A stretch of 63,987 nt of DNA, filler included, from Caldilineae bacterium (GCA_037446815.1; 4 parts of 4 records of this genome joined end to end with filler, not necessarily neighbours in it), one strand, 5' to 3'. Positions 1 to 63,987 are shown, counted from the whole stretch's first letter. Made by a program: numbers and translations. The notes: generated by a model not told the origin, from the letters alone.

Positions 1-69
1 TTGTGCGCGACGCGAATTCGCGTGAACTTGACCAACACAGTTTGGAACCGAATTCCGCGCAGGCTCGTC

Positions 70-119
70 TTGACAACGTCGCAACCTTGCGTTATAATGT
101 AGTCACTTAGATGGCTACT
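70..119 (+). promoter_or_regulatory. sigma70-type promoter and palindromic operator of the TA operon
   Basis: TTGACA(70-75)-17 bp-TATAAT(93-98), followed by imperfect palindrome GTAGTCA-N7-TGGCTAC (99-119). Confidence 0.75.
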
Positions 120-134
120 TGTGTGGAGGAGACC

Positions 135-404
135 ATGTCGGAGATTGGTGTGCGAGAACTGAAGACGCGGGCATCGGAAATCGTCCGTGCGGTGCGGGAG
201 CGCCGAGCACGCTATCTGGTAACATATCGCGGCAGGCCGGTGGGTGTGCTCCTGCCCATTGGCGACGTGGAGCAAGACGAACTGGCATCCGAAGAGAGGA
301 ACAGAGCGGCCTGGAAAGAGCTCGTGGCCCTGGGGCAGAAGATGGGTGAGGGCTGGCAATCCGAGATGACGGGAGTTGAGATTCTGTCTGAGATGCGGCG
401 ATAG
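135..404 (+). CDS. Phd/YefM-family antitoxin
   Basis: GGAGGA RBS before ATG 135; N-terminus MSEIGVRELKTRASEIVRAV...VTYRGRPVGVLLP is typical Phd; directly upstream of a PIN gene. Confidence 0.85.
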   Translation: MSEIGVRELKTRASEIVRAVRERRARYLVTYRGRPVGVLLPIGDVEQDELASEERNRAAWKELVALGQKMGEGWQSEMTGVEILSEMRR

Positions 405-413
405 GAGGGGGAC

Positions 414-851
414 ATGGCTGCCCTATACACGGTGGATGCCAGCGTCTTTCTGAGCGCCTTCAATCCGCGAGAGCCTGGCCATGAAGAGAGTCAACGTTTG
501 CTGGCTCGGATGCAGGAGGAGGCCAAACCGATCGTGGTGCCTACGCTGCTGTTGCCCGAGGTCGCCGCTGCTGTCGGTAGAGGGCATGGGGACCCGGCTC
601 TTGCCCGGCAGTTTGCGATGGCTTTGAAGCAATTGCCGCACCTGGTATGGGTTCCGTTGGATTCGGTTCTGGCGAATCAGGCGGCGGATCTGGCAGCGCA
701 GCACCGGCTTCGTGGAAGCGATGCCGTGTATGCTGCTGTTTCGGGGAGATTTGGCAGCACCCTGGTTACCCTGGACAAACAGCAGCACGAGAGGGTGGCC
801 GGGGCCGTCACCACGCGGACTCCTACAGAAGCCCTGGTGGAGTTTACATAA
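414..851 (+). CDS. vapC: VapC/PIN-domain toxin
   Basis: VDASV, LPEV, LRGSDAVYAA and LVTLD carry the PIN acidic residues; GGAGG RBS. Confidence 0.85.
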   Translation: MAALYTVDASVFLSAFNPREPGHEESQRLLARMQEEAKPIVVPTLLLPEVAAAVGRGHGDPALARQFAMALKQLPHLVWVPLDSVLANQAADLAAQHRLRGSDAVYAAVSGRFGSTLVTLDKQQHERVAGAVTTRTPTEALVEFT

Positions 852-930
852 CAGAGGGCACCCTTTTCCGCTATCGCGATGATGTCTAGTGCATTCGCGT
901 TCGCGGGCATATTTAGCATTGGCTGGTTGA

Positions 931-1460
931 TTCCCCCTTGCAGCAGCAGATAGAGACGGTTCCCTCGCAGCGATCGGGGTCTCGCCCGGGCAAGCAGTGG
1001 CTGATCTGGAACGGTTGGACGAGTTGATACGGAGCCGCCAGCCCGACGAGGAGAACGAGTTGGAGATCATGCATCTTCAGTATGTATGCGCGGCTCTGCC
1101 CAGAGAGGGGGAGCAAGCCAGCGTGGCGTACCGACTACGATCGCTGGTTCTGGACCGCTGGACTGTTTGGCCCCGACTTACCTGTTATCGCACGTGGCGT
1201 GGTCCGGGCGGAGAGCGCATCGACGGGACAAACAACAGCGCGGAGCGCGCCATCGGGTGGTGGGTCAAAGAGCGGTATCGGACCATGAGGGGGTACAAAC
1301 GTCCTGAATCTGCGGTGAACGTTAGTCGTCTGCTGGCGTGGTGTGGTAACCATCTAGACAAGGGCGGAGCGGACTTGGCCGCACTTCTGGGGTAGCATCA
1401 GAAACCACCGGAGAAGAAGTGGTCTGCGTCCCAACATCCGTTGGCAAACTCCGAACACCC
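931..1460 (+). mobile_element. 3' remnant of an IS transposase (ORF ends 1395) with possible right end near 1447-1460
   Basis: C-terminal DDE-type motif GTNNSAERAIGWWVKERYRTMRGYKR; no start or RBS, N-terminal part absent; family not assignable. Confidence 0.6.
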
Positions 1461-1633
1461 GCCCCCATTTGCCGCGCGGTGGAGCAAGGTAGTACAATGC
1501 CGCTGCGATCCTGGCACTTCGGCGAGGTCGCGCCAATGTGAGGACGGGCAGCGAGGCCCCTGCACAGAATAACGGGAATGATGGCATCGCTGCTCCATAG
1601 ATTGCGCCAACACTCACCCTTGGGAGGCACGCC

Positions 1634-3016
1634 ATGAGTCCATCAGCGGAAGCGTATCTGAAAGCCAACGCCGCGCGCATCCAGGACGAACTCCTGGAGT
1701 TCGTGCGAATCCCCAGCATCAGCGCGGACCCGAACCACGCGGAGGATGTCCGTCGGGCCGCAGACTGGGTCGCGCGCGCCATCCGCGCCGCAGGCCCGTT
1801 CACCGTGCGGGTCCTACCAACGCCGCGTCATCCCGTGGTGTACGGCGAATGGGTGGGCGCGCCGGGCAAGCCGACCGTTCTCGTGTACGGCCACTACGAT
1901 GTGCAGCCGCCGGACCCCCTGGACAAATGGCTGACCCCGCCCTTCGCGCCGGACATCCGAGAGGGGCGCATCTACGCGCGCGGCGTCTCGGACGATAAGG
2001 GCCCCATGCTCATCCCCATCAAGGTTGCCGAAGCGTTCTTTGCGACGCACGGTCGCCTGCCTCTCAACGTCAAGTTCCTGTTTGAGGGCGAAGAGGAGAT
2101 CGGAAGCCCGAGCCTGGAGGCGTTCGTGGAGCAGAACCGCGAGATGCTGGCAGCCGACTTTGCCATGTCGGCGGACGGCGCGATGTGGCGAATTGACGAG
2201 CCATCCGTATCCATCTCCAGCCGCGGGCTTGTCGGGCTGGAGTTTACCCTTACCGGACCTGGCAAAGATCTGCACTCGGGACGCCATGGAGGAGCCATCG
2301 CCAATCCCCTGCACGCCATGGCGCAGCTCATCGCCACGCTGCATGCCCCCGACGGCCGCGTCGCCGTTGCCGGGTTCTACGACGACGTCCGGGAACTTTC
2401 CGCCGAGGAGCGTGCCGAGATCCACAACCTCCCGTTTGACGAGCCCCGCTACCTGGACGAGGTCGGCGCCCCCGCCCCGTTCGGCGAGCCCGGATACAGC
2501 ACCCTGGAACGCCAGTGGACTCGCCCAACCCTGGAGGTGAACGGCCTGTGGGGAGGATATCAGGGGCCGGGGAGCAAGACGGTCATTCCCTCCGAGGCCC
2601 ATGCGAAGATCACTTGCCGACTCGTTCCTCGCCAGAACCCCGAGGACATCCTTGCCAAGATTGTGCATCATCTGGAAACTCACCTGCCGCCCGGGGTGCG
2701 CTTGCGGGTGGATGCTTCCGGGCATGGCGCGCAACCGTACCAGATTCCCAGCGATCACGTTGGACTGCGAATGGCGGAAGCGGTCTTGGAGGAGGTGTGC
2801 GGCAAGAAGCCGCTTCGGGTGCGCATTGGCGGCACGATTCCGGTTGCCGCGTGGTTTGAGCATCTGCTACATCAGCACGTGGTGTTCTTCTCATTCTCAA
2901 CGGCCGACGAGGATTTCCATGCCCCCAACGAGTTCTTCCGCATCCACCGCCTTCATGAAGGACTCCGGGCGTGGGCCTTGTACTGGGAGCGACTTGGCGC
3001 CATAGGGGCTTCATAG
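1634..3016 (+). CDS. M20-family dipeptidase/amidohydrolase
   Basis: YGHYDVQP, ARGVSDDKGP, EGEEEIGS, DLHSG and HAPNE motifs; GGGAGG RBS. Confidence 0.9.
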   Translation: MSPSAEAYLKANAARIQDELLEFVRIPSISADPNHAEDVRRAADWVARAIRAAGPFTVRVLPTPRHPVVYGEWVGAPGKPTVLVYGHYDVQPPDPLDKWLTPPFAPDIREGRIYARGVSDDKGPMLIPIKVAEAFFATHGRLPLNVKFLFEGEEEIGSPSLEAFVEQNREMLAADFAMSADGAMWRIDEPSVSISSRGLVGLEFTLTGPGKDLHSGRHGGAIANPLHAMAQLIATLHAPDGRVAVAGFYDDVRELSAEERAEIHNLPFDEPRYLDEVGAPAPFGEPGYSTLERQWTRPTLEVNGLWGGYQGPGSKTVIPSEAHAKITCRLVPRQNPEDILAKIVHHLETHLPPGVRLRVDASGHGAQPYQIPSDHVGLRMAEAVLEEVCGKKPLRVRIGGTIPVAAWFEHLLHQHVVFFSFSTADEDFHAPNEFFRIHRLHEGLRAWALYWERLGAIGAS

Positions 3017-3211
3017 GTCTCGGCGACGGGCTATGGGATTCCGTCAGATGCACGAATGTTCACGGAGACGTGGACCGCGTCTGAAACCCGTCAGAAGTAA
3101 CCAGGCGGGAGCATTTGGCGCCGATACTATCCTGACAATAGGACTGGAGGGACTCGTGGTCCGGTAAGGTTGTTCTCATTGTGAGGCTGAGTTGTAACGA
3201 AGGAGGGAGAC

Positions 3212-4363
3212 ATGAGGACACAGGATATCCACCAGTGGGGGCCGAACACCCGCATTGTCCACGATGACCTTGAGGGCGAGCACATCTGGTATGCGCACGT
3301 GATGCCCATATTCATGTCCAACACCTTCTGCTACGAGGATAGCGAACACCTGCAGGCCGTGTGGCAGCACCGGGAACTCGGCTACATCTACAGCCGCGAT
3401 CGGAACCCCACGGTAGATGCGTTTCAGAAGCGGATGGCGCAACTGGAGCGCGCAGATTGGGCGCAGGCTGCCGCGTCGGGCATGGGGGCCATCAGCGCGG
3501 CCCTGCTCGCGACCCTCAAGGCGGGAGACCACATCGTCTCGTCCGACCAGTTGTACCCCGAAACCCGCGAAATCATTGAAATCCACCTGGAGCAACTCGG
3601 CGTCCGCCACACGTTCGTGGAAATCGCCGACCTGGACGCTGTTCGCCGTGCGATGCGGCCCGAGACAAAGGTCATCTACACCGAGACCTTGTCCAATCCC
3701 TTCCTCATCGTGGCCGACATTTTCGCATTGGCCGACATTGCCCACGAGCACGGTGCGCTGCTCATTGTGGACAATACGTTCACCTCTCCGGCGTTGTTGC
3801 AGCCGCTGGAACTCGGCGCGGACCTGTCCGTGCAGAGCGCCACCAAGTTCATCTGCGGCCACAGCACGGCCATCGGCGGCGTAGTTGCCGGCAGGGACGC
3901 CAAACTCAAGGAAGATGTCTTCCAGATCATACGACGATTCGGCGCGTGCCTCAGCCCATTCAATGCCTGGGTGCTGCTATCGGGCGTCAAGACCCTGTAC
4001 CTTCGCGTGCGGCGTCAATGCGAAAACGCGCTGAGGTTGGCTCAGTTCCTGGAAACGCATCCCGTCATTGAGAAGATATACTACCCAGGGCTGGAGAGCC
4101 ACCCCCAGCACGAACTGGCCAAGCGGCTGATGGGCGGGGTGTACGGGAGCATGATCTCGTTTGAGCCGGTGGGCGGCAAGCAGACCCAGTGGAAGATTCT
4201 TGACAACCTGAAATTGACCTACCTTGCCACGAGCCTGGGCGACATATCCACCCTGGTGATCCACCGCCCCATGCGTGCGGTTACCCGCATTTCGGTGGGC
4301 ATTGAGGAGCCTGAGGACATCATCGCGGACTGGAAACAGGCATTGGATCGCATATCGGTATAG
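3212..4363 (+). CDS. Cys/Met-metabolism PLP enzyme (cystathionine gamma-synthase / methionine gamma-lyase family)
   Basis: YSRDRNPT, SGMGAI, VDNTF, SATKFICGHS (PLP Lys), SLGD and RISVGIE motifs. Confidence 0.85.
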   Translation: MRTQDIHQWGPNTRIVHDDLEGEHIWYAHVMPIFMSNTFCYEDSEHLQAVWQHRELGYIYSRDRNPTVDAFQKRMAQLERADWAQAAASGMGAISAALLATLKAGDHIVSSDQLYPETREIIEIHLEQLGVRHTFVEIADLDAVRRAMRPETKVIYTETLSNPFLIVADIFALADIAHEHGALLIVDNTFTSPALLQPLELGADLSVQSATKFICGHSTAIGGVVAGRDAKLKEDVFQIIRRFGACLSPFNAWVLLSGVKTLYLRVRRQCENALRLAQFLETHPVIEKIYYPGLESHPQHELAKRLMGGVYGSMISFEPVGGKQTQWKILDNLKLTYLATSLGDISTLVIHRPMRAVTRISVGIEEPEDIIADWKQALDRISV

Positions 4364-4406
4364 CGTGCTGCGGGCAAAGCGCCACGGAGCCCCCGCACCT
4401 CCCGTG

Positions 4407-5390
4407 TCAGGGAATCTCGGCGACCTCCGCGCGCTGCCCCGACACGATGACAATCCGTTCGGGCTGAGGCCGCCCCGATGGGGTCATCCCCATGCGACCC
4501 AGCGGGCCGGGCTGGTCCCCCGCCGCTTCCAAGGTTGAGGGGGATCCCCCCGCGCCAAACGCATGATCCAGGAAGTACAGGGTCCCAAACAGCATGCCCG
4601 CCGAGTCAAAGTCGGGCACAGGGTCGCCCTGCATCTGTCGGCGAAATACCCGATTGCTCTCGGAGTCCATGCTCCCCACCCAGTGCCGAACACGCAGCAG
4701 CCGCGCAGGCCACGGGCTGCCGTCGGGCGCGCGGGTGGAGACCATCCCGTCGGCTGCCAAGACGGTGCATTGAGACCACATGCGAAGGGCCGTCGCCGCA
4801 AGGATCGCAGCGCCCGGGTCGTGCATGGTCAGGAACACGGAGAAAGGCTGATCTTCGGAGGGCGGGGTTGCAAGCCACGGAAGCCCGCGCGCCTCCACGG
4901 CCTTCCGGAATGCATCCAGACTTGCCCTGACATACGAGGCTTCGGCGTCGTCAAGGTGCGTCCAGCGCACCACGCTCTCAGGCCACGGCAGGGCCGTCCA
5001 ATCCACACTGGGGACTGGCGGCGCCCCCAACGCAAGGGCGCGCGCGATTCCATTGACACCTGTGCACATTCGGTAGCGGCGGGCATATCCGGGTGGCCGG
5101 TCAAGGAGGTCCTCTACCGTGCTCTTGACGAACACAACCGGAATGTGCCGGGACGCCTCACCTGCAACCGCCGCGAAGCGGGAAGATTCCCCGAGGTAAA
5201 CGAGGATATCTGCGGCCCGCGCCTGCTCTGCAACCGAGCCTAGCCCGAATGCCGCAAAGGCTGGTGTCCAGTGCTCCGCGCAAGCGATGGCGCACTCCCA
5301 CGCCGCTTGAGCGGCCCGGCGCTCGCCTTCGCCCAGGCTAGCGAACGCCACGACCAACCCTACCCGGACCCGTCCCCTTGATGTTTTCAT
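4407..5390 (-). CDS. hypothetical protein, possibly a divergent type-1 periplasmic-binding-protein fold without signal peptide
   Basis: 327-aa ORF ending the minus-strand operon; weak LivK-like cues (RVGLVVAF, IPVVFVKST...RYRM, LGRMGMTPSG). Confidence 0.55.
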   Translation of the reverse strand: MKTSRGRVRVGLVVAFASLGEGERRAAQAAWECAIACAEHWTPAFAAFGLGSVAEQARAADILVYLGESSRFAAVAGEASRHIPVVFVKSTVEDLLDRPPGYARRYRMCTGVNGIARALALGAPPVPSVDWTALPWPESVVRWTHLDDAEASYVRASLDAFRKAVEARGLPWLATPPSEDQPFSVFLTMHDPGAAILAATALRMWSQCTVLAADGMVSTRAPDGSPWPARLLRVRHWVGSMDSESNRVFRRQMQGDPVPDFDSAGMLFGTLYFLDHAFGAGGSPSTLEAAGDQPGPLGRMGMTPSGRPQPERIVIVSGQRAEVAEIP

Positions 5391-5418
5391 AGCCGCCCCC
5401 GGTCGCGATGGATATGCG

Positions 5419-6597
5419 CTAGCCGCACTCTTTCCACTCCGAAGTAACCACGATGCCCCGTTTCCGCAGTTCACGCGCAAACGGCTCGTAGGGCACATCC
5501 TTGACCGGCGACAGAAGGCCGCGCGCGCTCAGTTCGCCTGACCCGATCATCTGAACCCCGATGCTGGCCGTGAATCCGACGGTGCGGCTCATCGCAGTGA
5601 ACCCTGTCGTCAGATCGCGCCAGTCAATGACCTGATACAGGGCGCGTTTGCGCCTGCCCCCTTTGCGCCCCTCAACCTCTACGCGGATGACCGCGATATC
5701 TCGCTCGTTCTCTTGGTACTGAAGGTGCGGCTCCATGACGGCTGCGAGAAAGCGCCTCCGGTCCACCGCAACGCCGTCAACGATCACAGGCTCGCTATCC
5801 AGCAGGTGCAAATCCACCAGTTTCCTCCAGAACTCCGCATGCCCTGGCCATCGGAGCACAAACCGCCCCATGTTCCGCAACTGCGACCTGGGCAGGCCCA
5901 ATAGGTCCGCATACACAAGCGCGTCGCCATTCGGGAAAGCCTCCAGTCGGCCTATGCCCTCCAGTTCCACGTAGTGCAGATTCTCCGGGCGGAACATCTC
6001 GTTCTCCCGAATCTCCACAATCTGCCCGTCTCGGATGATGCGGCCCGCGCGCAGGTACGACTTGAGGACGCCCTCAAATGTCCAGGTTACCTTGTACTGA
6101 ATGGGGTTGTTCGCCGCCTGCGGTTCTGGAAACCCGGCGCCATACGTAACGATATCCTCAACGAAGTCAAACTGACGGACGGCCTCGCCCAACAGCACCA
6201 GGTCTATGCCCGGGTCCATCCCGAATTCGGGCAGGAGGGTAAGGCCCTTCGCTTGGGCTTCGGCGGCAAGGTGCCGTATGGAGGCGGCATACGAGGCATT
6301 GACATAGTGAAGCCCGTGGCGAACCGCCGCTTCCGCGACCATGCTGTTGAAGCGATTCGGCAGCAAATCAAGCGCGACATCGGCTCCCAGCGACATCAGG
6401 CGCTCAATGTCCGCGGGGTCCCGCGCATCGCACGGCTCGCAGCGCACCTTCGCGCCGTAGCCCATGTCCGCGACGTGACGCATGAGCGCCGCGAGATCAA
6501 GGTCCGCCGCAATGACCTCCTCCACCCCATCGCTGCGAGCCAAATCGTGCAAGGCGACCTTGCCCTGCATCCCGACCCCAAGAAGCAACACCCTCAT
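5419..6597 (-). CDS. saccharopine dehydrogenase / lysine 6-dehydrogenase-family oxidoreductase
   Basis: Rossmann motif LLGVGMQG; EFGMDPGID, YKVTWTFEG, LRWPGH and TAMSRTVGF motifs; GAGGAGG RBS. Confidence 0.85.
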   Translation of the reverse strand: MRVLLLGVGMQGKVALHDLARSDGVEEVIAADLDLAALMRHVADMGYGAKVRCEPCDARDPADIERLMSLGADVALDLLPNRFNSMVAEAAVRHGLHYVNASYAASIRHLAAEAQAKGLTLLPEFGMDPGIDLVLLGEAVRQFDFVEDIVTYGAGFPEPQAANNPIQYKVTWTFEGVLKSYLRAGRIIRDGQIVEIRENEMFRPENLHYVELEGIGRLEAFPNGDALVYADLLGLPRSQLRNMGRFVLRWPGHAEFWRKLVDLHLLDSEPVIVDGVAVDRRRFLAAVMEPHLQYQENERDIAVIRVEVEGRKGGRRKRALYQVIDWRDLTTGFTAMSRTVGFTASIGVQMIGSGELSARGLLSPVKDVPYEPFARELRKRGIVVTSEWKECG

Positions 6598-6727
6598 CGC
6601 ACACCTCCTCGCTCAGGGGCGCGTGGAGCGTTTCGCCATCCGCGCCCGACCCTGTGCACGCCCCTCACCGCATAGAGGCGGCGGTGCGCACGACGCGACG
6701 GTCCGCCGTGCCCTTCCGTCGGAAGCG

Positions 6728-7909
6728 CTACGCCGCGAAGGCATCGTAGAAAGCGGCTGCCAAGCGCGTTGTCTCGCTGTTTGGAACGGCAAACGTGGCC
6801 CGAATCTCGGCCTGCTCTGCGAAGGCCACCGGGATGCCCAAGTCGTTCGCAGCGGCCTGGGCCTTCCGGAAATTGCGCGCGATGAACTCCGGGTCGCCCA
6901 CCAGCGACACGAGGCCGACTTGAGAAACAACCTGGCTGACTCCGAGCCTGTCCGATCTCAACGCTTGTTCCACGTCATCGCGCCAGGCGGGCGAAACCGC
7001 GATAACCAGCGCGTCATCGTGAGCGTCCCGCATGCGCACCGCCGCGAAGCGATCAAATAACTCCTCCTGCGCTACAGGCCATCGGGTTCCGTCAGGGACG
7101 CGAAGCAGGTCCACGCTCCCGAGAATCGGAATGCCGACCAACGGACTCTCATCGGCGACATTTGCGATGACTGTGCCCGGACTGTCTGAAAATGTGGAGC
7201 GGGCCACGATGGGCGTATCCCCGCGCTGACCGATGAGCACCGCGCCCGGATGCATGACCCTGGCGCCGAAGATGCCGACTTCGTACATCTTGCGATAACT
7301 GATGCGTTGGAGGTACCGCGCATGGGGAATCACCCGCGGGTCGGCGATCGCAACGCCTGGGACATCGCTGTAGATTTCCACCTTCTCCGCCCCGACGGCG
7401 ACCCCTATGGCGACGCCGGAGGTATCGCTTGCCCCGCGGCCGAGGATGGTGATTTCGCCCTCGGTCTCCGTCGCCCCCTGTCCGCCCGCAATCACCGGCA
7501 CTTCGCCCTGTTCCACATGGCGGAGGATGCGACTCGGGTCAATCCGCGTGATCTTCGCGCGCCGCCAGCGCCCATCGGTGTACACCCGAGCCTGCCATCC
7601 TGTCAGGCCCACCGACCGAAGGCCCGCCAGTTTCAGCAAGTGCGACAGGATCGCGACCGAGATCACTTCCCCGCAGTGGAAGATGAGGTCCTCATCCCTG
7701 CCATCCACCGGCTCGCCCTGCGCGTGAATCAGGTCCAGCAGGGTATCGGTCGCGTACGGCGCCCCTCTGCGCCCCATAGCCGAGACGACAACCACGGGCC
7801 GGTACCCCTCTGCCAGCGTCCGCTTGATGTGTCCAACGACACGTTGTCGGCTCTCCGGAGTGGCAACAGACGTGCCCCCGAATTTCTGCGCTACGATCTT
7901 CTCTGCCAT
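6728..7909 (-). CDS. aspartate kinase (DapG-like, divergent C-terminal ACT region)
   Basis: QKFGGTSV, VVVSAMG..GAPYATDTL, LGRGASDTS and SDVPGVAIADPR motifs; overlaps the asd stop. Confidence 0.9.
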   Translation of the reverse strand: MAEKIVAQKFGGTSVATPESRQRVVGHIKRTLAEGYRPVVVVSAMGRRGAPYATDTLLDLIHAQGEPVDGRDEDLIFHCGEVISVAILSHLLKLAGLRSVGLTGWQARVYTDGRWRRAKITRIDPSRILRHVEQGEVPVIAGGQGATETEGEITILGRGASDTSGVAIGVAVGAEKVEIYSDVPGVAIADPRVIPHARYLQRISYRKMYEVGIFGARVMHPGAVLIGQRGDTPIVARSTFSDSPGTVIANVADESPLVGIPILGSVDLLRVPDGTRWPVAQEELFDRFAAVRMRDAHDDALVIAVSPAWRDDVEQALRSDRLGVSQVVSQVGLVSLVGDPEFIARNFRKAQAAANDLGIPVAFAEQAEIRATFAVPNSETTRLAAAFYDAFAA

Positions 7910-8928
7910 TCCTCAACAAGCCCCTGCTCCACGAGCACCTGCGCGATTTGGACCGCATTCTGGGCCGCCCCTTTGCGCACATTGTCCGAGACCAGGAACA
8001 GGTTCAGGCCGTTCTCAATGGAGAAGTCCTCGCGGATGCGCCCCACGTGGACGAGGTTGCCGCCGCTGACGCGGATGGGCTGCGGAAACTCCAGGTTCTC
8101 AATGTCGTCCACGACCTTCACGCCAGGGGCCTTGCTGAGCGCTTCTCGCGCCTGCTGCACGGTAACCTTGTCGCGGGTCTCTATGTTGCAGGAAACCGAG
8201 TGGCAGTTGAGGACGGGCACGCGCACGGCGGTATCCGTGATCGCCATGTTGGGATCGTGCAGCATCTTGCGCGTCTCGTGGATCATCTTCCACTCTTCCC
8301 GCGTGTAGCCGTCGTCTTCAAAGACATCTATGAACGGAATCAAGTTGTATGCGATCTGATACGCGAACACCGACGGGGGCGACGGCTCAAACCCCGCGGC
8401 AATATCCACGCACTGCTTCTTGAGTTCCAGTTGCCCGCGGATAGCCCCGCCGGAAACCGCCTGGTACGTAGAGGCGACAACCCGCTTGATGGGAGAGAGG
8501 TCGTGGATGGGCTTCAGTACCACAATCGTTCCGATGGTGGTGCAATTGGGATTCGCGATGATACCGTTGTGCCACTTCAGGTCTTCGGGGTTCACTTCGG
8601 GCACCACCAGCGGGACATTCGGGTCCAGGCGGAAATGCCGGCTGTTGTCAATGGCGATGGCGCCGCGCTTGGCCGCCGCGGGGGCCAGCTTGGCGCTGAC
8701 CGCCTCGTGGGTAGCGAAAAGCGCGATGTCAACGCCCTCAAACGCCTCCTCGGTGCCTTCTTCCACGTAGAGCGTCTCCCCTTTGAATCTGACCGGGGTC
8801 CCGACCCATTCTTTGGACTCCAGCAATTTGAGCCTGTTGACCGGGAAGTCGTACTCCTCAAGGATGCGAACCATGGTAGAGCCGACCAACCCCAAGGCTC
8901 CGGCTACCGCAACATTGTAGGTTTTCAT
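7891..8928 (-). CDS. asd: aspartate-semialdehyde dehydrogenase
   Basis: GALGLVG, DNS..FR, VPLVVPEVN, IIANPNCTT (catalytic Cys), STYQAVSG and DNVRKGAA motifs; AGGAGG RBS before ATG 8928. Confidence 0.95.
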   Translation of the reverse strand: MKTYNVAVAGALGLVGSTMVRILEEYDFPVNRLKLLESKEWVGTPVRFKGETLYVEEGTEEAFEGVDIALFATHEAVSAKLAPAAAKRGAIAIDNSRHFRLDPNVPLVVPEVNPEDLKWHNGIIANPNCTTIGTIVVLKPIHDLSPIKRVVASTYQAVSGGAIRGQLELKKQCVDIAAGFEPSPPSVFAYQIAYNLIPFIDVFEDDGYTREEWKMIHETRKMLHDPNMAITDTAVRVPVLNCHSVSCNIETRDKVTVQQAREALSKAPGVKVVDDIENLEFPQPIRVSGGNLVHVGRIREDFSIENGLNLFLVSDNVRKGAAQNAVQIAQVLVEQGLVEEWQRRS

Positions 8929-8969
8929 CTGACCCTCCTGACTGTAGGTTATTGGCTGGACCGCAAGTT

Positions 8970-10145
8970 TCAAACGCGCGCGAGTGCGGCGCGCATTGCT
9001 TCCAGTGCGCGCTCAAGGGTTTCTCGCGAGGCAGCGAATGAGAGGCGCACGTGATTCGCAAAGGATGCTCCAAAGGCGACCCCGGGCACCACGGCGACAC
9101 CCGCTTCCTGCAACAATCGTTGCCCCACTTCCGTGCCGGTGCCGTAGGCTGAGACATCGGGAAAGGCATAGAACGCCCCCTCAATCGGCGGGCACTTCAC
9201 CCCGGGTATGGCGTTCAACCCCTGGACAACCAGGTCTCGCCGGGCCCGAAACTCTGCCACCATGCGAAGCAAGTCGTCCTGCGGCCCGGTGAGGGCGGCG
9301 ACGGCTGCCTTCTGGGCGAACGACGTGGCGCAGGTAACGGAGTGCTGGTGAACCTTGAGCACCGCGCCCATGAGATTGGCCGGGCCTGCCATGTACCCCA
9401 ACCGCCAGCCCGTCATGGCGTAGGACTTGGAGAAGCCGTTGACCACGAAGGTGCGCTCCCGCATGCCCGGCAGAGACGCCACGCTTCGGTGCCTGCGACC
9501 CTCGTACACGAGTTTCTCGTAGATTTCATCCGAAATGACGAGTAGATTCGCCCTTTCCGCGACCGTGGCGATGGCAGCCAGTTCCTCATCCGTGGCGACC
9601 CGACCGGTGGGGTTGTTCGGCGAGTTGAAGACGACCATGCGGGTGCGAGGTGAGAGGCGGGACATGAGCGCGCGCTCCGTGATACGGAAGCCGTCGGCCG
9701 GGTCAAGCGAGACGTGAACGGGGACTCCCCCCGCCAGGCGCACCATGGGGTCATACGAAACCCAGGCGGGATCCAAAATCAGTACCTCATCCCCCGCCTC
9801 CACCGTAGCCATGATAGCGGCGAAGATGGCCTGTTTGCCCCCAATCGTTACCAGAATCTCGCGGTCGGGCGCATACGAAAGCCCGTTGTCCGCCTCCAGT
9901 TTGTCCGATATGGCAGCCAGGAGCGGGCCTATGCCTCTGGAATTGACGTAGTGCGTGAACCCGCCTTTGAGCGCCTGGTACGCTGCCTCAACGATGTGCG
10001 GGGGGGTGTCAAAATCCGGCTCGCCGGCGGTGAGGTCAAAGACGGTTTGCCCCTCATCCAGCCTGCGCTGGGCCAGTTCCCGGAAAGCGAGGGTTGGGGA
10101 AGATTCAATGGATTGGACTCGGCGAGGGAGTGTATAACCTTCCAA
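8970..10145 (-). CDS. class I/II PLP aminotransferase (AspC-like)
   Basis: GEPDFDTP, NSPNNPTG, SDEIYE and FSKSYAMTGWRLGY motifs; TTG start with GGAGG RBS. Confidence 0.9.
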   Translation of the reverse strand: MEGYTLPRRVQSIESSPTLAFRELAQRRLDEGQTVFDLTAGEPDFDTPPHIVEAAYQALKGGFTHYVNSRGIGPLLAAISDKLEADNGLSYAPDREILVTIGGKQAIFAAIMATVEAGDEVLILDPAWVSYDPMVRLAGGVPVHVSLDPADGFRITERALMSRLSPRTRMVVFNSPNNPTGRVATDEELAAIATVAERANLLVISDEIYEKLVYEGRRHRSVASLPGMRERTFVVNGFSKSYAMTGWRLGYMAGPANLMGAVLKVHQHSVTCATSFAQKAAVAALTGPQDDLLRMVAEFRARRDLVVQGLNAIPGVKCPPIEGAFYAFPDVSAYGTGTEVGQRLLQEAGVAVVPGVAFGASFANHVRLSFAASRETLERALEAMRAALARV

Positions 10146-10198
10146 AGGCGCGTTTCCTCCACTTGGGCTAACGGCGTTCTTCGGCCGTCGCGGTCGTC

Positions 10199-10227
10199 AT
10201 TATACGTGTGGAACGCGGTGATGTCAA
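10199..10227 (-). promoter_or_regulatory. consensus sigma70 promoter for the aminotransferase-asd-kinase operon
   Basis: minus-strand TTGACA (10227-10222)-17 bp-TATAAT (10204-10199). Confidence 0.8.
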
Positions 10228-10242
10228 TTTGATATACTAGAC

Positions 10243-10271
10243 TTGACATCCTAGAATTCCCGTGGTATACT
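10243..10271 (+). promoter_or_regulatory. sigma70 promoter for the GntR gene
   Basis: TTGACA(10243-48)-17 bp-TATACT(10266-71) with extended TG. Confidence 0.8.
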
Positions 10272-10300
10272 ACTTAATGCACAGATTCGGAGGTGGTACC

Positions 10301-11005
10301 ATGGCAGAGTGTCCTCCCATGGCCGACCAGGCCTACACCGTAATCAAGCAGGCTATCCTTTCGTGCGCCCTTGAACCCGGGCAGCAGATCGCCCAGGCCC
10401 AGGTCGCCGAGAAGTACAACCTCGGCCTGACCCCGACACGGGAGGCGCTGAAACGCCTGGAGCAGGAAGGGTTCGTTCAGTCGGTGCCACGCTTCGGGTA
10501 CATTGTCAGCCCACTCACGCTATCCGACCTCCACGAACTCTTTGAGTTGCGACTGATCCTTGAGACCGCAGCGGTGCGCCTGGCGGTGGAGCGCGCCACC
10601 GACGAGCAACTGGCCGAACTCAGCGCACTCGCAAAGTCCCGGTACAGATACGGGGACAGGGCCACTTACAGCGCCTACCTGGCCGACAACGCGCGATTCC
10701 ATACGGCGATCGCACTGGCCGCGGGGAATCGCCGATTGGCCGATGGGGTGGCGCGCGTGCTGGACGAACTCACGCGCGTGTTCCACATGGCGCTGGACCT
10801 TCGCGATAGCGCCGATGAGAAAGTGCGCGATCATGTGAATCTGGTGGATGCCCTAATGGCGCGCGATCTGGAGCGGGCGCTGTACTTTGTTCACGAGGAA
10901 ATCGCCCATTCGCAGAAGCGGGTATTGGAGGCATTGGCGGGCCATTTGGGAAGCAGGATTACTTTGCAGCCTGCGCGCCGGTTGAGCGGCACGCTGGCAA
11001 AATGA
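10301..11005 (+). CDS. GntR-family regulator (FCD domain)
   Basis: GntR HTH (AYTVIKQAIL..LEPG..TPTREALKRLEQEG) and FCD motif NARFH...GNRRL; GGAGGT RBS. Confidence 0.9.
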   Translation: MAECPPMADQAYTVIKQAILSCALEPGQQIAQAQVAEKYNLGLTPTREALKRLEQEGFVQSVPRFGYIVSPLTLSDLHELFELRLILETAAVRLAVERATDEQLAELSALAKSRYRYGDRATYSAYLADNARFHTAIALAAGNRRLADGVARVLDELTRVFHMALDLRDSADEKVRDHVNLVDALMARDLERALYFVHEEIAHSQKRVLEALAGHLGSRITLQPARRLSGTLAK

Positions 11006-11025
11006 TGCCGGATCGCAGAAAACTC

Positions 11026-11054
11026 TTGACAGAATGGGTTTTCAATGTTATAAT
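11026..11054 (+). promoter_or_regulatory. consensus sigma70 promoter
   Basis: TTGACA(11026-31)-17 bp-TATAAT(11049-54) with extended TG. Confidence 0.8.
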
Positions 11055-11146
11055 AGCGTTATAGTACGGTGTTACATCGTCCCCAACCGCGTCATCCCGA
11101 ACGTGCACCTGAGATAGGCACCTGGCTGAGCAGGAGCGGCGGCTTG

Positions 11147-12133
11147 ATGCAATTGCACATAGACCGTGGCATTCCGGTCCCCATCTCGGAACAGATCAAG
11201 GGACAGATTTCATACGCAATCATGTGCGGCATCCTTCGTCCTGGCGACATTCTTCCATCTGTCCGCGATCTCTCCGAGACGCTGGGCGTTTCGCCTATGA
11301 CCGTTGCCCGTGTCTATCGCGAACTGGCTAACGACGACTTGATTGTGGCAAAACCTGGCGCCGGGACGCAGGTGGCCGACATCGCCCGCATCAACGGGCG
11401 CGATAGGCACCAGGTGGCCCAGAAAAGTCTGAGGCAAATCGCGGACATGTACATGCGCCACGCGCTTTCGCTGGGACACCCCATTGCCGAAGTGCGCAGG
11501 GAATTCCTGAGTCGCCTGGAAGCCCACGAGCAGAACGGAGGCATTCGCCAGATCGCACTCGTCGGAAACTTTGACAACGCCACCCGACGATACACGCATG
11601 ACATGGAGAGCATGTTGCATGACCTCGGCGTTCGGGTCGTCCCGCTCGTACTGGGCGATCTTGAACGCGACTTCTCGGGGAGCCTGGAGCGACTGCGCAA
11701 CGTGGCCCTGGTGGTAACTATTCCATCGCGGCTGCAGACCGTGCGGGCGTTGCTGGAGCCGCATGGATACACCGTGGTGGCGGTTGCGTTTCGGCCCCGC
11801 CCTGAAACGCAGCGCAGAATCGCAGCCATTCCTCCGGGGATGCGTATCGGAGTCGTGGCGACATATCCCGAATTCCTGCAGTCCTTGCTGGATGAGGTCT
11901 CTTCGTACTGCCTGGCGCAGCAGCCCCTCCTTCGTGCCACGCTGCACCAGGAGGAGCGGATTCGGGAGATGCTCTCACAGATAGACGTTCTTGTGTACGC
12001 CAGTGGCAGCGATACGATATTGGATTGGCTGCCGCCGAATGTAGAGGCCATAGAGTATCAGTATTGGCCCGACGCCGACTCCGTCAATCGTTTGCGTCCG
12101 TTGATTGCCAAGATGCTACCGGTCACGGCATAA
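11147..12133 (+). CDS. GntR (YtrA-like HTH) regulator with long alpha/beta C-terminal domain
   Basis: PISEQIKGQI...LPSVRDL..LGVSPMTVARVYREL...PGAGTQV. Confidence 0.85.
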   Translation: MQLHIDRGIPVPISEQIKGQISYAIMCGILRPGDILPSVRDLSETLGVSPMTVARVYRELANDDLIVAKPGAGTQVADIARINGRDRHQVAQKSLRQIADMYMRHALSLGHPIAEVRREFLSRLEAHEQNGGIRQIALVGNFDNATRRYTHDMESMLHDLGVRVVPLVLGDLERDFSGSLERLRNVALVVTIPSRLQTVRALLEPHGYTVVAVAFRPRPETQRRIAAIPPGMRIGVVATYPEFLQSLLDEVSSYCLAQQPLLRATLHQEERIREMLSQIDVLVYASGSDTILDWLPPNVEAIEYQYWPDADSVNRLRPLIAKMLPVTA

Positions 12134-12439
12134 GGCAGCGCGGCCCGCCCGAATGGGCGATATCTTCTGACTCCAGGCTGCAATGACGCAGCGCACTACA
12201 ACTGCTAGTCGCACGTCTTCCGCTCAACGCTGAGTGAACCCATTGTACACATCGGAACCGGGGTGTGGCCTTTGGCAAGGTTGCGGTTGATTCTGCGCAA
12301 GCCCGGCGAGGAAGCACACAACCTTGCCCCAGCGAGTTTGGAGGAGGTGAGCAGAAAGAGCGTAAACTGGGAGTTTCCTAGAGTTCGGAAGCAGTAGGAG
12401 GATCGCCGACAAGGACTTTCGCGTAAGGGAGGAAGAGAG

Positions 12440-14107
12440 ATGCGAAAGCGAGTGTTTGCAGCAGTATCTGTGCTGGTACTCTTGTCCATGGTGCTGGGTG
12501 CGTGCGGCCCCGCAGCGACGCCCACACAGCCGCCCGCGCAGCCTACGACCCCGCCGGCCCAGCCCACCACGCCACCGGCGCAGCCTACCACCCCGCCGCC
12601 CACGCAGCCGCCGGCCGAGAAGACCCTGGTCATCGCCATCGGAGCCGATGCCACGTACCTGGACCCCGAGTCGGTCATGAACAACGAGTCGGGCTTTGTG
12701 ATGTCGTGCATCTTTGACGGCCTCACCAAGTACAAGAAGGGCACGTCCGAGCCCGGCCCGGGTCTCGCGGAAAGATGGGATGTTTCTCCGGACGGCAAGG
12801 TGTACACCTTCTACTTGCGCAAAGGCGTCAAGTTCCATGATGGGACACCCTTCAATGCCGACGCCGTCTTGAAGGAATTGGACCGGGTGAAGAATCCGGA
12901 CAACCCTTACTACGTGTACAAGCAGGAAGGTGTGCATAGTTTCGCCGACTTCACGTGGGGCGTCGTGGAGTCCTACGAAAAGGTAGATGACTACACGGTG
13001 AAGATCACCCTCAAGGAGCCCCACGCGCCGTTCCTCGCCAGCATCGCCATGGTATGGTCGGGCATCATGAGCCCCGCCGCGGTTGAGAAGTGGGGATTTG
13101 ATGTGAACTACCATCCGGTGGGCACCGGCCCGTTCAAACTGGTGGAATGGGTGCGCAACGACCATATCACCCTGGAGGCGAACAAGGAGTACTGGGACGG
13201 CGCGCCGAAGGTGGACAAACTCATCTTCCGCGTTGTCCCCGAAAGTTCGGTGCGGCTTCTGAAGTTGGAGCAGGGTGAAGTCCACATCCTGGCCGACGTG
13301 GACCCCGAGGACTACCAGCGCATTCAGAGCAACCCGCAGTTGAAACTGCTGGAGCAGCCCGGACTCACGGTGAACGGCATTGCCCTCATCTGCGACGCGA
13401 AACCGTGGGACGACGTGCGCGTGCGGCAGGCGGTCAACTACGCCGTGAACAAGGAGGAGATGAACAAGTTCCTGTACAAGGACGCGGCCGTTACCGCGGC
13501 CACCGGCATGCCGCCGATCCTGCCGGGGTACCCGAAGGACCTGGAACCCTATCCGTATGACCCGGCGAAGGCCAAGCAACTGCTCGCCGAGGCGGGGTAT
13601 CCCAACGGGTTCAAGTACAAACTCCTGTGCTACGAGAACCCGCGCGGCTACAACCCCGTCGGCATCAAGATGGCCGTCGCAGTCCAAGAATACCTCAAGG
13701 AAGTCGGCATTGAACTGGAACTTGAAACGCTGGAGTGGGGCACGTTCCTGGCGACGCGTCGCCGCGCCGACAACAAGGACCTCGGCATGGTGGGCTGGTC
13801 GGGCGACAATGGCGACCCGGACAACTTCCTTTGGGAGATGTTCAGCAGCGACAACATCCCCGTGGGCAATACGGCTCACTACTCCAATCCGAAACTGGAC
13901 GAGATCCTGCGGAAGGCCCGTGTCGTAACCGACCCGGCGGAGCGCGCCAAACTGTATGAGGAGGCCAGCCGTATCATCCACGATGACGCGCCGTGGCTCT
14001 TCATCAACCACACCAAGCACGTGCGCGCCATCCGCGCCAACGTGGAAGGTTTCGCCCTGAACCCATTGCAGATGTTCTGGTACATGGAAGACGTGGAACT
14101 GAAGTAG
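12440..14107 (+). CDS. peptide/nickel ABC transporter substrate-binding lipoprotein (DppA-like) with Pro/Thr linker
   Basis: lipobox LGAC; PAQPTTP repeats; family-5 motifs PGLAERWDVS.DG..YTFYLRKGVKFHDG and GTGPFK. Confidence 0.92.
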   Translation: MRKRVFAAVSVLVLLSMVLGACGPAATPTQPPAQPTTPPAQPTTPPAQPTTPPPTQPPAEKTLVIAIGADATYLDPESVMNNESGFVMSCIFDGLTKYKKGTSEPGPGLAERWDVSPDGKVYTFYLRKGVKFHDGTPFNADAVLKELDRVKNPDNPYYVYKQEGVHSFADFTWGVVESYEKVDDYTVKITLKEPHAPFLASIAMVWSGIMSPAAVEKWGFDVNYHPVGTGPFKLVEWVRNDHITLEANKEYWDGAPKVDKLIFRVVPESSVRLLKLEQGEVHILADVDPEDYQRIQSNPQLKLLEQPGLTVNGIALICDAKPWDDVRVRQAVNYAVNKEEMNKFLYKDAAVTAATGMPPILPGYPKDLEPYPYDPAKAKQLLAEAGYPNGFKYKLLCYENPRGYNPVGIKMAVAVQEYLKEVGIELELETLEWGTFLATRRRADNKDLGMVGWSGDNGDPDNFLWEMFSSDNIPVGNTAHYSNPKLDEILRKARVVTDPAERAKLYEEASRIIHDDAPWLFINHTKHVRAIRANVEGFALNPLQMFWYMEDVELK

Positions 14108-14120
14108 CGATTCGCACGGT

Positions 14121-14160
14121 AGCGCCTGGGGCCGGTTCCAGGAGGGCCGGCCCCAGGTGC
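14121..14160 (+). other. GC-rich stem-loop after the SBP gene (mRNA stabiliser or attenuator)
   Basis: GCGCCTGGGGCCGG...CCGGCCCCAGGTGC with no U-tract. Confidence 0.55.
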
Positions 14161-14189
14161 TAGCCGAACGCGCGAACAAGAGGTGACGC

Positions 14190-15194
14190 TTGGGCCGTTA
14201 TGTCATCCGAAGAGTCCTGCAAATGATTCCCGTTCTCATCGGTGTCAGCATCTTCGTCTTCGTGGGGATGCACATTGTGCCGGGCGACGTGGCTACGCTA
14301 CTGCTGGGAGACAAGGCAACGCCCGAGTCCTTGGCCCGCCTGCAGCACGAACTGGGCCTTGACCAGCCCGTCTACGTGCAATACTACCGCTTCATCGTCA
14401 AGGCCTTGCACGGGGATTTCGGCGTCTCACTGCGCACGCGCCAACCGGCCTGGCGCGAGGTGTGGTGGGCCCTGCCGATGACGATTGAACTCTCCATCTG
14501 CGCCATCATCGTGGCAGTGCTAGTGGGCATTCCGGTTGGCGTGCTCGCCGCCCTCCGCCAGTACTCGTTCTTTGACTCGTTGTCCATGGTGGCTGTTCTC
14601 GTAGGCGTATCCATGCCCATTTTCTGGACCGGACTCATCTTGCTCATGTTGTTTGGAGGGAGGCTCCACTGGCTGCCGATAGGCGGCATTTTGGACGAGG
14701 GCATCGTATTCCGCCCGATCACGGGCATACACCTGCTGGACACTCTGCTGGTTGGGGATACGCAAGTGTTCAACTCGGCGTTGCGCCATCTCATACTGCC
14801 ATCCATTGCGCTGGGGAGCATCCCCATGGCGACGATCGCCCGCATGACGCGCTCCGCGATGCTGGAAGTGCTCCGCCAGGATTATGTGCGGACGGCGCGG
14901 TCCAAGGGGTTGAGCGAGCGCCTGGTGATCATCCGTCATGCGCTGCGCAATTCGCTCATCCCCGTGGTTACCGTAATCGGCCTCCAACTGGGCCTTCTGC
15001 TGTCGGGAGCGGTTCTCACCGAGACGGTCTTCGCGCTGCCTGGCCTGGGACGCCTCGCCATCACATCGCTCCTGGCCCGGGACTATGCGGTCGTGCAGGC
15101 CGTGGTCATCATATCCGCTCTCATGATTGTGGTCATCAACCTGGCTGTTGACATCCTGTACGCTTACCTGGATCCTCGCATACACTACACGTAA
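14190..15194 (+). CDS. ABC permease (DppB-like)
   Basis: TTG start after GAGGTG; YVRTARSKGL EAA-type loop; YAYLDPRI ending. Confidence 0.92.
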   Translation: MGRYVIRRVLQMIPVLIGVSIFVFVGMHIVPGDVATLLLGDKATPESLARLQHELGLDQPVYVQYYRFIVKALHGDFGVSLRTRQPAWREVWWALPMTIELSICAIIVAVLVGIPVGVLAALRQYSFFDSLSMVAVLVGVSMPIFWTGLILLMLFGGRLHWLPIGGILDEGIVFRPITGIHLLDTLLVGDTQVFNSALRHLILPSIALGSIPMATIARMTRSAMLEVLRQDYVRTARSKGLSERLVIIRHALRNSLIPVVTVIGLQLGLLLSGAVLTETVFALPGLGRLAITSLLARDYAVVQAVVIISALMIVVINLAVDILYAYLDPRIHYT

Positions 15195-15210
15195 GGAAGG
15201 TCCCTGATCC

Positions 15211-16122
15211 ATGGCCAATCAGGTGCAGTTGGACGCCAAAGCGATTGCGCGGTCGCGCATTGCTGCTACCGAGCGCAGGGCCGCCAGCACGCCATCCGTG
15301 TTCCGCCGCTTGCTGCGCAGTAAGTCAGCCATCATCGGTCTGGCGATTATCCTCACCATCACGCTCGTTGCCATATTCGCCGAGCAAATCGCTCCCTATG
15401 ACCCCATCAAGCAGAGTTTCATCCGCCAACTTCGTCCACCTTCGGCCTCATTCCCTCTGGGCACAGATGAGTTCGGCCGCGATATTCTCAGCCGCATCAT
15501 CCACGGGGCCCGTTGGGCGCTCTTGGCGGGTATTCTAGCCGACAGCATCGCGCTGGTGTTGGGCGTCTCGCTGGGGCTCATTGGGGGCTACTACGGGGGC
15601 AAGATAGACGCATTCGTGGTCTGGCTTACCGATGTGATGCTTGCGTTCCCTTACCTCCTCCTGGCGATGATTGTCGTTGCGATATTTGGGCCCGGCATCC
15701 GCAACGCGATGATTGCCGTGGGCATCGTCTACATGCCCCAGTACGCCCGTCTCGTTCGGGGAACTGTACTGTCGCTCAAAGAAAAGGAATTCGTGGAGGC
15801 TGCGCGCGCTATTGGTGCGTCCTCTTTCCGCATCATGTTCCGCCACATTCTGCCGAACTGCGTGGCTCCCATCATCGTGATGGCCACCCTGGCGGTCGGT
15901 TGGGCGATCGTCCAAACGGCGGGGCTTTCGTTTCTGGGCTTGGGAGCCCGCCATCCGATGCCGGAATGGGGCGCGATGCTCGCCGGCGGGCGGAACTACA
16001 TGCTGTCGGCGTGGTGGATTGCTACCTTTCCCGGGCTTGCAATCGTCATCACGGTTATCGGTTTCAACCTGCTGGGCGATGGACTCAGGGATGTCCTAGA
16101 CCCCTACCTGAGGGGACGCTAG
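15211..16122 (+). CDS. ABC permease (DppC-like)
   Basis: LGTDEFGRDILSR, EFVEAARAIGA and GDGLRDVLDP motifs. Confidence 0.92.
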   Translation: MANQVQLDAKAIARSRIAATERRAASTPSVFRRLLRSKSAIIGLAIILTITLVAIFAEQIAPYDPIKQSFIRQLRPPSASFPLGTDEFGRDILSRIIHGARWALLAGILADSIALVLGVSLGLIGGYYGGKIDAFVVWLTDVMLAFPYLLLAMIVVAIFGPGIRNAMIAVGIVYMPQYARLVRGTVLSLKEKEFVEAARAIGASSFRIMFRHILPNCVAPIIVMATLAVGWAIVQTAGLSFLGLGARHPMPEWGAMLAGGRNYMLSAWWIATFPGLAIVITVIGFNLLGDGLRDVLDPYLRGR

Positions 16123-16309
16123 TTTGCGGGGCGTAAGGGCAGGGCGAGAGGCCCTTCCAGGAGATGAGAATCCGCGCCCACGCCCGTTACGGCAGCAAAG
16201 GAAGCCCATGCGAGGATCCTGCCTATGTCTGGGGCGCTGCCCAATCGGATACCGCCCACCACCCAAGGCCCAAGAGATTTCCAAAAACTCACACGAAAAG
16301 GAGACAAGA

Positions 16310-17158
16310 ATGGCTAAGAAGAAGTATCTGCTAGAGCACATGACCTGGCCGGAAGCGCTGGAGGCATTCTCGCGCAAGCCCTGTGTGGTTGTGATCCCCA
16401 TTGGCTCTACGGAGCAGCATGGCCCGCACATGCCGCTGGGTACCGACTTCCTCACCGCGCAGGAATTCGCGCGGCGGCTTGGCGAACGCGCCAACGTGAT
16501 CGTTACGCCGACGCTCCCGATAGGCTACGCCAAGTATCACACCAGTTTCCCCGGCACGCTGTCCGTGAACGAGGACACGCTGGCAAACATGCTCATGGAG
16601 ATTTGCCAGGACCTGGTGAGTTACGGGGCCACGCACATCCTCTTCGTAAACGGCCACGGGGGGAACATGCAGGCCATTCGCCAGTGCGGGGAGATGCTCC
16701 GCACCCTGGGCGTACCGATGGCCGCGGTGGTCTATTGGAAGGTCATCCAGACCGTGAATCCGGAATGGCTGCCCATCGGGCACGGCGACTACGTGGAAAC
16801 GGCCCTCGTTCTGGCGCTGGATGAATCGCTGCCCAACATGAAGATCGCCAAGATCCCGACAAGCAAGAAGTTGAGCGATGCGATCGCGCTGGATACGCCG
16901 CACGACGCGAAGTTCCATGGAGGCTCGGTCTTTGTGAACCTCATCACGGCGGACCTGACCGATAGCGGCGACATGCTGGAACTGGGGCTGTCGGCTGCAA
17001 CTAACTACGACACGCCGCCCACAGCCGCCTCCAAGGAGATGGGAGAGAAGATTTACCAGGGCATTACCGATTACCTGGTGAAGTTCGTTGAGGAGTTTGG
17101 CAAGGTGAAACTCCCGCCCGTTGAGTCGCTTGGCCCGCTTGGAAAGCGCGACGCGTAG
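16310..17158 (+). CDS. creatininase-family cyclic amidohydrolase
   Basis: MTWPE, PIGSTEQHGPHMPLGTD, NGHGGN and HG...ET motifs; AAGGAG RBS. Confidence 0.9.
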   Translation: MAKKKYLLEHMTWPEALEAFSRKPCVVVIPIGSTEQHGPHMPLGTDFLTAQEFARRLGERANVIVTPTLPIGYAKYHTSFPGTLSVNEDTLANMLMEICQDLVSYGATHILFVNGHGGNMQAIRQCGEMLRTLGVPMAAVVYWKVIQTVNPEWLPIGHGDYVETALVLALDESLPNMKIAKIPTSKKLSDAIALDTPHDAKFHGGSVFVNLITADLTDSGDMLELGLSAATNYDTPPTAASKEMGEKIYQGITDYLVKFVEEFGKVKLPPVESLGPLGKRDA

Positions 17159-17190
17159 TTGCGCCATCCGCCGTTGGAAAGGAGATAGGT

Positions 17191-18144
17191 ATGGCATCGG
17201 TGTTGAAGGTAGGGGATTACTCTGCGGCAAAGGGCACAAAGACATCGGGCATCCAAGAGTTGCAGGTTGCCGGGCACACCGTCCAGGTGCCTCTCTTTCT
17301 GGTTCACGGGGCGCAGCCCGGTCCGACGCTGGTCGTAACGGCGGGTGTTCACGGCGCGGAATACGCCAGCATCGCGGCTGCGCTGGAGATTGGTCAGAAC
17401 CTCAAGCCCGAAGCCGTGCACGGCAGCGCGATCGTGGCGCCGGTGGTGAACATGCCGGCATTCCGCGCCCGGTCCATCTACGTTTGCCCGCTGGACGGGA
17501 AGAATCTGAACCGCGTATTCCCCGGTCAGGAAGACGGCTCTGCCTCCGAGCAGTTGGCCTACTGGCTGTTCCGCAATCTTCTGAAGCGAGCCGACTACTA
17601 CGTGGATTTGCACGGCGGCGACTTGATTGAGGCGCTGATTCCGTTCACGATTTACCATGCCTCCGGGAACGCAAGCGTGGATGAGAGGTCCATGGAATTG
17701 GCGCAGGTCTTCGGGATTCCATACGTCGTGCGCAGTGAGACGCAGGGGTCTACCTATTCTGCGGCGGCGCGGGCGGGCATTCCGAGCATGCTGGCAGAAG
17801 CGGGAGGCCAGGGGTTGTGGCCCAAGGAAGCCGTCGCGCTTCTCACCACGGGCGTAGACCGGCTGATGCGACACCTGGGGATGCTGGACGGCCCAAAGCC
17901 CGAACCCGTGCCTACGCAGACGCTGGAGCGGTTCATCTGGCTGCGGAGCGAGCACGACGGATACTACTATCTTGACGTGCAGGTGGGCGACACGGTACGC
18001 CAAGGCCAGCCCCTGGGCCGCATCACCGACTACGAGGGCCGGGTTCTCCAGCATGTGGAAGCGCCCGCCACCGGCCGGATTCTGTTCCTGGTGTCGTCGC
18101 TGGCCATCAACAAGGGGGACCCGTTGCTGGCCGTGGGGGCGTGA
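17191..18144 (+). CDS. succinylglutamate desuccinylase/aspartoacylase-family (M14) deacylase
   Basis: AGVHGAEY, NLNRVFPG, DLHGG and EAGG motifs; C-terminal biotinyl-like domain. Confidence 0.9.
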   Translation: MASVLKVGDYSAAKGTKTSGIQELQVAGHTVQVPLFLVHGAQPGPTLVVTAGVHGAEYASIAAALEIGQNLKPEAVHGSAIVAPVVNMPAFRARSIYVCPLDGKNLNRVFPGQEDGSASEQLAYWLFRNLLKRADYYVDLHGGDLIEALIPFTIYHASGNASVDERSMELAQVFGIPYVVRSETQGSTYSAAARAGIPSMLAEAGGQGLWPKEAVALLTTGVDRLMRHLGMLDGPKPEPVPTQTLERFIWLRSEHDGYYYLDVQVGDTVRQGQPLGRITDYEGRVLQHVEAPATGRILFLVSSLAINKGDPLLAVGA

Positions 18145-18217
18145 GGGGAGGATTGCCCACAGTACCCATTACCACATGCCTGATGCTCACAACAAGGAGA
18201 GTCTACACATGTTGCTA

Positions 18218-19125
18218 TTGAACTTCAGTTTTGAAAGAACCGACTGTGTGGCATCATGAGGACATGAGACCTAAAGGTAGTGCAGAAGCATTGGAAGCGC
18301 GTCGCCGGATTGCTCCTGCAGGGAAAAGGAGTCCGTGAAGTTGCCCGTTTGGTTGGCGCCGCGCCCTCGGCGGTTTCGGGGTGGAAGCGAAGACTGGAAG
18401 AAGGGGGGATGGAGGCTCTGCAAGCGAAACCCCACCCCGGTCGCCCAGCGCGGTTGACGGCCGAGCAGAAACAGGAATTGGAGAGCGTGCTTCCCAAAGG
18501 CGCACGGGCTGCTGGTTTTCGTACGGAGCTGAGGGCGCTGGCCCGGGTGACGCAAGTGAGTGAAGTACAATCCAGGCCACGTCTGGTACATCCTACGGAG
18601 AATGGGGTGGAGTTGCCAGAAGCCAGAGCGGCGAGCTCGCGAGCGCGACGAAAAGGCGATAGCCACGTGGCGCAAGGAGCGTTGGGTAGAAGTGGAAAAG
18701 TCCCGCGCCAACGGCTGGCCCATCGTCTTCATAGACGAGAGCGGCTTCATGCTCCAACCGGTGGTGCGCCGGACCTGGGCGCCAAGGGGAAAGCCCCCCG
18801 TTCACTACAGTTGGGACCGCCACGACCGCCTGTCGGTAATTGCAGGAATCACCGTATCTCCTGTTCGTTGCCGGCCAGGGCTCTGTTTTCGGATCCACAC
18901 TGGGAACATCAACTTTGAGAAAGTGATTGAGTTCATCATTCTTCTGCGCAGGCACTTGGGGCGCAAGTTTATCTTGGTGCTGGACCGCTTGAGCGCTCAT
19001 CGCAAAGCCGTACGGCTGTTGCAAGGGGAACATCCTAACTGGTTTGAGGTGGAATGGCTACCTGCGTATGCGCCTGATCTCAACCCGACGGAACTGGTGT
19101 GGAATCACAGCAAGTACGGTGACTC
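18218..19125 (+). mobile_element. degenerate IS630-family element (frameshifted, 3'-truncated transposase)
   Basis: ATG 18264 (MRPKGSAEALEARRR); HTH EVARLVG..GRPARL; IDESGF, VLD and LPAYAPDLNPTE DDE motifs; frame breaks near 18310 and 18555; begins after TA at 18216-17. Confidence 0.85.
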
Positions 19126-19129
19126 GGCG

Positions 19130-19298
19130 ACCTTCGCTCTATGGCGCACAGCCGCACGGGGCAGCCGCTGTCCTGCGTGGGATTGTCGGCCATGCCGCCG
19201 TCGCAGCCGATCTCTTCGGGCGGGATGCGAAAGCCGAAGCACCGGTGCCAGCCGCCGCTGGGGACTTGCCGGTTGGCAGGCTTCACCTCAATGTTTAC
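19130..19298 (-). pseudogene. fragment of a DUF3795-like Cys-rich protein
   Basis: NIEVKPANRQ..GWHRCFGFRIPPEEIGCDG...CPVRLC resembles DUF3795; both ends missing; abuts the truncated IS630. Confidence 0.45.
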
Positions 19299-19437
19299 CC
19301 TGTCCCCTATGTCCGTAGGCGTTCATCCACGGTTTGGGTTCTTGTTGGTGTCTATTCGTGTGATTGCGGGTGGATTCTCTACCGCTCGCAGTGAATCCGC
19401 TTGTCGGTCCAGCCGGGCAGCGACGGGTGGTGCGCGA

Positions 19438-19537
19438 NNNNNNNNNNNNNNNNNNNNNNNNNNNNNNNNNNNNNNNNNNNNTTAATTAATTAANNNNNNN
19501 NNNNNNNNNNNNNNNNNNNNNNNNNNNNNNNNNNNNN
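19438..19537. other. artificial contig linker
   Basis: N44-TTAATTAATTAA-N44 (stops in all six frames). Confidence 0.98.
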
Positions 19538-19547
19538 GGCAAGTTGC

Positions 19548-19576
19548 TTGACAAAAGGGCAGAGGTGTGGTATATT
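19548..19576 (+). promoter_or_regulatory. sigma70 promoter upstream of the long cytochrome leader
   Basis: TTGACA(19548-53)-17 bp-TATATT(19571-76) with extended TG. Confidence 0.7.
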
Positions 19577-20151
19577 GTATACAGCCTCATCCAGGAGACG
19601 TGATTGGAAACCCGTGTTCCTTGAGAATTGCCCTCGGAGGGGCAGGCGTCAAGGATTCCCATTCGCTCAGGTTGCCGCGCGCCGTGCACCGCGCTTGCGG
19701 CGGCCTGGCGAGGAGGGGAAAGGAGGTGATCATCTAGAACGGTCTCTTGCGAATCCTCACACGCAGCACCATCGTCAGAGCAGCATCACACGCATGTGAA
19801 GCGCAGTGCAAATGCTCGTGGTCGCGACAGGGCTCGCCCGTGCTGTGCAAGCACCGAGTCCATCCTGATATCCAATCGGAAGGCTGGTCGTAACTGTCAA
19901 TCTCAACTATGCGGTTGGGGCAGTTTAGACCGAAGACCATGAGCGCAAGTCGTTCGCAGCGCATGAACACCAGCGATGGCTGCACCGGTCCAATCACGTT
20001 TGTTTCGTCGGCAGGGAGCATGCCGGTATCGTGTTCCATCACCGGCCAGCGGCTCGCCGAGGGGACGCGGGAACCTACACCGGCGCGGCATCGCTACCCG
20101 TGTTTGGAATGCGAACGCAACTCAACCCTTTTGCCTTAAGGAGGAGGCAAG

Positions 20152-22467
20152 ATGTCCAAGAAGGTCATTGCAGCACTTGGGTTTTTCCTGGTCCTGCTGT
20201 TGGCCGGAGTGCTGATGGCAGGGTGCGCTGGCCCTCAGGGTCCTGCTGGCCCACAAGGCCCCGCCGGCCCTCCGGGTCCAGCCGGTCCGCAGGGGCCTGC
20301 CGGCCCTACCACCCTCGTTACGCCGCCCAGTCAGCCCGAGACCTGTACGGTATGCCACAAGGGCGCGGGCGCCACGCATCAGGTGTACTACGACCAGTTG
20401 TATCAGGATGGCGTGATCAAGGTTAGCGACATCACGTACTCGTTCACGCCGCCCGATACGAGCAAGGTCAGTTTCAAGTTGACGAAGAATGGCGCTCCGT
20501 TTGACGTGCGGCAGGCGGACTCGTGGGCCGTCTACTTCGTGCCCTACGCCGATTCCAAGTTCCAGTTTGAACCGGCTCGCGACAGGCTGTCCCTGAAGGG
20601 GAAGGTTACCTACGACGGGCAGGGTGTCGCGACGAGCGTCGTTACCGGAACGACGAACCTGGCCGCGATGAACGGCCTCATCGTCGTGTACGGCACCGAT
20701 GAGATCGTCGGCAGGCTGCCCGCGCGCGTCTCCCAGGGCAAGTACCCGTTCGTGGGCATGAAGGAGACCGGCAAGGGCGTGGACTACACGTCCCCGGCCA
20801 ACGTCGCAGGGTGCGAGAAGTGCCACACGGTACCCTACCTGAAGCATGGCTACATCTATGCCCAGGTGGATGGCGATCCCGCGACGGACTTCTACACCTG
20901 CAAGGTCTGCCACCTGGACAACGGCGAGGGTGGCCACTTTGAGTGGCAACTGCTGGTTACCGACCCCGCCAAGGCGCTCCCGGTTCTGGAGAGCGAGGAG
21001 AACGTAACGCCGGAGATCAAGGCCCAGTTTGCGTACAAGACCACGGTGATGAACGACGTGCACATGTCGCACGCCATGGAGTTCCCGTATCCGCAGTCCA
21101 TGGCCAACTGCGTAACGTGCCACGAGGGCAAACTGGACAAGGTGCTGGCGGATGCCAATTTCAAGACGGAAGTCTGCAAGAGTTGCCACCCGGTAACCAG
21201 CGTTGAGGGGTTGGAGACTCCCGCGCCCGCGCTGAAGACGATCCTCCCGTCGCCCATCCACGACAACCTGGACCTGAACACCGTGGATTGCACCACCTGC
21301 CACGGCGAGGGGAAGGCGGCTCGCGGCTTCAGCAAGATTCACACCGGCTACGACAAGGCCATCTACACCGCATCTGGCCAGAAGTACTCGGACGCCATCA
21401 AGGTCAGCATTGACAGCGCGTCCTTCGCCGACAACAAGCTGACCTTCGCGTTCAGCGCGACCGAAGATCCCGACCTAGAAGGCGTCAACGCGGCGGACAT
21501 CGTGCCGACGGTGCTGGTTAGCCTGTACGGGTGGGACACGAAGGACTTCATCCTCGGCGGCCATGAGCGGCTGTTGGACACCAACGGCGATGGCAAGATT
21601 GACCGCAACGACCAGGCGATTCTGGAAGCCGCGCTGGGCGAAGAGCACCCGAACGTCAAGGTAACGTCAACCGGTGCCGGCAAGTGGGAAGCGACGTTTG
21701 ACCTGTCCAAGTGGGCCGACCTGCTCACCAACGGCTCGGTGAAGCGCGCCGAGGTCGCGGTCATGCCGGCCCTGAAGAACGCGGATGGCGTCATGGTCGC
21801 GCTGGTTGCCCCGTCCCGCACCTTTGACTTCGGCGCCAACGCTTTTGACGACAAGTTCAACAAGCCCATCGTGAAGGTGGCGGACGGCTGCGACAACTGC
21901 CACGGCGCGCTGGGGACCACGTTCCACACGCCGGACCGCGGCGGCAACGCGGTGGTCTGCCGCATGTGCCACATCACCAAGAGCGGCGCCGCGCACCTGG
22001 AGATGCAATCGCGCTCGCTGGATTCGTACATCCACGCGACGCACGCAGGCCAGCCGTATGACGTGGCGAACATTGACTTCGCCGACCCGGTGCAGGCTAT
22101 GCACTACGAGCATCACATTGAGTTCCCGTTCCCGACGCATGGCATCACGGACTGCGAAGCCTGCCACGTAAAGGGCACGTATGAGGCCGCGAGCGAGACC
22201 CAGTCGCTGCCCGGCCTGCTGTCGGCAGCCGCGACCCTGAAGAATCGCGAGCGGAGCATCGGCGCTGTGCCGTCGTATGTTGCCGGCCCCGGCTCTCGGG
22301 CGTGCGGTGGCTGCCACCGCGCCGTCGCGATCAACGAGGATGCTGTCGGTGAACTGGTGGCCTTCAATGTGCACACCCAGAACGGCGGCTACCTGGTTGA
22401 AGCGGGCGAGAAGCCCGTGGACACCCTCATGAAGGTGATTGACGAGGTCATGGGGGCGTTCAAGTAA
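20152..22467 (+). CDS. decaheme c-type cytochrome lipoprotein (MtrC/OmcA-like) with collagen-like N-terminal stalk
   Basis: lipobox MAGC; (GPX)8 repeat; ten CxxCH motifs (CTVCH, CEKCH, CKVCH, CVTCH, CKSCH, CTTCH, CDNCH, CRMCH, CEACH, CGGCH); AAGGAGG RBS. Confidence 0.88.
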   Translation: MSKKVIAALGFFLVLLLAGVLMAGCAGPQGPAGPQGPAGPPGPAGPQGPAGPTTLVTPPSQPETCTVCHKGAGATHQVYYDQLYQDGVIKVSDITYSFTPPDTSKVSFKLTKNGAPFDVRQADSWAVYFVPYADSKFQFEPARDRLSLKGKVTYDGQGVATSVVTGTTNLAAMNGLIVVYGTDEIVGRLPARVSQGKYPFVGMKETGKGVDYTSPANVAGCEKCHTVPYLKHGYIYAQVDGDPATDFYTCKVCHLDNGEGGHFEWQLLVTDPAKALPVLESEENVTPEIKAQFAYKTTVMNDVHMSHAMEFPYPQSMANCVTCHEGKLDKVLADANFKTEVCKSCHPVTSVEGLETPAPALKTILPSPIHDNLDLNTVDCTTCHGEGKAARGFSKIHTGYDKAIYTASGQKYSDAIKVSIDSASFADNKLTFAFSATEDPDLEGVNAADIVPTVLVSLYGWDTKDFILGGHERLLDTNGDGKIDRNDQAILEAALGEEHPNVKVTSTGAGKWEATFDLSKWADLLTNGSVKRAEVAVMPALKNADGVMVALVAPSRTFDFGANAFDDKFNKPIVKVADGCDNCHGALGTTFHTPDRGGNAVVCRMCHITKSGAAHLEMQSRSLDSYIHATHAGQPYDVANIDFADPVQAMHYEHHIEFPFPTHGITDCEACHVKGTYEAASETQSLPGLLSAAATLKNRERSIGAVPSYVAGPGSRACGGCHRAVAINEDAVGELVAFNVHTQNGGYLVEAGEKPVDTLMKVIDEVMGAFK

Positions 22468-22491
22468 GCGACGCCTGTCTGTGGTAAGCGA

Positions 22492-22519
22492 GAAGGGCCC
22501 TTCGGGGCCCTTCTTTTTT
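22492..22519 (+). terminator. Rho-independent terminator
   Basis: GAAGGGCCC-TTCG-GGGCCCTTC-TTTTTT. Confidence 0.9.
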
Positions 22520-22583
22520 GTGCGCGGGGCGGGGTGGCGAAGGGGCTTGTCCTCCGCTCGCTCCGTCCATTCTGCTATAGCAA

Positions 22584-22646
22584 GTTGTAACAATAGGTTG
22601 TACACTGTAACCAAAAGTTGACACCCGTAACATCTCGTGGTATACT
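22584..22646 (+). promoter_or_regulatory. sigma70 promoter with phased repeats
   Basis: TTGACA(22618-23)-17 bp-TATACT(22641-46); GTAAC at 22587, 22607 and 22627. Confidence 0.75.
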
Positions 22647-22663
22647 TGGGCGAGAGGTGAACG

Positions 22664-23428
22664 ATGGATGCCCTGTTGACGACACGGCAATTGCAGCAAC
22701 TGCTCCAGGTGGACCGCATTACCATCTACCGCATGCTGGCCGACGGGCGACTCAAAGGCATCAAGGTCGGCGGGCAGTGGCGATTCCCGCGGCAGGAGAT
22801 AGACCGCTGGCTTCAGGAGAGGCGCGGGGCGGCGGAGGCAGGCGGCCGCACGTCGGATGCGGAGGTTGCCTCGCCGCAGGCGCTGCCTCTGTCCTGCGTT
22901 CGCGCCATCCAGGACATCTTCGCCGAGGCGCTGGGCCTGGGAGTCGTTACCACCGCTGCGGACGGCTCGCCCCTTACCCCGGTCAGCAATGCCTGCGCCT
23001 TCTGCAACCTCATCCTTGCCAGTGAAGAAGGGCGGCGGCGGTGCGAGGCTTCGTGGCGAGAGGCCGGCCTCCGCAGCGGTGTGCCACGCCTGCTCACATG
23101 TCATGCGGGCCTGCGCTACCTGTCGGCGCGCATAGAAGTCCACGGCGAGTTCGTCGCGGCCATCCACGCGGGCCAGTTCGTTGGCTCCGCGGGCGACCTG
23201 GAAGAGGGCTGGGCCGAGCGATTGGGCGAACTCGCTGCGGCAACGGGCGTCCCCGCGCAGGACCTGGCGCAGGCGCTCTCCGGCGTCTACATCCTGGGCG
23301 AGGACAGGCAGAAGCAGATGCCCCGCCTGCTGCAGCGGGTGGCTGCAACGTTCTCGGAGATCGGCGAGGAGCGGCTCAACTTGCTGGGGCGGCTCCAGCG
23401 CATCGCGGAGATGACGGCTTATCCGTAG
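22664..23428 (+). CDS. excisionase-like HTH + PocR sensor-domain regulator
   Basis: LLTTRQLQQLLQVDRITIYRML..G.KVGGQWRF; PocR Cys motifs CAFC..I...GRRRC and TCHAGL...GQF. Confidence 0.85.
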   Translation: MDALLTTRQLQQLLQVDRITIYRMLADGRLKGIKVGGQWRFPRQEIDRWLQERRGAAEAGGRTSDAEVASPQALPLSCVRAIQDIFAEALGLGVVTTAADGSPLTPVSNACAFCNLILASEEGRRRCEASWREAGLRSGVPRLLTCHAGLRYLSARIEVHGEFVAAIHAGQFVGSAGDLEEGWAERLGELAAATGVPAQDLAQALSGVYILGEDRQKQMPRLLQRVAATFSEIGEERLNLLGRLQRIAEMTAYP

Positions 23429-23481
23429 GCGCTGCGCCTGCAGAAGTGCGGTTCCGGACGGCAGAATATGAGGAGATAGAG

Positions 23482-26400
23482 ATGAAAACCCTACCTATGT
23501 CGCTGCAGCAAGAACTGCGGCAGATGTTTGGCCCGCGCGTCAGTTTTGACGAGATGGAGCGCAAGATTTATGGCCACGATGTGGGCGTGATGCCGCGACT
23601 TATCAAACCCATCGTCGGCAACACGGTGGCCGCCGCGGTGGTCCAGCCCAAGAGCGAGGATGAACTGGTGGCGCTCGTGCGGTGGGCCAGCCGGCACAAG
23701 GTGCCGCTGACGCCCCGCGCCAAGGCCACGTCGGGCTACGGGGGCATCCTCCCCGTCAAGGGCGGCGTGTCGGTGGACTTGCACAGACTACGCAAGATTC
23801 TGGACGTTGATGCCCAGGCCATGACGGTGCGGGTGCGGCCGTCGGTGGTGTGGGGCGAACTGGAGAAGGAACTGAACAAGCAGGGGTTAGCCCTGCGCAC
23901 CTATCCCTCCAGCGCGCCGTCGTCCACCGTGGGCGGATGGTTGGCCCAGGGCGGGGTCGGCTACGGGGCCTACGAGTACGGCGCGTTCCGCCAAAACGTC
24001 GTTTCAGCGCGGGTGGTTCTGCCCAACGGCGAGGTGCGCACCTTTGCAGGCGATGACCTGGATCTCATCAGCGATGCCGAGGGCACCACGGGGTTCATCA
24101 CCGAAGTTACGTTGCGGGTGCGGCGCGCCGAGCCCGAACAGGTGTGGGGCGTCCGCTTTGACTCGGCGGCAGACCTGGCTGCGGCGCTCAATGAACTGCG
24201 GGATGCGGGTGTGCCGCTGTGGTCCGTCAGTTTCATCAATCCCATGATGGCGCGCTTGAAGAACCGCCTCCCTCCTCGGCTGGAACACGGCCACCCAGTC
24301 CACGAGCATCGTCCCGCCGTACCCGAAGCCTATGTGGCGGTTTGCGTTGCGCCGTCGGCGCGATGGCAGGAGGCTGAGGCCCGCATCGGACGCATCGTTG
24401 AGGCGCACCACGGGGCACTCCTGGATCGCGAAGTCGCCGAGCATGAGTGGGCCGAACGGTTCAATCTGATGCACGTGAAGCGGCTGGGGCCTAGCCTGTT
24501 GCCCTCCGAGGTGGTGGTGCCGCTTGCCCATCTAGGGCAGGCGCTCCAGGAGATTGAGGGCGCGGTTCAACTCCCGCTGGTCATGGAAGGGCTGGTCAAC
24601 GGCAACGGCGAGGTTACGCTGCTCGGCTTCATCCCTCACGATGAGCGCACGTTCGGGTACAATGTCGCTTTTGGCCTGGCGCTGACCGTCATCAAGATCG
24701 CCAAGAAGCACGGCGGGCGACCCTACTCCACGGGCTACTACTTCGCCAGCGAGGCCGAGACGGTCCTCGGCGCGGATCGCGTGCGGCGACTCAAGGAGTT
24801 CCGCGCACAGGTGGACCCCAACGGCATCATGAACCCCGGCAAGGTAACGGGCAACGGAACGATGGGCGCGTTCATGGGCCTGGCCCAGACCTTTGAGCCT
24901 GCAATTCGCGTGATGGGCAATCGCTTCCGGCGCGAGCCCGCGGAGCGCATCGCAGGCCAGGGCAAGCGCGGAGTCCCCGACGATGTGGCCTGGTACGCCT
25001 ACGCCTGCGCTCAGTGCGGCTACTGCGTGGATGAGTGCGATCAGTACTACGGGCGCGGCTGGGAGTCCGAATCGCCCAGGGGCAAGTGGTACTTCCTGCG
25101 CGAGTACATGGAGGGCCGCGCCAGGATGACCCAGGACTGGGTGGACAACTTCTTGGCCTGCACCACGTGCGAGGTGTGCAATGTAAAGTGCCCACTGGAA
25201 TTGCCCATTGAGCCGGCGTGGCTGCAGATGCGCGGCCAGTTGATTCACAAGGAGAATCGCCTGACCTTCCCGCCCTTTGAGATTATGCGGCAGTCGCTGC
25301 GCAAGGAGCGCAACATCTGGGCGAGTTACAGCAAGGACCGCTCGGCATGGGTCCCGGACGAGTTGCAGGACAAGATTCGCTGGCGCGCCGATGTGGGCTA
25401 CTTCCCCGGATGCACGGCGTCGTATGTGGAGACGGACGTGGCCCAGGGGACGGCGCGACTGCTGAACGCGGCGGGGGTGGAGTTCACCTACATGGGCGAT
25501 GGCGAGGCGTGCTGCGGACTGCCCATGCTGGTTTCGGGCCAGTGGGACGCATGGGAGGAGATCATGCGGCACAACATCGCCGGCATGAAGGCTCGCGGCG
25601 TGAAGACAGTAGTTACATCGTGCCCGGCCTGCTGGCTCTCGTGGAAGCAGTACTACCCCGAGTGGGCGAAGAAACTGGGCCTGGAGTACGACTTTGAGGT
25701 GCGTCACTACTCTGAACTGCTGGCCGACCGCATCGCGAGCGGCGAGATGAAGTTTACCCATGAGGTTCCGCTGAAGGTTACCTGGCACGACTCCTGTCAC
25801 ATGGGGCGCGCGGGAGGCATCTACGAGCCGCCGCGCCAGGTGCTGAAGGCCATCCCGGGTGTGCAGTTCGTGGAGATGGAGCACAACCGCGACAACGCCC
25901 ACTGCTGCGGCGGCGTGCTGAGCCTGCTGGAAGACCCCGAGGCCGCCAAACGCATCGGCGATATGCGGCTGCAGGAGGCCCTCAACACGGGCGCCCAGGC
26001 GCTGGTGGCCTCGTGCCCGTGCTGCGAGGTCCAGTTCCGCGTAACGGCACGCAAGACGGGCGAGCAGATGCCCATCGTGGACCTGGCGCACCTGGCCGCC
26101 GAGGGCCTGGGGATTCAGATTCCGGACCCCACCGCATATGCCATGGAGTTGTGGGGCACGTTTGAGGCCATGATTCGCCTGCTGAAGCCCGAGGCCATGG
26201 CTGACTTCATGGTGGGCCTGCTGCCGCAGATGATTGACGCCATGCCCAAGCCCTTCCCCGCCGTGATGAAGTGGCTCCGGCGCACCTCGCCGGGCGTGCG
26301 GAACGTCGTGCTGGCCATGATGCGGCCCATCATGCCCAAGATGTTCCCCATCTTGATGCCGGGGATGATGCCCAAGGTCATGCCCGACATGCTGGCAGCG

Positions 26401-26565
26401 GTGGAGAAGGTCGTGCCGATGCCGCCGCACATGAAGGAGCAGATGCCCGACCTGATGCCCGCGGCCATGGACAATCTGCTGCCGAAGATGCTGCCTCTCA
26501 TTATCCCGCACTTCATGCCGAAGATGGAGGCGTACCTGAAGGGCGAACTGCCCGCCGTCAACTAG
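23482..26565 (+). CDS. FAD-binding (GlcD/VAO-type) + 4Fe-4S + CCG-domain oxidoreductase with Met/Pro-rich tail
   Basis: YPSSAPSSTVGGW, AEGTTGFITE and DPNGIMNPGK motifs; CAQCGYC..C and CTTCEVC..CP; CCG motifs; GAGGAG RBS before ATG 23482. Confidence 0.88.
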   Translation: MKTLPMSLQQELRQMFGPRVSFDEMERKIYGHDVGVMPRLIKPIVGNTVAAAVVQPKSEDELVALVRWASRHKVPLTPRAKATSGYGGILPVKGGVSVDLHRLRKILDVDAQAMTVRVRPSVVWGELEKELNKQGLALRTYPSSAPSSTVGGWLAQGGVGYGAYEYGAFRQNVVSARVVLPNGEVRTFAGDDLDLISDAEGTTGFITEVTLRVRRAEPEQVWGVRFDSAADLAAALNELRDAGVPLWSVSFINPMMARLKNRLPPRLEHGHPVHEHRPAVPEAYVAVCVAPSARWQEAEARIGRIVEAHHGALLDREVAEHEWAERFNLMHVKRLGPSLLPSEVVVPLAHLGQALQEIEGAVQLPLVMEGLVNGNGEVTLLGFIPHDERTFGYNVAFGLALTVIKIAKKHGGRPYSTGYYFASEAETVLGADRVRRLKEFRAQVDPNGIMNPGKVTGNGTMGAFMGLAQTFEPAIRVMGNRFRREPAERIAGQGKRGVPDDVAWYAYACAQCGYCVDECDQYYGRGWESESPRGKWYFLREYMEGRARMTQDWVDNFLACTTCEVCNVKCPLELPIEPAWLQMRGQLIHKENRLTFPPFEIMRQSLRKERNIWASYSKDRSAWVPDELQDKIRWRADVGYFPGCTASYVETDVAQGTARLLNAAGVEFTYMGDGEACCGLPMLVSGQWDAWEEIMRHNIAGMKARGVKTVVTSCPACWLSWKQYYPEWAKKLGLEYDFEVRHYSELLADRIASGEMKFTHEVPLKVTWHDSCHMGRAGGIYEPPRQVLKAIPGVQFVEMEHNRDNAHCCGGVLSLLEDPEAAKRIGDMRLQEALNTGAQALVASCPCCEVQFRVTARKTGEQMPIVDLAHLAAEGLGIQIPDPTAYAMELWGTFEAMIRLLKPEAMADFMVGLLPQMIDAMPKPFPAVMKWLRRTSPGVRNVVLAMMRPIMPKMFPILMPGMMPKVMPDMLAAVEKVVPMPPHMKEQMPDLMPAAMDNLLPKMLPLIIPHFMPKMEAYLKGELPAVN

Positions 26566-26684
26566 GCGGGTGCCGCTACATTCGCGCTGTACGGGCGGCC
26601 TGCGGGTCGCCCGTACGTTTCTTGTGCGCGCAAGGGCAAGCGCGGCTTCGGCCCCTGTGCGGAGCGCGAAACGCCAGCCTGGCT

Positions 26685-26985
26685 CGGTTCCTGTTGGTCT
26701 TTCCCGCGCACCGCCTCGCTGCTCTGTCATGCTGAGCCGAAGGCGATATGCCCTCGCCCCTCGGGAGAGGGCCGGGGCGAGGGGCGAGATTCTTCGCTCT
26801 CCGCCGCTCAGAATGACGGTGGTGTGTGCGTGGCCGCGTGGGGCTAAAGCCGCCGCGCTGAGGGCGGGGCGTTGGGGGCGCGGCCCTTTCCTGTAACACT
26901 GAGCGGAGCGAAGGGTCTCGGGTTGCAAGATTCTTCGCTCTCCGCCGCTCAGAATGACGGTGGGTACCAACGGGCTTTGGAACCG
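26685..26985. mobile_element. MITE-like element with REP cargo (expanded copy)
   Basis: CGGTTCC-TGTTGG left end and CCAACGGGCTTTGGAACCG right end; encloses GTCATGCTGAG, GGGAGAGGG and two GAGATTCTTCG..CTCAGAATGAC units. Confidence 0.6.
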
Positions 26986-27004
26986 TGTCGCCGGCCCCCA
27001 CCCT

Positions 27005-27033
27005 TTGACATCGGCCCCGAACTGCGGTATAGT
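27005..27033 (+). promoter_or_regulatory. sigma70 promoter of the asparaginase gene
   Basis: TTGACA-17 bp-TATAGT. Confidence 0.7.
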
Positions 27034-27098
27034 CGCGGGCGGGGGCGTTCCCGCGCTCCCAGCGCAGACCCCACCGCGATAGCCGAAAGGAGCGAACC

Positions 27099-28064
<966 letters not shown>

Positions 28065-28074
28065 CCCCAGGGTG

Positions 28075-28348
28075 GTATCCACGGATAACACGGAGCGCAC
28101 GAATCGGGTCACGGGGGTGCGCCGCACGTTGTCCCCCGTGTGCATTGCGAGCGAAGCGAAGCAACCCCACGCCCCAGAGGTTGCTTCGGGCGCTCCGAGC
28201 CCTCGCAATGACAAATACCAAGTCGGTTTCATCTTGTGTTGGTGAAACGCATGGACACTCTCCTCGTGTGTCGTTGCGAGCGAAGCGAAGCAACCTCACG
28301 CCCCAGAGATTGCTTCGGGCGCTCCGCGCCCTCGCAATGACAAATACC
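28075..28348. repeat. cluster of REP palindromes with a nested MITE copy
   Basis: CCACGGATAACACGGA; two TTGCGAGCGAAGCGAAGCAA..TTGCTTCG..CTCGCAATGACA units; TIR CGGTTTCATCTTGTGTTGG at 28224-28242. Confidence 0.75.
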
Positions 28349-28414
28349 GCCGCGGTTGCGCGGCCATTCCCCATGGTGTATAATTCCCCTAAGAGTCGTC
28401 CGTGAGGGAAGGGC

Positions 28415-30136
28415 ATGGACAATCGCGAGGTTGCGGAAACCCTGGAGCGTATCGCCGACATCCTGGATATCCTCGGCGAAATCGCCTACAAGGGAGTTGC
28501 CTACCGTCGCGCCGCCGACCAGATCGCCCACCTGTCGGAGCCCATCACCGAAATCTGGAAGCGCGGCGAGTTGCGCTCCATCCCGGGCGTGGGCGAGGCC
28601 ATGGAGAAGAAGATCGCGGAACTCCTGTCCACGGGGCGCTTGGAATACTACGAGCGGCTCAAGGAGAAGGTGCCTATGGGCGTCCTGGACCTGCTTGCCA
28701 TCCCGGACGTGGGCCCGAAGACGGCGAAACTCCTGTGGGAGAAACTGGGCATCACCAGCGTGGGCGAGGCCGAGCAGGCCGCTCGCGAAGGCCGCATTCG
28801 CGAACTGCCGGGCATGGGCGTGCGCTCCGAGCAGAAGATTCTGGAGGGCATAGAGTGGCTGCGACGGCGTAGCGGGCGCATCCCCCTGGCCGACGCTTGG
28901 CCCGTCGCCGACGAGATTCTTGCGGCCCTGGCCCGAACGCCGGGCGTCGTGAAGGCGTCGGCGGCGGGGAGTCTGCGGCGGCGCAAGTCCACCATCGGCG
29001 ACATTGACCTGCTGGTGGCGGCCACAGATCCCGCGCCGGTCATGAGCGCCTTCGCCGCGCTGCCCCTGGTGGCCGAGGTCTCGCTCAGTGGCCCCACCAA
29101 AACCTCGGTCATCCTGCGCAACGGCCTACAGGCCGACCTGCGTGTCCTGCCGGTGGAACGCTACGGCTCGCTGCTGCAGTACTTCACAGGCAGCAAGGAG
29201 CACAACGTGCACCTGCGCGGCCTGGCCCAGGAGATGGGGTTGAGCCTGAGCGAGTATGGGTTCAAGCGGGGCGATGAGGAGATTCTGTGCCCCGAAGAGG
29301 AGGACGTGTACCGCGCGCTGGGCCTGCCGTGGATTCCGCCGGAACTGCGCGAGGATCGGGGCGAGATAGAGGCGGCGCAGGCCGGGCGCTTGCCGCGCCT
29401 GGTGGAGGAAGCCGACATCCTGGGCGACCTCCACGCGCACACCGAGTGGAGCGACGGCGCGGCCAGCCTGCAGGTGATGGCCGAAGCGGCCCGCCGCAAG
29501 GGTTACCGTTACCTCGTCATCTCCGACCACAGCCAGGGGCTAGGCATCGCCCGTGGGTTGACGGCCGAGCGCCTGCGGGAACAACGCGCCGAAATCCAGC
29601 GTCTGAACAGTGGGTACGCAAACTTCACGCTGCTGCACGGCGTGGAGGTGGAGATCCGCGGCGATGGCACGCTGGATTTGCCCGATGACGTGCTAGCCGA
29701 GTTGGACGTGGTCATTGCGTCGGTGCATTCGGGGTTGCGCCAGCCGCGCGAGGAGATTACGGCGCGGGTGGTGCGGGCGATGCAGAATCCGCACGTGGAC
29801 ATCATCGGGCATCCGCTAGGGCGCATCCTGGGCCAGCGCGAGGAGACGGCCATAGACGTGGAGACGCTGCTGCGGGTGGCCGCGGAGACGGGCACGGCGC
29901 TGGAGGTCAACGCCATCCCGCTGCGGCTGGACCTGGATGATATCCACATCCGCCGGGCCATTGGCGTGGGCGTGCGGCTGGCCATCAACAGCGACGCGCA
30001 CAATCCGGCGGGGCTGAACGCGATGACCTACGGCGTGGCGACGGCGCGCCGCGGCTGGGCCGAGCCGAGGCATATTCTGAATACGCTGCCCGCCGAGGAG
30101 TTGCGGGCGCACCTGAAAGGCGCAGGGGCGCAGTAG
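28415..30136 (+). CDS. polX: DNA polymerase X / PHP-domain protein
   Basis: AYRRAA, HhH motifs, GSLRR...[19 protein letters not shown] motifs [11 protein letters not shown] and NSDAH. Confidence 0.93.
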
Positions 30137-30152
30137 CCTTTCCGGAGGGAAG

Positions 30153-30427
30153 CATTGCGAGGGCGCGGAGCGCCCTGGGGCATCCCCAGGGTGCGGGATT
30201 GCTTCGCTTCGCTCGCAATGACAGATGGGTACTGTCATTGCGAGGGCACGCAGTGCCCGAAGCAATCTCCGGGGTGCGGGATTGCTTCGCTTCGCTCGCA
30301 ATGACAGATGGGTACTGTCATTGCGAGGGCACGCAGTACCCGAAGCAATCTCCGGGGTGCGGGATTGCTTCGCTTCGCTCGCAATGACAGTGGGGGACGG
30401 AATTGCGTCGCGTCGCTCGCAATGACA
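30153..30427. repeat. tandem array (83-bp period) of GTCATTGCGAG-type REP hairpins
   Basis: TGTCATTGCGAG...CTCGCAATGACA units starting at 30233 and 30316, plus degenerate flanking units. Confidence 0.85.
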
Positions 30428-30447
30428 GGATTCTGTTTGGAGGAGAT

Positions 30448-31011
30448 ATGCCGTACAACGAGGAACCCAAGGAGATTGACCACCTGCCCAACCCGAAATG
30501 GAGCAAGCAGTCCATAGACCTGCACCCGCGGCGGGCGCTGTTCCCGTGGTGGGTGTGGCCTGTGGCGATCCTTGCCGCCATTCTGACGTTTGTCATCGTC
30601 TGGTTTGGATTCGTGGCGCCGTCCCTGCGCGCGGGCGGGGTAGCAGCCCCTACTGCCACGCCGACACCGACACCAACCCCAATCGTGGCCCTGCCCACGG
30701 GCCTGCCGCCGGTTCCCCCGACATCGGAGCCCACGGTCGCGCCCACGAACACGCCGGAGCCGACCCGCGCGCCCAGCGGGACTATCACCGTGGGCGGCAA
30801 GGTGCGCGTAACAGGGACGGGGGCGGCCAGACTCAACGTGCGTCAGCAGCCGGGCACCCAGGCGGCCATCGTAACCCGCGCCGAGGATGGGCACGTGTTC
30901 ACCGTGCTGGAAGGCCCGCAGAACGCCGACGGCTACCAGTGGTGGAAGGTACAGGACGACCAGGGCGTGGTGGGCTGGGCCGCGGCCAACTGGCTGGAGC
31001 CCGTCCCGTGA
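30448..31011 (+). CDS. membrane-anchored SH3b-domain protein with Pro/Thr linker
   Basis: single TM; PTPT linker; LNVRQQPG...EGP...DGYQWWKV...GWAAANWL; GGAGG RBS. Confidence 0.85.
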   Translation: MPYNEEPKEIDHLPNPKWSKQSIDLHPRRALFPWWVWPVAILAAILTFVIVWFGFVAPSLRAGGVAAPTATPTPTPTPIVALPTGLPPVPPTSEPTVAPTNTPEPTRAPSGTITVGGKVRVTGTGAARLNVRQQPGTQAAIVTRAEDGHVFTVLEGPQNADGYQWWKVQDDQGVVGWAAANWLEPVP

Positions 31012-31020
31012 GCGCGGGGC

Positions 31021-31578
31021 CTAGTGGGCCGTGTGCGGCAGGGTGGGCTTGATGACGCTGCCGCAGTAGGCGCACTGGCCCACGCCCGGGCTGACCCACT
31101 TCAATTCGCTGGGGATGACCGGCGCGCCGCAGGAGGGGCACCTGTCGGGCAAGCGGGCGGCCAACGCGGCGGCCCGCACGTATTGGCGCTCGGTGAGGCG
31201 CGGGTGGCCCGACGGCTCGGGTTGGGCCTCGGCTTCCTGAAGCAGGCGGGCGGCCAGGTCCGAGTGGCCTCGCTCGGCGAGGATCGCGGCGGCCTGCTCG
31301 GCTACCGCCTGGATGCGGTCGGCACGGCCGGCCAGCGCCAGCAGGCTCATGGCGTGCAACGTTTCATCGGTCGCCTCGCGCGGGCGGCCCAGGCCCAGCA
31401 GGCACCGCGCCGCCTGGAGAAAGCCGTTGGCGGCGGGTTCGTACAGGCCACGTTCCTCCGCTTCGCGGGCCAGCGTGGTGAAGATGGGCAGCGCGTCGGC
31501 GTACTGACCGTCGCGGAGCAGTCGCTCGGCGCGCATCAGGGCTATGCGGGCGCGGGGTGCCCGCAGGGGTAGTCGCAT
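31021..31578 (-). CDS. TPR-like helical protein with C-terminal zinc ribbon
   Basis: Ala/Leu-rich helical repeats; CPSCG...CAYCG; GGGAGG RBS. Confidence 0.65.
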   Translation of the reverse strand: MRLPLRAPRARIALMRAERLLRDGQYADALPIFTTLAREAEERGLYEPAANGFLQAARCLLGLGRPREATDETLHAMSLLALAGRADRIQAVAEQAAAILAERGHSDLAARLLQEAEAQPEPSGHPRLTERQYVRAAALAARLPDRCPSCGAPVIPSELKWVSPGVGQCAYCGSVIKPTLPHTAH

Positions 31579-31807
31579 CGCCAACCTCCCTGTGCGAAGT
31601 TGCTCCAATAATAGCGCAAAGGGCAATCGCGTGCAACGTGCTGGCGCGGAGATCGCTTCGGGGCCATGCGCCCTCGCAATGACAGCCTCGCAGCCCCCAA
31701 ACATGCGCGGCGGGTTACCTGGCTTCGCTCGCAGCGGCGACTGGATGAAGCCGACTCGTCGGGCACGCTACGAAGCCTCACTGATGCGAACGGCCCCCGT
31801 TCGTCCG

Positions 31808-31833
31808 TGAACCGAAAGGCGTCGGCGTGCGTA
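31808..31833 (+). promoter_or_regulatory. ECF (SigW-like) promoter
   Basis: TGAACC-N16-CGTA versus the B. subtilis SigW consensus TGAAAC-N16-CGTA. Confidence 0.55.
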
Positions 31834-31874
31834 GTACTGTGGGCATTGGAATTGGTTCTGTTTAGGGAGGAAAT

Positions 31875-32387
31875 ATGAACCCAAAGCGTAGGTCTAATCT
31901 GGCCAGCGGGCTGGTGCTCATCCTACTGGGCGCGTGGTTCTTGGCGGAGCAACTGGTGCCGGGCCTGGAGATTCGCATCTTCGGCGAGGGCGGCTGGCCC
32001 TTGATCATCGTCAGCGTCGGCGTCCTGTTGCTGCTCATCGGCTTGCTGGCCGGCGTGCCCGAGATGGCCGTCCCGGCGTGCATCGTCGGCGGCATCGGCG
32101 GCCTGCTGTACTGGCAGAACGCGACGGACAACTGGGATTCCTGGGCCTACGCCTGGGCGCTTATCCCCGGCTTCGTGGGCGTGGGCACGCTGCTATCGGG
32201 CATCATCGCAGGCAAGCGCGGCGAGATTTCGGCGGGGGCGTGGCTTATCTTCATCAGCCTCGTCCTGTTCGCTACATTCGCATCGTTCTTGGGTGGGCCG
32301 AACCTGCTCGGCGCGTACTGGCCGGTGTTGCTCATCGTGTTGGGGCTTGCGATTCTGGCGCGGGGGCTTGTTCGCCCGCGGCGATGA
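31875..32387 (+). CDS. LiaF-TM/DUF5668-like membrane protein
   Basis: GLVLILLG..WPLII and YWPVLLIVLG TM motifs; GGGAGG RBS. Confidence 0.7.
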   Translation: MNPKRRSNLASGLVLILLGAWFLAEQLVPGLEIRIFGEGGWPLIIVSVGVLLLLIGLLAGVPEMAVPACIVGGIGGLLYWQNATDNWDSWAYAWALIPGFVGVGTLLSGIIAGKRGEISAGAWLIFISLVLFATFASFLGGPNLLGAYWPVLLIVLGLAILARGLVRPRR

Positions 32388-32514
32388 GCATATTCACCGC
32401 GGAGACAGGGAGGACGCAGAGAGATATTGGGCTAGGGTGAGGGGCTGGCCGTGCGCAAGCGGGTCGCGCAGGGCTGACCCTGAGGGCATCTATCATACAC
32501 AGGGAGGGTCTGAC

Positions 32515-33162
32515 ATGAAGCGGTGGGACTTGCGGGTGGTGTTCGGGGCGATTCTGGTGCTATCCGGCGTGTTGTTCCTGCTGGACAATCTGGGGGTGCT
32601 GAAGGGCGCGGGCGACCTGTTCTGGGCGGTGCTGTTCGCCGTCGCGGGCGGCGCGTTCATCTGCCGATTCGCCACCGACCGCCAGCACTGGTGGGCGCTC
32701 ATTCCGGGCTTCACCTTGCTGGGGCTGGCGACAGTCCTCGCGCTGGAGTTGCTTCCACTGGGCGACACGGGGGCCATCAGCGGAGGTCTGTTCCTGGCGT
32801 CCATCGGCGCGGCGTTCTGGGCCATCTACCTGACGCGGCGCGACTTCTGGTGGGCGCTGATACCGGGCGGCGTGCTGGTAACGCTGGGCGTGGTGGCGGC
32901 CATCGGCGAGAAGGTGAAGGGCGAGGCCGTGGGTGGCATCTTCTTCCTCGGGCTGGCGGCCACCTTCGGCGGGCTGTGGGCCTTGCCGATGACTCAGGGG
33001 CGACAGACGTGGGCGGCGATACCGGCGGTCATTCTCGGCATCATGGGTGTGGCTCTCCTGGCGGGGGCCGCGGTTGGACTGTCGTACGTCTTGCCAGCGG
33101 CGCTTATCATCGTGGGGCTGTATCTCCTGTGGCGGGCGCTGGTCCCGCGCGCGGGCGGGTAG
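32515..33162 (+). CDS. polytopic membrane protein (WWALIPG repeats)
   Basis: about 8 TM segments; GAILVLSGVLFLLDNLG; repeated WWALIPG; GGGAGG RBS. Confidence 0.7.
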   Translation: MKRWDLRVVFGAILVLSGVLFLLDNLGVLKGAGDLFWAVLFAVAGGAFICRFATDRQHWWALIPGFTLLGLATVLALELLPLGDTGAISGGLFLASIGAAFWAIYLTRRDFWWALIPGGVLVTLGVVAAIGEKVKGEAVGGIFFLGLAATFGGLWALPMTQGRQTWAAIPAVILGIMGVALLAGAAVGLSYVLPAALIIVGLYLLWRALVPRAGG

Positions 33163-33171
33163 GAGGGTGTC

Positions 33172-33648
33172 ATGGAAACAGGGCAGAATCAGGGTTCGCG
33201 GAGGCTGACCCGCAGCACTACAAATCGTGTTATCGGGGGCGTGTGCGGCGGCCTGGGCGAGTATCTGGGGATTGACGCGGGCCTGGTGCGCATCTTCTTC
33301 GTCCTGCTGGGCATCGGGCGCGGGGTTGGCGTGCTCATCTACCTGCTGTTGTGGCTGCTGATTCCGCGCGAGGATGTGGAGACGGCGGCGGCGACCGAGG
33401 CTACCATCCGCGCCGGCGCCGACGAGATGGCCGAGCGCGCCCGCACCGCCGGCTCCGAGTTCCGCGAGGCGTGGGCGCGCGATTCACACCCGCTGCTCGT
33501 CGCCATCGGCGTGGGGCTCATCATCTTGGGCGGGCTGGCCCTGCTGGAGGCGCTCCATATAACGTGGCTGTGGTGGCTGAGTTTTGACACGCTGTGGCCG
33601 GTGCTGCTCATCGTGGCAGGGCTGGTCATCATCTTGCGCCGCCGCTAG
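33172..33648 (+). CDS. pspC: PspC-domain protein
   Basis: RLTRS..NRVIGGVCGGLGEYLGID..LVRI...YLLLWLLIP. Confidence 0.88.
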   Translation: METGQNQGSRRLTRSTTNRVIGGVCGGLGEYLGIDAGLVRIFFVLLGIGRGVGVLIYLLLWLLIPREDVETAAATEATIRAGADEMAERARTAGSEFREAWARDSHPLLVAIGVGLIILGGLALLEALHITWLWWLSFDTLWPVLLIVAGLVIILRRR

Positions 33649-33686
33649 GCCATCATGGCCGGTGGCGATTTGTAAGGAGGCTTCGC

Positions 33687-34595
33687 ATGGAAGGCAAACC
33701 GCGACGAGGCGGGCTGGTGTGGCCCGTGATTCTCATCGGGCTGGGGATCGTGTTCTTGCTGAACAACCTGGGCGTGCTGCCGTGGGACATTTGGGGGACG
33801 CTCCTGCGGATGTGGCCGGTGATTCTCATCGCCATCGGCCTGGACCTGGCCATCGGTCGGCGGTCGGTGTGGGGGGCGGTGGTGGCGCTTGTGCTCATCG
33901 TGCTGGTGCTGGCGGGCGGGTTCTGGCTCGCGTACAATGTGAGCGGTCCGGCCGTTGCGACGACCGAGACGGTGGCCTATCCGCTGGGCGACGCCGGACG
34001 GGCGAATGTGGAGATTGCCCAGGCTGTGGGCGAGATGCGCGTGCAGGCGCTGCCCTCGGGATCTGCGAACCTGGCGCAGGGGGCGCTCCAACTGGCCCGT
34101 GGCGAGAAGGTAACGAAGGTCTTTAGCAGCGGGGATATGACGCGCCTGTCCATCAAGAGCGACAAGAAGAACTGGGGCCCCGATGTGGTAGGCTGGAAGA
34201 ACGCCCGCGTCTGGGATTTGGCGCTGAATGGCGACGTGCCGATGGTGTTGGAGTTGGACTTGGCGATGGGCGAGATGACCGCGGACCTGTCGGGCCTGGA
34301 CGTGAGCGCGGCAGAGGTCAACCTGGCGGTCGGCGAGGCAGTCGTGCGCCTGCCATCGCAGGGGAATGCTGCGGTCAAGGCCGATTTGGCCATCGGCAAC
34401 CTGGTGGTTGAGGTGCCGCGCGGGTTGGAGGTGCGCGTGCGGTCGGGCGCGGCGCTGGCGGGGCGGTCGTTCCCGTCGGGCTGGACGCGGAGCGGCGATG
34501 TGTACACGTCGCCCGGATACGCGACGGCGGCGAACCGCGTGGAACTGGAGGTCAACGTGGCCATCGGCAACCTGACGGTGCGGATGGCCCCGTAG
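33687..34595 (+). CDS. LiaF-like protein (N-terminal TM + toast-rack beta domain)
   Basis: WPVILIGLG..LLNNLG TM region, then repeated LAxG/LDLS beta motifs; AAGGAGG RBS. Confidence 0.78.
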   Translation: MEGKPRRGGLVWPVILIGLGIVFLLNNLGVLPWDIWGTLLRMWPVILIAIGLDLAIGRRSVWGAVVALVLIVLVLAGGFWLAYNVSGPAVATTETVAYPLGDAGRANVEIAQAVGEMRVQALPSGSANLAQGALQLARGEKVTKVFSSGDMTRLSIKSDKKNWGPDVVGWKNARVWDLALNGDVPMVLELDLAMGEMTADLSGLDVSAAEVNLAVGEAVVRLPSQGNAAVKADLAIGNLVVEVPRGLEVRVRSGAALAGRSFPSGWTRSGDVYTSPGYATAANRVELEVNVAIGNLTVRMAP

Positions 34596-34689
34596 GGCAG
34601 AGGCGCGCCCGCCTGATACGATGTGCGCTTGGGCTGTGGCGAGCGCGGGGCATGCTGTGAAGGGTTGGCGCGCGGAGAGAGGAGAGAGC

Positions 34690-35130
34690 ATGAAGGCTTT
34701 GGTCGTGTATGATTCGTTGCACGGAAATACGGAGGGCATTGCCCGTGCGGTGGCCGAAGCAATGGGTGAGGGGACACGGGCGCTGCGCGCACGCGAAGCG
34801 GCAGCGGACGCGGTGGCCGCGGCGGACCTGGTAGTGCTGGGCGCGCCGACGCACGGAGGCCGGCCGTCTCCAGCCATGCAGGAGTTCCTGGCTCGCGTGC
34901 CGGAAAGCGCATGGGCAGGCAAGCGGGTGGCCGTGTTTGACACGCGCCTGCCGGCGAAGTGGGTGCGCATCTTCGGGTTCGCCGCGCCCAAGATGGCCCG
35001 CCGCCTGCAGAGGCTGGGGGCGATATTGGCCGCGCCGGCGGAAGGGTTCTTCGTCAAAGCCACGGCGGGGCCACTGCTGGCGGGCGAGGAGCAGCGCGCT
35101 GCAGCGTGGGCGAGGAATCTGGCGCGGTAG
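34690..35130 (+). CDS. flavodoxin-family protein
   Basis: VYDSLHGNTEGIA, GAPTHG and AVFDTR motifs. Confidence 0.88.
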   Translation: MKALVVYDSLHGNTEGIARAVAEAMGEGTRALRAREAAADAVAAADLVVLGAPTHGGRPSPAMQEFLARVPESAWAGKRVAVFDTRLPAKWVRIFGFAAPKMARRLQRLGAILAAPAEGFFVKATAGPLLAGEEQRAAAWARNLAR

Positions 35131-35161
35131 TCGCGGCGCAAACCGCCGGTGGTGCAAATGT

Positions 35162-35196
35162 ATGTAGGGGGTGCAACTGAATTGCGCCCCCTACAT
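35162..35196. repeat. GTAG-type REP hairpin between convergent genes (possible terminator)
   Basis: ATGTAGGGGGTGCAA-CTGAA-TTGCGCCCCCTACAT. Confidence 0.7.
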
Positions 35197-35229
35197 GTGT
35201 GCCCGATAGTTGCGCCTGTGCGTTGTGTC

Positions 35230-36087
35230 CTATACGTTGGAGGGACGGCGACGACCCAGGCGCAGGGCGGGGATTTTCCACCCGCCCTCGCCGCCGACGC
35301 GGATGTCGCGCCGCACGAATTGCCACCATGCTAGGGCCGCGAACACCGCCGCCGCGGCCACCAGCCAGCCAAACCACTCCCAGTTCATGTGGGTAACCGC
35401 TAGCCCGCCCTGGTAGTACTTCAGGGGCAGGTACTTGGCGATCTTGGCCACGTCGGGGTCAAGTTCGGCCATGCCGTTGATGAAGAAACAGGCCACCAAC
35501 ACCAACCCCCCGGCCGACGCCGCCAACCGACGCGACGGCAATACCATGCTGAAGAACAGCGATATCGCGCCGAACAGCAGCAACTGGGCCAGCAGCGACA
35601 GGTTGGGCAGCCACATCTCGCCCCAGCCGAAGTTCATGTACGTGGACCACTCCATGCCGATCATCGTGCCCAGCCACATGAGGGCGAGGATGGCGAGAGT
35701 CGTTGCCACGAATGCCAAGAGTCGCCCGAAGAACAGGCCTGTGCGCCCAATGGGGTGCCCCATGACGAGGTCCAAGAATCCCTTTTCCTCATCCGCCGCG
35801 AGCAGGCCGCTGCCGGCCAACACCGCAAAGATGCCCAGCACCAGCGGCATGTACGAGTACAGTTCCACGTTCAGGAACCCCTCGGGGGAGAAGAAGTCGG
35901 TGAAGCCGCCGAAGAAGGCGAAGATCTCCTTGGGGTAGACGGAGAGCAACTTGTCCAACTCCGCCTTGTTCTTCGCCAGTGAGTCGTAGAACGATGTCAA
36001 CCACATCCCCAACAGGCCGAGGGTCAACCCCCAGCCGAGGATGGTCCCCCTGGATCGGCTTACGGCATGACGGAACACGGTCAGCAT
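35230..36087 (-). CDS. ABC-2 type permease
   Basis: LAADEEKGFLDLVMGHPIGR motif; 6 TM segments; AAGGAGG RBS. Confidence 0.88.
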   Translation of the reverse strand: MLTVFRHAVSRSRGTILGWGLTLGLLGMWLTSFYDSLAKNKAELDKLLSVYPKEIFAFFGGFTDFFSPEGFLNVELYSYMPLVLGIFAVLAGSGLLAADEEKGFLDLVMGHPIGRTGLFFGRLLAFVATTLAILALMWLGTMIGMEWSTYMNFGWGEMWLPNLSLLAQLLLFGAISLFFSMVLPSRRLAASAGGLVLVACFFINGMAELDPDVAKIAKYLPLKYYQGGLAVTHMNWEWFGWLVAAAAVFAALAWWQFVRRDIRVGGEGGWKIPALRLGRRRPSNV

Positions 36088-36148
36088 GATGCAATCCTCC
36101 TTACTCTTCTCGGTCCGGCGCAGGGTTGGGCGAAAACGGGACTTGCGC

Positions 36149-37024
36149 CTACGCGACCGGGCGCGCTTCGGCCGGTCTGCGTCGGGCGGGGCGCAGACGC
36201 GCGGGGAGCGGCAGCCGCCACCCGCCTTCGCCGGCAACGCGGATGTCCCGTCGCTCAAATCGCCACCACGCCAGCAGCACGAACACCACCGCCGGCACCA
36301 CCAGCCCCACGACCCAGCCGACGTTCAGGCCGAAGGCGGCCTGGGCGCCCTGATAGTAGGCGTAGGGTAGGAGTTCCGACACTCGCTGCAGGCTTGGCTC
36401 AATCTCGGCCATGCCGTCCACGAAGAAACTGGCAATGGCAACGAACAGCGACACCGACCAGGCCATGCGCCGCGACGGCAGCACCATGCTCAACAGCAGC
36501 GCCAGCGCGCCGAAGATGAGCACGGTGGCGAACAGGGAGACCATCGGCCAGAGCATCTGAATCGGCGTAACCTGAAGGACGGCCCGGTCCATGAACAGCG
36601 AGATGGCCGCCCACATGATGAGCAGAATGGCGACGAAGGCAACGACGAAGGCGAGGAACTTGCCGAAAAAGAGGCTCCGGCGGCTCACCGGGTGCGCCAG
36701 GACCAGGTCCAGCAGGCCCGTCTCCTCGTCGCCCGCCAGCAGGTTGCTGCACGCCAGCATGGCGAAGATGCCTAGGATGATGGGCATCAGCGAGAAGAAC
36801 TTGATGTCCAGCATGCGGAACGGCGTCAACGTGGACAAGTCAATGCCGAAGAACTCAAACAACTCGGGCGGGAAGTACCCCATGACCTGCTTCAACTGCT
36901 CCATCTGCGCCTGGAAACTGTTGAACACGGACGTGAAGTAGGCGCCCAGCAGGCCCAGGGATATGCCCCAGCCCAGGATTTGCCCGCGCATGTGAGCCAG
37001 TTCATGCCGAAACGTCGCCCACAT
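36149..37024 (-). CDS. ABC-2 type permease (paralog of the downstream gene)
   Basis: LAGDEETGLLDLVLAHPVSRR; shares the RRDIRVxGEGGW tail with its neighbour. Confidence 0.88.
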   Translation of the reverse strand: MWATFRHELAHMRGQILGWGISLGLLGAYFTSVFNSFQAQMEQLKQVMGYFPPELFEFFGIDLSTLTPFRMLDIKFFSLMPIILGIFAMLACSNLLAGDEETGLLDLVLAHPVSRRSLFFGKFLAFVVAFVAILLIMWAAISLFMDRAVLQVTPIQMLWPMVSLFATVLIFGALALLLSMVLPSRRMAWSVSLFVAIASFFVDGMAEIEPSLQRVSELLPYAYYQGAQAAFGLNVGWVVGLVVPAVVFVLLAWWRFERRDIRVAGEGGWRLPLPARLRPARRRPAEARPVA

Positions 37025-37025
37025 G

Positions 37026-37949
37026 TTACTCCTCCGTTTTGTGGCTGTTGCGCTCGTCCTCGTAGTAGGCCAGGAAGATTTCCTCCAGCGACGGGCGCTC
37101 GGTCTCAAAGTCCACCACCGGATACGCCGCCACGGCCTTTAGCAAGGCGTCCATCTCGCCCTCTACCTGGAGCGTTACGGCTCTGCCGTTGTCTCGCTTC
37201 AGGAGCGAGACGCCGGGAACCTGGGTGAGCGCGGTCGGGTCCACGTCGTGGCGGAATTGGATGCGGACGCGGCGCATGGAGCGGTTGATGAGCGTCTGCA
37301 CGCCTGCCACCTCCACGATCTTGCCGCGGCGGATGATGCCTACGCGCTCGGCCACGGCCTGCACCTCGCTCAGGATGTGCGAGGAGAAGAAGACCGTCGC
37401 GCCGTTGCGCTTAGCCTCCACCAGCAGGCGAAGCACCTCCTGCTGCATCAGCGGGTCCAGGCCGAAGGTCGGCTCGTCCAGCATGAGGAGTTCGGGTCGG
37501 TGCATGAGGGCCTGAATCACGCCCACCTTGATTTTGTTGCCCTTGGATAGGTTGCGGATGGGTCGCTTGAGGTCCAGGTCCAGGCGTTCGGCCAGTTCAC
37601 GGACGTACTTCCAGTCGGCCTTGCGCCCGCGGAGTTCGTTCAAGAAGTGCAATTGGGCCTCGCCCGTGAGGTTGTCGTCCAGTTGCAACTCGCCGGGGAG
37701 GTAGCCGGTGCGCGCTTTGACGGCGACGGGGTTGGCCTGGGGGTCTATGCCCAGGACGCGGATGCTACCCCCATCGGGGCGGATGAGGTCCAGCGCGCAG
37801 CGGATGGTGGTCGTCTTGCCTGCGCCGTTGGGGCCCAGGAAGCCGAAGATCTCGCCCCGCTGCACCTCTAGGTCTATGCCTCGGAGCGCACGGACCTTGC
37901 CGTAGGATTTGGTGAGCCCATGGATTGCGATTGCGGGTTGTTCAGCCAT
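37026..37949 (-). CDS. ABC transporter ATP-binding protein
   Basis: GPNGAGKTT, LSKGN, LDEPT and SSH motifs; GAGGAGG RBS. Confidence 0.93.
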   Translation of the reverse strand: MAEQPAIAIHGLTKSYGKVRALRGIDLEVQRGEIFGFLGPNGAGKTTTIRCALDLIRPDGGSIRVLGIDPQANPVAVKARTGYLPGELQLDDNLTGEAQLHFLNELRGRKADWKYVRELAERLDLDLKRPIRNLSKGNKIKVGVIQALMHRPELLMLDEPTFGLDPLMQQEVLRLLVEAKRNGATVFFSSHILSEVQAVAERVGIIRRGKIVEVAGVQTLINRSMRRVRIQFRHDVDPTALTQVPGVSLLKRDNGRAVTLQVEGEMDALLKAVAAYPVVDFETERPSLEEIFLAYYEDERNSHKTEE

Positions 37950-38123
37950 ACGCCCCTCCTCAAGGATGCGATGCGCGCGGTCAGGCGCACTATGTATATC
38001 GCGGTGCGGGCCGCGAGGTTCACGCTGCGCACGGCGGTTACTCGCGCCGCAACGAGCCGACGATTGCATATCATATCCAAAATCGGCGGGAGTGCAAGAG
38101 CGGCCAACCGAAAACGCAGGGGC

Positions 38124-38450
38124 TATCCACGGATAACGCGGATTGGGCGGATGGGGCACGTGCGGCGCACCTCCGAGGTGCATCGCACGTTGTCCTCTCA
38201 TGTCATTGCGAGCGAAGGGGGGCAGTCTCACGTCCCGCGGGCGAGATTCTTCGCGGCTTCGCGGCTCAGAATGACCGTTCTGGTAACCGCGAACAACGCG
38301 AATCTGCGCGAATAGGATAGGGGCAGCCCCGAGGGGGCTTCCTCCCCACAGCGCGGGGGTTTGGCCCCGCGCGGTCGTGCTCCCTCGCCCGCTGGGAGAG
38401 GGCTGGGGTGAGGGGCACGTGCGACGCACCTCCGAGGCGCGTCGCACGTT
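38124..38450. repeat. mixed REP cluster
   Basis: CCACGGATAAC.., two GTGCGxCGCACCTCCGAGG..CGCAC palindromes, GTCATTGCGAG, GAGATTCTTCG..AGAATGAC and CCCTCGCCC..GGGAGAGGG. Confidence 0.75.
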
Positions 38451-38599
38451 GTCGGCCATCCGTGCTTGTCCGTGCCCTCTGGATTCTCTACGGTGAATGT
38501 TAGCCCCACGTGGGCCGCGCTTTCTCGGGCGTGTGGCTGGTCATGTGCATGTGCTGGCGGAGCGGGCCGTGGTCCTCGCGCACGCCGAACACGAGCAGG

Positions 38600-38699
38600 N
38601 NNNNNNNNNNNNNNNNNNNNNNNNNNNNNNNNNNNNNNNNNNNTTAATTAATTAANNNNNNNNNNNNNNNNNNNNNNNNNNNNNNNNNNNNNNNNNNNN
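38600..38699. other. artificial contig linker
   Basis: N44-TTAATTAATTAA-N44. Confidence 0.98.
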
Positions 38700-39035
38700 T
38701 GCTTCGGGCGCTCCGCGCCCTCGCAATGACAAATAGCAACAGACTTTGGAACCGAATCCGGACGTGAGACGCGGGTGCGTGTTGTCGCGAGCGAGGCGAT
38801 GTCAGAGGGTTGCATCCACGAATAACACAAATCTACACAAATGGGGATGGGGAAGGACAAACCTCACCCCTCGTTACACCTGTCCGCCGGCGGAGAGGGG
38901 GAGGCCGAAGGCCGGGGGTGAGGTACGCCCGCAGGCGGGAGATTCTTCGCGGCTTCGCCGCTCAGAATGACAGTTGCTGCGGGCGAAGCAACCTCGTGAG
39001 AAGGTATCCACGAATCTACACGAATGGGCTGGATG
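38700..39035. repeat. MITE right end plus mixed REP cluster at contig start
   Basis: CTCGCAATGACAAATAGCAACAGACTTTGGAACCG (ends 38754); CCACGAAT repeats; GAGATTCTTCG..AGAATGAC. Confidence 0.75.
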
Positions 39036-39054
39036 GGTGTGCCTGGGGGCGCAC

Positions 39055-39083
39055 TTGACTTTTCGCACAACTATTGCTACTCT
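39055..39083 (+). promoter_or_regulatory. sigma70 promoter of the min operon
   Basis: TTGACT-17 bp-TACTCT with extended TG. Confidence 0.6.
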
Positions 39084-39144
39084 ATGTGCGATCGTTTCGC
39101 TTTGCCGTCTGCGCGACAGAGCATCGCCCGCATTGGGGGTGTCC

Positions 39145-39807
39145 ATGGCGAATGGCGTCAAAATCAAAGGCACGCGCGATGGGCTTTTGGTGAGCCTGGG
39201 CGCGGGCGACCTTGCCTTGCTGTTGGCCGACCTGCGCGCGCAGTTGAATCGCTCACCGGCGTTCTTCCAGGGCGGCAAGGTGGCCTTGGCCGTGGGCAGC
39301 CGACCCATGACCCGGACAGACCTCCAGCAGATTTGTGATGTGCTGGGCGAACTCGGCATCAGCATCTGGGCGGTCATCAGCCAGTCGCCCATGACTCGGG
39401 CTGCCGCGCGCGAATTGGGATTGGCATCGGCGTCGCCGCCCGACGAGGCCCCATCGGATTTGGACGCTGGGCAGGAGGCTGCCGTCATCGTCCGACGGAC
39501 GCTTCGCTCGGGGCAGAGCGTGCGCTATCCGGGGCACGTGGTTGTGGTGGGCGATGTGAACCCGGGGGCGGAAATCGTCGCGGGCGGCGACATCATCGTG
39601 TGGGGCAAGTTGCGGGGCACCGTCCATGCGGGCGCCATGGGCGACGACTCGGCGGTTGTGGCGGCCCTGCAATTGCAGCCCATGCAGTTGCGCATCGGTG
39701 GGAACATCGCGCGCTCTCCCGAAGCCAACAAGACGAAGCAGAGGGTGCGCCCTGAAGTGGCACGCGTGCAGGGTACGGAAATCGTGGCCGAACCCTGGGA
39801 GCCGTGA
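39145..39807 (+). CDS. minC: septum site-determining protein MinC
   Basis: VKIKGTRDGL; RTLRSGQ...GDVNPGAEIVAGGDIIVWGKLRGTVHAG; QLRIG. Confidence 0.93.
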   Translation: MANGVKIKGTRDGLLVSLGAGDLALLLADLRAQLNRSPAFFQGGKVALAVGSRPMTRTDLQQICDVLGELGISIWAVISQSPMTRAAARELGLASASPPDEAPSDLDAGQEAAVIVRRTLRSGQSVRYPGHVVVVGDVNPGAEIVAGGDIIVWGKLRGTVHAGAMGDDSAVVAALQLQPMQLRIGGNIARSPEANKTKQRVRPEVARVQGTEIVAEPWEP

Positions 39808-39832
39808 ACTTCCGAAGAAGGAGAGTCCGAGG

Positions 39833-40633
39833 ATGCCGGGCAAAGTGATTACCATAACCTCTGGAAAAGGCGGCGTGGGGAAGACCACCGTAACCGCGAA
39901 CCTCGGCATGGCGCTGGCCCAGCACGGTCAGCGCGTCGCCGTCGTGGATGCGGACATCGGCCTTCGGAACCTGGACGTCGTCATGGGCTTGGAGAATCGC
40001 ATCGTGTACGACCTGGTGGACGTGGTGGAGGGGGTGTGTCGCCTGCGCCAGGCCCTGATTCGCGACCGCCGCGTCAACGAACTGTACCTGCTCCCCGCGG
40101 CCCAGACTCGCGACAAGACGGCGGTCAGCCCGGCGGATATGATTCAGGTCTGCGAGCAACTCCGCCGCGAGTTTGACTACGCCCTCATAGACTCGCCCGC
40201 CGGGATTGAGCAGGGGTTCCAGAACGCCGTCGCCGGGGCCGATGAGGTCATCATCGTTACGACGCCCGAGGTGTCGGCTGTGCGCGACGCCGACCGCATC
40301 ATCGGTCTCATAGAGGCGCAGGAGAAGGGGCCCGGCTCGCTTATCATCAACCGCCTCAAGCCCGAGATGGTGCGGCGGGGCGACATGTTGAGCACGGAAG
40401 ACGTGGTGGAGATCCTGGCCATCAAGTTGCTGGGCATCGTTCCGGAGGATGAGGCCATCGTCATCTCCACGAACCGAGGGACGCCTATCGTGCTGGATGG
40501 GCGGTCGCCGGCTGCGCAGGCATTGGACAACATCGCGCGGCGCATCATGGGCGAGGATATCCCCATGTACCAGCCCGCGCGCGAAGAGGGGTTCTTCTCG
40601 CGCCTGGCCCGTATGGTGCGCGGCGGCGAGTAG
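39833..40633 (+). CDS. minD: septum site-determining protein MinD
   Basis: SGKGGVGKTT, DIGLRNLD, DSPAGIE and SAVRDADR motifs; amphipathic GFFSRL tail. Confidence 0.96.
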   Translation: MPGKVITITSGKGGVGKTTVTANLGMALAQHGQRVAVVDADIGLRNLDVVMGLENRIVYDLVDVVEGVCRLRQALIRDRRVNELYLLPAAQTRDKTAVSPADMIQVCEQLRREFDYALIDSPAGIEQGFQNAVAGADEVIIVTTPEVSAVRDADRIIGLIEAQEKGPGSLIINRLKPEMVRRGDMLSTEDVVEILAIKLLGIVPEDEAIVISTNRGTPIVLDGRSPAAQALDNIARRIMGEDIPMYQPAREEGFFSRLARMVRGGE

Positions 40634-40707
40634 TGCACCGTTCAACCGTATCCTGACGTTTCGCCCGGCCAGTCGGCACGGAGCGCAAGTCAAGCGAGGG
40701 GGAAGGG

Positions 40708-40971
40708 ATGAGCGCTATAGCCAAACTCTTCAGACGAAAGCAGCCCACCAGTAGCCAGGTCGCGAAAGAACGCCTGCAATTGGTGCTGATTCACGACCGC
40801 GTGAAGTTGTCGCCGGATATGTTGGAGCGCATCAAAGACGACCTGGTCGCCAGCATCTCCAAATATCTTGATATTGACCGCGAAGGGTTGCAGATTACCC
40901 TGACGCAGAACAAGCGGCTTATTGTGGACATGCCTCTGCGGGAAAGGAGCGCGCGCAGGCGGAGTGGGTAG
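40708..40971 (+). CDS. minE: cell division topological specificity factor MinE
   Basis: SSQVAKERLQLVLIHDR; ISKY. Confidence 0.93.
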   Translation: MSAIAKLFRRKQPTSSQVAKERLQLVLIHDRVKLSPDMLERIKDDLVASISKYLDIDREGLQITLTQNKRLIVDMPLRERSARRRSG

Positions 40972-42061
40972 GCTCAGGTGGCGCTACTTTGACTTCTGGC
41001 TTACGGCGGCCCTCATTCTGCTCCTGATGATTGGGCTGGCCATGGTGTACAGCGCAACCCGCAACACCGAAGGCCTGGAGGACAGCACACGTCGCCAGGC
41101 CATCGTTGTTGCCATCGGGTTGATGCTGATGGTGGCCCTTGCGACGGTGGACTATAGCCTGCTGGAACCCATCGCGGGCGCCATCTACGGCCTGGTCATC
41201 GTGGCGCTGGTGGCGGTGCTCATCATCGGCCGCGTTACGCACGGGGCGCAGCGCTGGATAGATTTGGGCTTCATGCTCTTTCAGCCGTCGGAGTTCGCGA
41301 AACTGGCGGTGGTGATCTTCCTCGCGCGCTACTTTGCGGACCACGCCGACGACGTGAAATCGGGACGGGTGTTCCTCATCTCGCTGGGGGCGGCACTGCT
41401 CCCCATGCTCCTCATCTACTTCCAGCCCGATTTGAGCACGGCCCTACTCCTTGGGGCAATCTGGCTGGGGATGGCCGCCGTTGCGGGCGTGAATATGGCC
41501 TACGTGGGCGCGCTGGCCGGGCTGGGGGTGGTGGCGGCCCCGGCCATCTGGTACTCGCTGCACGACTATCAGCGCCTTCGCGTGTTGGCGTTCCTCAACC
41601 CTGCTGCCGATCCGCAGGGCACGGGCTACAACGTGGGGCAGGCGATGATCGCCATCGGGTCGGGCGGTTGGCTGGGCAAGGGGTTCGCGAGCGGGACGCA
41701 GAGCCAGTTGCACTTCCTGCGCGTGCGGCATACGGACTTCATCTTCTCCGTCCTGGCCGAGGAGTTGGGCTTCGTGGGCGCGCTGGTGCTCTTCGCCCTG
41801 TTCGGGCTGCTGCTGTGGCGGCTGGTGCGGGTGGCGGGGGTGGCGCGGGACCGATTCGGCGAATTGCTGGCCGTGGGGATGGCCGTGTACATCTTCGTGC
41901 AGGCTTCGGTGAATATCGCCATGAACATGGCGCTGATTCCGGCGACGGGCATCCCGCTGCCCTTCGTCAGTTTCGGCAACAACGCTCTGCTGTCGCTGCT
42001 GCTCGGCATGGGGCTGGTGCAGAGCGTGGCGCTGCGGCACAAGAAACTGGACTTCGCCTAG
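40964..42061 (+). CDS. rodA: rod shape-determining protein RodA (SEDS family)
   Basis: GAQRWI, QPSEFAK, QPDL, IAIGSGG, HTDFIFS..EELG and TGIPLPFVSFG motifs; start approximate. Confidence 0.9.
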   Translation: MGRLRWRYFDFWLTAALILLLMIGLAMVYSATRNTEGLEDSTRRQAIVVAIGLMLMVALATVDYSLLEPIAGAIYGLVIVALVAVLIIGRVTHGAQRWIDLGFMLFQPSEFAKLAVVIFLARYFADHADDVKSGRVFLISLGAALLPMLLIYFQPDLSTALLLGAIWLGMAAVAGVNMAYVGALAGLGVVAAPAIWYSLHDYQRLRVLAFLNPAADPQGTGYNVGQAMIAIGSGGWLGKGFASGTQSQLHFLRVRHTDFIFSVLAEELGFVGALVLFALFGLLLWRLVRVAGVARDRFGELLAVGMAVYIFVQASVNIAMNMALIPATGIPLPFVSFGNNALLSLLLGMGLVQSVALRHKKLDFA

Positions 42062-42299
42062 CCGGGATGGCGGCCTACCACCAGGCGTAGCGCCTGCAGT
42101 GAGCATCGCGCCAGCCGATGCCTCGCCCCGCGCCTGCCGTAGCGCCGGAATTGCCGCCGTTGTGCGCGCTTGGCGTTGCGGTTGGGATGTGTTCATTCAT
42201 CCTGTTCTCTCCTCGGTGTTCCCATCTTTGCGTCTGCAGCATAGCGCCCCGGCGTTACCGCCGTTTTGCGGGTGTGCAAAAGAAGTGTAAAACTTGAGT

Positions 42300-42442
42300 C
42301 GGTTTCATCTTGTGTTGGTGAACCGCAGGCGCACTCTGCCCGTGTGTCGTTGCGAGCGAAGCGAAGCAACCTCACGCATCAGAGATTGCTTCGGGCGCTC
42401 CGCGCCCTCGCAATGACAAAATGCCAACAGACTTTGAAACCG
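42300..42442 (+). mobile_element. 143-bp MITE with 19-bp imperfect TIRs and AGT direct repeat
   Basis: GAGT-[CGGTTTCATCTTGTGTTGG...CCAACAGACTTTGAAACCG]-AGTC, with an internal TTGCGAG REP hairpin. Confidence 0.8.
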
Positions 42443-42538
42443 AGTCTAAAACTTTGGCGGCCCTCGCGGCTGTGTTATAATCGCCCAGGCGAGCATGGCA
42501 TGTGAATACGGGAGTTGACTCTATTGGAAGTGGCGGCA

Positions 42539-44395
42539 ATGGATTTGGAGCGCATTCTGCGCGAAGTGGACAAGCCGGGGCGATACACCGGCGGCGAGTG
42601 GAATAGCATCGCGAAGGACTGGGACTCCACGCCGGTCAAGGTGGTGTTGGCCTATCCCGACACCTACGAAATCGGCATGTCCAACCTGGGGCTGATGATC
42701 CTGTACGACATCCTGAATCGCCAGGACGACATCCTGTGCGAGAGGGCGTACGCGCCGTGGCTGGACATGGAGGAGCGCCTGCGCAAGGCCCGGGTGCCGT
42801 TGTACTCGCTGGAAACGGGCCACCCGCTCGCCGATTTTGACATCATCGGCATCAGCCTGCCCTACGAACTGAACTACACCAACGTGCTGACCATCCTGTC
42901 GCTGGGCGGCCTCGCGCCGCTGGCAACGGAGCGTCGCCCCGAAGACCCGCTGGTGATCGCCGGCGGGAGCGGGGCCTACAACCCCGAGCCGATGGCCGCC
43001 TTCTTTGACCTGTTCGTCGTCGGCGAGGGGGAGGAGGTGCTCCTGGAACTGGTGCGCCTCTATGCCGAGTGGAAGCGGAGCGGTCAGCCCGCCAAGCCGC
43101 CGCAGGCGGGGCAGCACCCGAAGGTGGACTTTCTGCGCCAGGCCGCGCGCATCGGGGGCGTCTACGTGCCCGCGTTCTACTCCGCGGAGTACGATTCGGA
43201 TGGGCGGCTGGTGCGGACCGCGCCGATTGTGCCCGAAGCGCCCTCGCGGGTGGTGAAGCGGGTGGTGCCCACGCTTCCCCCGCCGCCCACGCGGCTCATT
43301 GTGCCCTACGTCCAGGCGGTGCACGACCGCGCCATGCTGGAGATCCAGCGGGGCTGCACCCAGGGCTGCCGATTCTGCCAGGCGAGCACCATCTATCGGC
43401 CGGTGCGCGAGCGGACGCCGGAGGAGATTGTCCGCGCCGCCGAAGAGGTGCTGCAAGCGACCGGGCACGAGGAGATTTCGCTGGTGTCGCTGAGTTCCAG
43501 CGATCACAGCCGCATTGAGGACGTCGTTCGTGCCCTGGCCGAGCGCTGCGGGCCGCTGGGTGTGTCCATCTCCCTTCCCAGCCTGCGCGCAGATGCGTTT
43601 TCGGTGCGCCTGGCCGAGATGGTGCAGACCACGCGGAAGACGGGCCTGACCTTCGCGCCCGAGGCGGGCAGTCAGCGCCTGCGCGACGCGATCAACAAGA
43701 AGGTGTCCGAAGAAGACCTGCTGCGCACCGCCGAGGCGGCCTTCGGTACAGGGTGGAACCGCATCAAGTTGTACTTCATGGTGGGCCAGCCCACCGAGAC
43801 CGATGAGGATGTGGAAGCCATCGTAGACCTCGTCAAGAAGGTGGTGGCCGTTGGGCGGCGGCATCGCGGCAGTCGCGCGGAGGTTTCGGTCAGCGTGGCG
43901 ACGTTCGTGCCGAAGCCGCATACGCCGTTCCAATGGGAGGCGCTGGTGGACGACGAGACGCTGCGCCGCCGCCTGGACATTTTGCAGCGCGGGCTGCGGG
44001 TCAAAGGGGTGCGGTTCTCGTGGCACGACCCGGGGACGACGCTGCTGGAGGCGGCGCTTTCACGCGGGGACCGGCGGGTGAGCGGCGTCATCTACCGAGC
44101 GTGGCAACTGGGCGCGCGGTTTGACGCCTGGGGCGATGCGTATCGGGCCGAGGCGTGGGAGCAGGCCTGGCGCGAGTGCGGGCTTTCGCCGGAATTCTAC
44201 GGGCGGAGGCCGCGCAATAGGGACGAGACCCTGCCCTGGGATCACATTGACATCGGCGTGCGCAAGGCATTCCTGTGGCGCGAGGCGGAGCGGTGCCGCG
44301 CCGCGCTCCCCACGCCCGACTGTCGCGAGGGGTGCGTGGGGTGCGGGGTGAACGCCGCGCTGCCGCTGGCGGGAGGTTCGGCGCTATGTCCCTAG
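42539..44395 (+). CDS. B12-binding-like radical SAM protein (TIGR03960-type)
   Basis: KPGRYTGGE, YPDTYEIGMSNLG, RGCTQGCRFC (CxxxCxxC), TFAPEAGSQRLR and FVPKPHTPFQW motifs. Confidence 0.9.
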   Translation: MDLERILREVDKPGRYTGGEWNSIAKDWDSTPVKVVLAYPDTYEIGMSNLGLMILYDILNRQDDILCERAYAPWLDMEERLRKARVPLYSLETGHPLADFDIIGISLPYELNYTNVLTILSLGGLAPLATERRPEDPLVIAGGSGAYNPEPMAAFFDLFVVGEGEEVLLELVRLYAEWKRSGQPAKPPQAGQHPKVDFLRQAARIGGVYVPAFYSAEYDSDGRLVRTAPIVPEAPSRVVKRVVPTLPPPPTRLIVPYVQAVHDRAMLEIQRGCTQGCRFCQASTIYRPVRERTPEEIVRAAEEVLQATGHEEISLVSLSSSDHSRIEDVVRALAERCGPLGVSISLPSLRADAFSVRLAEMVQTTRKTGLTFAPEAGSQRLRDAINKKVSEEDLLRTAEAAFGTGWNRIKLYFMVGQPTETDEDVEAIVDLVKKVVAVGRRHRGSRAEVSVSVATFVPKPHTPFQWEALVDDETLRRRLDILQRGLRVKGVRFSWHDPGTTLLEAALSRGDRRVSGVIYRAWQLGARFDAWGDAYRAEAWEQAWRECGLSPEFYGRRPRNRDETLPWDHIDIGVRKAFLWREAERCRAALPTPDCREGCVGCGVNAALPLAGGSALCP

Positions 44396-45048
44396 ATGCT
44401 CCCGCGGTGCAACGTCTGCGCCTGGACTACGCCAAGGGCGAGCCGCTGCGGTTTGTGTCGCACCTGGACATGCTGCGGCTTTGGGAGCGGGCATGCCGTC
44501 GCGCGCGCCTGCCCATTGCCCATACGCAGGGGTTCAACCCGCGACCGCGCATCGCGCTGGCGTGCCCGTTGCCGACGGGCGTTACCAGCCGCGCCGAGAA
44601 GGTGGACCTGTTCCTGACGGAGCGGGTGGACCCGCGCGAGGTGCTCCGGCGGCTGAATGCGGTGCTACCCGCTGGAGTGGAGGTCCGCGCCGCGGAGGAG
44701 GTCGCTCTGACAGAGCCGGCGCTGATGTCGCTCCAGGCGACGGTGGAGTACCAAGCGGTGGTGGAGTGGGAGGGTTCGGCGGCAAGCCTGGAGGCGCGCG
44801 TGCGGGACTGGCTCGCCCGCGAATCGGTGCCGCGGCAGCGCGAGAGGAAGGGCCGTGCGGACGAGTACGACCTACGCCCGCTGGTAGAGCGCCTATGGGT
44901 TGTGGGCCAGTCCGAGGGGCGGTACATCATCGGCATGCGGGTGAAGTCGGGGCCGCAGGGCACGGGCCGGCCCGATGAGGTGCTGAAGTCGCTAGGGCTG
45001 TGGGAAGCGGCGCGGGGGCTGGAGCGGACGGCGGTCGCGTTTGCGTAG
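44386..45048 (+). CDS. radical SAM-linked protein (TIGR03936/DUF2344-type)
   Basis: YAKG..RFVSHLD..R..ERA.RRA.LP...QGFNPRPR; overlaps the upstream stop. Confidence 0.88.
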   Translation: MSLDAPAVQRLRLDYAKGEPLRFVSHLDMLRLWERACRRARLPIAHTQGFNPRPRIALACPLPTGVTSRAEKVDLFLTERVDPREVLRRLNAVLPAGVEVRAAEEVALTEPALMSLQATVEYQAVVEWEGSAASLEARVRDWLARESVPRQRERKGRADEYDLRPLVERLWVVGQSEGRYIIGMRVKSGPQGTGRPDEVLKSLGLWEAARGLERTAVAFA

Positions 45049-45187
45049 AGTGCGCCCTTCTCCCACACGATCCCCTGGCCTGGCGGCGGAGGCGGAGCCA
45101 CGGCGCTGGCGCGCCTTGAGGGGAGACGGCGCGCCGCGCAAGGCCGTTACGATGCACAATCACTCTCACAGGTTGCGCCGCTCAGGG

Positions 45188-45928
45188 CTAGTCCTTCGGC
45201 AGCGGTGCCCGTACTTCAAACTTCAGGGTTTCGTCCTCGGGGCCGGTGTAGCCGCATTGTCCCACGCGCGGCGAGTTGACGATGGGCAGGAAATCTTCCA
45301 CAGCGTACTCCTCGTGGGCCTCGGCGTGGGTCTCACAATAGGCTTCTACAGGCCAATCCAACGTGTTGAGGTACACAGCCGGCTCCCCGCATACCGAGCA
45401 AGGGATCAACGGAGCATAGTTGCGCGCGAGAACTCGGACGTCATCCTCTGGCGGCAATCCCTGCCGTTCGCCCATGACTTGCAGGAGCAGCGTTGTGGTC
45501 GTGCCGTAATCGTACTCATGGAAGAAGAGGAGGCCTGGGGAAAGGACCGTCCCCAGTCTGCGACCCATGCTCTTCGGACGCTGCATCGGCCCGAAAAGAT
45601 CCTTCCACATGGCATCCACCATGCCCGTGTCCATCTCATAGGTCTGGCCATTGATATTGAAGGCGCTCAAGTGGTCGCAGCACTCCAGCCAAATCTCGCG
45701 CAGGAAGTCGTCCAGATCACCGAGGGTGGCATTGGCGGGGATTTCCAGATGCAGCCAGTACTCGGGGTTATACGCGCCCTCCACTCGCAGGTGGAACAGA
45801 CGGACGGGCTTGCCGGTTCCCGCAGGCGGATGGGCGGAAAGGCAGGCCTTGAGATGGCGGGTCATGCCCCTCTTGGAGAACGTTTGGCCACACAGGAAGC
45901 ACTGACCATAATAAGCATGTGTACCCAT
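45188..45928 (-). CDS. pRiA4b ORF3-like protein with zinc-binding motifs
   Basis: CFLCG...HLKAC; LDDFLREIWLECCDHLSAF; HEYDYGTTT; VNSPRVGQCGY. Confidence 0.7.
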   Translation of the reverse strand: MGTHAYYGQCFLCGQTFSKRGMTRHLKACLSAHPPAGTGKPVRLFHLRVEGAYNPEYWLHLEIPANATLGDLDDFLREIWLECCDHLSAFNINGQTYEMDTGMVDAMWKDLFGPMQRPKSMGRRLGTVLSPGLLFFHEYDYGTTTTLLLQVMGERQGLPPEDDVRVLARNYAPLIPCSVCGEPAVYLNTLDWPVEAYCETHAEAHEEYAVEDFLPIVNSPRVGQCGYTGPEDETLKFEVRAPLPKD

Positions 45929-46023
45929 AGTTTACCCCTCCTCGTTGCGGCGCCGCATGGGGCGTTTGTGCATAATCATAGCACCAATGGCGAAAACGCG
46001 CCAGCCTAGGGGCCCCGTAGATT

Positions 46024-46165
46024 CGGTTCCAAAGCCTGTTGGTGTTTGTCATTGCGAGGGCGCGCAGCGCCCGAAGCAATCGCCGGGGCGTGAGGTTGCT
46101 TCGCTTCGCTCGCAACGACAGACGAGGAGAGTGTCCATGCGTTTCACCAACACAAGATGGAACCG
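46024..46165 (-). mobile_element. 142-bp MITE copy (inverted orientation)
   Basis: GATT-[CGGTTCCAAAGCCTGTTGG...CCAACACAAGATGGAACCG]-AGTC. Confidence 0.8.
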
Positions 46166-46243
46166 AGTCGCCCCGTACATGCGCAGCGGATACTCCTCCG
46201 CCCTGGGTTGATTCGCTCCGCTCGCAGGGACATATCGCAGGAT

Positions 46244-46278
46244 AACGTGCGACGCACCTCCGAGGTGCGTCGCACGTT
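46244..46278. repeat. perfect GTGCGACGCAC palindrome
   Basis: AACGTGCGACGCACCTC-C-GAGGTGCGTCGCACGTT; related copies near 38158, 38417 and 49417. Confidence 0.8.
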
Positions 46279-46458
46279 CCCGATTCGCGTAGATTCGCGT
46301 GATTCGCGGTTATGATCAACGCCGCGCGGGGGTAAGCCTCCGCGCTACGGGCGCAATGGCGGATGAGGGCAGGCGGCGCGGCTTGCCAAGGGCGAGGTGT
46401 TGCGGTACCATAGGGCGCGGGCTACCCGACGGCCCAACCTGGCAACACGGAGGCAACG

Positions 46459-47172
46459 ATGGAGACGCAACTGCTGTTCCAAACGGATTCGTACCTGAGA
46501 GCCTTTGAGGCGCACGTCATCGCCGTCAACGGCGCGGAGGTGGCGCTGGACGCGACGGCTTTCTACGCGGGAGGCGGCGGGCAACCCTGCGACATCGGCG
46601 CGCTGTCGGACGGGGCGGGGGCGTGGCCGGTGGTCAAGGTGCGGCGGGAAGGGCCGCTGGTGTGGCACGAGGTGCAGGGGGAGCCGCCGGCCGTGGGGGC
46701 GCACGTGCGCGGCGAGATTGATTGGCCGCGGCGCTATGCTCTCATGCGCACCCACACCGCGCTGCACATCCTCTGCGGGGTGGTGTGGCGCGACTACGGG
46801 GCCAAGGTTACCGGCGGGAACATGGAACCGCTCAAGGGGCGCATGGACTTTGAGTTTGAGACGATGCGCGCGGAACTGGTGCGCGAGATTGAGGAGCGCG
46901 TGAACATAGAGGTGCAGGCGGCCCGTGCGGTGCGCGTCCACTTCCTGCCACGCGAGGAGGCCGACCGCCATCCCGACCTCATCCGCACGAAGGTGAACCT
47001 GCTGCCGCCGGACATCACCGTTGTGCGCGTGGTGGAGATTGAGGGGCTGGATATGCAGGCGGATGGCGGAACCCACCTAGCGAATACGCGCGAGGTGGGG
47101 CGCATCCGTGTCGTGGACTACCACAGCAAGGGGCGCATCAACAAGCGCATCATGATAGAGGTGGAGGACTGA
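46459..47172 (+). CDS. alaX: alanyl-tRNA editing protein AlaX
   Basis: FYAGGGGQPCD, MRTHTALH and QADGGTH motifs. Confidence 0.92.
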   Translation: METQLLFQTDSYLRAFEAHVIAVNGAEVALDATAFYAGGGGQPCDIGALSDGAGAWPVVKVRREGPLVWHEVQGEPPAVGAHVRGEIDWPRRYALMRTHTALHILCGVVWRDYGAKVTGGNMEPLKGRMDFEFETMRAELVREIEERVNIEVQAARAVRVHFLPREEADRHPDLIRTKVNLLPPDITVVRVVEIEGLDMQADGGTHLANTREVGRIRVVDYHSKGRINKRIMIEVED

Positions 47173-47239
47173 CCGTTCCGCGGGGGCGGGCCAAATGCCT
47201 TCCAACAACCTGTGAAACGGAATTGCGATGGTGCAGGAT

Positions 47240-47268
47240 TTGACAAAACGCACGTTCGGTGCTAGAAA
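47240..47268 (+). promoter_or_regulatory. promoter of the cold-shock gene (~130-nt 5'UTR)
   Basis: TTGACA-17 bp-TAGAAA with extended TG. Confidence 0.5.
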
Positions 47269-47403
47269 AGAGGCGTAGGTTGAGTAGGTGTAAGAACGAC
47301 TTGCAAGGCAACGGCCGAGGAGCGTTCCACTGCTCCCCGGCCGTGTTCATTGCGGCGCTTCTGATCCACACTCTCCTATAAATCACCACAAGGAGTGCTA
47401 CAA

Positions 47404-47613
47404 ATGAGCGAGCGAGAGAGGGGAACTGTCAAATGGTTCAACGCCACCAAGGGCTACGGGTTCATCACCCGTGAGAAGGGTGGGGACGTCTTCGTCCACT
47501 ACTCGGCCATCCAGACGGAGGGCTTCCGCACCTTGGAGGAGAACCAGCAGGTGGAGTTCACCGTGGAGCAGGGAGCCAAAGGCCCCCAGGCGACCAACGT
47601 CGTTCCTCTGTAG
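47404..47613 (+). CDS. cold-shock protein
   Basis: GTVKWFN, KGYGFI and DVFVHYSAI motifs; AAGGAG RBS. Confidence 0.96.
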
Positions 47614-47635
47614 GAAGCGCCGTAACACCTGCACA

Positions 47636-47673
47636 CGAAACCGCGCCCGAGCCACCGGGCGCGGTTTTCGTTT
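47636..47673 (+). terminator. Rho-independent terminator
   Basis: AAACCGCGCCCG-AGCCAC-CGGGCGCGGTTT followed by TCGTTT. Confidence 0.8.
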
Positions 47674-47678
47674 GCCCG

Positions 47679-49361
47679 CTAGCGAAACCGCTGCCGAGGA
47701 GCGGCATACCATAGACCGTAGTACGCCGTCCAATTCTTGGCGATTGCGGGGAGCCACAGCCGCACCGTTGGCCGAGGGGGTGTCCCCGTGGGCGTGGGCG
47801 TTGGGGTCGGCGACTGGGTTGGCGAGGGCGATGCCGTCGCCGTGGGGGACGGCGTCGGCGTCGGTGTGTCCGTCGGGACAGAGGTTGTGGATGGCGTTGG
47901 CGTTGGCGTGGGCGTAGGCTCCGGCGTCGGGGTGAACGTGGCCGTCGCGGTGGGCGTCGGCGAGTCCGTCGGCGTGGGGGTGAATGTCGGCGTCGCATCC
48001 GAGACGCCGTACACCAATTCCAGCCGCGGCGCTCTTGCCGCATCCTCCCTGGCCGCGAAGCGGTATTCGGTGCTGCTACTGCTGTCAAAGATGAGCAACA
48101 GCCCGTTGTTCTCCGCACCACCTGCCCAGGTCTGGACGGCGCCTTTGACATCTATGACTACCCACGTGTTGATGGCGTTGAGCGGTGCGGACCAATCCAC
48201 CGTCGTGTCCACATCGGATGGGCCTGTGGCGCCGGGGCTTTGCCATGGCACCTGCCAGGTAACCGTCTTCTCATCCCACGCCTGCGTCAGGCGGTACGCT
48301 CTGAGCGTTCCGGTGCCCGCGTTGGATCGGTAGTTGAAGTAGAGCCTGAGGCGGGCCGAATAGATGGGCTGCCCCTTCGCCTCTGGCGGCAACTCCACGC
48401 GCACTAGGCCTTTCCTCGCGCCGCCGTTGCGCAGGGCGATGATGCCGTCGGAGCCGTGGTTTGCGGTCGTGCTCCAGGCGTCAATCCACGAGTCGGCGAT
48501 GACCGGGACCGTGGTGCTCACCGTGCGGGGTGTGTGGGTGGGCGTGGGCGTGCGGGTGGGCGTATCCGTCGGCGTGAACGTGGGTGTGGCCGTTGGCGTA
48601 GAGGTGCGCGTGGGCGTGGCCGTGTAGGTGGGCGTCGGGGTTCGTGTCGGGGTGTGGGTGGGGGTGCGCGTCCGCGTGTGGGTGGGCGTGGGCGTGGCGG
48701 TGGGCGTGTTGGTGGGCGTTGGCGTGCTGGTGGCGATGGTGTAGGCGACACGCAGGCGGGGCGCGGGGCGGGTCACGGCGTCCCTGCTGAAGAAGACGCG
48801 CTGGCCCTGTCGCCACTCGGCTTCGGCGCGCAGCACGAGGCCGTAGTTCGGTATGCGTTCGCGCGCCCACTCGTACACAATGGGGAGTGCGTCCAGCGCC
48901 CACGACTCGCCGGAGATCGGCACGGTAGCCGTGATGACCGGCGCGGACAGGGCAGGCTGGTTGTCCCATGTAACGCCCGACTCGTCCCACGGCGCAGCAA
49001 GCGGCTGCACGGCGATAACCCAGGGGGCGCCCTCCCCCCACCACAGGGCCAACTCCAGCGTGGCGGTGATGGGCAGGGCGTCGTGTGGGAGGGCGGAGAG
49101 GTCAAAATAGATGAGCGATCGCCGCGTGCCGAATTGCCCATCGCGCCCGGCCGGCAGGATGATGGACTGCCCGAAGTTCTCGTAGGCGTAGGCGGAAGCA
49201 ACCCAGGCGTCGGCGGAGGGCTCCAGTTCCAGCGTGGCCTGGGCGACCACGGGCGGCGATGCCGGGGCTGGCGTGGCGCGGGCCGCAACGCCGAACAGGG
49301 CCGACACGAGGGTCAAGCCGATGGCAGTGGCGATGAGGTGGCAGGTCCGAATTGTGCGCAT
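47679..49361 (-). CDS. secreted protein with two DNRLRE/CBM96-like domains and Pro/Thr linkers
   Basis: signal peptide; ADAWV...[14 protein letters not shown]...NYGLVL...PRL.V twice; PT repeats; LWLPAIAK near the C-terminus; TATAAT 5 nt before ATG (leaderless candidate). Confidence 0.8.
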
Positions 49362-49661
49362 GGCCGATTATAACACACAAACAGGGGGAAGTGTAATCTC
49401 GCGGGGAGGTTCTCAAGGTGCGACGCACTTCGGAAGTGCGTCGCACCTGGGTGTGCTCCCGCGTTGGGGTTGGCGCGAGTGAGAGGCGAGATGCTTCGCC
49501 TTCGGCTCAGCATGACAACGGAGTAGAAGGGCCGCGCGCCAGACAGGCCAACACAAGGCGGAACCGAATCCCTTCGGGATCCGGTGTTTGCCTCTGCGGT
49601 GTGGGTGTGTTATAGTGGATTCGCTGCGTGGGAATGCGGTGGGCGGGATTGAGGAGGGTGT

Positions 49662-51107
49662 ATGGCCCAGGGGAACACTTTGTACAGTGCGCTTCTTTTC
49701 ATCGCGGCCCTGGTGTCCGCAGGCATCGTTGCCATTACGTGGGGTCGCAGGGGCGCTCCGGGCGCCTGGCCGGTCATCATCCTCATGTCAGCGACCACCC
49801 TCTGGAGTGGCACATACGCGATCCACTGGTCGGGGTTCTACCGTCCGTCGCCGTTCTTCTGGCTGGACGCCACGTACATCGGCGTGGTTACCGTGCCGGC
49901 GGCGTTCCTGGCCTTCGTCCTTCAGTTCACGGATCGCAGCCACTGGCTGACGCGCCCAGTCCTGGCCCTGCTGGTGGGCGAGGCGGTTCTCACGCTGATT
50001 CTCCTTTGGACCGACCCGTGGCATGGGTTGTTCTTCGGCGGGCGCCGGGCTGCGAGTGCCGGCGCCATTCTGGAAGGCGGGCCGTGGTTCTGGACGAATG
50101 CCGTCTACTCGTATGCGCTCATCCTGTTTGCTATCGTTCTGTTGGCAGCGGACTCGTACCGCAGTCCGGCGCTTTATCGGAAACAGGCGGCCCTTGTGCT
50201 GGCGGGCGTGGTCATCCCTTTCACGGTGAGCGTCGCCAGCGTAATGCTCCCCATTCCGTGGCCAGACCTGGACATCTCGCCGTTCCTATTCACGGTGAGC
50301 GGCCTGTTCTTTGCCTACGCCACCTTCCGGTATCGGTTCCTGGGGATTGTTCCGGCGGCGCGGAGCGTCATCTTGCGCAGCATGAGCGACGGCATTGTGG
50401 TCTGTGACGGCCAAGGTAGGCTGATTGAGGTCAATCCGGCGGCCCGGCGGATGTTGGGTATGGGCAGGCCGCCCATCGGCGCGCGCGTGGAGGAAGCGCT
50501 GGAGCATGTGCCGGAACTGGCGGCCAAGTGCGGGAAGGCCGATGTGGGTCAGGTGGTGATATCCGTGGCGCAGCCGTCGCCGCGTTACCTGGACGTGCGG
50601 ATCATTCCGCTGGCAGACCGCCGGGGGCGCGCGCAGGGCCACCTCGCCATCCTGCGCGACATTACGGAGAGCAGAGAGGCCGAGGAGGAGCGGGAGCGGC
50701 TCATCCAGAGCCTGCAGGATGCCCTGGCGCAGGTGAAGACGCTGCGCGGGTTGCTCCCCATCTGCGCCAACTGCAAGAAGATTCGCGATGACTCGGGCTA
50801 CTGGCGGCAGGTGGAGGACTACATCCACGAGCACTCGGAGGCCGACTTCAGCCACAGTATCTGCCCCGACTGCATGCGCAAACTGTACCCTGAGATGTTC
50901 CCATCCCTGGAGGATTGCGCCGAGAAGATTCGGGCGCTTCTGGCGCAGGCCGGCCCTTCTTCCGCCAGGGGGATGGCTGCCGTGCTAGACCTGCCCTACG
51001 AGTACGTGCAGGACTGCTTGGGGCACATGGTGGAGGCGGGCGAGGTGGCGGTGGCGGGCGAGGCCGAGCGGAGGGTGTACCGACTTGTGGCGAAGGGCGG
51101 CGCCTAG
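49662..51107 (+). CDS. HisKA_7TM + PAS + Cys-rich domain + winged-helix membrane sensor
   Basis: 7 TM segments; MSDGIVV.D..GR....NPAA; LLPICANCKKIRDD.GYW...HSICPDC; wHTH-like tail; no H-box or HATPase. Confidence 0.78.
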   Translation: MAQGNTLYSALLFIAALVSAGIVAITWGRRGAPGAWPVIILMSATTLWSGTYAIHWSGFYRPSPFFWLDATYIGVVTVPAAFLAFVLQFTDRSHWLTRPVLALLVGEAVLTLILLWTDPWHGLFFGGRRAASAGAILEGGPWFWTNAVYSYALILFAIVLLAADSYRSPALYRKQAALVLAGVVIPFTVSVASVMLPIPWPDLDISPFLFTVSGLFFAYATFRYRFLGIVPAARSVILRSMSDGIVVCDGQGRLIEVNPAARRMLGMGRPPIGARVEEALEHVPELAAKCGKADVGQVVISVAQPSPRYLDVRIIPLADRRGRAQGHLAILRDITESREAEEERERLIQSLQDALAQVKTLRGLLPICANCKKIRDDSGYWRQVEDYIHEHSEADFSHSICPDCMRKLYPEMFPSLEDCAEKIRALLAQAGPSSARGMAAVLDLPYEYVQDCLGHMVEAGEVAVAGEAERRVYRLVAKGGA

Positions 51108-51232
51108 AATATCCGCGGGCGTTGAACCGACGCAGCGGCATCCGCAGTATTGTGTATAGGCTAGAGCAGCGTCTTGTCGCAGCGGCGCTGGGCTGTCTTC
51201 GCAAGGGAGAGTTTATCGCAGGAGGTGTGCGC

Positions 51233-52129
51233 GTGCATACGGTTGAGATTTCCCACATATCCAAGGCCTTTGGCAAGACGCAGGCCGTGGCCGATGTCTC
51301 ATTCCACGTGGAGCGGGAGGAGATATTCGGCCTTCTCGGCCCCAATGGCGCGGGCAAGACGACCACGATTCGCATCATGCTGGACATTTTCAAGCCAGAC
51401 GCGGGCGAGGTCTTCGTCCTAGGCGGCCCTATGAGCGAGGAGAAGAAGAACCGCATCGGCTACATGCCCGAGGAACGCGGCTTGTACCAGGACATCGCGC
51501 TGGAGCGATGCCTGATGTACCTGGCGACGCTGAAGGGATTGTCCCCCGCGGAGGCGCATCGGCGCTTGGGCCGGTGGCTGGAGCGGTTTGACCTGGCGGC
51601 GCACCGGGCGAAGAAGGTCAAGGAATTGAGCAAGGGGATGCAGCAGAAGGCGCAGATTATCGCGGCGGTCATCCACGAGCCTGAACTGCTCATTGTGGAT
51701 GAGCCGTTCGCCGCCCTGGACCCGGTGAATACGCAGATGGTGAAGGACCTCATGCGGGAACTGCGCGACCGGGGCACGGCCATCATCATGTCCACGCACC
51801 AGATGCACCAGGTGGAGGAACTGTGCGACCGCATCCTGCTCATCAACAAGGGCCGCGACGTGCTGTATGGCAATCTGGACGAAGTGCGGCGGCAGCATTC
51901 GGGGCACGCGGTCGTCGTGCGCGCTGCGGGCGACCTGCCTGACGTGGAGGGCGTGGTGTCGACGTCGCGGCACAACAGCGAGTTGCGGCTGAACTTGGCC
52001 GATGGCGTTACGCCGCAGGATGTGCTCAAGGCCCTGGTACAGGCGGGCGCCGTGCTGGAGAAGTTTGAGATCGCGGTGCCTTCGTTGGACGAAATCTTCA
52101 TCCGCGTGGTGGGCAAGGGAGGCGAATGA
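51233..52129 (+). CDS. ABC transporter ATP-binding protein (NatA/YhaQ-like)
   Basis: GPNGAGKTT, GYMPEERGLY, LSKGMQQK and VDEPF motifs; GGAGGT RBS. Confidence 0.92.
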   Translation: MHTVEISHISKAFGKTQAVADVSFHVEREEIFGLLGPNGAGKTTTIRIMLDIFKPDAGEVFVLGGPMSEEKKNRIGYMPEERGLYQDIALERCLMYLATLKGLSPAEAHRRLGRWLERFDLAAHRAKKVKELSKGMQQKAQIIAAVIHEPELLIVDEPFAALDPVNTQMVKDLMRELRDRGTAIIMSTHQMHQVEELCDRILLINKGRDVLYGNLDEVRRQHSGHAVVVRAAGDLPDVEGVVSTSRHNSELRLNLADGVTPQDVLKALVQAGAVLEKFEIAVPSLDEIFIRVVGKGGE

Positions 52130-53349
52130 TGGCCAAACTGAGACTCATCGCCGTCCACGAGTATAGGCGGCACGTCTTGCGAAAGCGGTTCGTCTGGGCG
52201 CTGCTTAGCGTGCCGATGCTGCTGGTTCTCATGGTGGGAATCACGGCCCTGGCCATGCGCATGGAGAGGGACTATCGCCCCGTGGGGTATGTGGATCATT
52301 CCGGCATGCTCGCCCATCCCATCCTGCCGACAGAGGGGTCGGTGGAGATTCGCGCGTTTCCGAGCGAGGGCGAGGCGCAGAAGGCGCTCCAGGCGGGGGA
52401 GATTCAATGCTACTACGTGCTGCCCGCCGATTACGTCCAGACAAGCAAGGTTGAGTTGGTGTATGTGAAACCGCCCAAGAACAACGCTACCGGCGACTTC
52501 TGGGACTTCATGCAGATGAACTGGCTGGCGGATCAGCCCGTGGAGGTGGCGCGGCGCGTGGCCGCCATGAGCGACGATGACATCATCGTGCAGACGCCGG
52601 ACGGGCGGCGCGAGTTCGGCGCGGAGCCGACGCTGGGAGACCTCCTGCCCGTCATCGCGGGCATCGCCTTCGTGATGCTCCTCGGCTTCAGCGGGGGGTA
52701 TCTGGTGCAGGTCGTGGCAGAGGAGAAGGAGAACCGCACGATGGAGGTGCTCATTGCGTCGGCCTCGCCTGGGGAGATCATCGGGGGCAAGGTGGCCGGA
52801 CTGGTGGGCGTTATCCTGACGCAGGCCCTGGCATGGTTGGTGTTTGCCGCGATCGCCATCGCCGTGGCGGGGCGGCTCATCCAGTCGCCGTTCCTGCAAA
52901 CGGTGCGGGTGGACGGGGGCGTTGTGCTGATGACCCTGGCGGTATTCGCGCCGGCGTTTGTCATGTACAGCGCGTTGATGACCGCGCTCGGGGCGACGGT
53001 GGCCGAACCCCAGGAGGCGCAGCAGATTGCCGGCCTGTTCATGCTCCCGAATGCTGTCCCCCTCTGGATGATGGCGATGTTTGTCCAGAATCCTAACGGC
53101 CCCGTTGCGGTGGCGCTGACCGTGTTCCCGCTCACCTCGGCCCTGTCGCTGACGATTCGCGCCACGTTCGGCATCGTGCCGGTGTGGCAGGTGGCCGTGG
53201 CAGTTGTGCTGCTGGTGCTGAGCGCGTGGGGCGCGATATGGATGGCCGGGCGGGCGTTCCGGCTGGGAATGCTGCGCTACGGCAAGCGCGTAAGCCTGGG
53301 CGAGTTGCTGCGCCGGGCGAAACCCGCCGCGGGAGGCAACCATGCGTAA
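52126..53349 (+). CDS. ABC-2 permease (NatB/YhaP-like)
   Basis: EEKENRTMEVL...GKV motif; multiple TM segments. Confidence 0.88.
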   Translation: MMAKLRLIAVHEYRRHVLRKRFVWALLSVPMLLVLMVGITALAMRMERDYRPVGYVDHSGMLAHPILPTEGSVEIRAFPSEGEAQKALQAGEIQCYYVLPADYVQTSKVELVYVKPPKNNATGDFWDFMQMNWLADQPVEVARRVAAMSDDDIIVQTPDGRREFGAEPTLGDLLPVIAGIAFVMLLGFSGGYLVQVVAEEKENRTMEVLIASASPGEIIGGKVAGLVGVILTQALAWLVFAAIAIAVAGRLIQSPFLQTVRVDGGVVLMTLAVFAPAFVMYSALMTALGATVAEPQEAQQIAGLFMLPNAVPLWMMAMFVQNPNGPVAVALTVFPLTSALSLTIRATFGIVPVWQVAVAVVLLVLSAWGAIWMAGRAFRLGMLRYGKRVSLGELLRRAKPAAGGNHA

Positions 53350-54574
53350 GAGCATCCTCATCCTGCGCAACGAATTCATCACCACCATTTCGCGTCCGTC
53401 CTTTCTGTTGACGGCTTTTGGACTGCCGCTCATCGCGTTTCTCGTGTTTGCCGCGGCGGGCTGGCTTGGCCGTAGCGGAGGGGGCGGGGGCAGCGGCGTC
53501 GCTGGAGGCGGCATGTTCGCCTTCCGGCCGGAGGGGCTTGTGGACGAAACGGGGATTGTGCACACGCTGCCGGCCGATACGCCGCCTGGGGCGCTGACGA
53601 TCTACCCCGATGAGGAGAGCGCGCGCCAGGCTATGCAGACGGGCGAGATTCTCGCCTACTATCGGATTCCGCGCGACTACCTGGAGACGGGCAGGGTGTA
53701 CCTGGTGGATCCCGACGCCCGCCCGCTGATTTCGGGAGGCCAGACGTGGATTCTGCGCTGGGTGCTGATGGTGAACCTTCTGGGTGGCGATGCGCAACTG
53801 GCGGCGCGGGTGCGCAACCCCATGGAGGTTACAACGCGGCCCCTGTCGCCCACCGTACAGCGCGACACGGAGAACGAAGCGGCCTTCTGGATTCCCTACG
53901 CCGTAACGCTGATTTTCTACTTCGTCATCATCATGTCGGCCAGCCTGTTGCTGAACAGCATCAGCAAGGAGAAGCAGAACCGCGTGATGGAGATTCTGAT
54001 GGCGTCGGCGTCGCCGCGCGAGATGTTGGTGGGCAAGATCGCGGGGCTGGGGCTGGCCGGCCTGACCCAGACGGCCGTGTGGGTGCTGACGGGATACACG
54101 CTGTTGCAGGTGGGCGGGCAGACCCTGAACATCCCGCCGTCGCTCCAGCCATCGCCGTCTATTCTCTTGTGGGGCGCGGTGTTCTTCTTGCTGGGGTACG
54201 CCCTGTACGCGAGCCTGATGGCGGCGCTGGGGGCGCTGGTGCCCAATCTGCGCGAGGCGTCGCAGGCCACGATTTCGGTCATCTGGCCGCTGCTCCTGCC
54301 GCTGTTCTTCATCAACGCGCTGATTCAGGCGCCGGACGGGGCGCTGGCCGTGGCCATGGGGTTCATCCCGTTCACCTCGCCCATCGCGATGATGACGCGA
54401 CTGGCGGCAGCGAGCGTGCCCCTGTGGCAGCCCGCGCTGGCGGCTGCGCTGTTGGCGGTAACCGTTGTGTTCGTGGTCAGGGCCGTGGCGAGGATGTTCC
54501 GCGCGCAGACGCTACTTTCGGGCCAGCCCTTCAGCACGAAGCGATTCTGGGGCGCGCTCATGGGCAAGGAATAG
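53342..54574 (+). CDS. ABC-2 permease (NatB/YhaP-like)
   Basis: [11 protein letters not shown]...GKI and IPFTSPIAM motifs. Confidence 0.88.
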
Positions 54575-54606
54575 CATACGGGTCGGTGTGTGCAGGAGGT
54601 GGTAGG

Positions 54607-55062
54607 ATGGCCGAGACCTATCAGCGCGTGCCCATGCAGGCGGTGAAGCGCATCGCGCTCATCGCCCACGATAACCGCAAGCAGGACCTGCTGGACTGGG
54701 TGCGGTTCAACCGCCACACCCTCGCGCAGCATCGGTTGTTCGCCACGGGTACGACGGGGAGCCTCATCGCCCGCGAGACCGGTCTGAACGTCGTGGCTTT
54801 CAAGAGCGGGCCGCTCGGAGGCGACGTGCAGATCGGGGCGAAGATTGTGGAGGGCGAGATAGACGCGCTCATCTTCTTCTGGGACCCGCTGGAAGCCCAG
54901 CCCCACGATCCGGACATCAAGGCGCTCCTGCGCATTGCGGTGTTGGCGAACATCCCGGTGGCCTGCAACCGCGCCACCGCTGATTTCCTCTTGTCCTCCC
55001 CGCTGATGACATCGGAGTACGAGCGGGTTGTGGAGGACTACGCGGCACGGCTGCGGCGGTAG
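54607..55062 (+). CDS. mgsA: methylglyoxal synthase
   Basis: IALIAHD, ATGTTG, SGPLGGD, FFWDPL..QPHDPD and PVACN motifs. Confidence 0.95.
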
Positions 55063-55127
55063 CGGAGGTCGCCGCCGCGCCTTTTCCCTGGCTTCGGCGG
55101 CACGGCCCTCACGCGCAACTCCCCGAT

Positions 55128-55158
55128 TTGACTCTGACGTTACGTCAGGGTGTATACT
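55128..55158 (+). promoter_or_regulatory. MerR-type promoter/operator
   Basis: TTGACT-19 bp-TATACT with palindrome CTGACGT-T-ACGTCAG in the spacer. Confidence 0.88.
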
Positions 55159-55165
55159 GCTGCCC

Positions 55166-55951
55166 ATGAAGAGACGAGCCCAGGCATACACCATTGGTGA
55201 ACTCGCAAAGTTGGCGGGCGTAACGGTGCGAACGTTGCGCTACTATGACCAGATCGGCCTCCTCGCTCCATCCGCCAGGACGGAGTCGGGGTACCGGCTG
55301 TACGGGCGCGCGGACCTGCTGCGGCTCCAGCAAATTCTGTTCTTCCGGGAACTGGACATGCCGCTGGCAGAAATCCGCGCGGTTCTTCAAGACCCGGACT
55401 TTGACATGGTAGCGGCGCTACGACAGCACCGCCGCCTGCTGGAGCAGCGAATGGAGCGGCTCACTCGTCTCTTGGCCACCCTGGACAAGACATTGCGGAG
55501 CCTTACGGAGGACAACATGGAACTGACCGATGAGGAATTGTACGAAGGTTTCACGCCGGAACAGCGGGAGCGATACGCCCGCGAGGCACGGGAGCGCTAC
55601 GATCCCACCCTCGTAGCCGAGTCCGAGCGTCGGATACGCGCGATGACCCGCGAGCAGTGGGCCGCGCTGAAGCAAGAAGGGCACGAGGTTACGGTGGGCA
55701 TCGCGGCGCTGGCCGACCGCGCGCCCGACGATGCCGAAGTGCAGGCGCTCATCGCCCGGCATCACGCCTGGATTGAGCGGTTCTACCCGTGCTCAGCCGA
55801 GGTGTACCGCGGCCTGGCCCAGGGCTACGCGGAGCATCCGGACTTCCGCGCGTTCTATGACCGGTATCGGCCCGGTCTGGCTGACTTCATGCGTGCGGCC
55901 ATGACCCACTATGCGGACACCGTGCTGGCGCGGCGGCCGGCAGAACGCTAG
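55166..55951 (+). CDS. MerR-family regulator with TipAS domain (TipA/Mta-like)
   Basis: YTIGELAKLAGVTVRTLRYYDQIGLL...GYRLY; C-terminal TipAS-like YRGL...Y..HPDFRAFYD..PGLA.F. Confidence 0.92.
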   Translation: MKRRAQAYTIGELAKLAGVTVRTLRYYDQIGLLAPSARTESGYRLYGRADLLRLQQILFFRELDMPLAEIRAVLQDPDFDMVAALRQHRRLLEQRMERLTRLLATLDKTLRSLTEDNMELTDEELYEGFTPEQRERYAREARERYDPTLVAESERRIRAMTREQWAALKQEGHEVTVGIAALADRAPDDAEVQALIARHHAWIERFYPCSAEVYRGLAQGYAEHPDFRAFYDRYRPGLADFMRAAMTHYADTVLARRPAER

Positions 55952-57105
55952 GCGTCCAGCGCGCCCAAAATCGCCCACAGGAACTGCTCGCTGCGGGCGA
56001 GGACGTCCGCGTCTAGGTTCTCCACCGTGTCCGTCGGACGGTGCCACTCGGTGAGCACCCCGCCGCGCGGCGCCGAGGTGAGCGTGAGCACGCGGAAACC
56101 GTGCATCACGCCGATGGCGCCCTCGGTGTACGCGCCGGAGAAGGTATCGCCTTCCGCGCCCAGGTCCGGACGGCCGGCGGCGAGGCGCTCGGCCAGGGCG
56201 ACGAGGTCGGGGTCGCTGGGAGCGGGCACCAGGAATGTCTCGCGGGTGATGAAGACGGGCCTCCCTCGGCTCCCCACGCCATCCAGCGCGATCCACACGG
56301 CGCGGCCTAACTCGGCCCTGTGCGCGCGGGCAAAGGCGTCGGCCCCGTAGCAGCCTACCTCCTCGCACCCGCTGAGTACGGCCCAGACCTCGGTGTGCGC
56401 GAGGGGTTCCGCTTTCAGGCGTTCGGCCGCGTGGAGCACGATGCCGACGGCGCTGGCGTTGTCGTTGGCGCCAACAGTGAACGGCGTCCGATCGGCCTGG
56501 ACGGTGAGGGCGAGGATGGCGGCGAGTACCCACGCTGGCGGCAGTGCGGCCGCCCGCCAGACGATGGCGTGCGAACCGATGCCGATGGCGAACAGGATGA
56601 CAAGCACCACGCTGGATGCGAGGCCAAGGGGCACCAGCGTTTTGAACAAGCGGAGCCAGGCGTCGGTGGAGAAGACGAGGGGCGTGCGGTGGGTGTCCAG
56701 GTGGCCCAGCAGGACGACGCGGTTCTTGACCGGGCCGGTGGGCGGGATGCGCGCCCAGACGTTCTGGCTGCGGCCCTTGGGCAGGATGGCGCGGAAGGGA
56801 TTGGGCCGGAACGCCAGTTCCAGGAGGACGGACACGATGGCGAAGAGGGACAGGACGAGCGCGGCAATGGCCCCTGCGCTGCCGGCTGCCCAGAACAGCG
56901 CGGCGGCTACCAGCATGAGGGCGGAGAACAGGACGTAGGGGGACCAGGCGGACTTGGCGCTGGTGAACGGCTCCACCGTGGGCTCCAGGCCGAGGCCGCG
57001 CAAGAAGTCGGCGGCGTACTGGGCGGCCTGGGATTCCTGCGCGGTGGTGGAGCCTCGCGGCCCGATGGTTTCGGCAAGGTAGCGGACATGATCCAGGGCG
57101 GTCAT
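55948..57105 (-). CDS. M28-family peptidase with TM insertions
   Basis: GPRGS, GHLDT, GANDNAS, GCEEVG and WH.PTD motifs. Confidence 0.85.
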   Translation of the reverse strand: MTALDHVRYLAETIGPRGSTTAQESQAAQYAADFLRGLGLEPTVEPFTSAKSAWSPYVLFSALMLVAAALFWAAGSAGAIAALVLSLFAIVSVLLELAFRPNPFRAILPKGRSQNVWARIPPTGPVKNRVVLLGHLDTHRTPLVFSTDAWLRLFKTLVPLGLASSVVLVILFAIGIGSHAIVWRAAALPPAWVLAAILALTVQADRTPFTVGANDNASAVGIVLHAAERLKAEPLAHTEVWAVLSGCEEVGCYGADAFARAHRAELGRAVWIALDGVGSRGRPVFITRETFLVPAPSDPDLVALAERLAAGRPDLGAEGDTFSGAYTEGAIGVMHGFRVLTLTSAPRGGVLTEWHRPTDTVENLDADVLARSEQFLWAILGALDA

Positions 57106-57204
57106 GGCGGTCGCCTCCTTCTGGTTGATGGGGGGATTGTAGCGGGGATGACGACGGTGTCAACCGTGGCGCGGGAGTGGTGAGGTGTGGCCGTCCGCGC
57201 GGGA

Positions 57205-57482
57205 TGGCTTCGGGCGCTGCACGCCCTCGCAATGACAAATACCAACAGGCTTTGGAACCGAATCCCGGCGCGGGCTCGGTTCCAAAGTCTGTTGGCATCT
57301 GCTGTCATTCTGAGCGGCGAAGCCGCGAAGAATCTCGCTGACCGAGATGCTTCGCCTTCGGCTCAGCATGACAGAGTGGGGAGGCGGTGCGCGGGACAGA
57401 CCAACAAAAGATGGAACCGTGTCATCGGCGACTCGGTTCCATCTTGTGTTGGTGAAACGCATGGACACTCTCCTCGTGTGTC
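57205..57482. mobile_element. cluster of three MITE copies or ends at contig end
   Basis: right TIR 57242-57260; complete 143-bp copy 57277-57419 with GTCATTCTGAG cargo; left TIR 57434-57452 running into the gap. Confidence 0.75.
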
Positions 57483-57582
57483 NNNNNNNNNNNNNNNNNN
57501 NNNNNNNNNNNNNNNNNNNNNNNNNNTTAATTAATTAANNNNNNNNNNNNNNNNNNNNNNNNNNNNNNNNNNNNNNNNNNNN
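57483..57582. other. artificial contig linker
   Basis: N44-TTAATTAATTAA-N44. Confidence 0.98.
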
Positions 57583-57635
57583 TGACCAAAGTCACATACA
57601 CACGAGCAGCTCTCCCGTATACTGGATTTGTGAGG

Positions 57636-57860
57636 CGATTCCATCTTGTGTTGGTGAACCGGATGTGCACTCTCCTCGTGTGTCGTTGCGAGCGAAGCGA
57701 AGCAACCCCACGCCTCGGAGATTGCTTCGGGCGCTCCGCGCCCTCGCAATGACAGGCGGGGCCGGACTCCCTCGCCCTTCGGGAGAGGGCTGGGGTGAGG
57801 GGGATTGCTTCCGGCGCTCCGCGCCCTCGCAATGACAAATACCAACAGCCTTTGGAACCG
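57636..57860 (+). mobile_element. 225-bp expanded MITE copy
   Basis: CGATTCCATCTTGTGTTGG...CCAACAGCCTTTGGAACCG-AATC, with an extra GGGAGAGGG REP and a duplicated half-REP. Confidence 0.75.
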
Positions 57861-57935
57861 AATCGGATTTGTAGGAAACTTAACAACTACATGCGGGACC
57901 GCAAGAGAGCGGGTCAACGCAAAGGAGAAGACACA

Positions 57936-58349
57936 ATGTCCAGAGGTAAGGTACTCATCCTAGCCGCAGTTGCCGTCTTGGCGGTCGTGGCAGCAGCGTG
58001 CAGCGCCAGTTTCAGCATCAGCACCGCCAACATTCGCAGCGCCAAACTGTCGGCCAACGAAAGCGGCAGCCCCGAAACCACCGTGTTCGCCCAGGACGAC
58101 CTGACGGTCTACTGCATCGTGGATTTGGCGAACGCCCCATCGGATACCGTCGTCAAGTCCGTGTGGACGGCCGTTGACGTGGAAGGCGTTGACCCCAACA
58201 CCGTGATTGACGAGGCCTCGTTGACCAGCGGCGACGCCACACTGACCTTCAATCTCACCAACAACCACCTCTGGCCGGTTGGCAAGTACAAGGTTGACCT
58301 GTACCTGAACGACAAACTCGTCCGCACGCTTGAGTATCAGGTGCAGTGA
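57936..58349 (+). CDS. lipoprotein, Ig-like fold
   Basis: lipobox AAAC; WPVGKYKVDLYLND; AAGGAG RBS. Confidence 0.75.
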   Translation: MSRGKVLILAAVAVLAVVAAACSASFSISTANIRSAKLSANESGSPETTVFAQDDLTVYCIVDLANAPSDTVVKSVWTAVDVEGVDPNTVIDEASLTSGDATLTFNLTNNHLWPVGKYKVDLYLNDKLVRTLEYQVQ

Positions 58350-58562
58350 AAGAGCGCAGGCACGCTGCTGTGCCGCGCGAATTCGCCTACAAACTCACGG
58401 GGCATTCCGAGGAGCGGAGCGACGAAGAATCGTGCTCCGGAACAACGCGGGAGATTTTCCGCTTCGCTCATAGATGACAAAGGGTAACTGCGGTTTTGGT
58501 ATCAGGAACGTTTGCCGACAGAGCACACCGCAGCATACCCTTGAACGTTAGGAGGCGCGAAG

Positions 58563-59117
58563 ATGAGACCGACGGAGATTCTCAAAGACGAGCACCAGGG
58601 CATCAAGACCGGCCTGCGAATCCTGGGCAGGATTGCCGACAAACTCAACTCCGGCCAGGCCGTCCCGCCGGAGCACCTGGAGCAACTGGTGGACTTCATC
58701 CGCACCTTCGCGGACAAGTGTCATCACGGCAAGGAAGAAGACCTGCTGTTCGTTGAAATGGAGAAGGCGGGCGTTCCCAAGGAGGGCGGGCCTATCGCCG
58801 TGATGCTCGTGGAGCACGACCAGGGCCGCGGCTACGTGCGGGCCATGGCCGATGCCATCCCCGCGTACAAGGCGGGCGACCCCGCGGCGGCCCGGAAGTT
58901 CGCCCAGAACGCCCACAACTACATCGGCCTGCTCACCCAGCACATTGACAAAGAGGACAACATCCTCTACGTCATCGCCGACATGCACCTGTCGGACGAA
59001 CAGCAGGCTTGCCTGTTGGAAGGGTTTGATCGCGTGGAGATGGAGCGCATCGGGCCGGGCAAGCATGAGGAATATCACCGCATGCTGGACCGGCTGAGCG
59101 CAATCTATCTGCAGTAG
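58563..59117 (+). CDS. hemerythrin/HHE-domain protein
   Basis: EH...HHGKEE..LF...EH...HIDKEDNIL. Confidence 0.9.
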   Translation: MRPTEILKDEHQGIKTGLRILGRIADKLNSGQAVPPEHLEQLVDFIRTFADKCHHGKEEDLLFVEMEKAGVPKEGGPIAVMLVEHDQGRGYVRAMADAIPAYKAGDPAAARKFAQNAHNYIGLLTQHIDKEDNILYVIADMHLSDEQQACLLEGFDRVEMERIGPGKHEEYHRMLDRLSAIYLQ

Positions 59118-59135
59118 TCCAGGAGGGCGAAGCCT

Positions 59136-59387
59136 ATGGAGCAGAAAACGCGCCCATTTGTTACCAGCGAACTGGATATCCGCACGGTGCCGCCGCCGCA
59201 GCGCCACCCGCTGATTGACGCGACCTTTGACAGCCTGCACCCCGGCGAGGCGTTCGTCTTGGTGAACGACCACGACCCCAAGCCGCTCCACTACGCCTTT
59301 CTGTACGAGCGGCCGGGACAGTTCACCTGGGAGTATCTGGAGCAGGGGCCGGACATCTGGCGCGTCCGCATCGGCAAGCCCGAATGA
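59136..59387 (+). CDS. DUF2249 protein
   Basis: LDIRTVPP.QRH..I...FDSL..GE...LVNDHDPKPL...WEYLEQGP..WRVRI. Confidence 0.88.
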   Translation: MEQKTRPFVTSELDIRTVPPPQRHPLIDATFDSLHPGEAFVLVNDHDPKPLHYAFLYERPGQFTWEYLEQGPDIWRVRIGKPE

Positions 59388-59420
59388 GCACCAACTGAGC
59401 AATCGCGATAGGGAGAGCGT

Positions 59421-61409
59421 ATGGCAACCGTGAACAGCATTGATCCCGCCGTCAACGCCCTGCTGGAGTACGCCGAACAGGAGGGCATTACGACCGCGTT
59501 CAGCCGCGCCGAGGCCATGAAGCCCTGCCCCATCGGGCATATCGGCGCGTGCTGCAAGCATTGCCACATGGGCCCGTGCCGCCTGGTCAAGCCCGGGCAG
59601 ACGGGCATCTGTGGGGCCACGATAGAAACGGTTACGTCGCGCAACTTCGCCCGCATGATCGCCGTGGGGGCCGCCGCCCACTCGGATCACGGGCGCGACC
59701 TGGTGTTCACGCTCCTGGCCGCCGCCGAGGGCGAGGCCCCGGACTACCGCATCCGCGACGAGCGCAAACTCCACGAGGTGGCGCGCTTTCTGGGCGTGGC
59801 AACCGACAATCGCGCCACGACGGACATCGCCCGCGATGTGGCGCTCAAGGCCATGGAGCAGTTCACGTCGCAACGCAAGGAGGCGGTCTATCTGCGCCGC
59901 GCGCCGAAGCCGCGCCAGGAAATCTGGCGCAGGCTGGGGATTGCGCCGCGCGGCATTGACCGCGAGGTGGTGGACCTGCTGCACCGCACCCACATCGGCG
60001 ACGACCAGGACCACGAGCACATCCTCATGGCCGGGCTGCGCTGCGCCCTGGCCGATGGTTGGAGCGGCTCCATGCTGGCCACCGACATCACCGACATTCT
60101 GTTCGGCACGCCCGCGCCCCTGCAATCGCAGGCCAACCTGGGCATCCTGGGCAGGGACACGGTCAACATCGTCGTGCACGGCCACGAGCCGACGCTGTCC
60201 GAGATGATCGTCGCCGCGTCGCAGGACCCGGAACTCGTCGCCTACGCCAAATCCAAGGGCGCGACGGGCATCAACCTCACCGGCATCTGCTGCACGGCCA
60301 ACGAGGTGCTCATGCGGCAAGGCGTGGGCACGGCGGGCAACTTCCTGAGCCAGGAACTGGCCATCATGACCGGCGCGGTGGAGATGATGGTGGTGGACGT
60401 GCAGTGCATCATGGAGGCCCTGGCCCCGCTCTCCCAGCGGTTCCACACCAAACTGGTAACCACTTCGCCCAAGGTCAAGATTCACGGCGCGCTCCATGTG
60501 GAGATGGACGAGCGGCGCGCGCTGGCCATCGCCAAGGACCTGGTGCGCATGGCCATTGATAACTTCCCCAACCGCGGCGAGACGCGCATCCCCGAATTCC
60601 GCACGAACATGGTGGCCGGCTTCTCGCACGAGTACCTGAACTACATGATGGGCGGGGTGTACCGAGGCTCCTTCCGCCCGCTCAACGAGGCCATCGTGCA
60701 AGGGCGCATCCGGGGCGTGGCGGGGGTGGCCGGGTGCAACAACCCCCGCGCCAGCGCCCACGACGCGGCCCACGAGTACATCGTCCGCGAGTTCATCCGC
60801 AACGACGTGCTGGTGGTGCAGACGGGGTGCGGCGCCATCTCGGCGGCCAAGTACGGCCTCCTGTCGCCCGAAGAAGCATTCCGAGGGGCAGGAGCCGGCC
60901 TGCGCGAGGTGTGCGAGGCGCTGGGAATCCCGCCCGTGCTGCACATGGGCTCCTGCGTGGACAACTCGCGCATCCTCACCGCGCTGTCGCAGATGGCGAC
61001 TGAAGGCGGTTTGGGCGAGGACATCAGCGACATCCCGGGCGTGGGCATCGCGCCCGAGTGGATGAGCGAGAAGGCGGTGTCCATCGGCGCGTACCTGGTG
61101 GCGTCGGGCGTGTACACGCTGTTCGGCGGCGACAACCCTGTGGAGGCCAGTCCCGTCGTTACCGAGTTCATCCGCCAGGGCTGGGAGCAGCGGGTGGGTG
61201 GCAAACTGGAGTTTGTGCGCGACCCCGAGGAGATCGTCGCCCGGTCGCTGGCGCACATAGACGCCAAGCGTGCGGCCCTCGGCCTAGCGCGCTACGACCC
61301 GCACCGTTTCGGCGCGAGCGGCGACGCCGTAATGCTGCGCTGGCTTCGGGCGCGGGAGATGGGCGCGCCGGTCAGCCCGTACAGCACGGTAGGCGTGGCG
61401 GCGGCGTAG
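59421..61409 (+). CDS. cooS: anaerobic Ni,Fe carbon-monoxide dehydrogenase
   Basis: C..G..G.CC..C.MGPC...GICG (D/B clusters); AAHSDH; C-cluster ligands HGH, CCTANE, DVQC, GCNN, TGC and GSCVD; EWMSEKA. Confidence 0.95.
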   Translation: MATVNSIDPAVNALLEYAEQEGITTAFSRAEAMKPCPIGHIGACCKHCHMGPCRLVKPGQTGICGATIETVTSRNFARMIAVGAAAHSDHGRDLVFTLLAAAEGEAPDYRIRDERKLHEVARFLGVATDNRATTDIARDVALKAMEQFTSQRKEAVYLRRAPKPRQEIWRRLGIAPRGIDREVVDLLHRTHIGDDQDHEHILMAGLRCALADGWSGSMLATDITDILFGTPAPLQSQANLGILGRDTVNIVVHGHEPTLSEMIVAASQDPELVAYAKSKGATGINLTGICCTANEVLMRQGVGTAGNFLSQELAIMTGAVEMMVVDVQCIMEALAPLSQRFHTKLVTTSPKVKIHGALHVEMDERRALAIAKDLVRMAIDNFPNRGETRIPEFRTNMVAGFSHEYLNYMMGGVYRGSFRPLNEAIVQGRIRGVAGVAGCNNPRASAHDAAHEYIVREFIRNDVLVVQTGCGAISAAKYGLLSPEEAFRGAGAGLREVCEALGIPPVLHMGSCVDNSRILTALSQMATEGGLGEDISDIPGVGIAPEWMSEKAVSIGAYLVASGVYTLFGGDNPVEASPVVTEFIRQGWEQRVGGKLEFVRDPEEIVARSLAHIDAKRAALGLARYDPHRFGASGDAVMLRWLRAREMGAPVSPYSTVGVAAA

Positions 61410-61433
61410 GCGACTCCCGTCCCGCGGGCGGCG

Positions 61434-63710
61434 CTACCGATTCGCCCGCACCGACGGCAGCCAGACCCGATACACGCGCTCCTCGGCAACCGAGTCGGGG
61501 CTGACGGCGCGGTCTGCGATCCCGTCGCCGTTGTCATCCAGAAGCAGCGTGTAGTTCGCAGCCGACACCGCGATTGCGCCCCTTGTGGCCGCGGTAACGG
61601 AAACCGCGCGATATTCAGCCGCAACGGTGGCATCGGGGGGCCTGGCGAAGGATGCAATGAGGTTAACGAGGCCCGCGCCCGTCCCTTTCAGTTCCACCGT
61701 CGCGGTGGCATCGCCCGGGTAAAGCGCGAACTTCTCGCCATCCAGCGCGAACACGTCCGCGCCCGGGATTTCGGCTACGACGGCGCCATTGTCCAGGAAA
61801 CCGGCCCGCCTACCGACGGAGTCCACAGCCCGCACGTAAGCAGGCGACCGCACGCCTACGGCGTTCACCTTGACGCCCCTGTGATTGGCGTTCTCGTTCC
61901 ACGCGCGAAGCGAAGCCCCCAAATAGTCGCCGCACGCCAGGGAGTCCTTGAACGCTTGGATTGCGGAATGCCCGACCGCCAGGATCTTCAGCGCCGTGGC
62001 ATCTCCGCCCAGGCGCGCAAGGCCGATGGCCGAGTCCACAAGGAACGCGGTAACCGCATCGGCGCAGGAATCCTCGCCGGCCGAGCACGCCACGACGATG
62101 CCGGGCACCTGGAGCGCAAAGATGTGTGTAATCAGTTTCGCGCCGTCGGTTACCTGCTTGGCGGGGGTTGCGTCCAGCAGGGCGTCCGCGATGGCGATGA
62201 GCGAGCCAATGCAGCCCTGCCAGGGCTTGGGGGGTTCCGACAGCACCACGCTCACGGTCTTGCAATTGTTCTGCGGGTTCGCTTCGGCCTCATCGGACTG
62301 GATGCAGACCCGAACTTCGTCCACCGCCGAGTCGTAGAAGGTGAAGGGATGGATGTCCAGGGCCGCGGACTCGTTGGTATCCAGGGCCTCAAGCGTGCCC
62401 GGGAATATCCACAGATACTCTGTGCCGGTGCTCGTGTCGCGCAGGGTAACGTGGGCTTGAATGCTGGTCTGGCATGAAGGCAGGCCGACGTTGCGAATGT
62501 CAATGAAGATCGCCGCGTTCTCCATGGTCTCCAACTCCGAAGGCGACACCGTGAGCGACTCCAGCGCAAAGTCGGGCCAGGATTCGCCGGCGTTGCTCTC
62601 CCACCAGGCGACCTCGCCGCCGTAGAAGTCGCCGCCGACGACGTCCGTATCCCCGTCGCCATCCACATCGGCGGGGATGGCAGACTGGCACGTGTCGCCC
62701 CCCGTAACAGGGCGCTCGGCAAATGCCAGGTTCCCATCGTTTTCCCACCAGGTGGGATATCCCGCGCCCTGCGATAGCACATCCAGGTCGCCGTCGCCGT
62801 CCATGTCCTCGGGATATGCGAAATAGGGCGATACGGTGCTGGCCGCATCTCGGCGGGAGAAGTTCTCGCGCCCATCGTTTCTCCACCAGGCGATGCGGTT
62901 GCCCGAAACGGACGCGGCGAGGATGTCCATGTCGCCGTCGGCGTCCATGTCTGCGGCGCGCGCGGAACCCGCATCCCACGCGGCAATGACGGTGTGCTGA
63001 GCGAAGGCTCCACGCCCCCTGTTCTCGCACCAGTGGATGCCGCCCCCGCGCCCCGCGGCCAGCACGTCTGGGTCGCCGTCGCCGTCCATGTCCGGCGTGG
63101 AGACCGAGCGGACTGCATCAATGCCAGACGCGAGGATGCGCCAGGTGAACCCCTGGCTGCCATCATTCTCGCCCCACTCCACCCGATCCGCTTGCGATCC
63201 GGCCGCGACGATATCCGTGTCGCCATCCGCGTCAAGGTCGGCGGCGACCACGCCGAAAGCGCCGTCCAGCGACCGCAACGTGTGCATGGTGAAGTTCTGA
63301 TGCCCGTCGTTTTCCCACCAGCCAACCCAGTCCTGCGGGTAGGCCGCCGCAAGGATGTCCACATCCCCATCGCCGTCCAAGTCGGTGGCGAAAAACGAGG
63401 TGATGTCCATCGCAAACGTGGCGTAGACCTTGTGAGTCGCGAAGGTCTGCGCGCCGTTGTTCTCCAGCCAGACGAAGTAGAAGTAGTTGGCCGTGCCGAG
63501 GGCGGCAAGGATGTCCGTGTCGCCGTCGGAGTCCACATCGGCCGCATGGAACGGCGAAGCGCCGGACATCTGCGTGGCGACGGTGTGCTTGGCGAAGACA
63601 AGCGCGCTCGCAGGGAGGACGCTTTGGGTATGGGCCGACGACAAGGGCGCGAACAGGGCGACCACAAACGCGACCGCGAGGCCGCAGCGCAGACCCCGAA
63701 GAGAACGCAT
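61434..63710 (-). CDS. secreted FG-GAP/VCBS-repeat protein with CARDB-like and helical domains
   Basis: signal peptide; seven D.D.DGD.D...W.EN.G repeats; PDF...V.P...NN; VWLPSVR at the C-terminus; GGAGG RBS. Confidence 0.85.
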   Translation of the reverse strand: MRSLRGLRCGLAVAFVVALFAPLSSAHTQSVLPASALVFAKHTVATQMSGASPFHAADVDSDGDTDILAALGTANYFYFVWLENNGAQTFATHKVYATFAMDITSFFATDLDGDGDVDILAAAYPQDWVGWWENDGHQNFTMHTLRSLDGAFGVVAADLDADGDTDIVAAGSQADRVEWGENDGSQGFTWRILASGIDAVRSVSTPDMDGDGDPDVLAAGRGGGIHWCENRGRGAFAQHTVIAAWDAGSARAADMDADGDMDILAASVSGNRIAWWRNDGRENFSRRDAASTVSPYFAYPEDMDGDGDLDVLSQGAGYPTWWENDGNLAFAERPVTGGDTCQSAIPADVDGDGDTDVVGGDFYGGEVAWWESNAGESWPDFALESLTVSPSELETMENAAIFIDIRNVGLPSCQTSIQAHVTLRDTSTGTEYLWIFPGTLEALDTNESAALDIHPFTFYDSAVDEVRVCIQSDEAEANPQNNCKTVSVVLSEPPKPWQGCIGSLIAIADALLDATPAKQVTDGAKLITHIFALQVPGIVVACSAGEDSCADAVTAFLVDSAIGLARLGGDATALKILAVGHSAIQAFKDSLACGDYLGASLRAWNENANHRGVKVNAVGVRSPAYVRAVDSVGRRAGFLDNGAVVAEIPGADVFALDGEKFALYPGDATATVELKGTGAGLVNLIASFARPPDATVAAEYRAVSVTAATRGAIAVSAANYTLLLDDNGDGIADRAVSPDSVAEERVYRVWLPSVRANR

Positions 63711-63837
63711 GGGTACCTCCTGTGCGATGAGAGTGCTGAGGCTCCATCGGGGCACGCCAGGCCTCACGCAAGCGCACGCGAGCATTATACGGCGCGCGCG
63801 CACCAGAAGCAAGAAGGGCCGCCCTACTCACGGGGTT

Positions 63838-63960
63838 GCATCCACGGATAACACGGACTGCGCGGATGGGGGTGTGGGATTCTTCTCGCCGCGGGGTATG
63901 GCGGCTGCAAGCATGCACAGGCGACCGGCCGGCCGCCCGTGCACCAAGGATAACACGGAT
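63838..63960 (+). repeat. CCACGGATAACACGGA-type repeats
   Basis: two copies matching those near 28078, 38126 and 39006. Confidence 0.6.
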
Positions 63961-63987
63961 GGGGGCAAGTAGGGCAACTTGCCAATT

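Follow-up and report, generated by a model that had tools for sequence, protein, structure and literature searches.

Aspartate-semialdehyde dehydrogenase (asd) and aspartokinase (AK) have their textbook role in biosynthesis and are drug targets. In Bacillus the asd-dapG(-dapA) cluster is an aspartate-pathway operon, and in the Firmicutes a biosynthetic pairing of asd with an adjacent DapG-type aspartokinase is known. Aspartate semialdehyde (ASA) also has a place in breakdown: in its published description (PMC3187862), ectoine breakdown in Halomonas elongata proceeds through DoeA-DoeB-DoeD-DoeC, DoeC being an ALDH-type ASA dehydrogenase. The locus analysed here shares features with both systems and differs from both. 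It lies in the window, the whole stretch of 63,987 nucleotides of DNA that was analysed, of which positions 1-19437 are a single contig of a 3.19 Mb Chloroflexota MAG (completeness 93.6%) and the remainder is other contigs. Gene calls rest on Pfam and NCBIfam profiles, and 18 window proteins were scanned with Pfam. The features are as follows.

1634..3016, plus strand: M20 family dipeptidase (NF006053 545 bits, cut-off 441; PF01546 and PF07687)
3212..4363, plus strand: Cys/Met-metabolism PLP enzyme of the gamma-synthase/lyase family (PF01053 390 bits)
4407..5390, minus strand: UNK, fifth and last operon gene, 327 aa (no Pfam match)
5419..6597, minus strand: saccharopine-dehydrogenase-family oxidoreductase, SDH-like (PF03435 and PF16653)
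6728..7909, minus strand: aspartokinase, AK (PF00696 146.7 bits; TIGR00657 228, cut-off 208.7)
7891..8973, minus strand: asd, bacterial-type aspartate-semialdehyde dehydrogenase (NF011456 432.5, cut-off 223; TIGR01296 391.9, cut-off 324.2)
8970..10145, minus strand: class I aminotransferase, AT, aspartate-aminotransferase-like, first operon gene (PF00155 254.8 bits)
10199..10271, no strand assigned: back-to-back sigma-70-like promoters with GTATAC-type repeats (sequence match to promoter consensus)
10262..11005, plus strand: GntR/FCD regulator, divergent from the operon (PF00392 and PF07729)
11069..12133, plus strand: second GntR-type regulator (PF00392 only), its C-terminal part of ~250 aa giving no family match
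12440..14107, plus strand: family-5 solute-binding protein (SBP_bac_5) of an ABC importer (PF00496 370 bits)
14190..15194 and 15211..16122, plus strand: two ABC permeases (PF00528)
16124..17158, plus strand: creatininase-family hydrolase (PF02633 194.5 bits)
17191..18144, plus strand: AstE/aspartoacylase-family (AspA) deacylase (PF24827 111.9 bits)
18560..19318, plus strand: IS630 transposase at the contig end (NF033545 134.9, cut-off 100)

The gene content given in a preliminary description of this region (AK, asd, AT, the SDH-like gene, two GntR regulators, an importer, two hydrolases, a gamma-lyase-family gene and an M20 gene) is borne out by the Pfam and NCBIfam profiles. UNK, the fifth gene of the operon, had been missed there. 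The region is best explained as two divergent operons with one common GntR-type control region. On the minus strand, AT and asd overlap by 4 nt and asd and AK by 19 nt, the gaps between AK and SDH and between SDH and UNK are 130 nt and 28 nt, and a sigma-70-like promoter at 10227-10199 matches the consensus at 12/12 positions. Gene order, short gaps and one promoter agree with the earlier claim that AK and asd are co-transcribed with AT and the SDH-like gene, a single minus-strand transcript being what we infer from them. The plus-strand promoter of the back-to-back pair matches at 11/12 positions, the second GntR-type regulator has its own promoter (11026-11054, 12/12), and the back-to-back region with its repeats is kept in congeners and in locus L082. 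The divergent position of the GntR/FCD gene is retained in L006, L007, L071, L079 and L082. The importer/hydrolase operon is broken off at the IS630 transposase; this position in congener G004 holds another creatininase gene and another SBP5 gene. As had been stated, AK and asd are not grouped with dap, hom or thr genes, none of which lies within the window; in the relatives this holds less well, as congener operons also hold a glutamate mutase and a ThrC-like gene, the latter sitting after UNK in three congeners.

As in the Bacillus cluster, a bacterial-type asd stands directly by a monofunctional DapG-type AK (PRK08210), a pair that supplies ASA. Unlike that cluster, the locus has no dapA, the ACT tail of AK appears degenerate, AT, the SDH-like gene and UNK are in the operon, a GntR/FCD regulator and an importer are its neighbours, and the module is laterally transferred. 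Compared with the Doe pathway (PMC3187862), the likeness lies in a hydrolase that opens a ring or amide and is followed by a deacylase of the AstE/aspartoacylase family, in ASA as the node before aspartate, and in one UNK lineage that has a DoeC-like, ALDH-like enzyme. Unlike in the Doe pathway, an M24 DoeA and a DABA transaminase are both missing from the locus, its AstE-family protein scores 129 against the DoeB cut-off of 402.7, phosphorylating asd and AK stand at the place of DoeC, and the importer is of the Dpp/Nik type. The window was accordingly rejected as an ectoine catabolic (Doe) cluster, as no M24 hydrolase, DABA transaminase or ALDH-type ASA dehydrogenase was found among the 18 proteins scanned and DoeB was not among them either. 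The AstE-family gene is not a DoeB orthologue (TIGR02994 129.1, cut-off 402.7); all AstE paralogues match the DoeB model best. Nor does the creatininase-family gene score as a creatininase (creatinine amidohydrolase; TIGR04448 94, cut-off 235), matching only the superfamily model PF02633; with the MftE model it reaches 109 against 172. The SBP_bac_5 protein is below all cut-offs (DppA 354.5 vs 1005; NikA 218.4 vs 393; CntA 170.7 vs 800). The permeases are, relative to cut-off, closest to nickel-type models (Opp2B 312.7 vs 350; Opp2C 295.1 vs 300), with 347.5 vs 590 for DppB and 298.4 vs 483 for DppC. DppABC was rejected as an identity for the importer, with all three components under their equivalog cut-offs and no ATPase genes for the importer on the contig, which ends at 19437.

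The asd gene scores above the curated equivalog cut-offs for the bacterial type (asd_B), and C144 (NPNC), H258, R115, R251 and E226 are invariant in its alignment (A2, 12 sequences); C144 and H258 are the catalytic residues, and the Arg and Glu residues (R115, R251, E226) bind phosphate as well as the substrate's free amino-acid end. Equivalog scores and invariant residues together indicate a genuine aspartate-semialdehyde dehydrogenase. AK is above the aspartokinase subfamily cut-off (TIGR00657 228 vs 208.7) and below that of all equivalog models (TIGR00656 245 vs 402), with DapG-type PRK08210 as its best model. All PDB aspartokinases and most models align to AK residues ~5-270 only, while NF005154 spans 3-391 at 241.5 bits vs 376, and the regulatory ACT tail is most probably degenerate. 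This is the sole asd and the sole true aspartokinase of the MAG (G000); both are also single-copy in three congeners, and the lone asd found in each of G001, G002 and G004 belongs to the type seen here. With these as the only copies, while hom, two DHDPS genes and two thrC genes are located elsewhere in the G000 genome, asd and AK must therefore supply ASA. The preliminary description had proposed a catabolic role and looked to separate housekeeping lysC and asd copies; none was found in the 93.6%-complete MAG or the three congeners, an outcome that it had itself named, coupled with normal Lys/Thr feedback, as a refutation, and that speaks against a purely catabolic role.

Since the operon holds the organism's only asd and only AK, we tentatively favour, at somewhat less than an even chance, an explanation in which lysine/DAP, threonine and methionine all draw their ASA from these enzymes, and in which a foreign AK-asd-UNK module is fed by released aspartate. 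Net forward flux from aspartate to ASA is then obligatory here, feeding those three branches. The importer would take up a peptide-like or N-acyl compound, from which the creatininase-family, AstE-family and M20 hydrolases would free aspartate; AK and asd would then channel the freed aspartate into the ASA pool, and UNK, as a cytoplasmic AmiC/LivJ-like ligand binder, may tune the module in place of the decayed ACT domains of AK.

The distribution of asd points to a foreign origin. Bacterial-type asd is above cut-off in only 5 of 41 genomes of the class, and archaeal-type asd_EA is carried by 5/5 classmates checked. The UNK-linked asd sequences (n=12) form one branch with support 100/100. An Acidobacteriota genome (G665) has an asd 73% identical and adjoining UNK, which is its only asd, its other PF02774 match being argC; the next best match among 61 Acidobacteriota genomes is 51% identical. 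By these comparisons asd and AK are not native but foreign to the bacterium's class, and asd, AK and UNK are a laterally moving three-gene module that crosses phyla. At least two lineages have had their native asd replaced by the UNK-linked type.

In metagenome loci of other lineages UNK stands by asd, its usual neighbour; asd is present in 11 of 24 UNK loci, and most of the others break off upstream of UNK. The metagenome loci often also have, close by, genes for AK, for creatininase-family, AstE-family, amidase and M20 enzymes, for TonB receptors and for ABC importers of the Dpp/Nik type, and Amidohydro_1 genes and OPT recur as well. Creatininase homologues 55-61% identical to that of the window adjoin UNK in L085, L093 and L100, in each case followed by an AstE homologue (55-62% identical), and in L085 an M20 homologue (54% identical) closes the hydrolase row. 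In other phyla the module sits in loci that serve to import and hydrolyse amide-linked compounds. The neighbourhood proposed earlier is conserved in part: asd, AK, the creatininase-AstE pair, M20 and a Dpp/Nik-type importer recur around UNK, but the SDH-like gene (2/47), AT and the gamma-lyase-family gene do so only in close relatives. A functional link of asd and AK with amide import and hydrolysis is supported. These recurrences make it improbable that there is no common pathway, with asd and AK simply housekeeping genes whose type was acquired horizontally, UNK an accessory of unrelated role, and importers and hydrolases chance neighbours in peptide-degrading bacteria. The sole-copy status of asd and AK agrees with such a reading, as does asd beside a DapG-type AK, and the 97-98% identity of asd among congeners, against 71-82% for neighbouring proteins, fits an essential gene; many UNK loci also stem from few related lineages. 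Yet the creatininase-AstE pair recurs by UNK and asd in three loci, L082 keeps the divergent GntR arrangement at 62-86% identity, and of the 18 UNK loci that are not of the genus type, 11 have hydrolases in the flank.

Other features of these loci look catabolic and count against the explanation we favour. AK is the first gene of an ABC-importer operon in L085, a TonB receptor and amidohydrolase precede asd-UNK in 5 loci, two asd-UNK-AK sets (L098, L100) occur on a single metagenome contig, and in one lineage (L095, L097, L101) a divergent ALDH-like gene, with ELG and Cys motifs kept, replaces asd beside UNK; the divergent GntR/FCD regulator and the glutamate mutase of the congeners have the same look. 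There is also no obvious rationale for turning salvaged aspartate into ASA within a utilisation locus, and in congener G003 (98% complete) the whole cluster is absent from the assembly and DHDPS is present. The earlier proposal, narrowed to the conserved set, would have the module catabolic: the creatininase- and AstE-family enzymes would open and deacylate an imported amide, leaving a C4 amino compound that yields ASA, and asd and AK would run in reverse to give aspartate, NADPH and ATP, the same reversible enzymes covering biosynthesis in this genus because the native asd was lost. The utilisation-type contexts and doubled module suit this scheme, as do the conserved operator-like repeats by the regulator, an AK that has no recognisable feedback domain, the match of all AstE paralogues to DoeB, and the ALDH-like swap, which parallels DoeC (PMC3187862). 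But no conserved gene is a candidate ASA maker, AT being genus-specific, neither of the two whole genomes open to checking has a second asd, the AstE protein is far under the DoeB cut-off, a DoeA-type M24 hydrolase is lacking, and the closest folds to UNK are no enzymes. No class III transaminase or homoserine dehydrogenase occurs in any UNK locus examined, and no paper on the reverse route (ASA to aspartate and ATP) was found in the literature searched. We consider the scheme possible but rather doubtful. Its general form is similarly unlikely, though worth stating: AK-asd-UNK would be a portable energy-conserving end-piece for the breakdown of amide-linked C4 amino compounds, in which UNK delivers or forms ASA and the reversed asd and AK, like GAPDH/PGK, form ATP by substrate-level phosphorylation along with aspartate and NADPH, the module having also displaced the native asd in two lineages.

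The 70 homologues of UNK, at 53-80% identity, are all unnamed, and UNK itself has no Pfam, NCBIfam or PDB sequence match; a profile search gave only 11 matches among 1.84 billion representatives, with no ordinary binding proteins at E <= 0.001. The nearest folds to its structure model (pLDDT 94.1) are Leu/Ile/Val-binding proteins (Z 24.5 for 4q6b, 286 residues aligned, rmsd 3.1; Foldseek E 8.5e-11), and AmiC (PDB 1pea) gives Z 20.7 over 294 residues (rmsd 4.0). The model has the two-lobe fold of type I binding proteins; the sequence shows neither membership of their families nor an export signal, and the first strand begins at residue 8, which leaves no space for a signal peptide. By its model UNK is a cytoplasmic LivJ/AmiC-fold protein, and its family is tiny, sequence-isolated and undescribed. 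Like AmiC, the cytoplasmic amide sensor of the Pseudomonas amidase operon, it combines this fold and the lack of a signal peptide with loci that hold amidases and hydrolases; unlike AmiC, it has no AmiR-like partner seen, no sequence similarity, a tight linkage to asd and many invariant charged residues. It is the modelled fold by itself that suggests a sensor role. All the nearest folds are binding proteins and none is an enzyme, but the 49 invariant columns of the UNK alignment, many of them charged, would also suit an enzyme.

The remaining operon genes are of narrower distribution. Like saccharopine reductase (LYS9 and the AASS SDH domain) and carboxyspermidine dehydrogenase, the SDH-like protein has PF03435 (67.4 bits) and PF16653 (190.7 bits), which place it in the saccharopine dehydrogenase family; unlike them it has ~390 aa, not ~450-500. 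Its nearest solved relatives are saccharopine reductases (E 6e-36, against 1.1e-4 for carboxyspermidine dehydrogenase, 8deb). Given these values and a region with no decarboxylase, an identity as carboxyspermidine or carboxynorspermidine dehydrogenase was rejected. AT is below cut-off for its best NCBIfam model, aspartate aminotransferase (389.5 vs 550). The Cys/Met PLP enzyme is below it for all equivalogs (best O-succinylhomoserine sulfhydrylase, 383 vs 522) and has a second full-length paralogue on contig C200. Both recur in close relatives only. The SDH-like, AT and gamma-lyase-family genes are lineage-specific additions, likewise the glutamate mutase and ThrC-like genes of congeners. Quite improbable, in our judgement, is a specialised biosynthesis built on these additions, in which AT, AK and asd supply ASA, the SDH-like enzyme couples this reductively to an amine or glutamate, giving an N-(3-amino-3-carboxypropyl) compound (an opine-type metallophore or polyamine precursor), and a Nik/Cnt-like importer takes the compound up again. 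The gene order would follow OAA to Asp to Asp-P to ASA and then an SDH-family enzyme, the permeases are, relative to cut-off, nearest to nickel/metallophore-type models (Opp2B/Opp2C/NikC), and TonB receptors, Nik/Dpp-type ABC importers and OPT, which are uptake types known for metallophores, lie near UNK elsewhere. However, asd or AK is near only 2 of 47 SDH-like homologue loci, both in congeners, the other 45 having neither and unrelated neighbours; UNK is in 0/34 SDH-bearing genomes, and in L086 it stands directly behind glmL, with no SDH. Carboxyspermidine dehydrogenase is just a remote relative, the scheme gives the hydrolases no role, and no exporter or decarboxylase was seen.

An asd clade moving between phyla with a binding-protein-fold partner, replacing the native asd and standing in import-and-hydrolysis loci, was absent from the literature searched. 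A real pathway link exists at this locus, for which the mechanism favoured above is a candidate. As a small, sequence-isolated family with one strong genomic partner, UNK offers a direct handle for biochemistry, and the module makes it testable that the trunk of the aspartate pathway may serve catabolism or energy conservation in anaerobes.

The host MAG (G000, a member of the Chloroflexota) comprises 3.19 Mb in 265 contigs and is 93.6% complete. Its contig C45 makes up positions 1-19437, and the window beyond position 19437 consists of other contigs of this MAG, joined end to end. Pfam and NCBIfam searches bore out every gene that the preliminary description had named at this locus; its account of the operon was one gene short, having left unmentioned the fifth minus-strand gene, here called UNK. 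The genes of the locus are as follows.

10145-8970, minus strand: class I aminotransferase (Pfam/NCBIfam)
8973-7891, minus strand: asd (NF011456, 432.5 against a cut-off of 223)
7909-6728, minus strand: aspartokinase (TIGR00657, 228 against a cut-off of 208.7)
6597-5419, minus strand: saccharopine-dehydrogenase-family (SDH-like) gene (Pfam/NCBIfam)
5390-4407, minus strand: UNK, 327 aa, without Pfam or NCBIfam match
Plus strand: GntR/FCD regulator, second GntR-type regulator, family-5 solute-binding protein (SBP5), two permeases, creatininase-family gene, AstE/AspA-family gene
Far end of the region: M20 dipeptidase, above its equivalog cut-off
Far end of the region: Cys/Met PLP enzyme, which reaches no equivalog cut-off
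18560-19318: IS630-family transposase, just before the contig end

The overlaps between genes, and the short gaps elsewhere, point to two divergent transcription units. Predicted consensus promoters lie back to back at 10199-10271 and are kept in relatives together with GTATAC-type repeats, and no riboswitch or other RNA family was found by Rfam search of 1-19437 (E <= 0.1). No ATPase genes of the importer were seen up to the contig end, because the region is cut by the IS630 transposase and the contig end that follows it. The transposase occupies the spot where the congener G004 has its second creatininase-family and SBP5 genes, and the importer/hydrolase operon is probably interrupted there, or else the assembly breaks at this point. 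Neither Pfam nor NCBIfam matches two further open reading frames (423-1070, minus, 215 aa; 997-1395, plus, 132 aa). The OmcA/MtrC-type decahaem cytochrome encoded at 20152-22467 does not neighbour the cluster, being on a different contig.

It had been proposed that an imported compound is degraded to aspartate semialdehyde (ASA), from which asd and aspartokinase running in reverse would give aspartate and ATP. A purely separate, catabolic asd/aspartokinase pair is contradicted by the genome, in which a PF02774 search finds a single asd, a TIGR00657 search a single true aspartokinase, and neither finds a housekeeping copy elsewhere; besides the aspartokinase, TIGR00657 matches only a two-ACT protein that stands alone and a short gene of the amino-acid-kinase family. 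Other contigs carry two thrC genes, two DHDPS genes and homoserine dehydrogenase. The cluster enzymes must therefore make ASA, and forward flux from aspartate to ASA is obligatory in G000. The congeners G001, G002 and G004 likewise have no further copies of asd or aspartokinase. The assembly of the congener G003 (98% complete) has two DHDPS genes and is without asd, aspartokinase or an SDH orthologue; its missing cluster is probably an unbinned, compositionally foreign contig. Elsewhere in G000, a free-standing 167-aa protein (L003:1489-1992, contig C15) matches aspartokinases in their ACT part alone (positions 288-440 of TIGR00657). All five genus members keep this protein, which may be a regulatory subunit with a gene of its own. 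Tandem DHDPS-family genes (L056/L057, contig C25:23231-25494) score about 240-248 bits each, and the pair is also present in G001 and G003.

Bacterial-type asd exceeds its cut-off in 5 of 41 genomes of the class, namely the genus and G036 only, while archaeal-type asd_EA occurs in all five other classmates checked and in no member of the genus. The asd and aspartokinase of the cluster are foreign to the class. In the Acidobacteriota genome G665, the one genome outside the genus in which copy number was checked, the UNK-linked asd is the sole asd, a second PF02774 match being argC, and a ThrA-type aspartokinase-homoserine dehydrogenase is present besides the UNK-linked aspartokinase. This asd is 73% identical to that of the window; among 61 Acidobacteriota genomes, eight have any asd match at E <= 1e-30, and the runner-up is 51% identical. 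A small comparison set of 21 asd sequences, in which the UNK-linked group is defined by how its loci were found, gave a tree whose 12 UNK-linked members form one branch with 100/100 support. In asd, the catalytic and substrate-binding residues do not vary. A pathway on N-acyl-aspartate, like ArgBCDE or LysZYJK, was rejected because asd retains the residues that bind an amino-acid substrate in its free form.

The 70 homologues of UNK (53-80% identity) are all unnamed and without Pfam domains. Their alignment has 49 invariant columns and the motifs YLGESSRF, VKST, FLTMHDP and RVRHW. Searched by profile, 1.84 billion cluster representatives gave 11 matches, three or four of them full length, and UNK was found in one Chloroflexota genome out of 401, that of the window (none of the 400 others), and in one of 351 Acidobacteriota genomes. 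A cluster look-up of nine homologues returned as its sole name 'hypothetical protein', from candidate division KSB1. UNK represents a small, isolated family. The AlphaFold model of UNK (pLDDT 94.1) has a type I binding-protein fold, with Leu-binding protein as the top structural match (Z 24.5, 286 residues aligned, rmsd 3.1), AmiC at Z 20.7 and no enzymes among the top 50 matches. UNK is predicted to be cytoplasmic, since the first strand of the model starts at residue 8. No fused long forms were found, which is weak evidence; P0074 (445 aa), a candidate UNK-creatininase fusion, was discarded as it looks like a frameshift or chimera.

Neighbourhoods of UNK were compared at 24 metagenome loci, many of them interrelated and representing perhaps six to eight independent lineages; open reading frames in the high-GC loci were picked greedily and are sometimes wrong, as in L097. 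Of the 24, 11 include asd, and most others end just upstream of UNK.

Gene layouts at the UNK loci
Window-type layout: 6 of 24 loci
TonB receptor - Amidohydro_1 - asd - UNK: 5 of 24 loci, aspartokinase upstream where the flank reaches
L083: Amidohydro_1 - UNK - asd - aspartokinase
Creatininase/AstE set: 4 of 24 loci (L085, L093, L099, L100)
L085: aspartokinase - SBP5 - two permeases - two ATPases - ... - asd - UNK - AstE - amidase - SBP5 - creatininase - creatininase - AstE - M20
L093: UNK - creatininase - AstE - amidase
L099: UNK - AstE - amidase
L100: aspartokinase / asd - UNK ... gamma-glutamyltranspeptidase - creatininase - AstE ... OPT
Divergent ALDH-like gene - UNK - pntAB - pntB - DUF1028: 4 of 24 loci, one lineage
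Short or different: 4 of 24 loci

The module is thus repeatedly embedded in uptake-and-hydrolysis loci with the window's creatininase-AstE pair, M20 gene and ABC type, and therefore the proposed functional tie of asd and aspartokinase to the importer and hydrolases survives. The conservation expected of the whole neighbourhood holds in part: asd, aspartokinase, importer and hydrolases recur with UNK, whereas the SDH-like, aminotransferase and gamma-lyase-family genes drop out. That these genes are merely adjacent and share no pathway is, with this recurrence, distinctly unlikely. L098 and L100 lie on one 55 kb metagenome contig as two separate asd-UNK-aspartokinase sets, and one organism therefore has both; one set is accompanied by a TonB receptor and an amidohydrolase, the other by gamma-glutamyltranspeptidase, creatininase, AstE and an OPT transporter. 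In one high-GC lineage (L095, L097, L101, L102), UNK lies between a divergent ALDH-like protein of 564-587 aa and pntAB-pntB (membrane transhydrogenase), with DUF1028 after them, and no pntAA was seen at these four loci. This arrangement prompted the idea of UNK as a substitute for transhydrogenase dI, to which the fold lends no support.

These utilisation-type contexts, the duplicated modules and the GntR control would also suit a catabolic, ATP-yielding reverse flux through asd and aspartokinase, as would the ALDH-like substitute, which retains catalytic motifs and stands beside UNK in one lineage in a parallel to DoeC of ectoine breakdown (PMC3187862). However, no ASA-forming enzyme is conserved and the UNK fold is common to binding proteins only, and we regard reverse flux as unlikely. 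Searches of open-access papers found nothing relevant on aspartokinase with substrate-level phosphorylation, and none joining creatininase with asd or aspartokinase.

Homologues of the SDH-like gene are found at 47 loci (33-76% identity) in many phyla, including archaea. Aminotransferase, asd and aspartokinase lie nearby in 2 of the 47, both congeners, and none of 34 genomes with SDH homologues yielded UNK. Among 55 of 107 computed open reading frames scanned, from 26 of the other loci, neighbours varied (class I aminotransferase, gamma-glutamyltranspeptidase, DUF4438 and others); an M20 gene adjoins the homologue in L013 and L046. The suggested link to carboxyspermidine dehydrogenase falls on similarity ranking, with saccharopine reductases the closest solved relatives (E 6e-36) and carboxyspermidine dehydrogenase remote (E 1e-4). 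That the SDH-like enzyme serves to make an opine or metallophore is very improbable. In three congeners, glmE-glmS-glmL lie between aspartokinase and the SDH-like gene; they encode glutamate mutase with its accessory protein, and each exceeds its equivalog cut-off. The cassette is seen in the asd operon of congeners and one more distant relative (L006:4240-7572, L007:6476-9966, L071, L082). Conceivably, a route could pass through 3-methylaspartate and lead, for instance, to 2-oxobutyrate/isoleucine; open-access papers searched yielded none joining glutamate mutase with asd. A third, ThrC-like paralogue 3' of UNK (176-183 bits against a cut-off of 167; L006:9912-11033, minus) is confined to G001, G002 and G004, the three genomes with the cassette, and two other thrC genes occur in all five genus members. 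The window has neither cassette nor ThrC-like gene, and the G000 genome lacks glmE. Remnants of the four genes were sought in the window with chance-level matches only (E > 0.6), the aspartokinase-SDH spacer has no clear scar, and the difference from the congeners may reflect either loss or gain.

The reading that we tentatively prefer, while giving it somewhat less than an even chance, is forward or salvage flux. Aspartokinase and asd would run forward on salvaged material, and UNK would act as an AmiC-like sensor in place of the decayed ACT tail of aspartokinase. The data show that asd-UNK(-aspartokinase) is a module that moves laterally and, in two recipient lineages, is the sole source of ASA.
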